A stretch of 64,000 bases of DNA, taken from assembly GCA_002269645.1 (NCBI GenBank), contig NIVC01000958.1, positions 124,001 to 188,000 of the forward strand, read 5' to 3'. Both the position numbers and the translations under genes were made by a program. Positions 1-64,000 of this stretch are shown one piece after another (positions within the stretch are counted from its first letter, which is position 1; each line of letters begins with the position of its first letter). The notes below the pieces were generated by a model. The model saw only the letters and a list, made by a program, of their open reading frames with translations, did no database searches and was not told where the DNA came from. Source of the stretch: Macrostomum lignano (taxonomy: Eukaryota).

Positions 1-1094
1 TGTCTCAGAGTGCTAATTAGATGCTAGCTGGTCTCACACTGTCTCAGAGTGCTAATTAGATGCTAGCTGGTCTCACACTGTCTCAGAGTGCTAATTAGAT
101 GCTAGCTGGTCTCACACTGTCTCAGAGTGCTAATTAGATGCTAGCTGGTCTCACACTGTCTCAGAGTGCTAATTAGATGCTAGCTGGTCTCACACTGTCT
201 CAGAGTGCTAATTAGATGCTAGCTGGTCTCACACTGTCTCAGAGTGCTAATTAGATGCTAGCTGGTCTCACACTGTCTCAGAGTGCTAATTAGATGCTAG
301 CTGGTCTCACACTGTCTCAGAGTGCTAATTAGATGCTAGCTGGTCTCACACTGTCTCAGAGTGCTAATTAGATGCTAGCTGGTCTCACACTGTCTCAGAG
401 TGCTAATTAGATGCTAGCTGGTCTCACACTGTCTCAGAGTGCTAATTAGATGCTAGCTGGTCTCACACTGTCTCAGAGTGCTAATTAGATGCTAGCTGGT
501 CTCACACTGTCTCAGAGTGCTAATTAGATGCTAGCTGGTCTCACACTGTCTCAGAGTGCTAATTAGATGCTAGCTGGTCTCACACTGTCTCAGAGTGCTA
601 ATTAGATGCTAGCTGGTCTCACACTGTCTCAGAGTGCTAATTAGATGCTAGCTGGTCTCACACTGTCTCAGAGTGCTAATTAGATGCTAGCTGGTCTCAC
701 ACTGTCTCAGAGTGCTAATTAGATGCTAGCTGGTCTCATACTGTCTCAGAGTGCTAATTAGATGCTAGCTGGTCTCACACTGCTGTCTCAGAGTGCTAAT
801 TAGATGCTAGCTGGTCTCACACTGCTGTCTCAGAGTGCTAATTAGATGCTAGCTGGTCTCACACTGTCTCAGAGTGCTAATTCGATGCTAGCTGGTCTCA
901 CACTGTCTCAGAGTGCTAATTAGATGCTAGCTGGTCTCACACTGTCTCAGAGTGCTAATTATATGCTAGCTGGTCTCACACTGTCTCAGAGTGCTATTTA
1001 GATGCTAGCTGGTCTCACACTGTCTCAGAGTGCTAATTAGATGCTAGCTGGTCTCACACTGTCTCAGAGTGCTAATTAGATGCTAGCTAGCTTG
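1..1094. repeat. 39-bp tandem minisatellite (TGTCTCAGAGTGCTAATTAGATGCTAGCTGGTCTCACAC)n, runs off the window start
   Basis: Unit directly visible, ~28 near-identical copies, no spacers. Confidence 0.98.
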
Positions 1095-2612
1095 TCTCAC
1101 ACTGTCTCACACTTTGTGCCCCCGACGCCCTTTGCCTCATCATGCATCATGAGAATGAGTCGGTCAGCGTCACTCACCCCAGTCTCGCACGCTCACCGCC
1201 TCCAGCATCATCGGCTGCCTCAGCTGCATCACAAGCCACCGAGGCCCGGACCGCACAGCAGCAGGGAATCGGTTTGTCTCTGACTGCCGACTCTCCCACC
1301 AACGGCAGTGCGCACCGCTGGGTTGCCAGGTGCGCAGAACGTCAGCCCTGCTCAGCTGCACTGTCACTGCAACATGTTTGTTAAAATAAACCCAGCTTTC
1401 GTGCCCAGCGCATAAAAAAACGGTTGATAAAGAGTTTGCTTCAAGTTCTTGGCCAAACTTTTCTTGCTTACGATTTCTGTTGACTGCAGTTTGTGTGCAG
1501 TTTGAGAACGCCTTGATGAACTGCAGACTGAAAACTAGAAATAGCAGAGGCGTCCTGCACCGCCAGTAAGCCATTTTGGCGTTGCAGTTTATTCACAAAT
1601 GCTGACGGTTGAAAACGTCATGGCTGAAAATCGTTTTATTTTTTAATTGATTTCATACAGGTGTTTCACGCAGAAACGACTGGTCTTGGACTGGTTAATT
1701 CCGAGTGGGTGTCTCTGCAATCGCAACGTCTAAAATAAATGCACAGCCATCTAAATTGGGTTTAATTTAATTATATTTATAATTTCTTGGACCGCTGCTA
1801 GTTGTTGATAATTTCGTCTCCGAAAGCGGCCAAATTGACTGTAATTGGATTGCAAGCACATGTAAACCAGGGGTCCAAAACATCCAAGATAGTTTGTGTA
1901 TTTATATTAGCATTTCACTCAGAAAAACTATGATGCCCTCGAATATTTACTCTTGTGGCTCTTAACAAAAAGCTATCCTAAGGTCATCACTATACTATTT
2001 TCTCTGAGTTTTTTACGTCTTACTTTACTGAAAGTAATAAAGGAAAGAAAAGTTCTTCGGTAACAATATGACTGGTTTAATAATTTTAATAAATACAGTA
2101 GCGACACTATAATGAATGAATTAAGAACAGTATGGTGCAGTCTATTTGGTTCGAGTACCTGTACATGAAGCGCAGATGCTTAGGCGCCGAAAATTGAAAA
2201 AAATGTAGTTGAACAAATAAAGCTATACTTCAAAAATTTACGTCGAAAAACGCGCTCGCGAACTCTACAAAATCTACAAAACTGTGTTATAATGATCGAA
2301 AAATTGTACATACATATTCTTCGGTCCTTTATAGTGAACGAATGCAATTCGGCAAAAAATATAACAGTGTGTATGAGAGATAAAAAATATGAATAATGCA
2401 CAACAGAATTGCGAAAATGCTTGCTTTTTACAGTGAGGTCCAGGTCAGATTTTGCAACGAAAGCTGACAATTATAAATGGGTTAAAATTTTAAAATACAA
2501 TATTATGAATGTTGTATTGTGAGAATAAAAGTAAAAAAATATTCAGAGCCCGCAGGAGTATGAGAGCCAATGTTCAGTTAAGTCTTGCTGTACCTAAGAT
2601 GACTTTACGAGG

Positions 2613-3035
2613 TTAAGATTGTACATTCAGTTCAACTTTTTCGCAATTTTCACTTCTGTAGCTTCTCCAGTTTTTCGGGCATGTTTTTGTTTTCTTGCAG
2701 ACAAAGCAAGTCATCAGTACAAGGCCTGTGAAGACAAGTAAACAAGAAAATATGATCACCATTGTCCAAACCACAGACCCAGGCTGTTTAGTCTTAGTGG
2801 TAGGTGCCTTAAAGCTCACAGTCGGTCTGCTCCATAGCGGCTCGAGTAGGCCTTGAGTGAACTCTTGGATTTTGCACTGCGTTAACTTGAGCACAGAGGG
2901 GGCCGAATCCGGGAATCTCAGCAGCGACAGCATCGGACTGCTGCAGTTGCCGAACTCGACCACCGGTATGCTTGATTTAACAACTTTCAGGGTGGCACAC
3001 CGGCCAGTGGTAGAATCTGGCGACACTCTGGTCAT
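2613..3035 (-). CDS. C-terminal segment of putative host single-pass membrane protein (paralog A)
   Basis: Hydrophobic stretch VVWTMVIIFSCLLVFTGLVLMTCFVC followed by basic KKTK; EFGNCSSPMLSLLRFPDSA matches EFTSCNKPLPLLIRFPETA of ORF 15828-16289. Confidence 0.55.
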   Translation of the reverse strand: MTRVSPDSTTGRCATLKVVKSSIPVVEFGNCSSPMLSLLRFPDSAPSVLKLTQCKIQEFTQGLLEPLWSRPTVSFKAPTTKTKQPGSVVWTMVIIFSCLLVFTGLVLMTCFVCKKTKTCPKNWRSYRSENCEKVELNVQS

Positions 3036-3097
3036 AAAAGAAACAATTTTTAACGAAATTTAATACTCAATTTTATGTGAACTAAGAGCAATAAGTT

Positions 3098-3275
3098 TTA
3101 CTTGAAGTCGGCAGGTAGCTGAATTGGTAGGCAACCATTGTCCCTTTTGGACATAACGGACATCACGGTTTTGTCAGTCTTGAGAAACATGCCTAGACGC
3201 AACGGCTGGCTCAGACTCAGGGGCTGTCTGTACGGGATTTCCTTAAGCTTGGCTTCGTCTAAAATTGAAATTAAT
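3098..3275 (-). CDS. Coding segment of paralog A (not in ORF track)
   Basis: Manual translation LDEAKLKEIPYRQPLSLSQPLRLGMFLKT aligns with SDNAQLNEFPFRRPLNLKTAAYLGMFKST of ORF 16863-17111. Confidence 0.5.
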
Positions 3276-3287
3276 AATCTGATTTGA

Positions 3288-3605
3288 TTATTTCATTACA
3301 CTATTGGCGTTTGCCATTAGCTTGAACTGCTCACTAGCAGCGATGAACTGACTGATATCACTTGAGTTCTCGAAGCTGGCTAGCTGCACACCGCCTCTGA
3401 TGTTTAACAGGCTGGTTTGAATGTCCTGCGGCACTTTTGTGACATAGTAGCAACTGCCTCTAAAGTTGAGCATGTCGAAGGCGCAGTGCCCGCTGCTGGG
3501 CAGCACAATTCTCAGGCCCACTGAACTGGCTGACTCAGCTTTCGAGTCCTTTGTTGATTCTACGACGATGTAGGCTCTATTTTGGGTTTGAGGAAATTGC
3601 TCCAT
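3288..3605 (-). CDS. C-type-lectin-like segment of paralog A
   Basis: HCAFDMLNFRGSCYY...QLASFENSSDISQFI resembles the CTLD N-terminal pattern C-x(6)-F-x-G-x-CY...LAS...FI; paralogous to 18493-18720. Confidence 0.5.
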   Translation of the reverse strand: MEQFPQTQNRAYIVVESTKDSKAESASSVGLRIVLPSSGHCAFDMLNFRGSCYYVTKVPQDIQTSLLNIRGGVQLASFENSSDISQFIAASEQFKLMANANSVMK

Positions 3606-3679
3606 CAGAGCGATATTTTAAGTCTTTTAATGGTTTAGTTTCTATTCAAAGGACTTTTACTGCCTCTGGACAAGAGACA

Positions 3680-4353
3680 GGGGTTTCAGCACCAGGGGTT
3701 TTAGCACCAGGGGTTTTAGCACCAGGGGTTTTAGCACCAGGGGTTTTAGCACCAGGGGTTTTAGCACCAGGGCTTTTAGCACCAGGGGTTTTAGCACCAG
3801 GGGTTTTAGCACCAGGGGTTTTGGCACCAGGGGTTTTAGCACCAGGGGTTTTAGCACCAGGGGTTTTAGCACCAGGGGTTTTAGCACCAGGGCTTTTAGC
3901 ACCAGGGGTTTTAGCACCAGGGGTTTTATCACCAGGGGTTTTAGCACCAGGGGTTTTAGCACCAGGGGTTTTAGCACCAGGGGTTTTAGCACCAGGGGTT
4001 TTGGCACCAGGGGTTTTAGCACCAGGGGTTTTAGCACCAGGGGTTTTAGCACCAGGGGTTTTAGCACCAGGGGTTTTAGCACCAGGGGTTTTAGCACCAG
4101 GGGCGCCAGCACCAGGGGTTTTAGCACCAGGGGCGCCAGCACCAGGGGCGCCAGCACCAGGGGCGCCAGCACCAGGGGCGCCAGCACCAGGGGCGCCAGC
4201 ACCAGGGGCGCCAGCACCAGGGGCGCCAGCACCAGGGGCGCCAGCACCAGGGGCGCCAGCACCAGGGGCGCCAGCACCAGGGGCGCCAGCAACAGGGGCG
4301 CCAGCACCAGGGGCGCCAGCACCAGGGGCGCCAGCACCAGGGGCGCCAGCACC
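3680..4353. repeat. 15-bp tandem repeat, two subtypes (GCACCAGGGGTTTTA then GCACCAGGGGCGCCA)
   Basis: Directly visible, ~45 units, switch of subtype at ~4100-4135. Confidence 0.97.
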
Positions 4354-4442
4354 CTAGGTCTGGAGACTCTAGACCCAAAGAGTACCGAAAACGGAATTCC
4401 TATTCTTCTCTGTTACTTTATCGGAAGATTCTCAGGCAATAA

Positions 4443-4928
4443 CTAATCATATGAAATACAAAATATTGTATTCGGAATTACTGACCCAGGTCGCAGGGTG
4501 ACGGCTTGAACCAATCCAGCTACCAAATCGATATTCGTCGGAGATCCATCGGACCACCTTATGGTGACTGAGAGCTTGGCTTTGATCTGGCTTTGAATGG
4601 CATCTCCGATAGGCAGCCCTATTAAATAGATCGTGATGGGTTCTTTAACGTCACGAAATCGAACTTCCCATCGACAGTGCCTGTTTGCGGTTCTTTTCTC
4701 TCCAGCTTCGTCTTGAGTCGTTGGCAGCAGTTTTTCGTCACGGTTGTAGTAGCCGTCCATGTCTATTTTGACAGTGTGCTCATCCACACAGTGGTAATTG
4801 GCTGTGTAAACACTGAAATTGTATAAAAATTTTAGGGCTGATTTAGATTTTGGCCTTGTATTAACTGAAAAAACAGGGACTATAAATAAGGTCTCCATGG
4901 TGTCTCGCATGGGACAGAGGTAGCCCAA
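4443..4928 (-). CDS. CUB-like extracellular segment of paralog A
   Basis: HCRWEVR...LIGLP...SVTIR...DLVAGL...GSVI...IFC aligns with RCYWQVS...LIGQP...SVYIR...DLVAGL...GLVI...ICC of ORF 19318-19656; CUB assignment from the C-x-W motif only. Confidence 0.45.
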   Translation of the reverse strand: MGYLCPMRDTMETLFIVPVFSVNTRPKSKSALKFLYNFSVYTANYHCVDEHTVKIDMDGYYNRDEKLLPTTQDEAGEKRTANRHCRWEVRFRDVKEPITIYLIGLPIGDAIQSQIKAKLSVTIRWSDGSPTNIDLVAGLVQAVTLRPGSVIPNTIFCISYD

Positions 4929-6707
4929 AAGTTCACGGGTCCAGCATTCACACCACGAGAGCCACTGGTTGGTTTGAGTTCGACTCCATTCGATGGTTTG
5001 TGTACGGAAATTTACCAGTGAGCTGTCGTGTGATTTGTAGTTGCGCGCTTGTATGTGCTCAGGAGTCAGTAAATATATGGCTATTAGCCAAAAGAAGTGC
5101 TTTCACACTTCGCTTACAGTCTGAAGGCTGTCGGATACAGCAGCAGCAGTATACATGTATGTGCGCTGAATTTCTGAAATCAAAGTTTTGTGAAAAATTG
5201 GCAGTGAAAAACAAGACTATAATACTCGTAGGCTGCCCAATAATTTCACAATAAACCACAATTTCACAACACAATAAACGATTTTTTGAGATTTTTTTAA
5301 GGTTAAAACTGTAAAAACATGTTAGGTGTTGTTACACATGCAATTGACAGTTTATTATTCTCCTTGCACTGTACCCTTAACTAGCATAAAAATACTGAGC
5401 AAGAAACGAAAAAAAACTTTTTTTCTGTGTTCATTTGGCGCAAAATACTCGTAGAAGTAAGAAACAGTAAACAGGCCTGGATTAAGCAGTCACATGATAC
5501 TAACCTCGTTAACATTTATAATAGGAAACTTCGTCCAGTCTAAAAATACACACACACTGCTGTACCCGTCCTTCGCACGTACTTCAGTACGTACTGCAGT
5601 TCTATATTTAGCCACACTGTGCATTGGTCCAATGTGCAGACAAAAAGGGAAGTTTGTTGCAGAGTACGGGCCTGCTAGAAACTGTTTACGCATTATAAAT
5701 TTAACGAAAACTGTGTATTTCAGAGACGTAATTTTTGCTAGATCTTTCTAATTAAGTTTGCCCCAAAAACTGCAGCTCTTTTAAAACTTCATCAGCTGAA
5801 AGTAAAGTGTTACCAAAAATACGGTAAATCTAATAAAATCTTGCACGCAAAAATAAGGGTAATTTTTTAAACGGAGACTGTTTTCATTTTGCAATACGCG
5901 ATAATACAAGCATTTTTCAACGACTCAATCAAAATACATGCGTTAAAAAAACTTACTCTTGTCAACATCATGGCGGTTGATTAAGAGTTGGCCGCATGCC
6001 TTTCTCACCGCACATGCCTTGGGGTAGCTACATACCTGAATTCCTGCTTCTTCGCGGGCAGTTCCTAAGGCCATTACTATATAGAGCAAGGCCAGCCAAT
6101 AAGAGTGCCTACATGGCGTAGGCACTAGGCATGCTAGTGAAGTATGAGAGAGACCAGGGACTTCTAGAGCCAGCACCACTGGACTGGAAGCGAAAATAAA
6201 ACGCTCCCCCAATTTTACACTAGTGTGGCAAGGTAGAAATTTCGTTACCAAAGCTAAAAAAGCTAGTTCTTTCGAGTTTGGGCACTGAGGATAGGGGACT
6301 GGGGATATGAGACTGTGGGGAAGAGCAGGGAAACATACAAACGAATAGAATGTACAGGGCTTGGGCACCAAGCTCATGACACTGATATGTGCTCGTTGTA
6401 TGCACAATTTAAGAAATTAGTCACCCTCCTAACCCCCATTTCCTCTTTGCTTCTCTGCCAAGCACTGACAGAGTATATGATGCCTTGCACTGTGCAGGTT
6501 GCCCTTAAATCACGAACCCACACTGCTATCATTTCCAAGAGCCTGTTTCAGTACAAGCTTTAAATGCTGCATGCATGTTCAGCCTACGGATGCTCAACTC
6601 GAACAACCTGGAATCAGGAGTGAGCTTCCACAGCCAGCCTCTCCAAGACGCTGCTGTGCTGTTGAGAAATGCAAGCGAGCAAACTCGAGAAGACTTTGAG
6701 CAGGTGA

Positions 6708-7670
6708 TGTGTTCCTTACTACCAAGACGTTCTCAGTAATCAAGGAACAATCACTTCTAGCTACTTTGCTAGGCAACCCAGTTATCAGATAAAGGTATCA
6801 CTTACCTTTAGTTGTATCCTCAGTTGAGTACTCTTCTTAGATCTCGCTGTAGGTTTAGCCACCAGTAGTCCTGGTCTCAGATGATCCGTAGATCAGGCGC
6901 CTTGTCTCTTCTTTGGTTCTGGTCCGAGTTCTTGTACTTCCGTTGAAGTTCCTTCCGGCCGGTATCTTCAGTCAGGACCAATCAGAGGCCTCGTATCAAA
7001 CAATGGGTACCCTGCGCCGAACAGCGGTTTCTCCTTAGTTTTCTCCTTCTAGTAGTGCCTCTATGCACTCTAGGTAATGCTCCGGTTATCTCTAATAGAT
7101 CCTCTAAGATCTATTAGGGTAGTCCTTCGGGCGACTACTGCCAATGGAGTCTCAATGGACTCAAGAGTCTAAACAGACTCAACTAGACTCAAGTCACTAG
7201 ACTCAACTAGACTCGAGCGAGACGTCTCAAACACAGGCGCAAATGAGAAAGGCTTTCCGCAACAACTCGACCGAGTCTCGATTGACTTGGTAACCAGGAA
7301 GTCTCGCTAAGAGCTTCCTCTTCGGAGCGCTCCTCTTCCGTGGGGAGTATGACTCCGGTGCCGCTTTGGACCGCTTGTATTTATAGACGATTTTGTGGGC
7401 CAAAAATAGTAACATGATTCACTTGTTGCGCTACAAGGGGTAACATGATTCATCGTGTGGTTATAAATAGTAACATGACTCATTCTGCTGCTGTAAATAG
7501 TAACATGAATCATTCTGCTGCTATAAATAGTAACATGAATCATTCTGCTGCTATAAATAGGAACATGAATCATTCTTAAGTTTAGGTGCGCATGCGTGCG
7601 CTTACTTACTTATAGTAGCATTCTACGATTTTCAATTTACTTCTTTGCGGGAGGTAGAACACTCTACACA
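6708..7670 (-). mobile_element. Solo-LTR-like element inserted in the THAP domain
   Basis: TGTGT...ACACA termini, flanks GGTGA/GGAGA (5-bp TSD with one mismatch), TATAAATA box on minus strand near 7378-7385, strong homology to 60399-61480. Confidence 0.65.
7405..7575. repeat. ~30-bp tandem repeat within the solo LTR (AATAGTAACATGAATCATTCTGCTGCTATA)
   Basis: 5-6 visible units, TGA(C/A/T)TCA AP-1-like cores. Confidence 0.85.
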
Positions 7671-8667
7671 GGAGAAGTTCTCCAAGATTTGCTCTCGCGA
7701 TTTTTATTCCAATGACTTCATTGAAGCATCGGCAGATACCAACGTCACATGTAATAAGAAAAGCGAGTCGCTATCAAGGAAGTGTGTGAAGCTTGGAGCG
7801 GTTCCATCCATCTTCCCGAATCGGCGGAATGCTCCCATCTACTTGCTATTGGACAAGAAGGCACCGCGAGCAACCACAGTGTCAGTGACATTGTCTAAGC
7901 GCATGGAGAGATAGCTGGAATTGGAGTCTTTCTAGAAGCTGACTTCATTGCTGAGACAGACCTTCAGGAGATCCAGCGCAAGCTCGAGCAGGAAGCAACC
8001 AAGCCAGCTGGATTTCAGACGACTATCCAAGGCCAGCTCTGCATCTATAAGCTAAAGGCAGCGAGTGTTCCGCGTTTCCTGCAGCATTTGTCTGGCCGAA
8101 GACCTTTCCGTCACGTATGAAGCCAATGGACTGCAGCTAAAAGCAAGCTTGTTCAGCGACCTACTGACTGGAGGAAAAGCTTTGACTCCCAACCAGCTTG
8201 TGAATCTCATGTCGAGAATCAAGAATTGGACTGAAGATTCACGCAAGGCCGAGTCGACACGAGACTGAGGTCTCCAGTCTGCTGGATGCGGTGCAAGACC
8301 TCTTGGAGGAAGCAGAAGGGCTGACAGACAATCGGACTGTGAGCTTTGCCCTGGAGCAGCTGAAGCTGAGCAGGAAGCCATCATGCACCCGGAGGTACTC
8401 CAAGGATCTCCTTGTGTTCTCCTGCTTGATCTATTCCATCAGTGCCCCAGCATGCAATGGACAATGCTTAAGCAGGACGCCATCTGCCTCCCGTCTATAG
8501 CACGTCAAGGTCAATAACTGCAAGAGTTGGATCTTCAAGAAGCCTTGACAGTGAAGGCTTCCTTGCGCTGAGAGCTTCAAAGCTGTCACAGATGGAGAAG
8601 GTCGTGACCCTGGTCCAAGTCTCCTTGATGGCCCTGGGCTCTAGCCAGAAATTGCATTTAATACAGT

Positions 8668-9009
8668 ATGAATAAGCTCCACGCTGCCAAAGGAGCGACA
8701 TTCTGTCTGCAAATTAATTTACAGCATTGCGTATCTGCGTCAGTAAATCTGATGAAGATTGCTGAGCTGTACAGGCCAGGCCTCATCCTGATCTAGGAAC
8801 CCTGGATGCGCAACGGTAAGTTGCCCAACATTCCCTCTGGCTACTCTGATTTTTATGTGTGTGGCCCGGGGAACAGCCGCCCTAGAGCGGCTATCCTCGC
8901 TGCTAGCCATCTCCAGACTTGGCTGAGGACTGATCTCTCTGATGGAGACCTTTGCGTCATCCAATCTAATCATTTCTCTCCGCGTACGTGTCTTGTTGCC
9001 TCGGTTTAT
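8668..9009 (+). pseudogene. LINE AP-endonuclease N-terminus with premature TAG (8794-8796)
   Basis: MNKLHAAKGATFCLQINLQHC...GLILI*EPWMRNGK...ASVY, in frame with ORF 8806; cut by the insertion at 9010. Confidence 0.8.
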
Positions 9010-9284
9010 CCTCTATTTGACTGCAGTTTTAGGCGCTTATAACCGTTCCCGACGGATAGGCCGAAAACAGCCATAGACAGTTTTCAAATTTACGATCATA
9101 AATGTTGCTGCTACCACCGTTCCCGCCTAGATGAAGGAATGAAATTCTATTGATTATAAATATGGTTATATATAGCAGTCAGTAGTTCTTATACATAATA
9201 TTTATATGGCCGTTTTCGGCCTCTAGTCGTCGGGAACGGCTGTGGTAAAAAATCCAACAAATCTGGCCCATAGAGATTGATTTT
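9010..9284. mobile_element. ~275-bp MITE-like insertion in the LINE endonuclease
   Basis: Interrupts ASVY|MPSS; internal inverted repeat 9042-9075 / 9205-9240; CTCTAT...ATAGAG near the ends; no clear TSD. Confidence 0.6.
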
Positions 9285-11609
9285 ATGCCGTCTAGCTTGG
9301 AGGTAGACAGAATGGACGAAAACGGCCATCCGTCTGCCTATGGTTATATCCCAGGCGACAGAGACCCTGCTCCTGAGAGTTTACTGCGCCTCGCGCAGTA
9401 CTGCGAGTCCCAGAACGCTGAGCTGTGCTTAGGGGGCGACCTCAACGCGCACCACAAGCACTGGGGCAGCAAAGATACCAACACTAGAGGAGAGGAGCTC
9501 CTGGCCCTCATCTCTAACACAAACCTCATGCTCTGCAACCGCGGCAGCACTCCTACCTTTAATAATGGCAGATGGACCGAGGCCCTCGACGCCACACTTG
9601 TTACCCCAAGACTCTTTGACAGAGTTGAGGAGTGGAGAGTCTGGTCTGAGGAGCCCTCCCTGTCTGACCACTGCTTTATCGCCTTTAACATCGCGGACAC
9701 TAAAACCCAGTCTCCGATCACTTGGAGACGCAATATCCGCAACACTGATTGGGCGGCCTACAAGGCTGCCCTTGATCTGCACCTGCAGGAACTCACGGAC
9801 TTACGTCCGATTGAGACCTGCGAGGATGTGGATCATATGGCTGAGACGCTGACAGGTTGCATTATTGAAGCCTACGAAGCGGCTTGTCCTGCTCGCGCCT
9901 ACAAAGGCAAGACCTCGGCGCCGTGGTGGAACCCGGAGCTGGGGAAACTCAGGCGGAAGGCCAAAAGCCTTCATCGCCGTGCCATGAAGACCGGAAACCC
10001 GGAGGACATGGAGCTTTTCCGGCAAGCCTCCCGCAATTTCAAATCTGAAGTGCGCAAGGCCAAGGAATGTAAGTGGCGCCAATTCTGCAATGAATTGGAT
10101 CAAGACAGACCTACTTCTAGGCTTGTCAAGGCCCTTACAATGGACAAAATGTCCAAATTAGCCATGATCAAAAAAGATGATGGCTCTCTTACTAAAGACC
10201 CTGAAGAAGTGCTTCAGCATATGCTTAGCACATTCTTCCCGAGGGTACCTACTGCTAGGCCGGAGCCCAACCATTCGATGGATGGAGCCACCCTAGCGGC
10301 GGGCATTGTCACTGAAGACCTAATCGCTCGTGCGGTCAGAACCTTCAAACCCTTCAAATCTCCTGGACCTGATGGTATCTACCCTGTTCTCCTTCGTGAA
10401 GCAGCCAAGATACCCTCGTTCCTGAGACTCACCCGCAATCTTATGCGGGCCTCTATCCAGCTGGGATACGTTCCTAAATGCTGGACTGAAGCTCGGGTAG
10501 TCTTTATTCCCAAACCTGGGAAGGGTGACTACCAAAGCGTCAAGGCCTTCCGGCCTATTAGCTTCACGTCAGCAATGCTTAAGCTCACTGAGAGGCTTAT
10601 TCTCTGGCGGCTGCTGTCCTGCGAGCTGACAGCGATGCCCCTCAGCAATAATCAGCACGCCTTCCGTACCGGGAGGTCGACTGACAGCGCCCTGCATGCG
10701 ATTGTCGAGAAGATTGAAAGGGCGGTACTGGGTGACGGTTACGCTCTGGCTCTCTTTCTTGACATTGTTGGCGCCTTCGACAACGTTATCTTTGAAGCGT
10801 TTCAGAGGGCCCTTCAAAATCGCAAAGCTCATACTACCCTCATACGGTGGATCATGTACATGATCTCCAACCGTACGGTCACTGCCCAACTTCTTGGGCA
10901 AACTGCCTCCACCAGAGTCTGTAAGGGTGGACCCCAAGGCGGAGTCCTCACCCCGACGCTCTGGAACCTGGTCATGGACGCTCTTTTGAGTGACTCCCGA
11001 CCCGACCCCGTCTTCAAAGTCGGGTATGCTGATGACGTCACGGCCATTGTGGCAGGACCGTCTCCCAGCACGCTCAGGGATCTGATGCAGAGCTTTATCC
11101 GCAAAGCAGAATCCTGGGCCAATGACAATGGTCTGGAACTCTCTGAGCCCAAAACCGTTGCCATTATGTTTACCAGCAGACTACGCTGGAACATACGTCC
11201 TCTGCAGCTCTACGGCAGAGATATTGCCTTCGCGCACCAGACCAGATGTCTCGGGGTCATACTTGACCACCGGCTCAACTGGTCCTCCCACGTGAAAGCA
11301 AAAGCCAAGCGTGCCTCAGCCATCCTGTCCCAGCTCCGACGAGCACTTGGCACTTCTTGGGGTCTATCCCCAAAGCGGCTTTGGTGGATCTATACTTCCG
11401 TAGTTAGACCTGCCATTACGTACGCCTCTGTTGTCTGGGTTAGCGCTACCCAGGTCAAAAGCCATGCAGACCTGCTCAACACGATCCAAGGCAGAGCGTG
11501 TAGGCTCATCTGCAACGCCACCAGGTCCACGCCCTTTGCTGGCATGGGGGCCTTCCTTAATCTTCCGCCTCTGGACCTCTTCATCAGGGGTGAGGCGGCT
11601 AGAACTTGA
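9285..11609 (+). CDS. LINE endonuclease (C-terminal part) + reverse transcriptase
   Basis: GGDLNAHH, TFNNG, SDH (APE); KSPGPDGI, FRPIS, QHAFR, LDIVGAFD, GPQGGVL, YADD, LGVILD (RT). Confidence 0.92.
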   Translation: MPSSLEVDRMDENGHPSAYGYIPGDRDPAPESLLRLAQYCESQNAELCLGGDLNAHHKHWGSKDTNTRGEELLALISNTNLMLCNRGSTPTFNNGRWTEALDATLVTPRLFDRVEEWRVWSEEPSLSDHCFIAFNIADTKTQSPITWRRNIRNTDWAAYKAALDLHLQELTDLRPIETCEDVDHMAETLTGCIIEAYEAACPARAYKGKTSAPWWNPELGKLRRKAKSLHRRAMKTGNPEDMELFRQASRNFKSEVRKAKECKWRQFCNELDQDRPTSRLVKALTMDKMSKLAMIKKDDGSLTKDPEEVLQHMLSTFFPRVPTARPEPNHSMDGATLAAGIVTEDLIARAVRTFKPFKSPGPDGIYPVLLREAAKIPSFLRLTRNLMRASIQLGYVPKCWTEARVVFIPKPGKGDYQSVKAFRPISFTSAMLKLTERLILWRLLSCELTAMPLSNNQHAFRTGRSTDSALHAIVEKIERAVLGDGYALALFLDIVGAFDNVIFEAFQRALQNRKAHTTLIRWIMYMISNRTVTAQLLGQTASTRVCKGGPQGGVLTPTLWNLVMDALLSDSRPDPVFKVGYADDVTAIVAGPSPSTLRDLMQSFIRKAESWANDNGLELSEPKTVAIMFTSRLRWNIRPLQLYGRDIAFAHQTRCLGVILDHRLNWSSHVKAKAKRASAILSQLRRALGTSWGLSPKRLWWIYTSVVRPAITYASVVWVSATQVKSHADLLNTIQGRACRLICNATRSTPFAGMGAFLNLPPLDLFIRGEAART

Positions 11610-12465
11610 AAACGTCGGTTCTAAGCAGTCAGCCAACACCGGCTTTGGTGTTGGAATCTTTCTGAACGGGAGGGTCATCGCTACCCACGCTCAATACACT
11701 GGGGTCAACTCCAGTGTTTTCCAAAATGAAGTTCTGGCCATCAGCTCCTGCACTGCAGAGCTTCTCGCCACTGGCGTTACTGGTAAGAACATCATTTTCC
11801 ATTCGGACAGCCAAGCTGCCTTGCACGCCATCAGTGGCTGCAGCACCAACTCTGCTACAGTCCTCGACTGTATCAAACTCCTCAACGTGTTGGGTTCCGC
11901 CAACAAAATTACCCTTAAGTGGGTTCCGGGGCATGTGGGGATCCGAGGAAATGAGTTGGCTGACACCCTTGCAAAAGTTGGTGCCTCTGGCTCCTCTCTC
12001 GGCCCCGAACCTCTTGTCCCGATTCCTGGCTGTGTCATCGACTCGCGCATCAAAGCGTGGATCAGGACTCAGCACCGCTCGACTTGGGCGAACCGCACGA
12101 ACTGCAGGCAATCCAGAGGCGCTGTCCCTCAGCCCTCTCACCAGCTCCGGAAGCTCCTCTTGCGCCTCTCGCGCAGAGACATCCGGGCTGCCACCATGAC
12201 CCTCTCTGGTCACGGCTGCTTCTCCAGGCACCAGTACCTGCAGGGCAACGCCACCAATGCCACCTGCAGTTTCTGCAACTCAGGTGACGAAACCGCTGAG
12301 CATTTCGTCAGCATCTGTCCCGCCTTCACGCGGGCCAGACTCACTTACCTCGGGCCACACACATCTATTACTGAAGCGTGCAAACCCGAAAACTTTAATC
12401 AGCTCATGCGCTACCTTCGGGCCACCCGCAGGGCTGAACTCTCCTTTCCAGAGAGCATTATAGCT
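11610..12465 (+). pseudogene. LINE RNase H and C-terminal zinc knuckle, frameshifted/deleted relative to RT
   Basis: NVGSK (degenerate TDGSK), SVFQNEVLAI, HSDSQAAL, KWVPGHVGIRGNELADTLAK, CSFC...AEHFVSIC. Confidence 0.85.
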
Positions 12466-13019
12466 GCTGGCGACACTGGGGACCTTCCTGGGCGGCGCCA
12501 ACCCTCCGTCCATAGCGACGTGTCGGCCGTTCAGGGACTAGCGGAATGGGCGCTCGCGCCTTCCCGCTGTGTCCCCTCCGGGACAGCCCTGCAGCTAAGT
12601 CAAAGACCCTGGTCAACGACGAGATCTACATCGCAAGTAGGATTGAATCGGTGCCACCATTCACGGACGAAGCAACAGGCCAGTCTGTGTTCCTGCTATT
12701 CGATCCGGTGCACAACTTGAAAACGTCGAAAACTTTCCCTGCCGAGGAGTCTTCCATTCTCCATCCATCTCCGGCTCTTGTAATTGCAATTGTTCTTAAA
12801 CAAGTTTGCTCAGAGCCTGGCTCTAAATCAATATTTTCTCTATTATTGCCATATATTCTCATTATGAAGTCTAAATAATCATGCTAGTAGCAGCAATGTT
12901 TCCAAAATATAATCGCTTTTGTATGCTGTTGGTGTTAAAGACTCGTAACAGCTCTCTGAGAGATAAAATGCCCCTTTTTACTCACACAATAGCTGGAAAG
13001 GGTTGCCACACTAAGGTAA

Positions 13020-13735
13020 ATGCGTGTGGGGAGCTTCCCGTCCAGTGATGCTATTTTTAGGAGTCCCTGGACAGACCAAGCCCATAGGCTAAGGTCTGAG
13101 ATGCTCCACGCCTGCCCCTATCTTCAGCGGATAAAGGCTGGTGGGAGGTCTGCACCCCCTATTTGCCGCTGCAGCCGCAGACCCCCCCCCACGCTGTCTC
13201 GCAAGTCGACCCTGGGGAGACTCTAGGGTTCAAGGCAGACCATAGGGCTGCCGGACAGACTGGGCTCGGGCGCTGGGGACCCATCCAGTGGCTTCTGCCG
13301 AACTTGGGTATGCGGGTCTGGCTCGCCAGTCCGCAGGCCGTAGTACTGCATGCTCAGCGTACCCTCTAATGCCTAAGGTGTTCGACCGTGTCGATGGGCT
13401 GGAAGGCCGGGGAGTAGTCCGGTCGCAAGCGGTTCCCCTCCTGGTGTCGGGCCCGCCTTGAGGGTTCTTTTGGCCTACTGCCCGGTCAGGTGGAGCAGCC
13501 AGGTGGGTACCGCGCGGCGCGCCTCTTTGAGGGTAGCCCACCAACCTTTATCATGGCCTTCGAGCCGACTATGGATAATCAAGCTGCTGGCGACACTGGG
13601 GGACCTCCCTGGGCGGCGCCAACCCTCCGTCCATAGCGACGCGTCGGCCATTCAGGGATTAGCGGAATGGGCGTTCGCGCCTTCCCGCTGTGTCCCCCTC
13701 CGGGACAGCCCTGCAGCTAAGTCAAGTCAAGTCAA
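13020..13735 (+). mobile_element. Non-autonomous bipartite retroelement: GC-rich structured head fused to the LINE 3' end with an (AGTCA)n tail
   Basis: 13580-13720 nearly identical to LINE 3' UTR 12463-12600; tail AAGTCAAGTCAAGTCAA; head 13020-13580 has several hairpins. Confidence 0.6.
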
Positions 13736-14145
13736 TAAGAGTCAAACCAAGCGGAACCACACCATTAAATCACATACGCTCGTACAAGGTAAAATACTGC
13801 AGTAAGAGACACATGTGTAAACTATATAGAATTTGTCAGAGCATTCTTTCAACTTATCAAAAACAAATTTTAACAGTAGAATCATAGGAGAAAAGCTTTA
13901 TAACAGCTAATATCATATCATATTTATCATTACTTGTTATTCTTCGTACCGACATGTACTCTGGATGAACCTGAACAAAATGAACAGATACTTTTGACAT
14001 CGATAGACTAATAGCAGTCAGAAAGAGCCATAAAAGTCGACTTTTCTGCGGCCAGTGTAGTATGAGTGACTGCCTCAATGTAGAGCCCGAAAGCCTGGAG
14101 TTCTTCTAGATCTATCAAAATGATGAGGCATAATGATGATAGACC

Positions 14146-14201
14146 AGCTGCAGGGCTGTCCCGGAGGGACACAGCGGGAAGGCGCGGGCGCCCATTCCGC
14201 A
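14146..14201 (-). mobile_element. 5'-truncated LINE 3'-end fragment
   Basis: Reverse complement of GCGGAATGGGCG...CGCGCCTTCCCGCTGTGTCCCTCCGGGACAGCCCTGCAGCT; a shorter similar fragment lies at 17814-17846. Confidence 0.8.
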
Positions 14202-15827
14202 AAGATAGACCAGCACTGGTAATGCTTTTGTTCCAAAACAGATTAAAGATATGGCTCCAAAGTTTTGAGGATGGTATTAGCGTTCCAATGCTGAAATGCC
14301 ATCCCACACGAAGATTGTGTAGGTCGCGTGTTAAAGTGCAGCACGGGCCTGCTGCGCGTGGCAGCTTTGGCACGTGCGACCGAACCGCGCCCCTGCCACC
14401 CCTGCAGCCCGTGACGTGTGCCTAGAAGGCGAGGACAGTAAATGGAGGAGAGAGCTAAAAACTTTCTCTCCCCGTAAAGTTAAATAAACTCGCACATCGG
14501 TTCGAGAGACTCCACCGATCTTTACACACTACGGGCCTGAGCTCGGCCGTTAGGCTTGTGTCCACGGAAAAATCTAACCGGAGCATTGAAAATGGTTTTT
14601 GTGTTCCATCTTTTGCTGTCGTAGACAGAAGGTAGTGGATAGCTCGTACCAACAAAATATCCGCTATAGATGGAACCACGAGCTCGTAGTTATAGATAGC
14701 ACAATAGTGGCGAAGTCAGGAATAGTAGGGAAAAGTGCATACAGTCGGAGGGCTTCGCTTTTTTAAGCTTGAACCTGCCGTCGTCGAGTTTAAATGAAAC
14801 CAGAAGGTAGATTCAGTTAGGCAAAGTAAACTAACCTACTGAAAGCATGGTGCCGGCTAGGTTAATTAACCTTCAGTAGTAAATTTGCTCCCTGGAGGAT
14901 TTCGCGGTAGGTTAATTTGCCGAAATTTACTTCACTAGCGCAGCAGCGGCGTCAGTTAATTTACGTTAGTAAGCATTAATAGCGTGATGAAATTTACTGT
15001 TGCTTAAAACCCCCCAATATTAACCTTCTTTTTCCACGGGTGCTGTAGCTCAAAATTTTGCAAGTCTAAAATCTTAAAATCTTTTAAATCTAAAATTTCT
15101 AGAAATTTCGGATAATTTGTGTTGGCGAATTTCAAGCGTATAAAATTTCAAGTCAATTAAAAAAGTATGTCAGCTATTATGACTTTTAGCCAATATAAAT
15201 TTATGAGTCCTTTTCCGACTTGTTTATTGACAGAAGTAGAGCACTGGGCCATTAATCATTAAATTGTAGTAACTGCTAAATTTTGGTCTGTATATTATAA
15301 AATTTCTCTGCATATTGCTTTCCATTCTAGAAGGTTTCTTTGATTTGGCCGAGCATCATCCATAAAAAATTTCAAAATATTGACGTACTGAGGATACTCA
15401 GAAGCAAAAAAAAATCGCCATCACAGAAGACTCCGTCTGTGGCCGCCACTTTTGAGAGTGCAGGTAAAGTCTCTCAATCTTTGCGAGTGACGCAACTTAT
15501 CTGATACACACCGCGGCAGACTTGAGTTGAGGAATGAAGTGGGGGAGCGATGTGCGAGGGATGGACGGATTAAAGCTGCCCCGATAAGTTTTCTCGTATC
15601 TTTTATTTCAGAATAATCCATGACAAATTGCTCACTGGCGCATAGAGTGGCGACTTTTCAATGTTGCTGAGTATAAATGAGAACTGCAACTTTAAAACTG
15701 CATGCGAACATGAGACAAGGAAGATTTTTTAAGGTAAAGTTGCTTTTCTATTGTTTGTGGTTGAAAATTTCGAAGGCAAATTATTGAGTATATCAGACTA
15801 TTTGTTTTCAAATATTTCACCTGCGTA

Positions 15828-16289
15828 TCACGGGCTAGTAACTGGCTCAAATAATATGGGAACGCTGAGCAGCTTCCCTTCGAGTTCAGTTGCTGATGAA
15901 GAATTGTCGACAATTTTTGTCCGCAACTCTATTTGCGCCGCAGGCTCTGAGATCTTCTGCGCCGTGTCCTTTTCCTGTGCCCTCGATCGATACTGTTGGG
16001 AGCAGCAAGTTCTCAAAAGACGACGATAGTAATTAACTATTATCGCAATCAAAATAATCGTAAAAGCTAAAGGAAGTACTACTAAGAATAAGACATTGCT
16101 CTCCTTGTCTTTCGGTTCATTCGAGAATTCACTGAGCAGTGGTCGGATGCCACAGCTGGTCCCGACACCCACTGCAAAGTTTACATCTGGACTTCCGTTT
16201 GCAGTTTCGGGAAATCTGATCAGCAGTGGCAGTGGCTTGTTGCAGCTGGTGAACTCCAGCAACGCGCTTCCCGCTGCTGTAGTCATCAA
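15828..16289 (-). CDS. C-terminal TM-containing segment of putative host membrane protein (paralog B)
   Basis: TM VLFLVVLPLAFTIILIAIIV + NYYRR; homology to ORF 2613-3035. Confidence 0.55.
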   Translation of the reverse strand: MMTTAAGSALLEFTSCNKPLPLLIRFPETANGSPDVNFAVGVGTSCGIRPLLSEFSNEPKDKESNVLFLVVLPLAFTIILIAIIVNYYRRLLRTCCSQQYRSRAQEKDTAQKISEPAAQIELRTKIVDNSSSATELEGKLLSVPILFEPVTSP

Positions 16290-16862
16290 GGATACGCACC
16301 TGTCTTTGGCTTTTTTATGCAGTCTGAAACGATCGGATGAAATACAGGTGTGAAACTGTGAACTTTGAATCAGTGAAGCTTTGTGTGAGCATCAGGAAGA
16401 GTTGCTCAGACCAAACAATCAGTAGATTTCGAGCGGTAAACAAAGTGACTGACCTTAACTACTGAAATCTCGGCCCCCCCCTTGTTCTACAAGCTACCAA
16501 CTTTATTGCTCCGATTACCTGAGCGCCTCCATGTGGGGAGAAGTAAAAGGCATACTCTGTACACTGAGTACTGGCTGAGACCATCAGCAATAAAGTACTT
16601 GAAAATCATTTAGAAATTCCAATCTAACCGATTGAGGCTCTGTATAATAAGTCTACGGCTCCAAACAGTAACACCCATTACTCTTGATATTTCTGCATCT
16701 AGTGCAATCATGTCGTTAAACTTGACTAATGGGACTTTAATATCTTTGTCCATCTTTTGTTTGTTATAATTCATCTATTAACTGACAAATAATCATGCAA
16801 CTTGAAGTACAAAAATGCGGCGAAACCTTATATTGTTGGTTTTTAGCGCATTCATTGGTGAC

Positions 16863-17111
16863 TTACGGAAAATGGCTTGCGGTTAAATTCTGCTGAACCT
16901 GAAACCAACAATCGCTGGTGTTCTTCGTCACATTCAGCACTGCGACTGCGCCGTTGGCTGTCGATTTGAACATTCCCAAGTAGGCGGCAGTTTTCAGGTT
17001 GAGAGGACGCCGGAATGGAAACTCATTCAGCTGGGCATTGTCTGAAAGTTGAAAGTTGAAATCAATGTTGTACAGTAGGGGTCGGAAAAGCTTTTTTACT
17101 TCAATGGCCAA
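16863..17111 (-). CDS. Coding segment of paralog B
   Basis: Aligns with the manually translated 3098-3275. Confidence 0.5.
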   Translation of the reverse strand: MAIEVKKLFRPLLYNIDFNFQLSDNAQLNEFPFRRPLNLKTAAYLGMFKSTANGAVAVLNVTKNTSDCWFQVQQNLTASHFP

Positions 17112-17149
17112 ATGAATAATCCAACTCTGCCGCGGGCTAGGTGAGAGAG

Positions 17150-17812
17150 AAAAGGAGAGGAAAAAGAAGAAGAAAAAGGGAAAGGGAGATAAGAGAAGAC
17201 AGAAAAGAAGACAGAGAAGAGAGAGGAGAGAAAAGAGAGGACAAAAAAGAGAAGAGAGAAGGGAGAAGAGAGAGGAGATAGGAGAGAGAAGAGAAGAGAG
17301 AGAAGAGAAGAGAGAGAAGAGAAGAGAGAGGAGAGAAGAGAGAGGAGGGGAGAGACAAGAGGGGAGACAAGAGGGGAGACAAGAGGGGAGACAAGAAGGG
17401 AGACAAGAGGGGAGACAAGAAGGGAGACAAGAGGGGAGACAAGAGGGGGTACAAGAGGGGAGACAAGAAGGGAGACAAGAAGGGAGGCAAGAAGGGAGAC
17501 AAGAGGGGGTACAAGAGGGGAGACAAGAAGGGAGACAAGAGGGGAGACAAGAGGGGAGACAAGAGGGGAGACAAGAGGGGAGACAAGAGGGGAGACAAGA
17601 GGGGAGACAAGAGGGGAGACAAGAGGGGAGACAAGAGGGGGTACAAGAGGGGAGACAAGAAGGGAGACAAGAGGGGAGACAAGAGGGGAGACAGGAGGGG
17701 GGACAAGAGGGGGTACAAGAGGGGAGACAAGAGGGGAGACAAGAGGGGAGACAGGAGGGGGGACAAGAGGGGAGACAGGAGGGGGGACAAGAGGGGAGAC
17801 AAGAGGGGAGAC
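17150..17812. repeat. Purine-rich repeat: (GAGAA)n grading into 12-bp (GGGGAGACAAGA)n
   Basis: Directly visible. Confidence 0.95.
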
Positions 17813-18492
17813 AAGCTGCAGGGCTGTACCGGAGGGACAGCGGGAATGTGGGGACGCATAGTTGGCCTTATCATGGAGTCATAGAACCAACACTTGGATA
17901 AACAACTCAGACAGGCTCATGGGCTATTGTTTGAAAGGAAGCTGTTTTGTTTACTCAAATAGCTACGGATAATTTCATCAGCTCTAAACACTTTAAGAGA
18001 AGTTACAAAGCTTTAGTAAAAAATGAAGCCGCTGTCGCCTCTCTTCTTGTGCGTAATCTGTTTGTGTAGTCAGTACGATGCCATGAATTCATCACCGATT
18101 AAGCTACCATCAACAGTATGCAAACTAAATGATCTTTTGATGCAGCACGGTAAGCACATAAACTCTCTCCATCTTTAGGGCCTGTGTTCGAAAAATTGGC
18201 TGTGGGTTTGTCGTGTGATTCACAGCCATGAGGGGCCAACCCCCCAAGGCGCAGAAAGGGAACATGCCTGGCTAGACTAGAAAGTCAGGGCCGCTGTACA
18301 CCCTGTGCGAGCGTGTGTGAGTGCGTGTCTGCGTACAGTCACCGGCCTCGGGAGTCAGCTGAATGGGCAGAATTGTGTCAGCGCTGGTTGTGATACGATG
18401 TCGCTGAAAGCGTTTTTCCTGGCTGCCTGCATCCCTCCTGCAATTATAACAATCATCTTTTCCCAATCAATAAATCACATGTTAATATTGCA

Positions 18493-19158
18493 TCATAATT
18501 CCTTACTGGCAGCAATGAACTCTCTGATCTCAGTCATGCTGGAGAAGCTGGCCAGCTGAGCATCGCCTCTGATGCTGGACATGGCGGCTGTCATATTCTG
18601 AAATATCCGGCTCAAGGCGTAGCAGTCTCCCCGGAAGCTCAGCATGTCCGTGGCGCAGTGATTCTTTATTGGATGAACAATTCTCAGGCCGACTCGACTG
18701 CCTCTCCGTTCTGTAGAATTGTTGCTAAATACAGCGGATATGTGGCCTCTGGAAATTGATGCAGATTATTCATTTCTCCTAACAATTAGGCTACCTAGAA
18801 GTACGGTTGAATATAGAGTTTTACGAGTACATGGAAAATTAACATCTGATCTTGAGGTCGGGAAGATGTGCATGGTCCGATCTAACCGACCATGGATTCT
18901 TCCAGAAACATATTTAGTTGCAAACCGCGGTTGCCCTCCCAAGTTGCCCTCTCTCGAGCTGTCTCTTCTGTGGCATAGGAGAGGAGACCGCGGAAGGATC
19001 ACGTCGCCTTCTGCCCTCACTTCAATAAGGCGCGGCACAAACACATCATCGGCCACCCCCAGCGGATGGACGAGCTGACCACCCCGGACAAAATCCGTGA
19101 TCTTCGCGCCTTCTTCCGGGATACCGGGATACGAACGGGGGTCTGGGCGCAACCCCAA
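18493..19158 (-). pseudogene. Paralog B middle segment with C-type-lectin-like region; one in-frame TAA at 18766-18768
   Basis: Frame continues past the stop: SASISRGHI...RVGLRIVHPIKNHCATDMLSFRGDCYALS...QLASFSSMTEIREFIAASKEL, matching paralog A VGLRIVLPSSGHCAFDMLNFRGSCY...QLASFENSSDISQFIAASEQF. Confidence 0.55.
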
Positions 19159-19317
19159 GGTTAATCCTTTGTCTCTTTAATCGCGACAGAAGTAAGTAAC
19201 ATCTGATTTTTTGTATGCTTCTAGAGTTCGTCAGCCTGACCTTGAAGCTGGTAAATTTAGGATTGCTTTAAATCTGTAAGCACTAAAACAAAAAGCGATA
19301 GCAGTGTGTTGCATCGA

Positions 19318-19656
19318 CTAGCCCCAAAAACTCGTTGATACTCGTAGGCAACAGATAACAGAATATATGACTAACCCGGAAGGTAGCGAGATGGTCAAGA
19401 ACAAGCCGGCAACCAAATCGAATCTGGTAGTCTTCGAGTTTGTCCGAATGTACACGGAAAAGTTCATCCCGTCGGATCTGTCAGATGTCTCAGCGCGATC
19501 TCCGCTTCTGAGCGGCTGCCCAATCAGAGACAGTCTGGTCGGTCCGCTTGCATAGGGAAGGCTGACCTGCCAATAGCAGCGGATTCCCTGTTTTCCATGG
19601 GGCTCGTCCTGAATCAGGGGCACCAATGTCTCATCCCGATGGTGGAAGCTGTCCAT
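19318..19656 (-). CDS. CUB-like segment of paralog B
   Basis: Homology to ORF 4443-4928 (C-x-W, LIGxP, SVxIR, DLVAGL). Confidence 0.45.
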   Translation of the reverse strand: MDSFHHRDETLVPLIQDEPHGKQGIRCYWQVSLPYASGPTRLSLIGQPLRSGDRAETSDRSDGMNFSVYIRTNSKTTRFDLVAGLFLTISLPSGLVIYSVICCLRVSTSFWG

Positions 19657-19814
19657 TGCAATTTTAACGGTGAGCTCTTGAACACAGTGGTGATTGGCAG
19701 ACTCGGAGCTGTATAAAAAAGAGCACTATAGTCTACAGATATGACAGATTCAACTTTTGTATTCTGGGGGAATCACGATTTCTACCTGAGTTCCAGTAAT
19801 GCGACTTGTTGCGG

Positions 19815-20720
19815 AGCCGTCTCCCTCCCTAATAACAGCGTCTCCCTCCTTAATGACAGCGTCTCCCTCCCTAATAACAGCGTCTCCCTCCCTAATAACA
19901 GCGTCTACCTCCCTAATGACAGCGTCTCCCTCCTTAATAACAGCGTCTACCTCCCTAATGACAGCGTCTCCCTCCCTAATGACAGCGTCTCCCTCCCGAA
20001 TGACAGCGTCTCTTTCCCTAGTGACAGCGTCTCCCTCGATAATGACAGCGTCTCCCTCGATAATAACAGCGTCTCCTCCCTAATGACAGCGTCTCCCTCG
20101 ATAATAACAGCGTCTCCTCCCTAATGTCAGCGTCTCTCTCCCTAATGACAGCGTCTCCCTCCTTGATGACAGCGTCTCCCTCCTTGATGACAGCGTCTCC
20201 CTCCTTAATTACAGCGTCTCCCTCCCTAATGACAGCGTCTCTTTCCCTAATGACAGCGTCTACCTCCCTAATGACAGAATCTCTCTCCCTAATGACAGCG
20301 TCTCCCTCCTTAATAACAGCGTCTCCCTCCTTAATGACAGCGTCTCCCTCCTTAATAACAGCGTCTCCCTCCTTAATGACAGCGTCTCCCTCCTTAATAA
20401 CAGCGTCTCCCTCCCTAATAACAGCGTCTCCCTCCCTAATAACAGCGTCTCTTTTCCTAATGACAGCGTCTCCCTCCCTAATAACAGCGTCTCTTTTCCT
20501 AATAACAGCGTCTCTCTCCCTAATAACAGCGTCTCTCTCCCTAATAACAGCGTCTCTCTCCCTAATAACAGCGTCTCTCTCCCTAATAACAGCGTCTCTT
20601 TTCCCAATGACAGCGTCTCTTTCCCTAATTACAGCGTCTACCTTCCTAATGACAGAATCTCTCTCCCTAATGACAGCGTCTCCGTCTCATGACAGCATCT
20701 CCCTCTCTAATGACAGCATC
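19815..20720. repeat. 21-bp minisatellite (TAATGACAGCGTCTCCCTCCC)n
   Basis: Directly visible, degenerate units. Confidence 0.95.
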
Positions 20721-21324
20721 TCCTTTCTTAAAAAAAATTCTTTTCGATTTTTGTTCGATAAAACTGTTGAAAAATGCGTTACACATTTGCACTTACATGT
20801 GCCAGTACGTCGCAATCAATAGCAGGAAAGTAATCGATTGCATTATCTAAAATAAAAAAGTGCCAACGGGTCATGGTTAAATGTTCGCATGATTTCGCTT
20901 GAGTACTTGTACGTAGGGACAAGAAAGTACACGCACTAGATCGTACATTCACTTAGAGAAGTTCCCTTTTAAACTGTACATTTAAGCGTACTTTGGACAA
21001 AAGCACTGCTTTGCTCTACTTAGTTTGACGGTTGAAATTAATTAAGTTAACTTCATAATGAGGAATGCTTTTACGGGCTATAGAAACATTGTTTAATAAA
21101 CTCACCGCGACTTCAGGCAGATTAGAAGACCAACCGAGAAAGAAAAATATAAAATCACAAGGCTTCGCTATGCATTGCTTGGTCCGGTAATAAAAGTACA
21201 ATTTTTTTGCTGTTTTACAGGCTCAGTAACTGTAAGTGGGCGCTTTAAGCGAAAGCAAAAGTTTTGGAAGCAGACTTCTTTTTCGAAGCCAATGAGAATT
21301 CTAGTAGCATGAAGGTAACAAATT

Positions 21325-21340
21325 TGTCTGCCCGTCTGCC

Positions 21341-21409
<69 letters not shown>

Positions 21410-21420
21410 GCCCGTCTGCC

Positions 21421-21489
<69 letters not shown>

Positions 21490-21520
21490 TAGTGTCTGTC
21501 TGTCTGTCTGTCTGTCTGTG

Positions 21521-21555
<35 letters not shown>

Positions 21556-21780
21556 GTGTCTGTCTGTCTGTCTGTCTGTCTGTCTGCCTGTCTGTCTGTC
21601 TGTCTGTCTGTCTGTCGGTTTGCCCACCTAGCTGCTTGTGTGTCAATCACTGTTCGAATCCTTCCTCCAAAAATCCAAGACAATATTGTCAGCATTGAAC
21701 ACAATACTCTTTCAGTACGCTCGTATGCACACAAAGTCCAAGCTTTGTTTGCTTCCATTTTTTATCGTTTTTAATATTTC
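21325..21780 (-). repeat. (TCTG)n microsatellite with a conserved flank shared, in inverted orientation, with 23700-24330
   Basis: Flank CAATATTGTCAG.ATTGAACACAA...TTCAGTACGC at 21680-21720 equals the reverse complement of 23735-23785. Confidence 0.8.
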
Positions 21781-22734
21781 TGTCGTCATATCTTTTAAAT
21801 TTAAAGCGTTATATATTTTTATTTCAAACATTTGAACTAGAAATATGACTAATAGTATGACTATAAACACAACTTAACCAACTTAGCTTAATTTGCCTAA
21901 TCCTCCACTGCATTAGGCAGTGGTCGAGACCGTCCTGCTGTACAACGCCACGGACGCGGACGCTGATAGGTACGCTAAAACCTAAACTCTCGCGTCTGCA
22001 CCATGTGGCCCTACAAACAGACGAAAGCGTCATACCATTGCAAAGCCAGCTGTGTTGTCTATAAGCGTATAACACGAATTGACCTCACACCTTATATACA
22101 TTTTTCATCTTCCGGATGATTCAGTCAGTGTAAATGCTACTGCAGTGATAGATGTAGTTTCACTAGTTATACTGATGATTAGTTTTATAGTTAATACACT
22201 GGGAACTGTCGCAAAGTAGTCGACCAGAAATCAGCCATGAGGCAAACGGTTCCCTGAGCATGCGCACATGTAGGCACACGCTCACACAGTGATGACTTCC
22301 TCATCATCGGGCATGTACAGTCTCTGGAATGCCGCTTTGGAAGTTGACCGTCATGCACGCGACATAGACGACACAAGTCAGTTCCTGGGGCTGGAATTCC
22401 CAGGCTTCAAGGAATCGAACCTGGGGTACTTAAGCCTAAGTGTCACAGGCGTAAAACGCTAAGCTGATCTGTCACTTCTCTGGCCTCTGTACGGATGATA
22501 TGAACTGAAAGTTTGCAAGAATCCATGAGAAGATTCCGTCCGCAAAATCCCACACAAGCGTCACAGAAACGAGAATTCCGATGGAGCTGTTTCTCTCAAC
22601 AACTTTCCGATTCCAACCCCTCTGCCTCTTCGAGTACTCGAGAAGAACGGGTCTTGCTCCGTCCAATCCATGAAGACTATGAACTAAATAAAAAAACTTG
22701 AGCAAACATCAGCAAAAATTTAGTTTTACACATT

Positions 22735-23022
22735 AATAGTAATAATTATAATTATAATTACTGGTTATACCTGCCCTAATGGGCAGATGTGCAACCGACA
22801 GCTCAGCCGCAGCTGCATATGAAGGCAGCATGAAGGCTGCATACGGCGAAGGCTGTGTAATGCCCAGCTACTGCTGGCACTCATTTTACAGCTGGGTGAA
22901 CTGCAGCAATATAGAGTTAAGTGTCTTGCTCAAGGAAACAAAGTGTTCCAGTGGGATCGGGAATCGAACCCCCGACCATCAAGTCGTTAGTCCGACGCTC
23001 TAACCACTAGGCTACAACCTGC
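22735..23022 (-). mobile_element. tRNA-derived SINE with CORE-like central domain and AT-rich tail
   Basis: Minus strand: box A TAGCCTAGTGG, box B GGTTCGATTCC, then CCTTGAGCAAGACACTTAAC...CAGTTCACCCAGCTGTAAAATGAG resembling the MIR/CORE consensus; (TAAT/TAATAA) tail. Confidence 0.75.
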
Positions 23023-23699
23023 GCAGAATAAATGGACAATACATTATAATACGAATTTATTGGGACATTTAGTCATAATTAGGCACACTGTAATAGTAGA
23101 CTTTACTTAGGTACAGAGTCAAATATAAGCTATTTGTAAGATAGATTCATAGAATAGGGAGTTTCTGAATTAGCAGCACATGACTTTCAGTAGATAAATT
23201 TCAGCCGAGCGCCATCCTACGAGGTAAAAAGTTATTTTAAAATTATTGATAATACGGAAAAAATTACACAATATAGGCAAGAGAAAGTTTAATAAAAATT
23301 ATTCAATGGCGCTTTTGCTCTCAAGAAAAGAAGACAAGGCACCCTTTGACAGCGTATTACACAACTGTGCCCCTTGGGATACGCTTAGATCACATTACTA
23401 GGTGTCTTCCGGGAGCTAAAAATAACTACAAATTGACTGCTGATGGTTGACCAAGGCAATTCTTTCTTCTATTTTATAAATAGTTATTACTTTGTACGTG
23501 GATCTTGGACGCTGCCGCAAATTAAGGTGATTCGCATCCGGCAAGCAATTACGGCCACAGAAATTACACCCATTCCGCTGAAATTTGAGCACACGTACAA
23601 AGATATACGCACAGGCAGGCAGACACTCGCACAAGGTGTACAGCGGCTCTGATCGTCCTATCACCATGCATACGAAACGTTTTGAATTTAGGGGATACA

Positions 23700-24330
<631 letters not shown>

Positions 24331-24907
24331 ACTTGGGGATTGGCGAGAATTGGACGACAAGCCCCAGGTCTGTCGCGTTAGAAGACGAGTTTCGGTTTTT
24401 CTTGACCATTCTCTGGCAGGTCATTGAAACTGACCAACAGATACTGACCAACCTTTTCAGTCTGAAAAAAAACCACTTGAGAACGTCTTTCAAAGTCTGA
24501 AACAATGCCATCAATCTAACTGCGAGCAGTCTGCATCGAGTGGCTGTCAAAGGCAGAGTAATTCACAAAGGTGCACCCATCGGTGTCGTAGTGACCCGCC
24601 GCTTCGGTGAACTGCGGCAAATCCTCCTCGTCGTCGCTGCTGGAATCTTCGACACTCTCCTCTCTGGCTAGCAAGATGTTGGTCACTGTGACGAACTCGA
24701 ACCGATGTCTTTCCTGCTCAAGAAAAATTAAACTGTTTGGTTATACTCGCAGGACGAAAAGGAAACAGAAAGAACAGTTTTTACGACAGACTTTAACGAA
24801 AATTACGATTTACTTGCTTGGACTCTGCAGATTTTAAAGTTCTTAAGAAAATAGAAAGCAACAGCTTCTTATGCTTTTCAATGTGTACTTATGTGTATAT
24901 TGTGTGT

Positions 24908-26070
24908 CTGGAATTGCTGAGATGTCGAGGCTTACTGGAGGAATATCTGAGATGTCAAGGCTTATTGGGGGAATCGCTGAGATGTCGAGGCTTACTAGGG
25001 GAATTGCTGAGATGTCGAAGCTTACTGGGGGAATTGCTGAGATCTCGAGGCTTACTAGGGGAATTGCTGAGATGTCGAGGCTTACTGGGGGAATTGCTAA
25101 GATCTCGAGGCTTACTAGGGGAATTGCTGAGATCTCGAGGCTTACTAGGGGAATTGCTGAGATGTCGAGGCTTACTGGAGGAATATCTGAGATGTCAAGG
25201 CTTATTGGGGGAATCGCTGAGATGTCGAGGCTTACTAGGGGAATTGCTGAGATCTCGAGGCTTACTAGGGGAATTGCTGAGATGTCGAGGCTTACTGGGG
25301 GAATTGCTGAGATCTCGAGGCTTACTAGGGGAATTGCTGAGATCTCGAGGCTTACTAGGGGAATTGCTGAGATCTCGAGGCTTACTGGGGGAATTGCTGA
25401 GATGTCGAGGCTTACTGGGGGAATTGCTGAGATGTCGAGGCTTACTGGGGGAATTGCTGAGATCTCGAGGCTTACTAGGGGAATTGCTGAGATCTCGAGG
25501 CTTACTGGGGGAATTGCTGAGATCTCGAGGCTTACTAGGGGAATTGCTGAGATCTCGAGGCTTACTAGGGGAATTGCTGAGATCTCGAGGCTTACTGGGG
25601 GAATTGCTGAGATGTCGAGGCTTACTGGGGGAATTGCTGAGATCTCGAGGCTTACTGGGGGAATTGCTGAGATCTCGAGGCTTACTAGGGGAATTGCTGA
25701 GATGTCGAGGCTTACTGGGGGAATTGCTGAGATCTCGAGGCTTACTAGGGGAATTGCTAAGATCTCGAGGCTTACTAGGGGAATTGCTGAGATCTCGAGG
25801 CTTACTGGGGGAATTGCTGAGATCTCGAGGCTTACTAGGGGAATTGCTGAGATGTCGAGGCTTACTGGGGAATTGCTGAGATCTCGAGGCTTACTAGGGA
25901 ATTGCTGAGATGTCGAGGCTTACTGGGGGAATTGCTGAGATCTCGAGGCTTACTGGGGGAATTGCTGAGATCTCGAGGCTTACTAGGGGAATTGCTGAGA
26001 TGTCGAGGCTTACTGGGGGAATTGCTGAGATCTCGAGGCTTACTAGGGGAATTGCTAAGATATCAAGGCT
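24908..26070. repeat. 30-bp minisatellite (GGAATTGCTGAGATCTCGAGGCTTACTAGG)n
   Basis: ~38 units visible, no spacers. Confidence 0.97.
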
Positions 26071-26754
26071 GAGAGGTAAGAATTGCTACTTGTAGTTTAT
26101 TCAAAAAGTTTTATTCCATCTTTGAAGAAATTTACTCAAATAAGGTGAGTTATTAAACTGAAAAAGGAATGCTTTTAAGAAAACATGCTTTTATTTTAAA
26201 GGATTCTCATTATGGCGCTCTGAAGGGGGGACACTGGGCTGCTAGTATTTTCTATATTCATCTATCTAGTTAAGTTCAGTGTCTAAATCAGCTCTCACTT
26301 TGGTCTGAAAACCATAAAACTTTTCGCCAGAAATTAGATGAAAGCATTTTTTGACACTAACGTGTAAAAATTCTGCATCATATTCAAATTCACTAAAGGC
26401 AACTTCATTCTATGTAGCTGTTACGCTCGTACGAGGTAACAATGTCACAGACTGTCTAAACGCAGCAAGCGTACACTGGCACGCAGTCGTACCCCATTTC
26501 GCTGACCCCTGACAAGTACGAAGACGTACACAGTACATGTACAGCGTAGGAATACGTACGAAGACAAGGTTGTATTGCAGCCTTGACTTTATCTACGCTC
26601 TCCGTTCAAAATTATTATGGCCACACGCAGACACGAATACAGGACTAAGTCCTATGCGATATCTCTCCCCGCTACACTGCCCTGGTAGCTCTCATCACTA
26701 TACTGAAAGCGAGGCAAACCAAGACAAGCTCAATAAAGTGAAAGCATTCGCGGT

Positions 26755-28354
26755 TAATTTACCTGTAGACTAGAGCCATCGCTTGCTTCACTTGTTCCTC
26801 CGTCAGCAGCGCTTACTGGGGCACAATCTGATACAGTGTCGAGCGACTCCTCGTTCTTCCGGTCACACGACACGGCTGTAGCTGTTGCCGCGAAAGCCCA
26901 GATGCTAAGGCAGATAGCAACCAGAAATGCTAGCGTGAGGACCGCTGCTAGCAGAGCGGAAACGCCAACATCTGCAACCCCCCCCCCAAAAGTTCAAGGT
27001 GGTTTTAGTTCATGACTTTTAAAGTTGAGTTTAGATTTCTAGAAAATTGAAGTGAAGACTGCCATTCCATCCCAGATTCCCCATAATTTGAGTAACGAAG
27101 GCAAAAAAATAATGCTCACCATCTTTATCAACCGGCTGTTGGTTTAAAGATTTGCACTGCAGAGACTTAAAGACAGTCAATCCAGTGTAGGTTTGGTAAC
27201 TGGTGCAGCAGACGTTCACAGATGAGCGGTTCCATCTCAGTTTCAGTAAGCCATTCCACTCAGTGCTGCTGATATTGCTCAGCTCCGTCGATGCCTCATC
27301 TCCCGCAACTGAGCAGTTGATGCTGTGCACCGGAAGTAATGTGTTTTGGTTTTCATTTTGATCAACTGCACGCACGCTCACTTCAGACTGCGTGTTATTG
27401 ATGTAGGCTAATTTGAGTTCAATCGCTGACTTGCTGGCTTTGCCTTGAGGTTGTTCCAATGACAAGAAATACGTATTCGGCTTTTTATTTTCTTTCAATT
27501 CAATTAAGTAGCAACATCAAACTGAAGCGGCTAAAAGGACTCACTAAAAACAGCTGGTGCACTGCTCAGACTGATTTCTGAGTCATTGTACTCAACTCCA
27601 GATCGATTGACGCTGCAAAAAACCTGCCAATTCTGGCGGGCCATCGCCTCGACTACCCGAAGCTCGTGAGTACTGTTGAACTCACCCTGCTGTATTCGAA
27701 ATTGGTGCACAGGTGAAGACAGCTGACATATTCTAGACCTGAATGAAGTTTGTTCATTAATAATTTACCAAAGGTGATTTTCACTCACTTGCACTTTCTG
27801 AAGCGGCGTGTTGATTGCAGCATCACCATTCAGTTGCAGCCAGCAGCTGTGGCTCACATTCCAGATGCTGCAGCGCTTAGAGATCACCTGAACCAGCTTG
27901 GTCTGCCCCACCAGCCAGAATTTCTCCGGTCCCAAGTCTACGGCTGTCTCGCAGGGCTCTGAAAGATGAAGCATAGACTGATGATACATACTTATGTTCA
28001 GACTTGTCAGGGTGGTCAAGAGGACTTTAGGAGCCAATGAGGACCACACGGAGTAGGCCAGGTTCTCAAGAATGTCAGCGAATAAACAAAAAATCCTGTT
28101 AAATTTTGTATTCTTTTTTGCGCCATTATCATATTTTCTCCAAGAGTTATGATATGCATACCACTGATTTCTGAAATGATTCCATTCCAAGCAGTTTCCT
28201 TCCTTTCTGATCCAGCAGTCCCTTTGCACACGATGCTGGCGTTTCGATCAGCCATCGATACATTAAAACCGAACTCTGAGCGAACTCTGACGAGTGTTCT
28301 GTTCGTGCTGTCGATTGTTTTTGACTGGCTCTGAAATTGAAAATCAATAATCAA
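26755..28354 (-). other. Putative third host surface-glycoprotein gene or fragments (N-glycosylation-rich segments plus TM exon)
   Basis: ORFs 28016-28354, 27765-28229 and 27031-27498 with several NxS/T sites; manual translation of ~26760-26975 gives a TM VGVSALLAAVLTLAFLVAICLSIWAFAAT and a short tail. Confidence 0.4.
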
Positions 28355-28739
28355 AGTTCATTTCCTGGAAATGCGTACGCAATGCATTCGAATTCAATAG
28401 GACGTTACAGTGCTGAGAACAGTGAGGTGTCTTTTTCGCTGCGACCCCGGCCTTTCGATGAAGCAGCGGTGCTGAGCCTCAGGCAGGGAGTCTGAGAACA
28501 CGCTGAGCTTTGCCAGCTGCCCAGCAACGAGGACTGGCAAAGCTGAGACGTGCAGAGCTTTGACTGGAACTAAAAATAATTATATTTAACATGGCGTTAA
28601 AATAACTAGGCTGTCAAGGGTCATCTGAGTCTGTCCCTAAACTTCAGTAGCAATACGAGCTACGATCCGCAATTCTAACTGCTGGTAAGTTTAGAAAAGC
28701 AAAAGAAGAGCACCTTCCCACAACAGCAGCTTCTCAAGC

Positions 28740-29480
28740 AGAACAGCGCCATGAGAAGTGCTCAAGCCGCACTGCAGCAGCTTGCCGTGGTCATCAGGGA
28801 GAGTTCCAATCTCGAACTTGTGAGTCCGAATCCCATTGGCATCAGCTGGAGATGAGCCAACCTGAAGACAGTTGAGAACTTTCTCAGCCTACTGAATGCA
28901 CAATTGAATGCATGCTTGAAAGCATGGCAGCTCACCAGCGTGGCGCTGACAATTCTTCCAGAAGAATTGGAAAGCCAGCAGGCGGCATTGCCGAAGCTGC
29001 AGCTGTCTACAAAGAAGTTGATCAAAGAACTCGAATGTTGAGCGTCTTCGCTGACAAAGAGGCCGAGCCGATGACTGGACAGCGACATGTTGATGCGCAT
29101 CAATTGGCTGCCTGGAAATATTTATTGCCAATAGAAAACCGACTAAATGAGATCAGCAAAGTGAAATGAGCAACCTTCCTGAGATATTTATGGCCTGCCA
29201 AGCAAGCGAACTCTCGCTGAGTAGCCGGATGGACGTTGTCAAAACCTGAAGTGCAACATGATTGGCCTGAGGTGGCAATAAAATCAAACATTTGCTGCAC
29301 CTGCCTTACCGCTTGGCCACGTCCGACCTGCCTCCAGAGGCTGCTGCTGTTGAAGGCCTCCCAGCTGGCGCGGCACGGATCCTCCAGCTGCAGCTCCAAC
29401 GGGAGGCTCGAGGCTCCGACCGCTGACACGGGCGAGCCGACCGGAGCTGCTGTGTGCCACTGGCCATCTGCAACACGAGT
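28740..29480 (+). pseudogene. Possible highly degenerate hAT-like transposase C-terminus
   Basis: Weak motifs only: PIGISW*ANLKTVENFLSL, ATFLRY, HDWPEVA; many stops. Confidence 0.25.
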
Positions 29481-29489
29481 GCTTGGCTG

Positions 29490-29889
29490 CTAGCTGGTCT
29501 CACACTGTCTCAGAGTGCTAATTAGATGCTAGCTGGTCTCACACTGTCTCAGAGTGCTAATTAGATGCTAGCTGGTCTCACACTGTCTCAGAGTGCTAAT
29601 TAGATGCTAGCTGGTCTCACACTGTCTCACACTGTGTGTCCCAGACTCCCTCTGCCTCATCATGCATCATGAGAATGAGTCGGTCAGCGTCACTCACCCC
29701 AGTCTCGCACGGTCACCGCCTTCAGCATCATCGGCTGCCTCAGCTGCATCACAAGCCACCGAGGCCCGGACCGCACAGCAGCAGGGAATCGGTTTGTCTC
29801 TGACTGCCGACTCTCCCACCAACGGCAGTGCGCACCGCTGGGTTGCCAGGTGCGCAGAACGTCAGCCCTGCTCAGCTGCAATGTCACTG
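29490..29889 (+). repeat. Second locus of the 39-bp satellite (~3.5 units) plus a ~260-bp flank homologous to 1110-1369
   Basis: Direct sequence match (CATCATGCATCATGAGAATGAGTCGG...CTCAGCTGCA.TGTCACTG). Confidence 0.93.
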
Positions 29890-30416
29890 AAAAATTTATC
29901 GCAAAAAAATTGCAGCCTTGCATTGCCAGCTTTTGAGCTGCTCCTAAAAGCAGCTGACTCACCTGTGCGATTAACATCGGAGCAGTCCAAAGATGCAGCA
30001 ACTCGCATGCTCAGCAGCAGAGGCAGCAACTGCCAAAGCCAATTTTTCATTGTTCTTTTAATAAAAATCCTTTTTCCTGCAAGTCTGTTGCTAGCCATCC
30101 GGTTGAAAATTTTCAATCGCAGACTTTGGTCAGCTTTTTTATATTCAGCGCCATATAACTTGTTCCGTTGCATGCAGCAAGCAGCATAAAAGCCCATCAT
30201 ATCAGATCGCAATGTAGTGGTGGACTGTACTGGCATTACTTCTACGAGCGTTTCTGATTGTTTGGCTGGTTTCAATGCCAATTTCGCCATGTTTCTAATC
30301 TCTGTCCATTAGTAGATAGAAATTCTCTATCTACTGTTGTTTCTCAGTTCAGACACGCTCCGGCTGCGGAATTTCATTGAAAATTTCATAATTTTAGAAC
30401 TCGCAGATAAAGAAAA

Positions 30417-30709
30417 AGTAGAAGGCATGAGGGGGCTTTTGGGACAAAATTTTTCACATCCTCCATAATCCCATTAAATCCATCTATATTATCCCCAACA
30501 GAATCAGAAAAAAAGGGGGGTCGCACTTGCTCCAAAAACTTTGAACGTAATCCCATTAAATCCATCCATATTATCCCCATCAGAATCAGAAAAAAAGGGG
30601 GGTCGCACCTGCTCACAAAACCTCCTCCATAATCCCATTAAATCCATCCATATTATCCCCGACAGAATCTTGAAAAAGGGGAGGGGTCGATAATCGTATT
30701 AAATCCATC
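30417..30709 (+). repeat. Polinton left TIR, outer part (with ~84-bp subrepeats)
   Basis: Reverse complement of ~58690-59008; 23-bp deletion relative to the right TIR near 30690. Confidence 0.95.
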
Positions 30710-31675
30710 TGTTGTGACCTGTGTCACAGTGCTCCCCTGGTGCAAGTGCACTTTGATAGTTGTTGACTTTGGTAGTTGATTATTGTTACCCCCCCCCCCC
30801 GGCTCAAGCCAGTCTGGAGCTATGAGCCCTTTGGCTGAGCCTCTGCTCTCTTTCTCTCTCTCTCTCGCCTTGGCTGTTTAGCCCTTTGGCTAGCCGTGCT
30901 GATTGGCTGGGCCTCTGCTCTCTCTCCCTCTCCCTGGCCGTGCGCGCTTCCACCCTCCCCTCGCCGCAGCCAATCAGCTGTCAATCAGCTCCATTGTTTA
31001 AGCCCTTTCTCCCCCCCCTTGTTTGCGCCCCTGCCCCTTTTTACTCGTTATTTAAGGCGACGCTCAGACCCCGCCCCTTTTCTCACCGTGCCTGCGCCCA
31101 TTTGCGCCCACCGCGATAAATAAACGAACGTGACCAGCGATCAGCCGTAAAGACGGTCTCTTACTGCGAAGACTCAATTTATTGCAATCGATCGGCCTTC
31201 CCGTGTATGAGTGCTATAATCGACCCGGCCCGGTAAGCTGTCGAGACAATTGCCTGTGTTCCTCGGGGTCGCTCTCCTGATCTCTCACTCTCTCACTCTC
31301 TCCTCAGTCTGACTCACCAGGCTGTCGAGTGGCCGACCGCCCGCAGCCCTCTCTCTCTTCCTTGACTCACCAGGCTGTCGAGTGGCCGCCCGCCCACAGC
31401 CCTCTCTCTTTTCCTTGACTCACCAGGCTGTCGAGTGGCCGACCGCCCGCAGCCCTCTCTCTCTTCCTTGACTCACCAGGCTGTCGAGTGGCCGCCCGCC
31501 CACAGCCGCCCCTCCCCTCTCTCTCGACTTCTCAACCTTGACCTCCCCCCGAAGTGTCCGTACGCCTCGGGGTCGCCGATCGAGCTCGTAAGCCCTGGGC
31601 AGTCCAGTACCCGAACCCCGACACCGCTACCCGTCGCCCAACCCGGCCGTGCCAGCGAGGAAGGGGGATACAACA
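30710..31675 (+). repeat. Gypsy 5' LTR (966 bp)
   Basis: TGTTG...CAACA; four ~55-bp internal repeats (CTCACCAGGCTGTCGAGTGGCCG...) at ~31310-31510. Confidence 0.96.
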
Positions 31676-31676
31676 T

Positions 31677-31694
31677 TGGCGCCCGAACAGGGAC
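31677..31694 (+). promoter_or_regulatory. Primer-binding site for tRNA-Lys(UUU)
   Basis: TGGCGCCCGAACAGGGAC immediately after the LTR; this is the canonical 18-nt tRNA-Lys3 PBS. Confidence 0.93.
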
Positions 31695-31718
31695 TGCTCA
31701 GTTTGCTTGTGAGCTGTC

Positions 31719-32699
31719 ATGGCGAATGTGGACGAACTGATTCGGCTGCTAGCCGAGCGTCTGCGAGCGGATGGACCAGCCCAGCCACCGAGACTCCCGA
31801 AGCCCGTGAAGTACACGTCAAGCATGAATTTTCGACTCTGGCTGCGCTCTTTCAACGCTTATTGCGACTCCGCCGAGATTGACGAGGAGCATCGCCGCGA
31901 GCACTTGATGAGCATGCTGGATCTCGCTACGGCGTACGCTGCGGTCGATAATCTGAACCTGCCGGGACCCGACGATCCTGTGGATCCGCTGGACTACGAG
32001 GGATTCACCGCCCGGTTGGAGGCTCGCTTCTCCCGGTACCGGACAGAGCAGGACAGCAAGGTCGAGCTAAAAACCCGAGATCAGAAGGATGGCGAGTCGT
32101 TGGAGGCCTACGCAGATGCTCTCCTTGAACTGGTGCGCTGTGCCTACCCGGCGGCAACTGCCGAGCTGCAGGACGACCTCGCGAAGGATCGCTTCATGCA
32201 AGGGGTGAGACTCTCCGACCTCCAGCGAGAGAAGCTCTACCTGCAGCAGCCCGAAGGTCTGGTGGCAGCACAACGCGCGGTGAGGCAGCTCGAGGCGGCG
32301 TCCAAGGCGGCGAAGGGACCGAGATCGGCTGGAGCAACTGGCAGCGGCCACCGAGGAGTCTTCGTGGTGAGCGGCGCGGCGGAATCTGTGCCTCGGGAGG
32401 ATGGAGCCTACTCCCAAGAAAAGGACAAAGAGCTCGAGGAGTTGAAGAAACTGGTGAGGCAGCTTCAAGGCAAAGTGGTTCAGCTCGAGTCGCTGAGAGC
32501 GGAACCGCATAGCAGCGCCGCAGCTCGACCGACCGACTCCGACGAAGGCGACCATCAGAAGCCTCGACGAACGGGAGGAATTCGCTGCTTCTTCTGCAAC
32601 AAGCCAGGGCACATCGCGACTAACTGCCCAACCCGTCAGCAACAGGGAAACGGCAAGGGGAACTTCCGCAGGGGCGAGGGAGTTCCGCCGAGACAGTAG
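31719..32699 (+). CDS. gag: Gypsy Gag with CCHC zinc knuckle
   Basis: CFFCNKPGHIATNC; QKDGESLEAYADAL (Q-x-x-x-E-S motif). Confidence 0.92.
   Translation: MANVDELIRLLAERLRADGPAQPPRLPKPVKYTSSMNFRLWLRSFNAYCDSAEIDEEHRREHLMSMLDLATAYAAVDNLNLPGPDDPVDPLDYEGFTARLEARFSRYRTEQDSKVELKTRDQKDGESLEAYADALLELVRCAYPAATAELQDDLAKDRFMQGVRLSDLQREKLYLQQPEGLVAAQRAVRQLEAASKAAKGPRSAGATGSGHRGVFVVSGAAESVPREDGAYSQEKDKELEELKKLVRQLQGKVVQLESLRAEPHSSAAARPTDSDEGDHQKPRRTGGIRCFFCNKPGHIATNCPTRQQQGNGKGNFRRGEGVPPRQ
32645..32686 (+). promoter_or_regulatory. Predicted -1 ribosomal frameshift signal (G GGA AAC + 7-nt spacer + 9-bp hairpin)
   Basis: Heptamer in gag frame at 32645-32651; stem 32659-32667 / 32678-32686; the pol (-1) frame is open from here to the protease. 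Confidence 0.8.
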
Positions 32700-32803
32700 A
32701 GGCCCCAACCCGAGACGAAGATGCAGCCCCGGAGCGACGTGCAGCAGGATGTCCGGCGGACTGCTCAAGAGATAGAGATCAACCTGCAACAGCTTTTAAT
32801 CCC

Positions 32804-34204
32804 GTGTCAATCTACGTGTCGGTAAAAATTGGCGAGATTGAGTTGCCGTGTCTGTTGGATTCGGGCTCGGTCATGTCGCTGGTGAACGAGAGGACCTGGC
32901 GGCAGTTGAGCAAGTCGGTTCGAGTTGAACTCAGCCCTTCGGAAACCCACCTGATCTCAGCGAACGGAACTCCCATGAATGTGTTAGGATGCGCGTCGCT
33001 TCCCCTACAGTTCGGATCAGAAACTTTACAGACGCCAATTGCGGTGGTCCAAGGGGTCGGCTACGAACTGTTGCTAGGCACCGACTTCTTACGCCGCCAC
33101 CGGTGCCAAATCGATTTCGCCGGAGGAGTTTTCCGCGTGAACGGTTCACGTGTGCCAATCCGAGAGACCAAGCACAAACCAGTCGTCTGCCGGTTGTACC
33201 TGAACGAAAACTTGATCATTCCGGCCAATCACGAACGGACCGTCTCAGCCAGGATTCGGAGAACAGCGACACAGAATTCCGGAGTGCTCGGCGTCGCCGA
33301 ACCAGACGAAAAACTGAAGAGCGATGAGAGACCAATGCTAGCCAGGAGCGTCTGCCTCATCCAGCAGGGCAACACCCTACCAGTTCACTTCGCGAATGTC
33401 ACGGACTCCGAGCTGCGGCTGCGGAAGGGAGCTGTCATCGGCTGGTTTCGACCATCAGATCCGGCTCAAGAGGTTCTGGTAGCCAGCATCGAAGAGCAAG
33501 CGTCGGTTTTACGACCCAGCTGCGATCCATGGGACCCAGAGGCGGCACTGAACCAGCACGGCTCCAAGCAGCTCACGGGGGCAGACAAAGCGAGTTTCCT
33601 AAGATTGGTGAATCGATACGCAGATGTTTTCGCAGAGAGTACAGCGCGCCTCGGGACGACGGACATCGTGCAGCATGAAATTGAGACCACCGGAACAGCC
33701 GTAAAACAGCCTCCGCGACGGCTACCGCCACATTGGCGCGGCGAAGTCGACCGACAAATCGACGAGCTTTTGGCAACGAAGATGATTGAACCGACCCAAT
33801 CGCCGTGGAGTTCGCCAGTGGTCTGTGTCCGTAAAAAGAATGGGGAACTGCGACTGTGTGTCGACTACAGAGAGTTGAATCAACGAACTGTCAAGGACGC
33901 CATAGCAATCCCGCGTGTCGATGACGCACTTGAAGCGCTCGGAGGTGCGGCTGTATTTTCGACGCTCGACCTTTGCTCCGGCTATTGGCAAGTTAAGGTC
34001 AAAAGGGAGGATCAAGAAAAGACTGCTTTTGTCATTCCGCATCGGGGGCAATTCGCGTTCAAGGTGCTGCCCTTCGGATTGACCAATGCGCCGGCGACAT
34101 TCACAAGGTTGATGAATATGGTACTACACGACCTTCTGTGGAAAATGGCGCTCGTCTACATCGACGATATCATCATTGGTCCCGAACTGTCAGCGAGCAT
34201 CTAA
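32804..34204 (+). CDS. pol: Gypsy Pol part 1: aspartic protease + RT N-terminus (true start via frameshift at ~32650)
   Basis: LLDSGS, SPWSSPVVCV, RLCVDYR, LDLCSGYWQV, LPFGL, YIDD. Confidence 0.92.
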   Translation: MSIYVSVKIGEIELPCLLDSGSVMSLVNERTWRQLSKSVRVELSPSETHLISANGTPMNVLGCASLPLQFGSETLQTPIAVVQGVGYELLLGTDFLRRHRCQIDFAGGVFRVNGSRVPIRETKHKPVVCRLYLNENLIIPANHERTVSARIRRTATQNSGVLGVAEPDEKLKSDERPMLARSVCLIQQGNTLPVHFANVTDSELRLRKGAVIGWFRPSDPAQEVLVASIEEQASVLRPSCDPWDPEAALNQHGSKQLTGADKASFLRLVNRYADVFAESTARLGTTDIVQHEIETTGTAVKQPPRRLPPHWRGEVDRQIDELLATKMIEPTQSPWSSPVVCVRKKNGELRLCVDYRELNQRTVKDAIAIPRVDDALEALGGAAVFSTLDLCSGYWQVKVKREDQEKTAFVIPHRGQFAFKVLPFGLTNAPATFTRLMNMVLHDLLWKMALVYIDDIIIGPELSASI

Positions 34205-36621
34205 CGAATCTCGAGGCGGTATTCCAGCGCCTGCGCGCAGCCAACTTGAGGCTAAAGCCATCTAAGTGCAGATTCCTGGCCGATGAGGTCAAATTCCTTG
34301 GCCACGTCGTGTCAAAGGACGGAATCGATGTCGACCCGGAGAAGATCAAGGAAGTCCGTGACTGGAGCATTCCAAGAAATGCAAAAGACCTTCAGTCGTT
34401 CCTGGGTCTGGCTGGTTACTACCGAAACTTCATACCAGAATTCTCGATAGTCGCTGCACCACTTTTTGATCTGACAAAGAAAGACAAGCCGTTCAGTTGG
34501 AGAGAGGAACACGATGAGGCCTTCAAAAAGCTGAAAGAAGAATTGACCGGTTGCCGCGTGATGGCCTACCCGAACTTCGACCCCACGGCTGGTGAGTTCA
34601 TCTTGGATACCGATGGAAGTACCCGACAGGGTCTCGGAGCAGTCTTGTCGCAGGTACAAGAAGACGGGTCAGAGCGGGTTATTGCGTACGGGAGTCGGCG
34701 TCTGCAAGGGGCCGAATTCAACTATTGCACGACACGAATCGAGCTCCTGGCGCTGGTGACATTCGCAGAGAGGTTCCGGTACTATCTACTTGGCCGGAGG
34801 TTCCGGGTGCGCACCGACCACGCAAGTCTGCAGTGGCTCCGAAGTATGAGGCAGCCGGAAGGCCAGTTGGCTCGGTGGATGGAGAGGTTGGCGCCATTCG
34901 ACTTCGCAGTGGAGCATCGGCCAGGGGCGCGTCATCAGAATGCGGACGCGCTGTCACGCAAGCCGCCGCGACGACATCCCGAAATGGATAACTGCCCGTC
35001 GTGCCGGACTGATGACCTCCCCGGGGTCAGGGTAACGACGCTGCTCGGGTTGCTCAGCCGAGATGAGCTGGCAGCAGCACAAGCTGTGGACAACGACATC
35101 GCTCCAGTTTACCAGTCGATGCACGCCGGCCGAGCAAACGAAGAGCCACCTCGGGGTGCGTCACCAACGACCCGAGCCATCTGGGCACAAAAGCCTCGGC
35201 TGGAAATTGTGGACAACACCCTCGTCATCAAGGATCTGGGACGTCACCCACCGCGGGCTGTTCTCCCGAAGAAATTGATCCCCGACGCTCTGCAGACGCT
35301 GCACTCTGGACCAGGAGGTGGACACTTCGGCGTAGCAAAGACTCTGGAGAAAGTCAGGAACCGATTCTGGAGACCCGGCTTGAAGCGAGAGGTCGAGGAG
35401 TTTGTGCGAAGGTGTGACGACTGTAACCGGAGCAAGCCCGGGATGCGGCGGAAGGCCCCATTGGAGCCGATTCCCAGCAGCCATGTGTTTGAAAGAGTGA
35501 TGGTGGATTTGATTGGACCACTGCCAACCAGCGTCCGAGGCAACAAATACATACTGACGATGCAGGACGCGTTCAGTAAGTGGCCAGTGGCAGTACCGGT
35601 GCCAGATCAGACGGCCAGCACCTGTGCAAGGGCAATGCTCGAGGAGTGGGTCTGTCACTACGGAGCCCCAGGGACAATCCACTCGGATCAGGGAGCCAAT
35701 TTCGAGTCGCAATTGATCGGCCAGCTGTGCGAAAGTCTGAATATCCGAAAGACGCGTACGACCGCCTATCACCCCTCTGGAAACGGCCAAGTGGAAAGCT
35801 TCAATAAGACGCTGACTGCAGTGATCCGGGCGCACCTGGTGAAGGAGCCGGATCAGAGGCGGTGGGACGAATTCGTTGCCCCGGCGCTCATGGCGTATCG
35901 CTCCAGTGTGCACCGCGGCACCGGCTACTCACCCTTCTTCCTTCTGCATGGTCGCGAGATGTCTCTGCCAGTTGACTTGGGAGTGGCGCGCCCACTGGAC
36001 ATCGAACCGTACTGCGAGGAAGTCCAGAACCTGCGGGAGACGCTCGTGGAAGCCCATCGGGTGGTGCGTGAGAGAATAACGTCATATCAACGAGTGCAGA
36101 AAGACTGGTACGACCGGAAGGTGAAGGGTCGAGAATTCGTGGCTGGCGACGAGGTGTTCGTCTACAACCCCGTGTTGAAGGCCGGTGCCAAAGCGAAGCT
36201 CCACTCACCCTGGACCGGACCTGCCGTAGTTCTCGAGAAGCTGTCGGAGACGCGCTATAGGATTCGACAGGAAGGTCGACGGAAGCCGATCAAAGTGGTG
36301 CACTTTAACAACCTCCTGCCTCGGTACCGGAAGTACCCGGTCGACGGCACCGGTGGCCCTCGGCGTCCTGCACCAAGGAGGTACCACCCAGGTCCTGCTC
36401 AAGAGACGGAATCCGTCAGGGAGGACTCGCAGGAATCGGACGATGAGGATGAGGAGCGATGGTGGCGACATTCCGGGCGGGTTCGAGAGGAGGGAGAACC
36501 AATGGATGTGCAGCAGCCAGGAGTGCAGCCGCAGCCGGAAGCGCCAGTTGAAGTCATCGAAGGTCGACCCCAGAGGGATCGAAGGGTTCCGCAGCGTTAT
36601 GGAACGCCCGTTTATTATTAA
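34138..36621 (+). CDS. pol: Gypsy Pol part 2: RT C-terminus, RNase H, integrase; separated from part 1 by a 1-nt deletion at ~34185
   Basis: FLGHVV, TDGS, ELLAL, TDHASL, HHCC zinc finger, DLIGP/SDQG/VESFN, GPY/F-like PWTGP; restoring one T gives YIDDIIIWSRT. Confidence 0.92.
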   Translation: MENGARLHRRYHHWSRTVSEHLTNLEAVFQRLRAANLRLKPSKCRFLADEVKFLGHVVSKDGIDVDPEKIKEVRDWSIPRNAKDLQSFLGLAGYYRNFIPEFSIVAAPLFDLTKKDKPFSWREEHDEAFKKLKEELTGCRVMAYPNFDPTAGEFILDTDGSTRQGLGAVLSQVQEDGSERVIAYGSRRLQGAEFNYCTTRIELLALVTFAERFRYYLLGRRFRVRTDHASLQWLRSMRQPEGQLARWMERLAPFDFAVEHRPGARHQNADALSRKPPRRHPEMDNCPSCRTDDLPGVRVTTLLGLLSRDELAAAQAVDNDIAPVYQSMHAGRANEEPPRGASPTTRAIWAQKPRLEIVDNTLVIKDLGRHPPRAVLPKKLIPDALQTLHSGPGGGHFGVAKTLEKVRNRFWRPGLKREVEEFVRRCDDCNRSKPGMRRKAPLEPIPSSHVFERVMVDLIGPLPTSVRGNKYILTMQDAFSKWPVAVPVPDQTASTCARAMLEEWVCHYGAPGTIHSDQGANFESQLIGQLCESLNIRKTRTTAYHPSGNGQVESFNKTLTAVIRAHLVKEPDQRRWDEFVAPALMAYRSSVHRGTGYSPFFLLHGREMSLPVDLGVARPLDIEPYCEEVQNLRETLVEAHRVVRERITSYQRVQKDWYDRKVKGREFVAGDEVFVYNPVLKAGAKAKLHSPWTGPAVVLEKLSETRYRIRQEGRRKPIKVVHFNNLLPRYRKYPVDGTGGPRRPAPRRYHPGPAQETESVREDSQESDDEDEERWWRHSGRVREEGEPMDVQQPGVQPQPEAPVEVIEGRPQRDRRVPQRYGTPVYY

Positions 36622-36648
36622 GAGCGGACGTGAGTGCGTGCGTAATGT

Positions 36649-36880
36649 CGCGTCATCTCCTGCGTCATAAATAATTGGTTCGAAGCATCATCCGCGTCAT
36701 CTCCTGCGTCATAAATAATTGGTTCGAAGCATCATCCGCGTCATCCCCTGCGTCATAAATAAGTGGTTCGAAGCATCATTCGCGTCATCTCCTGCGTCAT
36801 AAATAATTGGTTCGAAGCATCATCCGCGTCATCACCTGCGTCATCAACATTTGGTTCGAAGCATCGTCTGCGTCATCACC
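36649..36880 (+). repeat. Five 44-bp tandem units between pol and the J-domain ORF
   Basis: CGCGTCATCTCCTGCGTCATAAATAATTGGTTCGAAGCATCATC at 36649, 36693, 36737, 36781, 36825. Confidence 0.95.
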
Positions 36881-37086
36881 CGCGTTATTGAAAACTGGGC
36901 TCGTGTTATTGCCTCTGCTTCACAAACAAAAATATATATTTCTCCTCTTAAGGCCCGTCAGTGGAGGTCCCACCTGCCCAACCCTGCCATCAGGGATGAA
37001 GGATCGGCGCCCCAAAGAGGCTCGAAGGAACCACTGCCCTGCTCTCAAAAGTGAGTCGTGGTTGTTGCAGGCACTGCTTTCCGGGC

Positions 37087-37968
37087 ATGGACCTCTACGC
37101 CGAGTTTGGTGTCAGCCCCTTCGCGACGGAGGAGGAGCTGCGACGTGCGTACCGCCGTGAGAGCCTGCGACGGCACCCCGACAAGTGTGGACCCGGTGGA
37201 ACGGAGAATTTCCAGAGGCTGCAGCATGCGAGTGCGGTCCTGCTGTGTCCGTTTCGACGAGCGCTGTACGACCGGTTCGGGCAGGATGCCGTTAGCAACC
37301 CGCTCGAGTGCGCCCGGTATTTTGTCCCGCCGGACGGGATGTGCGTCCCGGAGGAGTTTGTCGTAACGATTGAAGACGAAACAGAAGAGTCAGACGAGGA
37401 CAGGGAGTCGGAAGGAAGCGAGCGTGGTGGTTGCGGCGGCGAGGAGACTGCTCAGAGCTGCTGTGAAATCACGCAGTCAGAGGAAGAAGAGCTCTTGAAT
37501 GAATTCGACGGCGAAACTTCGATGTCAGAAGACGAACCGGAGCTCGTCATCGACCAACGGGAGTCGCCAGCGTGGCTGATGAGGAGCGAGCCGAGTACCG
37601 AGGTGGAATACACCTGGAGCGGGGAGGCAACGCAGCGAAGAGCTCGAATCCGGTCGGAGCTTCGGCACGCTTTGTTGTCGGGGAGTCCAGCTGCGATGTT
37701 CCGGCTTTTGACTGAGATGGTGGGATTGTGCGGCAGCGAGCGGCTGGATCATCGACGCGAAATCGCCGAGCTTTTGGCTCAGACTGTCAAGTTCATTCTC
37801 CGTGACATCAGCGCCAAGTGTCGGGGTCATGCTCGGCGTGTCTGGCGGCGGCCTGCCTTCAAGCGAAGCACTCGGTTCGTCATGAGTGTTGCGATCCCTC
37901 AGTTTGAACAAATCGACGGAGGACGCGTGTTGGGGTTGTTGCGCCGGGCGGCGGAGGTGGCGGTCTAG
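37087..37968 (+). CDS. DnaJ/J-domain protein (~293 aa from ATG 37087) in the env position of the Gypsy element
   Basis: DLYAEFGV...EELRRAYRRESLRRHPDK...FQRLQHASAVL...RRALYDRFG is a canonical J domain with HPD at 37174-37182; then an acidic linker and a helical C-terminus; intronless. Confidence 0.88.
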   Translation: MDLYAEFGVSPFATEEELRRAYRRESLRRHPDKCGPGGTENFQRLQHASAVLLCPFRRALYDRFGQDAVSNPLECARYFVPPDGMCVPEEFVVTIEDETEESDEDRESEGSERGGCGGEETAQSCCEITQSEEEELLNEFDGETSMSEDEPELVIDQRESPAWLMRSEPSTEVEYTWSGEATQRRARIRSELRHALLSGSPAAMFRLLTEMVGLCGSERLDHRREIAELLAQTVKFILRDISAKCRGHARRVWRRPAFKRSTRFVMSVAIPQFEQIDGGRVLGLLRRAAEVAV

Positions 37969-38094
37969 GGGGTTCTGGGGCAGGATGCCAGGGCGGGCAA
38001 GAGACCTTCACTCCTTCATTTCATCCCATCTCTCCTCTGATCGTCGTTGTGATCCCTCTGTTTGGCACTGGGAGCGGCCCCGAAGGAAGGGCAG

Positions 38095-38605
38095 GGAACA
38101 CTCTCGGCCATGCCCGGCATTCTCGGCCGCTGCCCGGCATTCTCGGCCGCTGTCCGGCATTCTCGGCCATGCCAGGCGTTCTCGGCCGCTGCCCGGCATT
38201 CTCGGCCGCTGCCCGGCATTCTCGGTCGCTGTCCGGCATTCTCGGCCATGCCCGGCGTTCTCGGTCACTGCCCGGCATTCTCGGCCGCTGCCCGGCATTC
38301 TCGGCCGCTGTCCGGCATTCTCGGCCATGCCAGGCGTTCTCGGCCGCTGCCCGGCATTCTCGGCCGCTGCCCGGCATTCTCGGCCGCTGCCCGGCATTCT
38401 CGGCCGCTGTCCGGCATTCTCGGCCGCTGCCAGGCGTTCTCGGCCGCTGCCCGGCATTCTCGGCCGCTGCCCGGCATTCTCGGTCGCTGTCCGGCATTCT
38501 CGGCCATGCCCGGCGTTTTCGGCCACAGTCCGGCATTCTCGGCCGTGCCCGGTGTTCTCGGCCTGTCCGACATCCTCGGCCCCTGTCCTGCGCTCTCGGC
38601 CGCTG
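38095..38605. repeat. GC-rich ~20-bp tandem repeat (CTCGGCCGCTGCCCGGCATT)n in the Gypsy 3' UTR
   Basis: Directly visible, ~25 degenerate units. Confidence 0.93.
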
Positions 38606-38697
38606 CCTGACACTCTTGGTCTCTTTCATTCAGTTTCATTTCATTACATTTTTTTTTCATTTTCATTCAGTCAAAGCGCGTCGTTTTCTTTTTTTTT

Positions 38698-38708
38698 AGG
38701 GGGGAGGG
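38698..38708 (+). promoter_or_regulatory. Polypurine tract
   Basis: AGGGGGGAGGG after a T-run, directly before the 3' LTR. Confidence 0.85.
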
Positions 38709-39671
38709 TGTTGTGACCTGTGTCACAGTGCTCCCCTGGTGCAAGTGCACTTTGATAGTTGTTGACTTTGGTAGTTGATTATTGTTACCCCCCCCCCGGC
38801 TCAAGCCAGTCTGGAGCTATGAGCCCTTTGGCTGAGCCTCTGCTCTCTTTCTCTCTCTCTCTCGCCTTGGCTGTTTAGCCCTTTGGCTAGCCGTGCTGAT
38901 TGGCTGGGCCTCTGCTCTCTCTCCCTCTCCCTGGCCGTGCGCGCTTCCACCCTCCCCTCGCCGCAGCCAATCAGCTGTCAATCAGCTCCATTGTTTAAGC
39001 CCTTTCTCCCCCCCCCTTGTTTGCGCCCCTGCCCCTTTTTACTCGTTATTTAAGGCGACGCTCAGACCCCGCCCCTTTTCTCACCGTGCCTGCGCCCATT
39101 TGCGCCCACCGCGATAAATAAACGAACGTGACCAGCGATCAGCCGTAAAGACGGTCTCTTACTGCGAAGACTCAATTTATTGCAATCGATCGGCCTTCCC
39201 GTGTATGAGTGCTATAATCGACCCGGCCCGGTAAGCTGTCGAGACAATTGCCTGTGTTCCTCGGGGTCGCTCTCCTGATCTCTCTCTCTCTCACTCTCTC
39301 CTCAGTCTGACTCACCAGGCTGTCGAGTGGCCGACCGCCCGCAGCCCTCTCTCTCTTCCTTGACTCACCAGGCTGTCGAGTGGCCGCCCGCCCACAGCCC
39401 TCTCTCTTTTCCTTGACTCACCAGGCTGTCGAGTGGCCGACCGCCCGCAGCCCTCTCTCTTCCTTGACTCACCAGGCTGTCGAGTGGCCGCCCGCCCACA
39501 GCCGCCCCTCCCCTCTCTCTCGACTTCTCAACCTTGACCTCCCCCCGAAGTGTCCGTACGCCTCGGGGTCGCCGATCGAGCTCGTAAGCCCTGGGCAGTC
39601 CAGTACCCGAACCCCGACACCGCTACCCGTCGCCCAACCCGGCCGTGCCAGCGAGGGAGGGGGATACAACA
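38709..39671 (+). repeat. Gypsy 3' LTR (963 bp)
   Basis: Differs from the 5' LTR only by homopolymer/dinucleotide length changes and a few substitutions. Confidence 0.96.
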
Positions 39672-39675
39672 CATC

Positions 39676-39915
39676 CATATTATCCCTGACAGAATCAGAG
39701 CATAACATGTGTCCACTAACACCTGTTATGCTCACTGACACTGACATAATCCACTAACATCCACCCAGAAACAATCAGAAAATAATCTGCATTCTTCTCC
39801 CCACATTCAATCCGCAACGTGCTACCACATCCCTAAGACTTTAAATCCCCAAACCCTGGGTCCTTACCCTTTAAAAAATCTAAATTTTTAATAAAAATGT
39901 TTCCAGTTGTCTCTC
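39676..39915 (+). repeat. Polinton left TIR, inner part
   Basis: Reverse complement of 58453-~58690. Confidence 0.93.
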
Positions 39916-40085
39916 TAGGTTCCTATTATACTCAGCCTCATCCATTGTACAAATCCAAGTACCAATGCAAACTAGAATGCAGCGAATACATGAGAAAATA
40001 TTGGCCCGACGTTGATATCAATGTCCCTAATATTAATCAAGCACTTAAATCTCACTGGTTTGAAAAACACGGAGTAGTCGACTAA
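39897..40085 (+). CDS. Small Polinton ORF starting inside the left TIR; frameshifted paralog of 58232-58471
   Basis: MFPVVS.GSYY...YKSKY.CKLECSEYMRKYWP.VDINVPNIN.AL..HWF; the shifted frame continues DSYYNFAEVIRQL to ~40128. Confidence 0.55.
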   Translation: MFPVVSLGSYYTQPHPLYKSKYQCKLECSEYMRKYWPDVDINVPNINQALKSHWFEKHGVVD

Positions 40086-40453
40086 CAATTTTGACAGCTA
40101 TTATAACTTTGCTGAAGTTATAAGGCAGTTGTAGTAGCCAACTACACGGTTGTACCCTGTAAAGTGCAGACGCAAGATCTAAAAATACTGACAAAATCAT
40201 GTGCAGCATATAGCGGCTCGTATTAGTTACATTTGTAAGCGATAGCTTACTGATAGTAAAGCTATTTGAACATGGCGCGAATTCCTCACATGGTGGACTA
40301 GAAAATGTCGCCATGTGCAAGGGCGTATAAATAGCAGTTCCACTCAGCTGGCTAGAGGTGAAGCCGACCTCGCGTGGCTATGACTGACTGACGAGGGCAA
40401 ACAAGCCCGAAACCGGTCTCAGTCTGCCCCGCATGGTTCGATTCCCACTGATA

Positions 40454-40675
40454 ACATGATTTTCACGAACGTTCGTAAAAATCATGTGCAGCATAAAGCG
40501 GCTCTCAATGGTTACATGATTTTTACGAACGTTCGTAAAAATCATGTGCATAACAGGAATTCGCACGAATTCAACTGTGCAAAATAGCATTTTTCTGAGA
40601 AAGACTAGTGCGCAGTTGGATTCGCGCCATTTCCTGTCTTAACAGGAATTCGCACGAATTCAACTGTGCAAAAAA
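40454..40675. repeat. Cluster of palindromic repeats in Polinton non-coding DNA
   Basis: 34-bp palindrome ACATGATTTTTACGAACGTTCGTAAAAATCATGT perfect at 40514-40547 and with one mismatch at 40454-40487; AACAGGAATTCGCACGAATTCAACTGTGCAAAA twice (~40552, ~40641). Confidence 0.9.
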
Positions 40676-40962
40676 AGCTTTTTTCTGAGAAAGACTAATG
40701 ACAGACTTGTGTTTGTTATGTGCGAATACTTGCGAAGTTAACCAACTTTTGACATAATAAAACAATAGACTGAGCACAGACTATCTTTTTGTGTCCGATT
40801 TCTTTTGTGTTTTCAATCCTTTCACTAAATACTGGTTAGAAAAAAAATAATGCTTGGTCAGTCCAAAAAGCGTGAGGTTGCCTACTATTAAGTAATATGA
40901 CTACAAAAAATATACTAAAAATTCGAAATAGAACTGAAATAAAATATTTAGTTATTTTAACA

Positions 40963-41826
40963 TCACATTCTCTCAATGATTAACGTCAATACAAACTCTT
41001 CACCGTTGAAATCAACACCCATCCCATCTTCAGTCTCAAACTGTAGCACAATCTCGTGAATCTCCTTATTACTCAATACAACTCTTTTCACTGGATTTGG
41101 TTTCTCTACCACCATCTGTCCTCCAGCAACAGAGTTGGAGATGTTGTACAAAATATTCGTTCGCTTTCCCTTAAATACCCAATCAAGACTGAGATTGCTT
41201 CTGATTAGAATATTCAAATCCTTTACAATGTCTGCAATATTGGGTGCTAAGAACAAACCGCTTACACTTTCCCGGACCATTCTAACAGTCCCCGATGCTT
41301 GAGTGGCGGTCCGCGCCGCGGATTCTGCCTTATAAACTTTCTTCTCGAATCCCAGTTCCCTATACCAAGTGTCATCTTTAAACTCAACCTCCGCATCTTT
41401 GTGAACTTGCATGACCACTCTCATTACAGTGAGATCATAGGTTAGTTTGACAGGGAACAGTTTCTTCTCTGGCTTACTCGCATCAGGTGTCTCAAAATGG
41501 CCTCTCTTAGTAAAGACATTTTCTAGAAAGTTATTGTAGGTGTCCACACTTTGCGTGCTCACATGGAATACCACAGGGTCTGCTGCTGCACCTTTCCATT
41601 TGTAATAAAACTTATTATTTGCTGCCATCACATTGGGAACGTTTGACCAACCAGTAAAGTCGTTAAGATAGACATGGTAATTAGCACCTGGATCCAGGCG
41701 AATCGCCTGCTCTAATTTTTCAACAAATATCCCGTTTGAGTCATTAATTCGCCCATTTATTGTAATAGGAATGCTCTCCTTGGAGTGAGAAACAATATTA
41801 TTTAGTCTTTCAGCAATCGCTTCCAT
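40963..41826 (-). CDS. Polinton minor capsid protein (penton)
   Basis: Adjacent to MCP; NVPNV...NNKFYY N-terminal and EIVLQFETEDGMGVDFNGEEFVLTL C-terminal pattern typical of Polinton pentons. Confidence 0.75.
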   Translation of the reverse strand: MEAIAERLNNIVSHSKESIPITINGRINDSNGIFVEKLEQAIRLDPGANYHVYLNDFTGWSNVPNVMAANNKFYYKWKGAAADPVVFHVSTQSVDTYNNFLENVFTKRGHFETPDASKPEKKLFPVKLTYDLTVMRVVMQVHKDAEVEFKDDTWYRELGFEKKVYKAESAARTATQASGTVRMVRESVSGLFLAPNIADIVKDLNILIRSNLSLDWVFKGKRTNILYNISNSVAGGQMVVEKPNPVKRVVLSNKEIHEIVLQFETEDGMGVDFNGEEFVLTLIIERM

Positions 41827-41849
41827 TTTTTTTTCACATAAAAAAATAT

Positions 41850-43136
41850 TTAAACTTTACTGGATGAATTGTTGATCATGTTAAGCTTCACCTTCCTCTC
41901 AAATGCATAGATAATGTACAAATCCACAGGTGTTGCGGCAGTCCTCTCAATGTTAGTCACGATATTCACAGGGCTGTTATCAGTAGGCATTTGTCTGGCA
42001 GACACATCAGCGCCAAACATCGGATATAGAGTTCCATATTGAAGAGCAGTGATAGCAATTCCATTGTTCTCTTTCACAGCCAAGTCGACCAACTCGTTGT
42101 AAAATTTGCTAATCTTGTTCTGACTGAAATCTCCATTTTGTGGCAGTGCAGGGTAAAGATTATCACTGATTTCATGCTGAATGGACCGCACGTCTCCATG
42201 CATGTAGCGTATAATGCTATTTGGGTTTCTCATGTTAATAATAATATACCTTGGATTGCTGCATGATCCCTCTTTAATGCAGATGTTTGTTCTAGTTTCG
42301 TTTCGCTCATCTCGACACATGTAGGCCGTGTATGCAACATCAATGTCCTTCTCTATTGCCTTAAGATAATCCGCTTTTAGTGCAGTCTTTGGCTCAATGA
42401 CTTCCAAATACAGCTCGATTCCGGTTAGCTTCACAGCCATCCCAGTGTGGTCCGCCCCAGTCCACAACACTCTACTGCGATCATCTCTAGTCAGTCTAAA
42501 TGTGTAGCTAAAGTTACTAGTCAGTCGATTAAATGTATTACAGAATCCACTCATGAATCGCAATGGTACAAATACATCAACAGACCGATACTGCGGGTTC
42601 TTAGCAGCATCATCAGCACCTTGCAATGCATAGTTGTATCTCTTCTTCCTATTTTTATAGCCACTGTCATTGATATCTCCTTCTTTTTCGTCTGCAATAA
42701 AACCCGCACCACTTCCCAATTGAATAGAATCAGGATTCTCGATCAAACAATGAGCGTCATAGACAATTCCAAAGTTGGCGATTCGCTCCAACTCAGTGCT
42801 CCCATTTGATACACTAAACTCCTTGAACATGTACGCCCAAAAGTTACTAATCAGAGCCACATCCGCATCATGCTTGTCAACGTTAGCACGAGCCGCATCC
42901 GCACCACCCTTTGTCTTGAATTGAAATGTCATATGGAAGCCGCTCTTAAGATTGTGCACACTAACCAAAGACGAACATCCATTGTATGTAAATGTCAGTG
43001 TTTGGCCAGGACCAAGATTAGTTTCATTCTGATTTTCCTGACTGGGAACTCTTACCTGAGTCGCTTTGATTGTGCTATCATCACTCAAAATAGGCTTGTT
43101 AATTTTGTAGAAAACTGGTGTCAGTGGGTCGTTCAT
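41850..43136 (-). CDS. Polinton major capsid protein (double jelly roll/hexon-like)
   Basis: 428 aa; LISNFWAYMF..., FVPLRFMSGFC, FRLTR, IELYL, YPMFGADVS pattern recalled for Polinton MCPs; context. Confidence 0.8.
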   Translation of the reverse strand: MNDPLTPVFYKINKPILSDDSTIKATQVRVPSQENQNETNLGPGQTLTFTYNGCSSLVSVHNLKSGFHMTFQFKTKGGADAARANVDKHDADVALISNFWAYMFKEFSVSNGSTELERIANFGIVYDAHCLIENPDSIQLGSGAGFIADEKEGDINDSGYKNRKKRYNYALQGADDAAKNPQYRSVDVFVPLRFMSGFCNTFNRLTSNFSYTFRLTRDDRSRVLWTGADHTGMAVKLTGIELYLEVIEPKTALKADYLKAIEKDIDVAYTAYMCRDERNETRTNICIKEGSCSNPRYIIINMRNPNSIIRYMHGDVRSIQHEISDNLYPALPQNGDFSQNKISKFYNELVDLAVKENNGIAITALQYGTLYPMFGADVSARQMPTDNSPVNIVTNIERTAATPVDLYIIYAFERKVKLNMINNSSSKV

Positions 43137-43166
43137 TTTTTAACTAAAAATAAAATAAAATAAGAA

Positions 43167-44399
43167 ATGAAGCGAAAAAGTACACAGCAGATATCTGAAT
43201 TGGAGAAGCTAGCACAAGCAGAGAAACGAGTTACCGGGCTAATAAATAAGGAGCAACAATCCTACAATGAGTTTGTCCAAGCAGCCACAGAGTTTCATAA
43301 GCCCGGGTATGGAGAAGCTAAGAAAAATATTGATCAGGTCAAAGAAACTATCGACGAAATACAGGAAACCCAGGTGCAAAAGGCTTTGGGCAAAATTCCA
43401 GAAGCACCACAGATACAGCCGCAACCACAGACACAACCGCAACCACAACAATCACAACAACAATCACAACCACAACAACAGCAACTAAAAGTGACAGATA
43501 ACATTTTTGGACCAGTAGAGCGTGTAGAACATGATGGGAAATATGTATTTGGAATAAGTATGTGGAGAAAAAATATTTATAATGAACCAGTGGAATATTA
43601 TATCGACATAAATAAGAAACATATTTCTGTTGTCAAAGGCTCGGAAACTAAGAGCATTCCTTTCACAGAAACCTTACTGACTTTTATGACCAAGAACCAA
43701 GAGAGAATCTCGGAAAAGCAGCTAAAGAACTACAAAGATCTAGTGACTTTTTCTCTTGCAAGAGATATAGAAATACTAAAGGCCCCAGAAGTTCTGAAAC
43801 ACATGTACAATGGCGGTGTCAACCTGACTAAATTCAAAAAGTACAAGCACTTTAAACAATGGTTCGATTTGACAGATCAGGCGGAAGTCATAAAATATCT
43901 AGAACAACAACCACAACCACAACAACAACAACGACCGCCACAACAGCAACATTTCACAGAAGAACAAGTACTCAGGCAACTGGATAATGCAGATCCGACT
44001 CAAGTAGCTAAATATAAAAATGATCACCCAGATGCCTGGCAACTCTTAGAATAACACTCCCCAGATCGAATGAATAGAATCAATCAAAGAGTTTTCACAC
44101 CTCAACAAAGACAGGCACCACATGACAGTTCCATCTCTGAAAGTGAACAGTCTTTTGCATCACCTCCCCAGCAGCTACAAGCCCAACCAACTCCACAACC
44201 TCAAGACCAACCGCCCTCAACTGGAAAAGGAATTTCTGAAATCTACAAGCGAGTAGCGGTTCTTCTAGGAGCGGCAAAGACTGGAATGAAAGACGAGAAT
44301 AGAAAAGAATTTGTCAACATCCTGGACAAAATGCTTGAGAGAAAATACATCGATAAGAGGGCGAGAGAGCTTCTGCTTTCGCGGTTCAACAAAAAATAA
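43167..44399 (+). pseudogene. ~410-aa Gln-rich Polinton protein split by a CAA>TAA change at 44052 (ORFs 43167-44054 + 44070-44399)
   Basis: Both ORFs share a frame; the duplicated copy has CAA at 48797-48799; C-terminal GKG...LLGAAKTG...EF..ILD.ML...YI motif. Confidence 0.75.
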
Positions 44400-44415
44400 T
44401 TTATTTCAAGTAAAA

Positions 44416-44802
44416 ATGCCTATTATTTTTGAGAAAGACGTGGACAAATATTATGACAAAGAGGAACTTAATCTTATTAAACGCGGATCTGGACTTTTCC
44501 CTGCAGGCCACTATCCAAGAAAAGAACGCTCTGGGAATGGCCTTGCTGATTTGATCGCTCAGGGGGCCAAGATTTTTAAGGTCATTGGAGAGAACAAAGA
44601 GAACATCAAGAACGTTGCCGAAGCGGCTGGCAGTGTAGCCACAGCAGCCAAAAAGATAAAGGATACTGTAACACCTAAACAAGAGATTCAACCGCCGGCC
44701 CCGCTGGCTCCATTGGCCCCAAATCCAGACAGTGTGGACCCTGCAGTCTATGAGAAGATGAGAGCTAGCATTAAAAAAGGAAGTGGTTTCAAATTTGACT
44801 AA
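44416..44802 (+). CDS. Small putative virion protein (128 aa; GxG motifs, amphipathic helix); copy 1
   Basis: ATG in AAAAATG context at 44416; RGSGLF, SGNGLADLIAQGAKIFKVI, KGSGF; function inferred. Confidence 0.6.
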   Translation: MPIIFEKDVDKYYDKEELNLIKRGSGLFPAGHYPRKERSGNGLADLIAQGAKIFKVIGENKENIKNVAEAAGSVATAAKKIKDTVTPKQEIQPPAPLAPLAPNPDSVDPAVYEKMRASIKKGSGFKFD

Positions 44803-44830
44803 AGGGTACTTTCCGAGGGTACAAGACTAG

Positions 44831-44976
44831 TCCCGAAATGACACATCTAAGTCCCAAAATGACACATTTAAGTCCCGAAATGACACATCTAAGTCCCAAA
44901 ATGACACATCTAAGTCCCAAAATGACACATCTAAGTCCCAAAACGACACATTCAAGTCCCGAAATGACACATCTTC
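44831..44976. repeat. 21-bp tandem repeat upstream of the ATPase (7 units here; 6 units in the second copy at ~49576-49700)
   Basis: GTCCC(G/A)AAATGACACATCTAA units visible. Confidence 0.93.
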
Positions 44977-45017
44977 TAAATGATTTATTATTTAATTTTT
45001 TTTCAATCATAGAAAAA

Positions 45018-45818
45018 ATGGACTTCTCAAACGACTTCAATCCTCACTGGACGCGTAATCAGATTAAGTTTTCTCATCACGAGTCAATCCCGAGTCACTT
45101 CAGATGCATTGTTGTTGGTTCATCAGGTTCAGGTAAAACATTCAGAGTCTTTAACATGCTTCTTAGACCTGGCTTTATCGACTATGACACTCTGCACATC
45201 TACTCTCCCACACTGTATCAAGATGAGTATAAAATGCTGATTTCTGGATTGCAAAACAAACTGAACAAAGAGGACATTATTCAATGTTTTAATAACCAAA
45301 TGAGCCTTCCCAGTAACCCTGAAATTGTAGCTGCTGAATATGCAAAGCACCTCAAAGACAATGAAAAATGGCAGAACATTAAAGTGTTCACCTATGGAGA
45401 TCCGCAGGTGGATCCAAAGACCAAACTTCTACCCCATCCAGATGAGCTAGAAAAAGGGAGAAAGCATTTGATCGTCTTTGATGATTGTATGACAGGCCCA
45501 CAGAAGCAGATAGAAAACTATTTTACAAGAGGACGACATAACAATTGTAATGTAATTTACATTGCACAGAATTGGTTCGAGCTCCCGAACAAAACAATTC
45601 GTGGGAACTGCAATCTGATTCTCCTGTTTCCAACCATTCCACAGGACAGGCTAAAAAGATTTTACAATGAGGTCATTGCGCCTGCCTATTTTATAAATCC
45701 AACAAAAAACTCAAACAGAAAGATTTCACAGGAGGAATTCGTTAATCTTTGCTATGACAAGTGGAATCAGCCTTACCAGTTTGAGATTATCAGCAAAGAA
45801 AAAAGAACTGTAATTTAA
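45018..45818 (+). CDS. A32/FtsK-HerA-family DNA-packaging ATPase (intact copy)
   Basis: Walker A GSSGSGKT, Walker B LIVFDD, RGRHNN, YIAQ; likely start ATG 45018. Confidence 0.92.
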   Translation: MDFSNDFNPHWTRNQIKFSHHESIPSHFRCIVVGSSGSGKTFRVFNMLLRPGFIDYDTLHIYSPTLYQDEYKMLISGLQNKLNKEDIIQCFNNQMSLPSNPEIVAAEYAKHLKDNEKWQNIKVFTYGDPQVDPKTKLLPHPDELEKGRKHLIVFDDCMTGPQKQIENYFTRGRHNNCNVIYIAQNWFELPNKTIRGNCNLILLFPTIPQDRLKRFYNEVIAPAYFINPTKNSNRKISQEEFVNLCYDKWNQPYQFEIISKEKRTVI

Positions 45819-45834
45819 AATTTGCTATTAAAAG

Positions 45835-46578
45835 ATGTCTATTAATTTTGCAGGTGAATCCATTTCTGGAAACAGCGCTCTTACATCAGCTCAAATATCC
45901 ATCCTTGACAGGCGATATATCAACAGCGACGAAAAGATCCCAGAGATCAAACTGAATAAAAACAGACTGAAACAATTAGAACGTTCCATGCACCAGTTGC
46001 AAATGAACATGGAAGATCTCAGGCTTAAAGTAGCTAGACAGAAGTTTGACAGTGATAAGCTTTATGTGCCGTTGTTAAACGCAACTAATGAGCTAAGGTC
46101 AGAAATAACTTCGATAGTCTCGCTAATCAACGGCTTGAGACCATCAGTTAATCTTCTGGGAAATTCCATTGATAGACGGATGCGTATTCTTGAAGGAGGA
46201 GTTTTCACAAACACAGCTAAAGTGAATAATTTAGAAGAGTTCATGAACCAGTCAACAGCATTGCATGATAGAATTAAAGAAAACGTCGCAACCAACACAG
46301 TTAAAGTGAGGAATTTAGAAGAGTTCATGAACCAGTCAACAGCGTTGCATGATAGAATTAAAGAAAAACTTGAAGCATTAAAGAGAAACGATGTATCACA
46401 CAGTAGCTATCTAAACGGAATGTATAGCTCTTGGGGTAAAATAATAAGGAGGCTTAATCGTCTGGAGAGAACACTCAATCTTCGTGACATTGCTATTGAT
46501 GAAGCAGAATCTGCTGCTCGTCCGGTCATTTCTGCAGATGAAATTATCAAAAAGAAAACAGATCTTTCAACTGGGTAG
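45835..46578 (+). CDS. Coiled-coil Polinton protein with a 26-aa internal duplication
   Basis: Heptad-rich; NLEEFMNQSTALHDRIKE twice. Confidence 0.65.
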   Translation: MSINFAGESISGNSALTSAQISILDRRYINSDEKIPEIKLNKNRLKQLERSMHQLQMNMEDLRLKVARQKFDSDKLYVPLLNATNELRSEITSIVSLINGLRPSVNLLGNSIDRRMRILEGGVFTNTAKVNNLEEFMNQSTALHDRIKENVATNTVKVRNLEEFMNQSTALHDRIKEKLEALKRNDVSHSSYLNGMYSSWGKIIRRLNRLERTLNLRDIAIDEAESAARPVISADEIIKKKTDLSTG

Positions 46579-46614
46579 TTTTATATATTTTTTTATTTTT
46601 TTCTAGGGAAAAAA

Positions 46615-47341
46615 ATGGCCCAACAAAATTCTCTATACGATCAGTCTCAATATGCTGAACCTAAAATACCGACAGCACCAAACCCAATGGCACCGAATTC
46701 GAACACACAAAGCCTGGCACCGAATATGAATGCACCCCAATATGAGCAACAAAAACTCTACCCCGTCATTACTTGTAACTCTCAACAGTTTCGACTGGTG
46801 GAGATTCAAAAAATGCGCGATGATCTTGAAAAAAATATTTTCCGCAACACAAAGAAAATTAAGCGCTATAATAGCCACTGTAAATTTTTTGACTACAGCA
46901 ATATGATTCTAGGATCTGTGTCTGTTCTAACTGGGTCTGCTGCAGCTGTCTCAGTGTTGCCAGCCATCACAGTCCCAATCGCAATCCCGCTCGGCTCTGT
47001 GGGTGCTGCATGTGGACTTATTTCAACAATTACTGGAGCATTAGCGCGAAACAGGCGAAAAAAAACTAAAGCAGCTACAGGAGAAGCAAGTAAAAGAGAA
47101 AGGGGTGCACACTTCAATCATAGGGTACATTTCAAGGGCAATCGAGGATAAGTTCATTTCAGAGGACGAGTTCAAAACCATTCAGGATCTTTATGAACAA
47201 TCAATTCGAATGAACTTGAACATGGTCGGTACTGATGACATGAGTCAGCTGAGAAATGAACTCGAGAAAGTTCTTCAACATTATGCGGAAAGAAAGTCGG
47301 CAAGAAATTCGGCAAGAAGGACAACGAGAAATGCACAATGA
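46615..47341 (+). pseudogene. Coiled-coil + hydrophobic-hairpin membrane protein, frameshifted at an A8 run (~47058-47065)
   Basis: QQFRLVEIQ...; two hydrophobic segments; copy 2 has A7 (51243-51249) which reads RRKKLKQ...ISRAIEDKFISEDEF in frame. Confidence 0.7.
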
Positions 47342-47345
47342 ACCC

Positions 47346-47747
47346 TTATGAAACACAGGTACGAATAATTTCCTTGTAGGTGTTTCGTGTTTTGGTCATT
47401 GCATACAAAACAGTCATGCACAGCTCACCGCAAATATCACTGCTAAGACCTTGTAGAATAAAGTCTGAGCGATAAATTTTTTTATTCTTTTTTCCCTTCA
47501 TATAATTTCTTAGCTCTTCTGGTACTGCCGTCCCATAGCTATCGAAGTAATAACACTTGTGCTTGCGATCGGGATCAATCACCCAGCAAACCCAATGAGA
47601 TCCTGGTTTATCGGTGGTGTCAAAGTTCATGATGCCGCATTCTTTTCTTAGAGGAAAATCAGGCAGAGTGTCCCTCATAAATATTCCTCTAAAGTTTGGG
47701 ATTTCCAGTTCGTTAGCCAAATCTTCGAGAAAGTTATTTGTCGTCAT
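47346..47747 (-). CDS. Adenain-like cysteine maturation protease, copy 1
   Basis: GSHWVCW, YFDSYG, Q...ICGELC (His-Asp-Cys triad); likely start MTTNN. Confidence 0.9.
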   Translation of the reverse strand: MTTNNFLEDLANELEIPNFRGIFMRDTLPDFPLRKECGIMNFDTTDKPGSHWVCWVIDPDRKHKCYYFDSYGTAVPEELRNYMKGKKNKKIYRSDFILQGLSSDICGELCMTVLYAMTKTRNTYKEIIRTCVS

Positions 47748-47810
47748 TTTTATGTCATTTTTATGAGTTTTAATACACTTTCTCTTAAACCTAAACCCAA
47801 CCTCCACCTC

Positions 47811-48777
47811 CTAAACCCAACTTCCACCTCCTAAGCCTAATCTCCAATGCCCGAACGGTAGACTGTTGATATTGTCATCAAAAATGAATCGCTTGTTATC
47901 TGCACCTGACAGTCCAATCTTCTTTTGCTGAATTGTGTGAATAATATGGTTTTTAGATTGTAGCTTTGAGAACTCATGTGATGTCTTTTTGTTGCAATTC
48001 AAGGCGTCTCTGTATTCAGTTTCATTAATTTCCTTTCTAACCAGACGTTTCGGAATTACCTTTGATTTTTTGATTGGGTCTGACGACTCACATTTTACAA
48101 AATAGGACTTTGCTCTCAACCCAATGAATTCAGTGATTATGTCACCAGCAATCTCGTCCTTCATTTTCCCAATCACTTTCTTGTTAGTGGCGTCAAACAC
48201 TTGATCGCCATTCTGTGTCTTGCAAGATTCATCATACTCAGACAAGTCAAACAAATCTTTTTGCTGCAGCATGTCCTGATAAATGTCTTCTGTTTGAATG
48301 TCCATAATAAAACTGTCTGTTTCAGTGTACAAGAGTTTCATTTTATCCTTGTACTGCTGCTTCATGCCATAGAAGAACTGGTACATCAGACGTTTTGATT
48401 CATCGAGAACAGTGACACCTGTATAGATCGGCTTGCGCAGCGTCACCTTGGTTTTGTAAAATATGATCACACCTAAGTAGCTATTAAAGATATGGAGTTC
48501 TTTGAATGTTGGCTTTGACATATTTGCCTGAATAACAGCAGGCTCTGATGAGGTAACAAGTTTCAGGTTTGTTCTTTTCCGCTCATTCTCAAGAGTCTTA
48601 CCATAGACAGAGTTGTTGGCCAACTTAAAGAGGTTCTTGTCAAAGTTGTTGGTTGCTTTGGTCCTAAACTGGGTGTTCTTATCAATGTAGGGTTTCATCC
48701 AAGCTTCCTCTGTAAATGTAAGAGCCCTGTGAACTTTGGTGACCCTGCAACCAAGTGAGATAAAATACTGAAGCAGT
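47811..48777 (-). pseudogene. Duplicated 3' fragment of pPolB
   Basis: Near-identical to 51995-52961; truncated at junction 48777/48778; catalytic YTDTDS altered to YTETDS. Confidence 0.9.
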
Positions 48778-49160
48778 ATGCTGGCAACTCTTAGAACAAC
48801 ACTCCCCAGATCGAATGAATAGAATCAATCAAAGAGTTTTCACACCTCAACAAAGACAGGCACCACATGACAGTTCCATCTCTGAAAGTGAACAGTCTTT
48901 TGCATCACCTCCCCAGCAGCTACAAGCCCAACCAACTCCACAACCTCAAGACCAACCGCCCTCAACTGGAAAAGGAATTTCTGAAATCTACAAGCGAGTA
49001 GCGGTTCTTCTAGGAGCGGCAAAGACTGGAATGAAAGACGAGAATAGAAAAGAATTTGTCAACATCCTGGACAAAATGCTTGAGAGAAAATACATCGATA
49101 AGAGGGCGAGAGAGCTTCTGCTTTCGCGGTTCAACAAAAAATAATTTATTTCAAGTAAAA

Positions 49161-49547
49161 ATGCCTATTATTTTTGAGAAAGACGTGGACAAATATTATG
49201 ACAAAGAGGAACTTAATCTTATTAAACGCGGATCTGGACTTTTCCCTGCAGGCCACTATCCAAGAAAAGAACGCTCTGGGAATGGCCTTGCTGATTTGAT
49301 CGCTCAGGGGGCCAAGATTTTTAAGGTCATTGGAGAGAACAAAGAGAACATCAAGAACGTTGCCGAAGCGGCTGGCAGTGTAGCCACAGCAGCCAAAAAG
49401 ATAAAGGATACTGTAACACCTAAACAAGAGATTCAACCGCCGGCCCCGCTGGCTCCATTGGCCCCAAATCCAGACAGTGTGGACCCTGCAGTCAATGAGA
49501 AGATGAGAGCTAGCATTAAAAAAGGAAGTGGTTTCAAATTTGACTAA
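49161..49547 (+). CDS. Small putative virion protein, copy 2
   Basis: Identical to 44416-44802 except Y>N. Confidence 0.55.
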   Translation: MPIIFEKDVDKYYDKEELNLIKRGSGLFPAGHYPRKERSGNGLADLIAQGAKIFKVIGENKENIKNVAEAAGSVATAAKKIKDTVTPKQEIQPPAPLAPLAPNPDSVDPAVNEKMRASIKKGSGFKFD

Positions 49548-49741
49548 AGGGTACTTTCCGAGGGTACAAGACTAGTCCCGAAATGACACATCTAAGTCCC
49601 AAAATGACACATTTAAGTCCCGAAATGACACATCTAAGTCCCAAAATGACACATCTAAGTCCCAAAACGACACATTCAAGTCCCGAAATGACACATCTTC
49701 TAAATGATTTATTATTTAATTTTTTTTCAATCATAGAAAAA

Positions 49742-50542
49742 ATGGACTTCTCAAACGACTTCAATCCTCACTGGACGCGTAATCAGATTAAGTTTTCTCA
49801 TCACGAGTCAATCCCGAGTCACTTCAGATGCATTGTTGTTGGTTCATCAGGTTCAGGTAAAACATTCAGAGTCTTTAACATGCTTCTTAGACCTGGCTTT
49901 ATCGACTATGACACTCTGCACATCTACTCTCCCACACTGTATCAAGATGAGTATAAAATGCTGATTTCTGGATTGCAAAACAAACTGAACAAAGAGGACA
50001 TTATTCAATGTTTTAATAACCAAATGAGCCTTCCCAGTAACCCTGAAATTGTAGCTGCTGAATATGCAAAGCACCTCAAAGACAATGAAAAATGGCAGAA
50101 CATTAAAGTGTTCACCTATGGAGATCCGCAGGTGGATCCAAAGACCAAACTTCTACCCCATCCAGATGAGCTAGAAAAAGGGAGAAAGCATTTGATCGTC
50201 TTTGATGATTGTATGACAGGCCCACAGAAGCAGATAGAAAACTATTTTACAAGAGGACGACATAACAATTGTAATGTAATTTACATTGCACAGAATTGGT
50301 TCGAGCTCCCGAACAAAACAATTCGTGGGAACTGCAATCTGATTCTCCTGTTTCCAACCATTCCACAGGACAAGCTAAAAAGATTTTACAATGAGGTCAT
50401 TGCGCCTGCCTATTTTATAAATCCAACAAAAAACTCAAACAGAAAGATTTCACAGGAGGAATTCGTTAATCTTTGCTATGACAAGTAGAATCAGCCTTAC
50501 CAGTTTGAGATTATCAGCAAAGAAAAAAGAACTGTAATTTAA
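49742..50542 (+). pseudogene. Packaging ATPase copy 2 with TGG>TAG at 50486-50488
   Basis: Direct comparison with copy 1 (YDKW vs YDK*). Confidence 0.85.
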
Positions 50543-50558
50543 AATTTGCTATTAAAAG

Positions 50559-51525
50559 ATGTCTATTAATTTTGCAGGTGAATCCATTTCTGGAAACAGC
50601 GCTCTTACATCAGCTCAAATATCCATCCTTGACAGGCGATATATCAACAGCGACGAAAAGATCCCAGAGATCAAACTGAATAAAAACAGACTGAAACAAT
50701 TAGAACGTTCCATGCACCAGTTGCAAATGAACATGGAAGATCTCAGGCTTAAAGTAGCTAGACAGAAGTTTGACAGTGATAAGCTTTATGTGCCGTTGTT
50801 AAACGCAACTAATGAACTAAGGTCAGAAATAACTTCGATAGTCTCGCTAATCAACGGCTTGAGATCATCAGTTAATCTTCTGGGAAATTCCATTGATAGA
50901 CGGATGCGTATTCTTGAAGGAGGAGTTTTCACAAACACAGCTAAAGTGAATAATTTAGAAGAGTTCATGAACCAGTCAACAGCATTGCATGATAGAATTA
51001 AAGAAAACGTCGCAACCAACACAGTTAAAGTGAGGAATTTAGAAGAGTTCATGAACCAGTCAACAGCGTTGCATGATAGAATTAAAGAAAAACTTGAAGC
51101 ATTAAAGAGAAACGATGTATCACACAGTAGCTATCTCAGTGTTGCCAGCCATCACAGTCCCAATCGCAATCCCGCTCGGCTCTGTGGGTGCTGCATGTGG
51201 ACTTATTTCAACAATTACTGGAGCATTAGCGCGAAACAGGCGAAAAAAACTAAAGCAGCTACAGGAGAAGCAAGTAAAAGAGAAAGGGGTGCACACTTCA
51301 ATCATAGGGTACATTTCAAGGGCAATCGAGGATAAGTTCATTTCAGAGGACGAGTTCAAAACCATTCAGGATCTTTATGAACAATCAATTCGAATGAACT
51401 TGAACATGGTCGGTACTGATGACATGAGTCAGCTGAGAAATGAACTCGAGAAAGTTCTTCAACATTATGCGGAAAGAAAGTCGGCAAGAAATTCGGCAAG
51501 AAGGACAACGAGAAATGCACAATGA
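50559..51525 (+). pseudogene. Deletion-fused coiled-coil/membrane-protein genes of copy 2
   Basis: Junction at 51136 joins equivalents of 46412 and 46952 via AGCT(A/G)TCT microhomology. Confidence 0.85.
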
Positions 51526-51529
51526 ACCC

Positions 51530-51931
51530 TTATGAAACACAGGTACGAATAATTTCCTTGTAGGTGTTTCGTGTTTTGGTCATTGCATACAAAACAGTCA
51601 TGCACAGCTCACCGCAAATATCACTGCTAAGACCTTGGAGAATAAAGTCTGAGCGATAAATTTTTTTATTCTTTTTTCCCTTCATATAATTTCTTAGCTC
51701 TTCTGGTACTGCCGTCCCATAGCTATCGAAGTAATAACACTTGTGCTTGCGATCGGGATCAATCACCCAGCAAACCCAATGAGATCCTGGTTTATCGGTG
51801 GTGTCAAAGTTCATGATGCCGCATTCTTTTCTTAGAGGAAAATCAGGCAGAGTGTCCCTCATAAATATTCCTCTAAAGTTTGGGATTTCCAGTTCGTTAG
51901 CCAAATCTTCGAGAAAGTTATTTGTCGTCAT
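51530..51931 (-). CDS. Adenain-like cysteine protease, copy 2
   Basis: Protein identical to copy 1 from MTTNN. Confidence 0.9.
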   Translation of the reverse strand: MTTNNFLEDLANELEIPNFRGIFMRDTLPDFPLRKECGIMNFDTTDKPGSHWVCWVIDPDRKHKCYYFDSYGTAVPEELRNYMKGKKNKKIYRSDFILQGLSSDICGELCMTVLYAMTKTRNTYKEIIRTCVS

Positions 51932-51994
51932 TTTTATGTCATTTTTATGAGTTTTAATAAACTTTCTCTTAAACCTAAACCCAACCTCCACCTC

Positions 51995-54900
51995 CTAAAC
52001 CCAACTTCCACCTCCTAAGCCTAATCTCCAATGCCCGAACGGTAGACTGTTGATATTGTCATCAAAAATGAATCGCTTGTTATCTGCACCTGACAGTCCA
52101 ATCTTCTTTTGCTGAATTGTGTGAATAATATGGTTTTTAGATTGTAGCTTTGAGAACTCATGTGATGTCTTTTTGTTGCAATTCAAGGCGTCTCTGTATT
52201 CAGTTTCATTAATTTCCTTTCTAACCAGACGTTTCGGAATTACCTTTGATTTTTTGACTGGGTCTGACGACTCACATTTTACAAAATAGGACTTTGCTCT
52301 CAACCCAATGAATTCAGTGATTATGTCACCAGCAATCTCGTCCTTCATTTTCCCAATCACTTTCTTGTTAGTGGCGTCAAACACTTGATCGCCATTCTGT
52401 GTCTTGCAAGATTCATCATACTCAGACAAGTCAAACAAATCTTTTTGCTGCAGCATGTCCTGATAAATGTCTCCTGTTTGAATGTCCATAATAAAACTGT
52501 CTGTGTCAGTGTACAAGAGTTTCATTTTATCCTTGTACTGCTGCTTCATGCCATAGTAGAACTGGTACATCAGACGTTTTGATTCATCGAGAACAGTGAC
52601 ACCTGTATAGATCGGCTTGCGCAGCGTCACCTTGGTTTTGTAAAATATGATCACACCTAAGTAGCTATTAAAGATATGGAGTTCTTTGAATGTTGGCTTT
52701 GACATATTTGCCTGAATAACAGCAGGCTCTGATGAGGTAACAAGTTTCAGGTTTGTTCTTTTCCGCTCATTCTCAAGAGTCTTACCATAGACAGAGTTGT
52801 TGGCCAACTTAAAGAGGTTCTTGTCAAAGTTGTTGGTTGCTTTGGTCCTAAACTGGGTGTTCTTATCAATGTAGGGTTTCATCCAAGCTTCCTCTGTAAA
52901 TGTAAGAGCCCTGTGAACTTTGGTGACCCTGCAACCAAGTGAGATAAAATACTGAAGCAGTTTGTAATGGATTTTGTAACGTGTCTTGTTGTTTAGATTC
53001 TGTGTTAGTTTCTCTGTATGTTTTTTTTCTGTTCCTGACAGGTGCCAAGTTCCATAGGGAGTTTCGATTATTTTCGGGCACTTGATGTTCTCTGGGAAGG
53101 GTGGAAAGTCAGAGAAATAGTCGTGAAGCTCTGGTGGAATGTAAACATCAACCTCATAAATGGCAGCCAATGAAAAATCCCACTTTAGTTCTGATGAGGG
53201 TAGCCATCGAAAATCTCTAACTGGAAGATCTTGACTCATCGCCCACCCGTAGAGATTATTAGCGTCCAAGTAAGTAATGTAGTTTGAGGGCTGCTCCTTA
53301 TTGTAAGATCCAATGTAGGGATTGTTTGCTTTTGCATACCTGTTAACGCAAATTGAGATTCCCCCTCGCTTTGACGATTCGACAAAATTGTACATGTCAA
53401 TGTCTGTAAGAAGTTCAATGTACCAATCTGGATCTTGATCCCATTTCATTTTAAGCAAAGATTCCCAGCTAGTGGCAGGCAGAGACACATAATGTGCTGG
53501 ATCGAGGCCATATGCTGTGTACCAGGTGTATCTGAAGGTTTCAAACACATCAGCCAGCAGAAACACATCTGTGAAGAGGTAAAGCAGGTGATACTGGAAG
53601 AAGTTTTGACAATTAAAGTAATTATAGACATGCTTCGCGTGCTCATAGTCTTTGTCAGAGATTCCAGAGTCTGTTAGCTTTGAAAAGAACTTCTCCTGTG
53701 GTGGTAAACCTTCTTCAAATACGTGATACCCAGTAATATTTTCATAGGGGTAGAAGCCTTTCTTTCTTAAAAGTTTAAATGATTCATCAGTGTTAATTTT
53801 ACTTGCAAACATCTTTGTATATGTACATTGCTCATCTTTTAGATTCTTGCTTAGTTCGTCTAGACTGGCAGCTAGAAATTGATATGAATCCTTCAGTCTT
53901 ATTTTACCTGTACCCGAATTATCCTGTTTAATATCAACACACTTAAACTTCTCCTTGTTCTCTGCGATGCAGTCAAGGTGTATGTCTGGAATCATGCCGA
54001 TTTTTTCAACTATTAAATGCATGTCATAGTTCTTTGCGTTGTGACAAAATATTGTTAGATCATGAATGTTCGATTTTAGCTTTAGATTACAGGTGTTATG
54101 CGCTGCACCTCTAAATTTCCCAGTATAGTGGCAGTGGTCCCTAACGGTGGGGTTTTTAATATCAGTGCAAGTTAACTGTTTCCTGCAGATGTGGCAATGA
54201 GTTGCTGATAGGAAATTGCTTTCATCCTCCTCAGACATACTTATTGGAACAGGTTAAAGGGTGCTAATCAATTTTTGCAACTCTAACATTCTGGCAATAA
54301 ACTGCTCCACACACTGCTCTCCAAAGAAATAATTATACTCAACAAGTCCTTTTGTATTAATAAAGGCATATGCTACTGAATTGGGGATATGTTTTTGAGT
54401 TGGAGTTTGTTTTTGTGTTTCCGGCATGATTGAGCATTCGAAATCAGCATATACAACAAATGGGAGCTTCTCCATCTTGTGATAGTTCTTAAAACGGAGA
54501 TACTTCTCTTCAGCTGAAGGAAGAGAGCAGTTTGTCGGGTGATCCTCGCATGATAATTCATGTTCTGTTAGCTTTTCAAAGCGTTCAGGTCCACTGTAAT
54601 GCTTAAGGCACAAGCGGCAGATGGCAACAGCCTCGTGATGATTATTCAACTGCTTGTGAATGAGTCTTGAAAGATCTTTAATCCAAACATAGTGAGCCTC
54701 CTCTAGTAAATTACCAATCACTAGAAGATCCACTTCAATCCGCCTTTTCCCCTCAGGATCTAAAACGTCTTTGCTACATCTGACCGGTTGAACTTTCTCA
54801 GTTTTTTCACTCCACTCAAAGACTGTGATTCTAATTTTGTTATTAAACACTTCTTCTAGCTTTGGGATCTGAGAGATCGCCAAGCCTGCTTTGTCAAACC

Positions 54901-55864
54901 TGATTCCCTTCTTTTCGCATTCGATAATATAGTAGTTGAAATAATTTTGATAATTTGAGGTTCTTTCGGGGTGGTGAGGGACACTATCATAAAGAAGTGC
55001 AGAAAGAACTGCCCATAGAGCACAGCAATTGTCTTTATTTTTAACATTTATGCAAGCTTTTTTACCGGCTAGCTTATGCGGGAGCTCTATATAAGAGGAG
55101 GCTTTAAGTGGGTCATATTTCATGACCATGACAGTCGCTCTTTGAATCCCTCCCACGACCCATCCGGAACCTCTGGATGTAAACGCTTCAATTTTCTTAT
55201 TGACATCTTGAAGGAAAGGATCCAGTGTGTCTGTTGGGGTGAATGGCTTTGCCTTTGTTGTCATGTAATACTCGAGATGCTCAGTGGGTTTCGCAGGCAT
55301 ATAAAACGCAATCTTGAATGATATCTGTAGTTTAAAGGTCTTGCGTGTTTTGAGTGTGTGATCAACAACTGATTGGATGCTGTCTTTATAGTCGTAGATG
55401 TTTGCGGTGGTATCCTTAATTGGGATTGTGTACTCTATGTAATGTTCTGTAAACTTCCTCTGTGCAAAATTAATCTCTTCAATGGCAAGCTCCGACTCTT
55501 TTAAATGGATTAATTGCTCTAATTTCTCTTGTTCCTGCTTATTTTGTGGGTACTTTGCTTTTTCACCAGTGAGAGTTTCGTATTTGTTAACTAAGTTGCG
55601 ACTCCTCTCTTGGTGTTCCTTTGCAGGATTTTTTATAGGCGCATACTGGTTGAATTCTAATTGATTGATGATTTCCAACTGTTTTTCATAGCTTCCCAGG
55701 TGACCAGGGTCGGTGTTGAACTTTTGTTTGCATGCTTCTCTTAGTGAATTACTTTTGTCTTGAAATGAGACGCCTTTTGAAAAATGTTTGTTGACTAAAT
55801 CTTTTGCTGGATTAGCTTTTGGCATTTTTTTCTCTAAAATAAAAAAATTTTTGAGGGTGACCAC
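51995..55864 (-). pseudogene. polB: Protein-primed family B DNA polymerase interrupted by one in-frame TAA (54254-54256)
   Basis: YADFEC (ExoI), HNAKNYD (ExoII), YLFTDV (ExoIII), YLDANNLYG, KLANNSVYGK, YTDTDS; His-Me finger CHIC...DHCHYTGKFRGAAHNTCN; both ORFs in the same frame (ISTL*PVPISMSEED). Confidence 0.93.
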
Positions 55865-55913
55865 CCTGATAGAAAAGTTAAACTGTTTCTACATCCTATA
55901 AGTAGTGTTAGGT

Positions 55914-56375
55914 TTATGAAGCTGGATAAAGTGGGGTTTTAAACCTAAACCCAGCATTGTGCAGTGTCATGATAGCTTTGACAATGTCAGACTTGCTTAC
56001 AGAATTTTCCTGCTCACAATCATCACGATCGAGGCAGCCCTCTCCTGCCTTAATTGTTATACCTTTGTCTCTTGCAATCTTTTGCAATTCCAGCTGGTGG
56101 GCTCTATCATTCCCAGCTTTAACAGCAGTTGCTACACCTCCAGCTACACCACCTGCGGCACTTACAGCGCCTGCAATGATCGGAATAAGAGCTGCTAATG
56201 GTAGGATTCCTCCTGACTTTTCATCTGTGATGCTGTGTCTTTGCTCATTACACTGAACTATTTGCTGCACGGGATCGATTTTTACTTTGGCACCTTTAAT
56301 TGATATAAGACCTGGTTTCTTTGATTCAATGATTCTTTTGAGTTTATTGATGGTTCTGGTTTCAATCTTTGTCAT
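55914..56375 (-). CDS. Adenovirus pX/mu-precursor-like protein
   Basis: KSGGILPLAALIPIIAGAV resembles adenovirus pX RGGILPLLIPLIAAAIGAV (from memory). Confidence 0.7.
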   Translation of the reverse strand: MTKIETRTINKLKRIIESKKPGLISIKGAKVKIDPVQQIVQCNEQRHSITDEKSGGILPLAALIPIIAGAVSAAGGVAGGVATAVKAGNDRAHQLELQKIARDKGITIKAGEGCLDRDDCEQENSVSKSDIVKAIMTLHNAGFRFKTPLYPAS

Positions 56376-56391
56376 TTTTTATTTTAATATT

Positions 56392-57408
56392 TTAATTAAT
56401 TTCTGTGTCAGCCGGTATCACTAGGAGTTCAGCTCTAGTGAATGACCGTGTGGGGGATTTAGGGTTAAAGGCCTGAGATAAAAAGTAATATTCTCCAGAG
56501 TCGGAGGTGAAATGTCTGTCTATTTTATGTACATCAAGGCTGAAGTATGGATCTGTAGCTCTTCTTTTGGTGTCTTTCTCTAGCTCTCCAGGTAGATATA
56601 AAAAGCGTAGAAACTCAGAGTTTGTCAGTATGTATGGTGATTCAACTCCTGGAAGCTTAGGGTAGTTCGAGGTGTGTTTTGTGTTGTGCTTGTTGTCTGT
56701 TCTATGAGATGACTTAAGTTCGACAGTGTCTTGTTTAATTGCATGGGATGGTTTCAATCCAGTCATGCGCGTGACTTCATTGTTCAGTTGTTCTATAACA
56801 GTGGGGAGGCGGTCTGTCCATTTTGAATAGTACTGACCACTTTTTAGTTTCAGCTCTTCAGCTGTCTGCTTAGTGAATAGCCTCTTGGCTAGAGTTAGAC
56901 TGAATCTTTCCACAAAAGCCTGGTCTCTGTGCAAGTTTGTTCTGCCATAGCGAATCTCTGTGTTTTTCTTTTCCATAAGGGATTTCACTGCACCCATGAA
57001 TTCCTTACCCGGGTCTGTCATAAGGGTTTGGGGGTGTGTGAGCGGAGAGTTTTTATAAATATCTTGCAGTGCGCTGGCAACAACCTCTGACTTCTTCGTC
57101 TTGAGTGGGCGAGCTTCCTTATATCTGGAAGCAATGTCTATTACTGTGAGAGCATACTTGTAGCCCGAGTCATTGGGGAGAAACAGAAGATCTGCTTGGT
57201 GCGCCTCATTAGGTTTATAAATACTGAAATGGGGCCTTTCAAATTTTACTGGTGGGAAATAGACTTGAAAGACAGCCTGCTTAGAGAGCCATTTTTCTAC
57301 TTTAGCTTTTGGTTCCTTACTTAGTTCTGCGAGTTTGGTGACTGCATTTTTTCCTACAAAGAATCCTTTGTCGCTGAAGTAGAGTTTTTTAAGTTTCTGA
57401 TCTGTCAT
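56392..57408 (-). CDS. Retroviral-type (rve, DDE) integrase
   Basis: HQADLLFL, YKYALTVIDIASRY, MTDPGKEF, QAFVERF. Confidence 0.92.
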   Translation of the reverse strand: MTDQKLKKLYFSDKGFFVGKNAVTKLAELSKEPKAKVEKWLSKQAVFQVYFPPVKFERPHFSIYKPNEAHQADLLFLPNDSGYKYALTVIDIASRYKEARPLKTKKSEVVASALQDIYKNSPLTHPQTLMTDPGKEFMGAVKSLMEKKNTEIRYGRTNLHRDQAFVERFSLTLAKRLFTKQTAEELKLKSGQYYSKWTDRLPTVIEQLNNEVTRMTGLKPSHAIKQDTVELKSSHRTDNKHNTKHTSNYPKLPGVESPYILTNSEFLRFLYLPGELEKDTKRRATDPYFSLDVHKIDRHFTSDSGEYYFLSQAFNPKSPTRSFTRAELLVIPADTEIN

Positions 57409-57439
57409 TTTTTTAAAAAAGAAAATTTAAAATAAAATA

Positions 57440-57889
57440 ATGCAACGCTGTGGTGGTAACTTAGATTCACATGGACTGATAGAAAAGCTTCCTCACCCAA
57501 ACAAAGGCTGGACCATTCCCGGGTACAAATATTGTGGGCCTTTGAATCCACTTGAAATACAGTTAGATAAAAACAATAATCCAAATCCTGGGCATGAGCC
57601 TGTGAATGAGCTAGACTCTGTCTGCATGTGGCACGACGTTAAGTATAGGGATTATCCTGAGGAGAAGAATCGCTGGGACAAAGAAATGCTTAGGAGACTA
57701 GACAATATAGGGGCTTCAAGCGGATTTCGTGAGTCGATCGCTCGGAAGCTAGTTAAAGCTGTTATTTTTAGTAAGACAAAACTGGGGTTGGGGGTCGGCG
57801 GCTGTTTGGGGGCGGGCTTTGCATTGCACGCACCAAGGAAAGAATTAGGAAGACTGCTGAAAGAGCTGGGGGTTGAGAGAGCAGAATGA
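57440..57889 (+). CDS. Parvovirus VP1u-type phospholipase A2 (PLA2X-like)
   Basis: Ca-binding loop PGYKYCGP, PVNELDSVCMWHDVKY (HDxxY), C-terminal KTKLGLG. Confidence 0.88.
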   Translation: MQRCGGNLDSHGLIEKLPHPNKGWTIPGYKYCGPLNPLEIQLDKNNNPNPGHEPVNELDSVCMWHDVKYRDYPEEKNRWDKEMLRRLDNIGASSGFRESIARKLVKAVIFSKTKLGLGVGGCLGAGFALHAPRKELGRLLKELGVERAE

Positions 57890-58167
57890 TTCAAGCAAGA
57901 AAATTCAGCTGGATTGGCGGCTGTTTTGGAGAAGAGAGAACCGGGAGGGGGATTTGCATTGCACACGCCAAATAGAGACTGCGTACATCGACAGTGCATT
58001 TCCCAGTATTTGAGGTGGTTTTCCGACAGTTTTCCGACAGTTTTCCGACAGTTTTTGTTGAGCAAAAAAAATCCGACAGTTTGTCGGATATTTGTCGCAA
58101 ACAAAAACTCATTATCTACTAATAGTAGTCCTAGCATATAGTACTCCTATTAGTACTCCTAATAGTA

Positions 58168-58227
58168 GTGGGTGTTGATTTCAACGATGAAGAGTTTGTA
58201 TTGACGTTAATCATTGAGAGAATGTAA
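58168..58227 (+). pseudogene. 60-bp inverted copy of the penton gene 3' end
   Basis: VGVDFNDEEFVLTLIIERM* vs MGVDFNGEEFVLTLIIERM* (40963-41022). Confidence 0.85.
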
Positions 58228-58231
58228 GAAA

Positions 58232-58471
58232 TCACAATTGCCTAATGATTTCTGCAAAGTTATAGTAGCTGTCATAATCTTTTACATAGGTTACTCCATA
58301 CTTATGAAACCAGTGTCTTTGGAGAGCTAGATTAATATTGGGGACATTGATATCAACGCCGGGCCAATATTTTCTCATGTACTCGCTGCATTCTAGTTTG
58401 CATCGGTATTTGGATTTGTAGTTAGGCTCGTGCGCTTTGTAATAAGAACCTGGAGAGACAACTGGAAACAT
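58232..58471 (-). CDS. Small (79 aa) Polinton ORF starting inside the right TIR
   Basis: AAAAATG start; diverged paralog at 39897 with the protein sequence conserved. Confidence 0.6.
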   Translation of the reverse strand: MFPVVSPGSYYKAHEPNYKSKYRCKLECSEYMRKYWPGVDINVPNINLALQRHWFHKYGVTYVKDYDSYYNFAEIIRQL

Positions 58472-59008
58472 TTTTATTAAAAATTTAGATTTTTTAAAGG
58501 GTAAGGACCCAGGGTTTGGGGATTTAAAGTCTTAGGGATGTGGTAGCACGTTGCGAATTGAATGTGGGGAGAAGAATGCAGATTATTTTCTGATTGTTTC
58601 TGGGTGGATGTTAGTGGATTATGTCAGTGTCAGTGAGCATAACAGGTGTTAGTGGACACTTGTTATGCTCTGATTCTGTCAGGGATAATATGGATGGATT
58701 TAATACGATTATGTTCGAAGTTTTCGGAGCAAGTGCGACCCCTCCCCTTTTTCAAGATTCTGTCGGGGATAATATGGATGGATTTAATGGGATTATGGAG
58801 GAGGTTTTGTGAGCAGGTGCGACCCCCCTTTTTTTCTGATTCTTTTGGGGATAATATGGATGGATTTAATGGGATTACGTTCAAAGTTTTTGGAGCAAGT
58901 GCGACCCCCCTTTTTTTCTGATTCTGTTGGGGATAATATAGATGGATTTAATGGGATTATGGAGGATGTGAAAAATTTTGTCCCAAAAGCCCCCTCATGC
59001 CTTCTACT
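58453..59008 (-). repeat. Polinton right TIR (~556 bp, four ~84-bp subrepeats)
   Basis: Reverse complement of 30417-30709 + 39676-39915. Confidence 0.95.
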
Positions 59009-60398
59009 AGAAAATATTGATTTCGATTAAAATAGCTTTTAATAAAGACGCAAGCTATTGTGTATTGTCTTCACGCTTTCTTGACGTGTGTCGGTTCGGT
59101 CTAGTATACTTTGCTGTGGGTTTTCTTTCCTCAGTTAGGACTGTTTTTTGTTAATCTGTTTTGTCAAAATTGTCTCACTATAAAGATCCTTCGACTGAAC
59201 AGCTGTATGAGCCACAAGAAAATGCTCATACGTTTAGGAATGGGGATAGGCTAGGGCACCTGCATGGTTGTGTCACCTGGTCGTGTCACCTGGCCAAGGC
59301 TTGACGGCAACGAGAGGACCCAATGTGAGCCTGGAGCAGGGGGACCGAAGTTAAGAGAGATTTAGTATCTTTGAAGGATTAGAGATTTAGTATATTTGGA
59401 TTAGGAGGAGGAGGCAAGCAGTCATGCCCATTCTCGCACGTGCACAGATGAGTACGCGGAACACACGCTCACACAGGGTGTACAGCAGCCCTGATTTCTC
59501 ATCGACAGGCATGTACGAGCTCGAGAACTCGCCGCGCACGGAATCCAGACTCAAAACTTTGGCAAGAGAGTCAGATATTTATCGTACGTGTACGTAGCAA
59601 ATTTCAATGTAGCAACGTTGAATATCGTAATGATGTTGAGGCAATTCCTTCAAGAAGACTCTTCTTTGTTTTTTAATTGTCACATATTATGACAATTTTG
59701 AAGTTTTTTTACTTCGTGTTTTCGACTTTCTGTTCCCTAATTTTTAGTCCTCAAAATACCAAAGACTGTATCTAACCATTCCACAAAGTCTTGCTTGTCC
59801 CCGATTATTCTAACCCCAAAGACCCATTACTATCTCCCGTAGGATAGGATTTATGGATAGGAACAGTTAGTCATATTTAGCTATACATGTAGGATTTATG
59901 GCAATAATACTCCCGTTGTACGCGTAAAATTTAATTTCAGCTTTCGTTGAAATGGAAATGATTCTAATCTCTGAGGGAAAATGTCCTGCTTGGCATCATT
60001 CGCCGGACCTTGCGATATTTTATGTAGGGTTTTATAAATTCGAAAGTGTAATACGACACAACCTGGGACAATTTAAGAATTAAAGCATATGATTTAGTGA
60101 CATGTGCGATTTGATAACATCAAAAATGCCATGTTGAAATGTGCCACTGAGCTGTCGAACTTGAGCTGAATGTGATGAAACTGCAGACAAATCTAAAATC
60201 CTATACCCATTTTGTACTAAAATTTCATTTAAAATCTGTTGGGACACCCGGCCCTTTGATCCATATTGCGAGCTATTTTGGATTGCAATCTCAAAGTCTT
60301 TGCCTATTGCTTAGCTAATTACTGGTAATCAATCACTTTAATAAATATGACCCCAGTCATTTGATTTAGCTCAATCAGATTTCGAATCGTGCTGAGCT

Positions 60399-61480
60399 TG
60401 TACCGTATTCTACCTCCCGCGAAAATCACAAAAATGGCTAATGTACTACTTGCATAGTAGTAAATTGAAGAGCATGTATAAAAGTATGCTTTGAACTATA
60501 CGTATATTCTGACTAACCAATAGGAAGAGAGAGACCTCGAGCATGCTAAATTTAGTAATCACCCAATCACGTGTAACCTGCACTTGTCAAACTTAAACCC
60601 CAGGAGAGATGCATCATTCAGCCGTACGCACGTGAACCAATCAAATGTAACTAAAAATAACTCGAATGCGAATAACCAATCATGCGTTTTTACACTAAAC
60701 CAATCGAGTAACTTCCTAACCTGCCATGTTTGACAGCAACCAATCCGTGACCTTTTTGACAGTTGAAGAGTTGGACTCACGTGACCTCATGTGGGTCATT
60801 TGCCTATAAATAAAAGTGGTCCGGAACGGACCCGGAACCAACAAGTTCTCCGAGAGAGAAAGCTCCGAAGAGGAAGCTGCAGCAGCCTTCCTGAAGCAAC
60901 TCGAGACTCGGTCGAGTTCTTGCGGTACGCCTTACTCATTTGCGCCTGTTGGTTGAGACGTCTCGCTCAAGTCTAGTGTGACTTAAGTCTAGTTGAATCT
61001 GTTGAGACTCTTGAGTCTGTTTAGACTCCACTGGTTGCAGTCTCGAGAGGGACTGCCCGTGATAGATCTTAGAAGACTATCAGTGGTCTCCGGAGCTATT
61101 TCTAGAGTGCGAAGAGGCACTGCTAGAAGGAGTAGGCTTATACCATACCGCAGTTTGGCGCAGGGATCCCCATTGTAATTGGAAGCTTCCCATTGGTCCG
61201 AACTACAGACGCCGGCCGGCACAAGACAAAGGAGAAACTCGGACCAGGACTTCAGAGACAAGTCGAACGACAGGCCTGATCGACAGATCTGTGACGAGAT
61301 CTACGCGAGATCTACAAGGACTCAAAAGAAGAGATCTACACATCCGGATTAAAGGTAATTGAATCTACACATCCGGATTAAATGTAATTGAATACCTTCA
61401 GTTGACTTACTGGGTTGCCTAGCTACGGAGCTAGAAGTGATTGTTCTTTGATTACCGAAAGTCTGGTAATAAGGAACACA
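60399..61480 (+). mobile_element. Second solo-LTR-like element of the 6708-7670 family
   Basis: Shared TTCTACCTCCCGC start, TATAAATA, GCTCCGAAGAGGAAGCT, TCGAGACTCGGTCGAGTT, and AAGGAACACA end; no TSD found. Confidence 0.65.
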
Positions 61481-62677
61481 TCAAACTTATTCAAGCTAAA
61501 AAACTGGCCGTTTCTACGTTTCTATGTATATTTTAATTGCTTACATGTAATTTTGTTCAGTTATATGCCGCCTGAGATGAGTTCTAACACTGCATATGCG
61601 GAAGTGAAACTAAGGTTCAAATAATGCAATACTCAATACACCAATGTTCTTACTATAAGCTTCCTAGTTGGCCGCAAACTAAGAACCTTACATATGATTA
61701 ATAGTAACTCAAACGAGGTAGAATATGCTTGGATGTTATTTACCGATCAACCATATAATTATATTTACTACTGTATTTTCAACGTTTGTATTAATAAGTA
61801 AATAAGCAAATAAGCGAGCTACAAGCAGGGAGAATAAGTCTGAGACACTACGGTATAACTAAGCTACTCAAATACTCCTATTAATCTATTATATATATAT
61901 ATATATAAATTACGCCTATCTACCTGGTCTGAGACCGATACGCTACACTATTCATAAATCTATAGTCATGGCAGTGCTCAGTCTTACCCTCCGGTCACAG
62001 GTGTCTGCAGAAGCGGTCGTCGTGATTTGCAAACTATTAAGCAATCCAAAAGTTAATACAAAGCGTGTAAAAGAGAGTGAAAGGAGAGTGAGAAAAGTAA
62101 AGTTTTTAGCATTTAACCCCTCGCTTATTTATAGTAAATTTCCCCGATGAAGTCCCTGTGAAACTGTCTGCGTTATCATTTCCCACGTCTTCCAGCCACC
62201 GCGCAATTCCGGCCGATTCTCACGGTTCCCCTTTCTCGTGCGATTTCTGAAATGTCTCTGTTAAAAATGTAATTGAACCCCGCCCCACATAAAGGCATAC
62301 AACCCCTCTAAAGTGGAAGCAGACTTTTAGGGCGGCCTGCACTCGCCCTTTGCAATGCCGTCATCAAGCACTTGTGGCTTTTTGTAAGAGTGCAGCTGTC
62401 CACAACTGCTACACTCCACCACGCTCTGATAACAATGCAATTCCCTAATTTCCTAAATCCTAAGTCCTATTCCTAATAGTTCCTACGATAGTCCCTAAAT
62501 ATCGGTTGATTACCATCCTTATACTTACCCGAAGAACATTGGGTGGAAGCCGGTATTTGAAAAGGAAACTTCGTTATCAACGCTACTCTACTTAGCACCA
62601 GAGTTCCAGAGGAAATCATTTAGAAAGGCCATGTTATTCCGCGCCTTAGACGTGGAATAACGTTATTCTGGAGGTCG

Positions 62678-63115
62678 ACCGGGAGGTCGACTGACTGCGT
62701 GCTGCATGCGATAGTCGAGAAAATTGAACGGACGTCATCTTTGAAGCGTTTTAGAGAGCTTTTCAAAATCACAAAGCTCATGCTACCCTCATACGGTTGT
62801 TCATGTACATAATCTCATGTGCATGTACACGGTCACAGCCCCCACTCCTTGGGCAAACTGCCTCCGACAGATCTGAAAAAGAGGACCCCAGGGCGGATTA
62901 CTCTCCCGGACGCTGTGGAGCCTGGGTATGGACGCTTTTCTGGGTGACCCCCGACCTGACCCCGTCTTCAAAGTTTGGTATGCTGACGTCGTCACTGCCA
63001 GTGGCAGGGCCGTCTGCCAGAACGCTCAGGGATCTGATGCAGAGCCTTATCCACAGATCAGAATTCTGGGCTAATAATAATGGGCGTCCGCGCCTTCCCA
63101 CTGTGTTCCCTCGGG
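62678..63115 (+). pseudogene. Internally deleted fragment of the same LINE family (RT region + 3' end)
   Basis: Matches ~10670-11135 and CGCGCCTTCCC.CTGTGT of the 3' UTR. Confidence 0.85.
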
Positions 63116-64000
63116 TATTGTTTGAAAAATAAATGAATATCACTACTCTGGATGTAAAAGTAGATTTCAAATATTTCCAAGAGTACTCACATGCACATGC
63201 CTAAAAGAACCTCAGAGGCCAGTATATGCAGACACACGCATTTAACATTTAACATTTAATGAGCATGTATGAGCATGTAGCATATATTTAAATTGCATGT
63301 AACGTATTTTTAAGTTATCACAGATTTCACAAAAAGTATAAGAGTGCGAGCTACACACCATTTACAATTTAAACCAGTCATTTACTTTGTCCATCCTAGG
63401 CGGAAGTGAAACTGGGTCTCCATGAGACTCCGTAACTACATGTACGGGTAAATTGGTCTCTACTGCTATTGGCTGATCAGATAGAGAGAATTGGCGGATC
63501 AACATCGGCATTGAAGCTTTTTTCATGTCCAAGACGTCGTCGCGCTATTACGAGCATATACTGTGCCAGTGCCATCAAAGTAAGGACAGGCGCGATAACC
63601 GCAGTAACCCCAATTAAAACCATGGGTAGCATATGCTCGTTCGTTTAGGAATATGACTAGTTTGTAGCTGGGCAGCCGGAAGCATCCAGGTGTGAACGGC
63701 ACGGCTGAAGTCTCCGCATCTGTTTCCGATCGCATCCGGGAAGCTGATCAGAGCCAGAAGCTACTCACTGCAGTCCGTGAAGTTCACCAGCCCGAGTACC
63801 TCGCCATCAATGGTGAGATTGACAGCTCTGAGCGAGCCGCAGGAGACAGAGGAGTTCTTAGTCTTGACAACATGGTACCTGGAATTCAAGTGTTAGGAGT
63901 TTGGGATTTGTATGCGATTTGACTAGCAAGCAAGATTAGCAAAATTTTATGACTATTGACTAACGATTACTCTCGAGTTAAGAAACTCACAGCTTATCAG

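Follow-up and report, generated by a model that had tools for sequence, protein, structure and literature searches.

A decayed, capsid-encoding Polinton of the adintovirus kind from a probably young, multicopy family

Introduction

Does the element integrated at this locus represent a virus genome that is close to intact or the decayed remnant of one, and what can it tell about its relatives? We analysed the window, that is, the whole stretch of 64 kb, and found that it contains an integrated, capsid-encoding Polinton/Maverick (Polintoviricetes) of the adintovirus kind. Very probably, a full-length Polinton of ~15.4 kb was integrated at this site and later decayed, and it belongs to a young family.

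Boundaries and terminal repeats

The limits of the element are as follows:

30417-59008, Polinton element, 28.6 kb as it stands
30411..30416, + strand, left 6-bp target-site duplication AGAAAA
59009..59014, + strand, right 6-bp target-site duplication AGAAAA
30417..30709, + strand, left terminal inverted repeat, outer piece, which begins AGTAGA and lacks 23 bp found in the right arm
39676..39915, + strand, left terminal inverted repeat, inner piece
58453..59008, - strand, right terminal inverted repeat, ~556 bp

The initial annotation described a recently integrated element with a 6-bp target duplication, AG...CT ends and near-identical terminal repeats, and these features are borne out. AGAAAA flanks 30417-59008 on both sides, the termini read AGTAGAAGG...CCTTCTACT (pattern AGTAG...CTACT) and the terminal repeats show 4 mismatches over ~533 aligned bases, the left arm being split and carrying the 23-bp gap. 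The resulting divergence of 0.75% (95% interval 0.2-1.9%) supports recent integration in relative terms, there being no rate for conversion into years. Beyond the ~533 bp, much looser similarity continues inward for ~220 bp, to ~40132 on the left side and ~58234 on the right, and the outer piece of the left arm contains sub-repeats of ~80-90 bp. Without the nested Gypsy and a tandem duplication, the element measures 15,438 bp, in agreement with the ~15 kb proposed originally. No further pieces of the Polinton or the Gypsy were found elsewhere in the 64-kb window, nor did the window contain an Rfam match or a tRNA gene.

A nested Gypsy retrotransposon

30710..39671, + strand, nested Ty3/Gypsy LTR retrotransposon, ~9 kb, inside the left terminal repeat of the Polinton
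30710..31675, + strand, 5' LTR, TG...CA, with the primer-binding site next to it
31713-32699, + strand, gag, with a zinc knuckle
32624-34204, + strand, protease-RT, in its own frame
33997-36621, + strand, RT-RNase H-integrase, in its own frame
37087..37968, + strand, extra ORF, 293 aa, DnaJ/J domain at the N-terminus (PF00226, E 1.4e-12)
38709..39671, + strand, 3' LTR, with the polypurine tract just before it

The target duplication of the Gypsy comprises 4 bp (CATC, at 30706-30709 and 39672-39675), its LTRs show 2 differences over 962 bases and the primer-binding site is presumably of the tRNA-Lys type. The genes for gag, protease-RT and RT-RNase H-integrase (31713..36621) are spread over three frames, and because the reading frame changes within RT, this Gypsy copy appears to be damaged. 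Its layout (LTR-gag-pol-extra ORF-polypurine tract-LTR) is shared with Ty3/Gypsy elements that have an additional ORF, whereas the extra ORF of the nested Gypsy carries a DnaJ/J domain, in which the HPD motif is present. A single, generic DnaJ match was obtained for this ORF among 2934 candidates, and the literature covered by titles and term counts and by the text of one paper contained no Ty3/Gypsy element with a J-domain extra ORF.

Gene content

40963..41856, - strand, uninterrupted ORF of 287 aa immediately downstream of the hexon gene, penton (minor capsid protein) candidate
41850..43139, - strand, hexon (major capsid protein) of 428 aa with a double-jelly-roll fold, open
43164..44399, + strand, ORF with Gln/Pro-rich stretches, function not assigned, in-frame stop at 44052-44054
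44290..44802, + strand, small basic ORF, repeated at 49035-49547
44799..45818, + strand, A32-like packaging ATPase, open (PF04665, 26.2 bits), with Walker A and B motifs
45832..46578, + strand, ORF containing an 84-bp internal repeat, product probably a coiled coil
46579..47341, + strand, ORF whose middle part is hydrophobic, frameshifted within an A-rich tract near 47058
47346..47810, - strand, adenovirus-type cysteine protease, open (PF00770 at cut-off), again at 51530-51994
51995..55888, - strand, DNA polymerase B of the protein-primed type (pPolB) with an endonuclease VII/HNH insert, in-frame stop at 54254-54256
55914..56378, - strand, core protein resembling adenovirus pX (mu), encoded on its own, open (PF05829, 30.1 bits)
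56392..57426, - strand, retrovirus-like rve integrase, open (PF00665, 36.6 bits), with D-D-E motifs
57431..57889, + strand, parvovirus-type phospholipase A2 (PLA2) domain protein, open (PF08398, 52.4 bits), catalytic motifs present

The Polinton was thought to encode a full virion gene set. Pfam matches, fold comparison or relatives confirm the hexon, ATPase, protease, pPolB, integrase, PLA2 and pX-like protein, whereas the penton has no family match. The Pfam scan covered 16 Polinton ORFs or ORF pieces and was judged by the curated cut-off, at which five families were detected (Pox_A32, Peptidase_C5, rve, Adeno_PX and Phospholip_A2_4); two further relevant matches, to DJR-like_dom and Endonuclease_7, fell below it. 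The cysteine protease contains the His/Asp/Gln-Cys motifs. The PLA2 protein has no attached pX domain in this copy, and the region behind PLA2 differs between copies. The ORF at 43164..44399 gave no significant match in the Pfam scan, and the ORF at 46579..47341 may resemble a conserved Polinton accessory protein. The unassigned ORFs have no Pfam match to the Betadintovirus accessory proteins, GasderminX and the cupiennin-like protein, both of which were originally defined by another method, HHpred. Weak Pfam matches to KilA-N, PilO and DUF677 were judged to be chance or coiled-coil matches.

Capsid proteins and DNA polymerase

Judging from its structural model, the hexon is a double-jelly-roll capsid protein; by sequence, it belongs to a small, unusually divergent clade. 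Comparison of the model (pLDDT 90) with chain 8h2i_bu, the capsid of PBCV-1, gives a Z score of 25.3 and an rmsd of 3.9 across 357 residues, and in a fold search against 48,161 chains the best 16 matches are all viral double-jelly-roll proteins. Unnamed relatives from three source collections are 70-77% identical, but the similarity drops steeply beyond them: only 5 of 105 representatives in the capsid search reach E values up to 1e-30, identity across the 50 predicted viral structures listed, including an 'Adintovirus sp.' entry, is 6-12%, and in a quick tree of 54 sequences the hexon clade comprises 10 sequences on a long branch (0.98, SH-aLRT 100). The hexon profile had no match among PDB sequences to E 1, and no capsid relatives were detected in JGI metagenomes and IMG/VR by a pattern scan that reaches close relatives only.

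The penton candidate fits a single-jelly-roll minor capsid protein in size and position. It has no Pfam match, and the PDB sequence search gave one chance match; the single-sequence structure model has a pLDDT of 34, and the clusters that resemble it by language-model features are viral but unnamed, their recognition value lying slightly below threshold. The assignment of 40963..41856 as a penton is thus only a lead.

The motifs of pPolB are present, and 1908 relatives were found, with identities of up to 44-47%, one of them being a coral gene model that also has rve, endonuclease VII and PLA2 domains. Relatives with an organism name (4 of the 120 listed) are all from corals. When the two pieces of pPolB were used as separate queries, each of the 30 full-length relatives tested among the 120 listed matched both of them in consecutive order, indicating that they are one gene split by the stop. 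A PHROGs search added only endonuclease VII, and a pattern scan of IMG/VR, which reaches close relatives only, returned no relative. The N-terminal piece contains candidates for the Cys and His motifs of the OTU-like domain of adintovirus PolB, with no profile match. PF03175 does not match the pPolB of the window, although 12 of the 120 listed relatives carry it, and in a rescan 2 of 7 relatives matched at E ~1e-19; an assignment as Beta-type derived from the missing match was dropped, since relatives carry PF03175. As a separate observation, the setting rich in LINE, Gypsy and satellite sequences, the coral-named pPolB relatives and the hosts otherwise known for the class fit an animal host.

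The remoteness of the capsid, expressed in the long branch of its 10-sequence clade, the scarcity of strong matches and the 6-12% identity to predicted viral structures, together with the separate encoding of PLA2 and pX, could be taken to mean that the element is no ordinary adintovirus but belongs to a Polintoviricetes lineage of genus or family rank that is not yet described. We consider this rather unlikely: 52 of the 54 aligned capsid relatives match one known family, PF21738, which the hexon itself matches weakly, pPolB has its many relatives, including the coral model, the gene content is that of a standard Polinton and virion genes are known to evolve fast (PMC8502044). An ordinary, if divergent, adintovirus-like Polinton remains the preferred reading.

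Relatives in public sequencing runs

The element is present in 20 of the 24 listed runs, from eight studies of one organism, and the family was compared through contigs of four public runs. Long contigs from three runs differ from this copy at 50 of 3417, 55 of 3555 and 19 of 1551 bases (1.2-1.5%). In the run X9, five long element contigs have depths of 1153-1437 and three flank contigs depths of 10-16, so that the element reaches ~70-140 times the depth of unique flank, although contig depth is no copy number. Depth and divergence of the contigs suggest a young family with on the order of 100 copies and more than one sub-lineage. At three sites, both repeat arms agree on a letter that most contig depth lacks in all four runs; the sharing of three minority letters by both arms suggests that the parent differed from the family's common form, but conversion between the arms could also have produced it.

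The proposal that active relatives may exist thus receives indirect support from the presence in most runs, the small divergence of the contigs and their high depth, whereas the copy itself is broken; recent activity of relatives appears plausible. Neither an intact copy nor the empty site was seen among the contigs, nor a free linear end, which contigs would be unable to reveal. An X9 contig of depth 13.4 matches, without differences, the flank and 28 bases of the element at its right end, which is below the 31-base rule and only hints that the insertion is present in the X9 sample, possibly the source sample. None of the runs with the element is listed as RNA. Two of them, X13 and X17, are RNA by guess only; their contigs extend over genes as well as the terminal repeat and were left out of any reading of expression.

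Tandem duplication and damage

44029..48773, tandem duplication, first unit
48774..52961, tandem duplication, second unit, with gaps of 539 bp, 21 bp and 1 bp

The initial annotation held that only point lesions separate the element from an intact genome. This is not the case: the 9-kb insertion in the terminal repeat, the 4.2-kb duplication and several gaps are present as well, and the copy is broken rather than near-intact. Three in-frame stops (44052-44054, 50486-50488 and 54254-54256) and one frameshift (near 47058) interrupt the genes, the left arm contains the 9-kb Gypsy plus the 23-bp gap, and compared with other copies there are short gaps and 1.2-1.5% substitutions relative to the common form of the family. 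The second of the stops lies in the second-unit copy of the ATPase (from 49544). Because pPolB carries a stop, the copy would be unable to replicate on its own, and its length of 28.6 kb probably exceeds what the capsid it encodes could hold.

The units of the duplication differ by 12 substitutions over 4187 bases (0.29%, 0.15-0.5%). The 3' part of pPolB is doubled (at 47811-48773 as well as in the second unit), and in the second unit the ORF of 45832..46578 is truncated by a deletion and that of 46579..47341 lacks its 5' part. The joint at 48774 connects two non-homologous places via a 3-base overlap, and the breakpoints of the duplication and of the deletions carry short stretches of shared sequence of the sort that results from repair or template switching. 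Since 3 of the 12 between-unit substitutions fall at third codon positions and 2 at stops, the sequence seems to have decayed neutrally after the duplication. By comparison, 15 of the 29 best-supported coding sites that differ from other copies are third-position sites (p = 0.03); these 29 were drawn from the best 40 of 444 differences, leaving aside a site at a stop and another that is private to the duplication.

Assembly errors might account for part of this picture. Long-read errors are common in A-rich tracts, such as the one that contains the frameshift of 46579..47341, the joint at 48774 lies outside the stretch compared with the contigs and the best 40 of the 444 differences do not include the stop of pPolB. 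Nevertheless, we regard it as highly improbable that the copy is near-intact and that the stops, frameshift and duplication are errors of this kind, given the 12 substitutions, the 539-bp and 21-bp gaps and the repair-like joints that set the units apart, as well as the Gypsy with a target duplication of its own. Furthermore, the second-unit ATPase stop looks genomic, because X9 shows the window's letter at about single-copy depth (8.3 of 861.2). That two Polinton copies, paralogous or allelic, were wrongly joined in the assembly is equally hard to credit: an abundant, similar family strains assemblers, and 0.29% divergence would be compatible with two alleles, but the interval of 0.15-0.5% lies far under the 1.2-1.5% to other copies, both element ends have one target duplication in common and the joint ties together non-homologous places.

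Proposed history and significance

According to the scenario that we favour, the rve integrase would have inserted the element into the host chromosome, leaving the 6-bp duplication, its parent having been copied by protein-primed synthesis from the terminal repeats using pPolB. The parent carried genes for the double-jelly-roll capsid, the packaging ATPase, a protease, PLA2 and the pX-like protein, with the penton as a lead; judging from their families, the protease would act in maturation and the pX-like protein in the core, and together they would form a gene set for a particle. After insertion, this copy decayed neutrally and acquired stops, a frameshift, the tandem duplication, deletions and the Gypsy in the left repeat, presumably becoming non-autonomous. 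The family probably spread by germ-line copying and reintegration, and possibly also as particles.

Alternatively, the family might spread only within genomes as a self-synthesising transposon that carries capsid genes along, with no particles in the host today, a possibility that we take seriously but do not prefer. According to two sources, no Maverick-Polinton virion has been observed (10.64898/2026.06.19.733378; PMC8097293), and high-copy families with defective members only are reported from axolotl, tuatara and pike (PMC8097293). Against this stands the capsid gene, which is open, retains its fold and is 70-77% identical in relatives from three source collections, a conservation that would fit long purifying selection on a particle. 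At the other extreme, a still-active family, with ~100 copies that are nearly identical, a capsid from a deeply divergent lineage not yet described and PLA2 and pX as separate genes, might include some intact, particle-making members; this seems improbable, but if true, an organism sequenced in at least eight studies would be a practical place to seek the first animal Maverick-Polinton virion.

Decayed Polintons are ordinary, and thousands have been catalogued in animals. The value of this locus is that of a marker: it reveals an abundant and young family whose capsid is remote from named sequences, in an organism that has been sequenced repeatedly, and a host in which the element was recently active suits tests of whether animal Maverick-Polintons form virions. 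The locus also records fast disabling: within less than about 1% divergence, it acquired stops, a duplication of the repair type and, in its terminal repeat, a retrotransposon.

Comparison with known systems

Polintons have terminal inverted repeats of 100-1500 bp, target duplications of 5-8 bp and sizes of 13-25 kb (PMC10748475); the corresponding values here are ~556 bp, 6 bp and, without insertion and duplication, 15.4 kb. Polintons/Mavericks and adintoviruses are the same entities, classified as Eupolintoviridae (formerly Adintoviridae), Amphintovirales, Polintoviricetes (PMC8502044; PMC12451622). With the Eupolintoviridae the element shares pPolB, the rve integrase, an A32/FtsK ATPase, an adenain-type protease, a double-jelly-roll capsid, PLA2 and a pX domain, as well as the terminal inverted repeats, the 6-bp target duplication and the size of ~15 kb. 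By contrast, this copy is broken and 28.6 kb long, its capsid is remote from the named sequences found and its ends read AGTAGA instead of (AGT)2 or (AG)3.

Within the family, we lean tentatively towards Alpha. The element and the Alpha adintoviruses (Mayetiola class) both have a PLA2 gene, which is described as a marker of Alpha virion modules, the closest named pPolB relatives are from corals and PF03175, an Alpha hallmark, occurs in 12 of the 120 listed relatives; Fig. S2 of PMC8502044 shows a Stylophora coral adintovirus together with contigs of the Alpha-PolB type. Unlike in Alpha adintoviruses, PLA2 (57431-57889, + strand) and pX (55914-56378, - strand) are separate rather than joined in a PLA2X fusion, and the window's own pPolB has no PF03175 match. 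Since the stretch behind PLA2 varies among copies, the PLA2/pX arrangement may differ in other members of the family.

Like the vertebrate Mavericks (PMC8097293) and the stony-coral polintoviruses (PMC11131425), the element is endogenous and encodes a capsid. In both groups, tens to hundreds of copies are often present, mostly defective and some intact or expressed, and intact, high-copy Mavericks with capsid genes have already been described in many animals (PMC8097293, PMC11131425). The gene order here departs from the two-module plan of the vertebrate Mavericks. An intact Maverick, as defined in PMC8097293, has all core ORFs uninterrupted in addition to the repeats and the target duplication, whereas here there are the pPolB stop, further breaks and the insertion in the terminal repeat; by the definition given there, this copy is a fossil.

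Anatomy of the Polinton and its surroundings

The Polinton spans positions 30417-59008 (28,592 bp) and is immediately flanked on both sides by AGAAAA, the exact 6-bp target site duplication claimed in the initial annotation; both of its ends, read inward, are AGTAGAAGG. The right terminal inverted repeat is ~556 bp long, and the left one is split in two by a Ty3/Gypsy retrotransposon (30710-39671), which is flanked by its own 4-bp target duplication and shows 2 mismatches between its LTRs over 962 bases. With the Gypsy insertion left out, the arms are near-identical, as had been noticed, differing at 4 of ~533 bases besides one 23-bp gap. The similarity of the Polinton ends drops sharply at ~556 bp; further inward, 39916-40132 and 58234-58452 are still alike over ~220 bp but far less so, which suggests older, longer terminal repeats in which uniformity has been maintained only towards the outer end. 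The interior contains a tandem duplication (44029-48773 and 48774-52961) with 12 substitutions in 4187 bases; the second unit has gaps of 539, 21 and 1 bp, and short stretches of sequence are shared at both the joint and the 539-bp gap. Without the Gypsy and the duplication, the Polinton measures 15,438 bp, in agreement with the earlier estimate of ~15 kb. The anatomy of ends, repeats, Gypsy and duplication cannot be due to chance.

Two further features of the locus are:

9249-12720, + strand: non-LTR retrotransposon with endonuclease, reverse transcriptase and RNase H in two overlapping frames (Pfam)
37087-37968, + strand: open J-domain ORF of 293 codons between the Gypsy pol and the 3' LTR

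Positions 1-30000 are rich in satellites and minisatellites with units of 39, 15, 12, 21, 30 and 4/8 bp. A diverged relative of the 39-bp array at 1-1240 lies near 29350-29770, and 1280-1369 matches 29800-29889 at 99%. In the right flank, 59461-59514 is a piece of an abundant host repeat that recurs on the opposite strand at 18262-18318.

The J-domain ORF encodes an N-terminal DnaJ/J domain (PF00226, E 1.4e-12) with an intact HPD motif and an acidic middle. One search returned no full-length relative, the single match being a generic DnaJ over 22% of its length, and a survey of the literature by titles and term counts, including a term search of PMC13524379, yielded no Gypsy with a J domain. 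The ORF, possibly the least known thing at the locus, could be an Hsp70-recruiting accessory gene; it may have been retained for such a role or be a fragment acquired by capture. It lies between tandem arrays of 44-bp units (36604-36942, upstream) and ~20-bp GC-rich units (38090-38647, downstream), and the Gypsy LTRs contain 53-bp repeats.

Gene content and capsid protein

Among 16 Polinton ORFs or ORF pieces, Pfam profiles at or above the cut-off were Pox_A32, Peptidase_C5, rve, Adeno_PX and Phospholip_A2_4, with DJR-like_dom and Endonuclease_7 below it. Catalytic or binding motifs typical of each family are present in the ATPase, protease, integrase, polymerase and PLA2. For the polymerase, pPolB, 1908 relatives were identified in a set of proteins 1317-3760 residues long, with identities of 44-47% for the best of them. 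The full virion gene set initially proposed thus holds for hexon, ATPase, protease, pPolB, integrase, PLA2 and the pX-like protein (Pfam, fold and relatives), but not for the penton: the ORF at 40963-41856 (- strand, 287 aa) gave nothing in family (Pfam), PDB and folding tests, and is an unconfirmed candidate based on its size, position and resemblance to unnamed viral clusters by language-model features (score 0.98, with a recognition value of 2274, slightly below the mark of 2300). In-frame tandem 21-bp units precede the ATPase core (44829-44974; the second copy lacks one of these units), and the ORF after the ATPase contains an in-frame 84-bp repeat (46207-46367).

The capsid protein (428 aa), folded together with 53 relatives, yielded a predicted structure with pLDDT 90 that resembles viral double-jelly-roll proteins in a structure search, including a PBCV-1 chain (Z 25.3, rmsd 3.9, 357 residues), Sputnik (Z 21.6), mavirus (20.1) and adenovirus hexon (11.3). 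Its identity to the 50 best-matching predicted viral structures is 6-12%. Only nine close relatives were found (seven at 70-77%, two at 43-44%), and only 5 of 105 representatives reach E 1e-30; in a tree built from 54 rows by a quick method, the protein and its close relatives form a 10-row clade on a long branch (0.98). Because 52 of the 54 rows match PF21738, the capsid protein represents a diverged lineage within a known capsid family rather than a new fold.

Lesions and order of events

The initial annotation, by which only point lesions separate the copy from an intact genome, understated the damage. Besides the Gypsy in the arm, the duplication and its gaps, there are in-frame stops in pPolB (54254-54256), in the ORF at 43164-44399 (44052-44054) and in the second ATPase unit (50486-50488), and a frameshift near 47058 in the gene at 46579-47341. 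The two pPolB pieces, searched separately, aligned in order on all 30 full-length relatives tested (120 listed), for instance at residues 252-573 and 577-1310 of P0011. The frames of the capsid protein, penton candidate, first ATPase, protease, pX-like protein, integrase and PLA2 are open. With these lesions, this copy cannot replicate by itself.

Substitutions between the duplication units are distributed 4/5/3 over codon positions 1/2/3, the pattern expected under neutral decay. Since divergence is 0.75% (0.2-1.9) between the arms, compared to 0.29% (0.15-0.5) between the units and 0.21% (0.03-0.75) between the Gypsy LTRs, Polinton insertion was probably followed by the duplication and the Gypsy, although the ranges of these values overlap. 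At the stop in the second ATPase unit, 8.3 of 861.2 depth in the public run X9 carries the letter of the window, near the single-copy level, which speaks for this stop being genomic; the window may derive from the sample of X9.

The family in public sequencing runs

Twenty of 24 listed runs, the 20 coming from 8 studies of one organism, contain 39-62% of the sampled words from 39700-48700. Four of these (X1, X9, X13 and X17; four studies, all contigs) were compared over 48790-60500. Listed long contigs differ from the window by 1.2-1.5% (50/3417 bases in X13, 55/3555 in X17 and 19/1551 in X9). Depths in X9 are 1153-1437 for five long element contigs versus 10-16 for three flank contigs, a ratio of ~70-140, from which we roughly infer a family of the order of 100 copies, contig depth being no copy number. 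At three repeat positions, the letter common to both arms is absent from most of the depth in all four runs, so that the parent of this copy was probably already distinct from the common form of the family; alternatively, conversion between the arms could have produced the shared letters. Of 29 well-supported coding differences to other copies, taken from 40 of 444 rows, 15 lie at third positions (p = 0.03), which weakly suggests that selection acted during replication of the lineages.

Copies vary behind PLA2: depth over 57783-58173 is far lower in each of the four runs, with a contig joint across 57904-58188 in X1 and X9. A short repeated motif is common to the PLA2 frame and to the one that follows its stop. 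All four runs show more depth over the terminal repeat (58174-58955) than over the interior, and in three of them the excess is several-fold; the two arms and sub-repeats explain part of this excess, and non-autonomous derivatives might account for the rest.

In elements of this class, protein-primed copying proceeds from the terminal repeats and an rve integrase carries out integration, the A32 ATPase packages the genome into a shell of double-jelly-roll protein, which the protease matures, and PLA2 is thought to help membrane entry (PMC10748475, PMC8502044, PMC8097293). The Polinton integrated with a 6-bp duplication, carries its gene set and was damaged later, and we consider this reading of anatomy and decay very probable. 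The family would have been amplified recently in the germ line, with or without particles; that it lives only in the genome today is a tentative possibility. The initial interpretation is partly borne out, by the integrated gene set, the closeness of the arms and that of the family, but not as regards a near-intact copy, given the pPolB stop, the duplication and the Gypsy. It seems unlikely that the family is active, includes intact copies that make particles and represents a new capsid lineage.

Comparison with known Polintons

The copy has the tested features of Polintons/Mavericks, except for the penton, which is an unconfirmed candidate. The names Maverick, Polinton and adintovirus are taken to denote the same elements, among which phospholipase is frequent in group 2 (bioRxiv 10.64898/2026.06.19.733378), and Adintoviridae are now Eupolintoviridae (PMC12451622). 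Likeness to Alpha adintoviruses lies in the presence of PLA2 and in the pPolB relatives: the four with an organism name among the 120 listed are all corals, one being a gene model from Stylophora in which rve, endonuclease VII and PLA2 domains occur, and a Stylophora adintovirus is placed in the Alpha panel of Fig. S2 (PMC8502044); furthermore, 12 of the 120 carry PF03175. By contrast, a profile scan gave no PF03175 match in the window's pPolB, and its PLA2 is not fused to pX. Polinton polymerases are known to bear homing-endonuclease inserts (PMC11161782, PMC10748475). In vertebrates, Mavericks have been described that are high-copy, mostly defective and sometimes intact, with 134 intact elements in 17 species and up to 287 copies (PMC8097293), and in corals polintoviruses that are expanded and expressed (PMC11131425).

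Follow-up and report, generated by a model that had tools for sequence, protein, structure and literature searches.

Retrotransposons depend on host chaperones, and a gene in a Gypsy LTR retrotransposon of Macrostomum lignano raises the question of whether such an element may bring a co-chaperone of its own. The element lies at 30710-39671 of the window, as the whole stretch of 64,000 nucleotides analysed here is called, and an earlier note on this DNA had seen in it an intact J-domain gene between pol and the polypurine tract (PPT), the position in which retroviruses keep the envelope gene, and had proposed a retrotransposon lineage that encodes its own Hsp70 co-chaperone. The gene, ORF3, is an accessory third gene of a Gypsy element, a known kind of gene with a cargo that was not found described. 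That J domains are not known as standard Gypsy cargo, as the note had it, agrees with the literature searched, part of it available in extract and with Repbase, GyDB and subscription journals outside its scope, in which neither a J-domain-encoding retrotransposon nor a prior description of such a linkage was found.

Architecture of the element and its third gene

TG...CA LTR ends, a primer-binding site (PBS) that we take to be of the tRNA-Lys type, a PPT and a 4-bp target duplication are all present (Table 1), and gag is followed by protease, RT, RNase H and integrase (Pfam), the gene order of Ty3/Gypsy elements. Pfam gave no Chromo match in the RNase H-integrase (RH-IN) frame of the window, so the chromodomain at the integrase C-terminus that marks chromoviruses is not seen. 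The element is young, as had been claimed, its LTRs being identical at 960 of 962 aligned bases. The description of the J gene as intact holds for ORF3, which is open, but not for the copy as a whole, in which pol is frameshifted near 34.18 kb; this break is not general, given that three of nine other copies checked have a pol frame of more than 1300 codons. A search of 30600-39800 against Rfam gave no matches. Tandem arrays lie on both sides of ORF3 in the window, and B-type copies (L073, L071) have a similar array ahead of the PPT. Elsewhere in the window there is a Polinton/Maverick-like element at ~40963-57900, in which a block of ~4.2-4.7 kb is duplicated, and a LINE at 9285-12720 (endonuclease, RT, RNase H) that is split between two frames.

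Table 1. Positions of the features of the Gypsy element, its predicted transcript signals and the neighbouring Polinton/Maverick-like element in the window.
Feature	Position	Strand	Remark
Target-site duplication	30706..30709 (left copy), 39672-39675 (right copy)	.	4 bp
5' LTR	30710..31675	+	966 nt
Host spliced-leader exon copy in LTR	31144..31186	+	43 nt; leader's last two bases (its AUG) missing in window copy
Predicted coding mini-exon of ORF3	31207..31232	+	ATG, 8 codons + 2 nt
Predicted splice donor GTAAG	31233	+	directly after mini-exon
Primer-binding site	31677..31694	+	tRNA-Lys type (presumed)
gag	31719..32699	+	326 aa, CCHC knuckle (Pfam)
pol (protease, RT, RNase H, integrase)	32873..36621	+	frame opens slightly upstream of 32873
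44-nt tandem repeats, pol-ORF3 interval	36604..36942	.	repeat family D12
Predicted splice acceptor TTGCAG	37065..37070	+	16 nt before ATG
ORF3	37087..37968	+	293 aa; J domain, linker, C-terminal helical domain
J domain (aa 2-62) and clade-specific folded extension to ~aa 99	37090..37383	+	
Acidic linker, predicted disordered (aa 100-173)	37384..37605	+	chromodomain sits here in families I, K
C-terminal five-helix domain (aa 179-291)	37621..37959	+	basic Arg/Trp loop
20-nt tandem array, ORF3-PPT interval	38090..38647	.	repeat families D8 + D9
Polypurine tract	38698..38708	+	
3' LTR	38709..39671	+	963 nt
Double jelly-roll protein	41850-43136		Polinton/Maverick-like element
A32-like ATPase	44838-45818		Polinton/Maverick-like element
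Adenain protease	47346-47747		Polinton/Maverick-like element
Polymerase-like ORF	51995-54238		called from motifs; sole Pfam match endonuclease VII
Integrase	56392-57408		Polinton/Maverick-like element
PLA2-like ORF	57440-57889		Polinton/Maverick-like element

ORF3 has the place and length first noted for it, and it opens with the J domain that had been called textbook: Pfam DnaJ matches residues 2-62 (E 1.2e-12; 48.2 bits, the cut-off being 27.8), the HPD codons are at 37174-37182, the HPD falls between helices II and III of a J fold, and the model superposes on solved J domains at ~1-2 Å rmsd over some 65 residues, with a Foldseek E >0.001. In the AlphaFold model two confident domains flank a disordered linker, whose acidity, also noted before, amounts to a net charge of -14 and -13 per 40 residues. 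The C-terminal domain (residues 179-291) has a pLDDT of ~90 in this model and, in isolation, is modelled as a five-helix bundle (pLDDT 89, pTM 0.80); it is net basic, with a conserved Arg/Trp loop. The earlier note did not recognise this domain, and it is still without a convincing fold match: the best, AppA SCHIC (Z 8.1, rmsd 2.6, 81 aligned residues), is in a range common for helical bundles, Foldseek returned no match at E up to 0.001 in the PDB or a viral library, and the ESM Atlas gave no usable match, an absence that is uninformative. Host genes with this domain were not seen among the results of the own-genome and protein database searches.

The protein is not an envelope of the kind encoded by errantivirus ORF3, as the note had concluded, given that it begins with a J domain and that no transmembrane segment was found; the best 19-residue hydropathy is 1.09 in the window protein and 0.94-1.56 in all ten proteins tested. 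Nor does it resemble a class A or B DnaJ protein, since Pfam matches no G/F region, zinc finger or DnaJ_C in ORF3 and the linker is acidic; by architecture it would be a class C J protein, and its counterpart in family N, introduced below, would be a J-like protein without HPD. An LxCxE motif is absent or not conserved in the six genome families tested, and PxVxL is likewise not conserved. The ORF had been described as intronless, and its frame is indeed open, from 37000 and upstream of the ATG at 37087, but the true start is predicted in a small spliced exon of the LTR, so that 37087 may not be the first codon.

Distribution of ORF3 among related elements

ORF3 is not restricted to the window copy. 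Searching the own genome with it gave at least 152 matches, and 80 regions surrounding ORF3 and RT matches, each no longer than 10 kb, were collected; the family letters used here are labels of this report, the window element being family A. Among the 25 best places, 14 copies are full-length, unbroken and 99-100% identical, and many other copies are broken. The flanks of the 11 family A copies inspected are all different, with a 4-bp duplication in seven of the eight showing both ends. A J or J-like domain with its clade-specific extension, joined to the C-terminal domain, is common to all 12 families at a between-family ORF3 identity of ~30% (the RH-IN regions of distant families are ~45-50% identical to that of the window), and ORF3 lies behind pol and ahead of the 3' LTR in families A, C, D, D2, E1, E2, H, I and N and in copies of B and K. 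In a tree of RT-RNase H (34 representative rows out of 58 usable), all ORF3 carriers fall inside one clade of 27 rows with a support of 97/97, and the linkage of J gene and pol, which the note had asked to be checked, is therefore kept across the families of one RT clade within this assembly. The C3 copies have no RT nearby and were left out of this tree, and its outgroups come only from the 150 best RT matches and two chance neighbours.

In the same tree, which contains no reference Osvaldo or Gmr1 elements, the clade adjoins elements of the L082 type. The 338-nt LTR start and heat-shock element of L082 fit family Mlig-id38 of the study that describes a Gmr1/Osvaldo cluster in M. lignano (PMC12801592); L082 belongs to the nearest sampled group outside the clade. 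The whole text of that study has no match for DnaJ, J-domain, Hsp40, chaperone or ORF, and the DnaJ matches in its supplements are rows of a differential-expression gene table that are not tied to elements. Of the ORF3 clade members, those tested have no canonical heat-shock element in their LTRs. The PBS differs among families of the clade, with at least four types, which suggests that the primer tRNA may have been switched repeatedly. One locus (L045) has an internal tandem duplication of pol-ORF3 and another (L064) a head-to-tail arrangement sharing an LTR, either natural or an artefact of assembly.

The gene is absent from some elements. None of the four complete elements of the neighbouring group has an ORF of at least 110 residues between pol and the LTR. 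Inside the clade, family M (three copies with both LTRs, 98.9-100% identical) is a recent insertion without ORF3, of which tblastn with the N protein found no remnant in the three copies, and a complete family B copy (L073, LTRs 99.7%), likewise inserted recently, and L074 also lack it. At the place that ORF3 takes in the sister family N, the M copies (L079, L080, L085) have a sense frame of up to ~250 codons, with no Pfam match and no detected homology to ORF3. An action of ORF3 in trans would explain how lineages without it can still move.

Variation within the gene is of a similar kind. In 10 of the 12 families at least one copy has an intact HPD; C3, of which one copy was examined, has HTD in its place and also a stop, and family N (L084, L087, L088) has lost HPD from one open 571-codon frame with J-like, C-terminal and degenerate TatD domains. 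As the first 265 residues of the N protein are identical in at least 13 copies despite this loss, stimulation of Hsp70 is not needed throughout the clade. In families I and K a chromodomain is inserted (Pfam E 1.4e-12 and 8.9e-07), with HP1/CBX1, MPP8 and CDY as its best solved matches; of the three positions that we take to be the cage aromatics, K has all and I two. A TatD-like domain is appended in E1, E2 and N. When that of N is aligned with 2gzx, other residues stand in place of the His that follows the fourth strand and of the Glu/Asp in the ETD motif, and the metal ligands of E1 and E2, read by eye, are replaced likewise; these residues presumably bind metal, and the domain, which fails the residue pattern of an active nuclease, would be degenerate in all three families. 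On the sequences compared, the constant part of ORF3 is the C-terminal domain and not HPD, the J domain, chromodomain and TatD-like domain being modules around it.

Seven further loci with J matches (L049-L052, L054, L060, L106) have neither pol nor the C-terminal domain and are read, from their sequence, as ordinary host DnaJ genes. A J-domain tree against host DNAJ proteins (76 columns, host labels assigned here) gives no resolution, and the element rows need two changes in it; a single origin of the element J domain would be compatible with this tree but is not demonstrated by it.

Beyond this assembly, an HMMER search of 1.84 billion representative proteins found the same layout in the unnamed proteins P0003 and P0005 (sequencing-run contigs) and P0007 (metagenome), a fragment with the C-terminal domain (P0128, metagenome) and a chromodomain form of ORF3 (P0156). 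Given that the best identity of P0005 and P0007 to any sequence scored in the own genome assembly is 46-47%, an ORF3-type gene exists in other genomes. Database proteins that match families A, D, H and I, by contrast, carry the name M. lignano. From a loci search for outside relatives 80 loci were kept, and their matches are almost all limited to the J domain.

Selection on ORF3

The earlier note had named dN/dS below 1 as a check on its proposal and neutral decay in other family members as its refutation. By Nei-Gojobori counts, confined to codons from windows that are at least 50% identical, whole-ORF3 dN/dS is 0.08-0.34 in 12 of 13 comparisons (bootstrap upper bounds 0.16-0.76), the remaining one being saturated, and neutral decay is not what is seen. 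Between the window family and B the value is 0.17-0.20 for ORF3, 0.12 for its J part and 0.07 for pol, deep pairs having a dS of 1.2-2.3, near saturation. Close pairs within C (0.25), H (0.23) and N (0.29-0.34) avoid both saturation and the identity-window problem, and resemble pol values where these were measured (C 0.29). Within family A, 13 of the 14 full copies together show 6 synonymous and 6 non-synonymous variants, too few for a test. That ORF3 is a selected part of the clade can be regarded as nearly certain. In the D/D2 (L053/L036) and I/K (L092, L056/L048) pairs dS is ~0.15-0.18 in pol against ~1.2 in ORF3, which suggests that recombination may have swapped ORF3 between subfamilies.

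Predicted splicing and the spliced-leader copy

ORF3 is predicted to be expressed from a spliced, env-like mRNA that joins a donor in the LTR to the acceptor at 37070. The phase of the mini-exon fits this acceptor, and in 10 of 12 families a YTNYAG acceptor is present no more than 22 nt from the ORF3 start, as against 3.8% of upstream windows; a database gene model (P0275) enters the ORF at the same site. Three families, B, E1 and E2, have no ATG of their own, and in each the LTR donor would supply an in-phase start: B, whose three J-bearing copies lack the ATG, has a homologous phase-2 mini-exon in its LTR, and in E1 and E2 the LTR GTAAG donor ends in the base that completes a start codon at the junction. 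A start codon made by splicing is known from gypsy env. The donor alone is weak evidence, given that GT[AG]AG donors also occur in three of four outgroup LTR leaders; the acceptor motif of ORF3 fits the cis and trans acceptor motifs of the host, as far as these are given in the part of PMC8629364 that was available.

The ORF3 junction is absent from the joints in the contig sets of four runs presumed to be RNA, contigs being a form of data that drops rare forms, and one contig reads unspliced through the LTR donor. In runs X2 and X3 a single piece over 36836-38085 covers ORF3, which is not proof of transcription, given that none of the runs with matches is recorded as RNA and that the RNA nature of X2, X3, X11 and X14 is guessed. 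Spliced retro-copies are not evident among the partial loci, and the ORF3 gene ids were not found in the one supplement of PMC5816591 that was available.

The LTR also holds a copy of the host's spliced-leader exon, identical over its 43 nt to the SL RNA gene locus L199 and matching 33 of 35 nt of the published leader; contig depth in its bin is 25,000-97,000. It lies just behind an AT-rich box and recurs at the same place in the 3' LTR. Copy L014 retains the leader complete to its AUG, which is in frame with the predicted ORF3 mini-exon, and no leader copy was found in the LTRs of other families (L031-L059). The simplest reading would be that trans-spliced element RNA was reverse-transcribed into the LTR. 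Two joints from 31186 were rejected as host leader-bearing transcripts, their sides being 20-22 letters long and their flanks unrelated.

Predicted docking to Hsp70

The J part of ORF3 (residues 1-100) was modelled by ESMFold2 with the host cytosolic Hsp70 (L113), ATP and Mg included. The score is 0.63 against 0.09 for the best of three controls, the runs agree in at least 90% of contacts, the partner pLDDT is 81-82, and HPD residues 30-33 are in the interface. In the calibration of the docking score, which is rough here as ligands rode along, 51 of 78 solved pairs and 2 of 108 mismatched ones came up to the mark, and among eukaryotes 39 of 65 solved and 2 of 126 mismatched ones did; a pass denotes likeness rather than binding, possibly drawn from the memory of the model, given that like complexes have already been solved. 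That the HPD-bearing members of the clade engage Hsp70 is highly probable. Of the proposal that a retrotransposon lineage encodes its own co-chaperone, a selected J-domain ORF3 throughout the clade stands, but HPD is not kept in all families.

Possible role of ORF3

The explanation that is favoured, although tentatively, is that ORF3 is a nuclear adaptor for Hsp70 on the chromatin or RNA of the element. Its product would be made from the spliced mRNA and, acting in trans, would deliver host Hsp70 to chromatin or RNA of the element itself; the basic five-helix domain would bind nucleic acid or nucleoprotein, with a methyl-lysine reader or a dead nuclease fold assisting it in some families, and Hsp70 would then strip or remodel host repressive or RNA-retaining complexes, with the result that the element is expressed. 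This is preferred to the alternatives for three reasons: first, the optional modules point to chromatin and nucleic acid; second, there is no membrane segment; third, the loss of ORF3 in active lineages fits an action in trans. The pointers to the nucleus are the chromodomain of I and K, the TatD-like domain of E1, E2 and N, and an acidic linker followed by a basic C-terminus. For the window family, which has neither chromodomain nor TatD-like domain, the nuclear reading is carried over from relatives, and binding of nucleic acid is argued from charge, given that the C-terminal domain has no fold match. Analogies to this explanation are offered by SUVH1/3-DnaJ1/2, which counter silencing (PMC12902148), and by Cer1 CERV, which is made by splicing and regulates unspliced RNA in the nucleus (PMC10309623), each source being available in part.

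On the main idea of the earlier note, the folding or assembly of Gag/RT particles, ORF3 would be a cytoplasmic co-chaperone through which Hsp70 folds Gag/Pol or assembles or uncoats particles. The intact HPD and the canonical docking model agree with this, J domains in 11 RNA virus families have been proposed to aid polyprotein folding or virion assembly (10.1101/2022.02.15.480533, in the part available), and supply in trans would also account for the losses of ORF3. However, this is rather unlikely: a chromodomain and a TatD-like domain make little sense in such a role, family N is spreading with HPD lost and its other domains retained, and close relatives without ORF3 assemble particles well enough for insertion.

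It is also conceivable that ORF3, as a competitor of host J proteins, sabotages the small-RNA defence, either diverting Hsp70 or turning it on PIWI/Argonaute complexes. Planarian DNAJA1 binds and stabilises the PIWI protein SMEDWI-2 (PMC11663942, a review available in part), and if ORF3 were a general suppressor, its benefit would be shared, and free riders such as lineages B and M could afford to lose it. Family N without HPD argues against it, as does the chromodomain, which suggests site-directed action, and the idea is improbable. So, to a slightly greater degree, is a role in which ORF3 travels with the pre-integration complex and tethers it to chromatin, Hsp70 disassembling the complex after integration. 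Chromodomains guide integration in chromoviruses and the chromodomain of I and K is HP1-like; however, the chromovirus chromodomain is fused to integrase, whereas here it is in a separate ORF and in only two of 12 families. That ORF3 is a captured fragment of a host DnaJ and a neutral passenger, as the many broken copies and the two lineages that lost the gene might suggest, is scarcely credible, given a dN/dS far below 1 in saturated and unsaturated pairs alike, frames that stay open at ~30% identity, conserved splice signals and the failure of the own-genome and protein database searches to find a host gene with the C-terminal domain.

Comparison with known systems

Closest in position are the GDSL and DEDDy ORF3s of bdelloid rotifers (PMC5408684), which share with the present gene a third sense ORF behind pol and family-specific gains and losses, and the AlkB-type ORF of orchids (PMC9289625), likewise a non-envelope ORF3 in a Ty3/Gypsy element; such ORF3s are described as separate units with expression from spliced messages (PMC5408684). 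The cargo of the present clade differs in consisting of a J domain and a five-helix domain with chromo or TatD-like additions, and the words 'DnaJ' and 'chaperone' do not occur in the available text of the rotifer paper. As regards the J domain, polyomavirus T antigens and the 11 RNA virus families (10.1101/2022.02.15.480533) are alike in that a mobile genome encodes its own HPD-bearing J domain for host Hsp70, but the viral J domains are part of a replication protein or polyprotein, whereas here the J domain opens a separate ORF3 in a retrotransposon. Cer1 CERV of C. elegans (PMC10309623) is also a Gypsy-type accessory protein in a trans-splicing animal, with a spliced mRNA and, for ORF3, predicted splicing here; CERV acts on unspliced element RNA in the nucleus, and no J domain is mentioned in the available text. 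In the plant SUVH1/3-DNAJ1/2 and MBD5/6-SILENZIO systems (PMC12902148, PMC8616336) a reader module is coupled to a J domain on silenced chromatin, and SILENZIO binds HSP70 (PMC8616336); these proteins are host-encoded, with reader and J domain separate, whereas in I and K both are in one element-encoded chain.

Taken at its widest, the favoured explanation would make ORF3 a modular, element-encoded counter-silencing machine, in which a new nucleic-acid-binding fold and swappable readers (chromodomain, dead TatD) aim host Hsp70 at silenced chromatin or RNA, and which would be a trans-acting shared good exploited by free-riding lineages and expressed through the cis- and trans-splicing signals of the host; this wider form is possible but doubtful. 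No earlier report was found of a retrotransposon that encodes its own Hsp70 co-chaperone, and the ORF3 genes of the clade sit in databases as ordinary host 'J domain-containing proteins'. The clade offers natural variants, some without HPD, some without the gene and others with an added chromodomain or TatD, in a flatworm that is open to RNAi and transgenesis, and it can therefore be tested directly which advantage the steering of Hsp70 gives a transposon and whether proteins dedicated to anti-silencing occur in animal retrotransposons.
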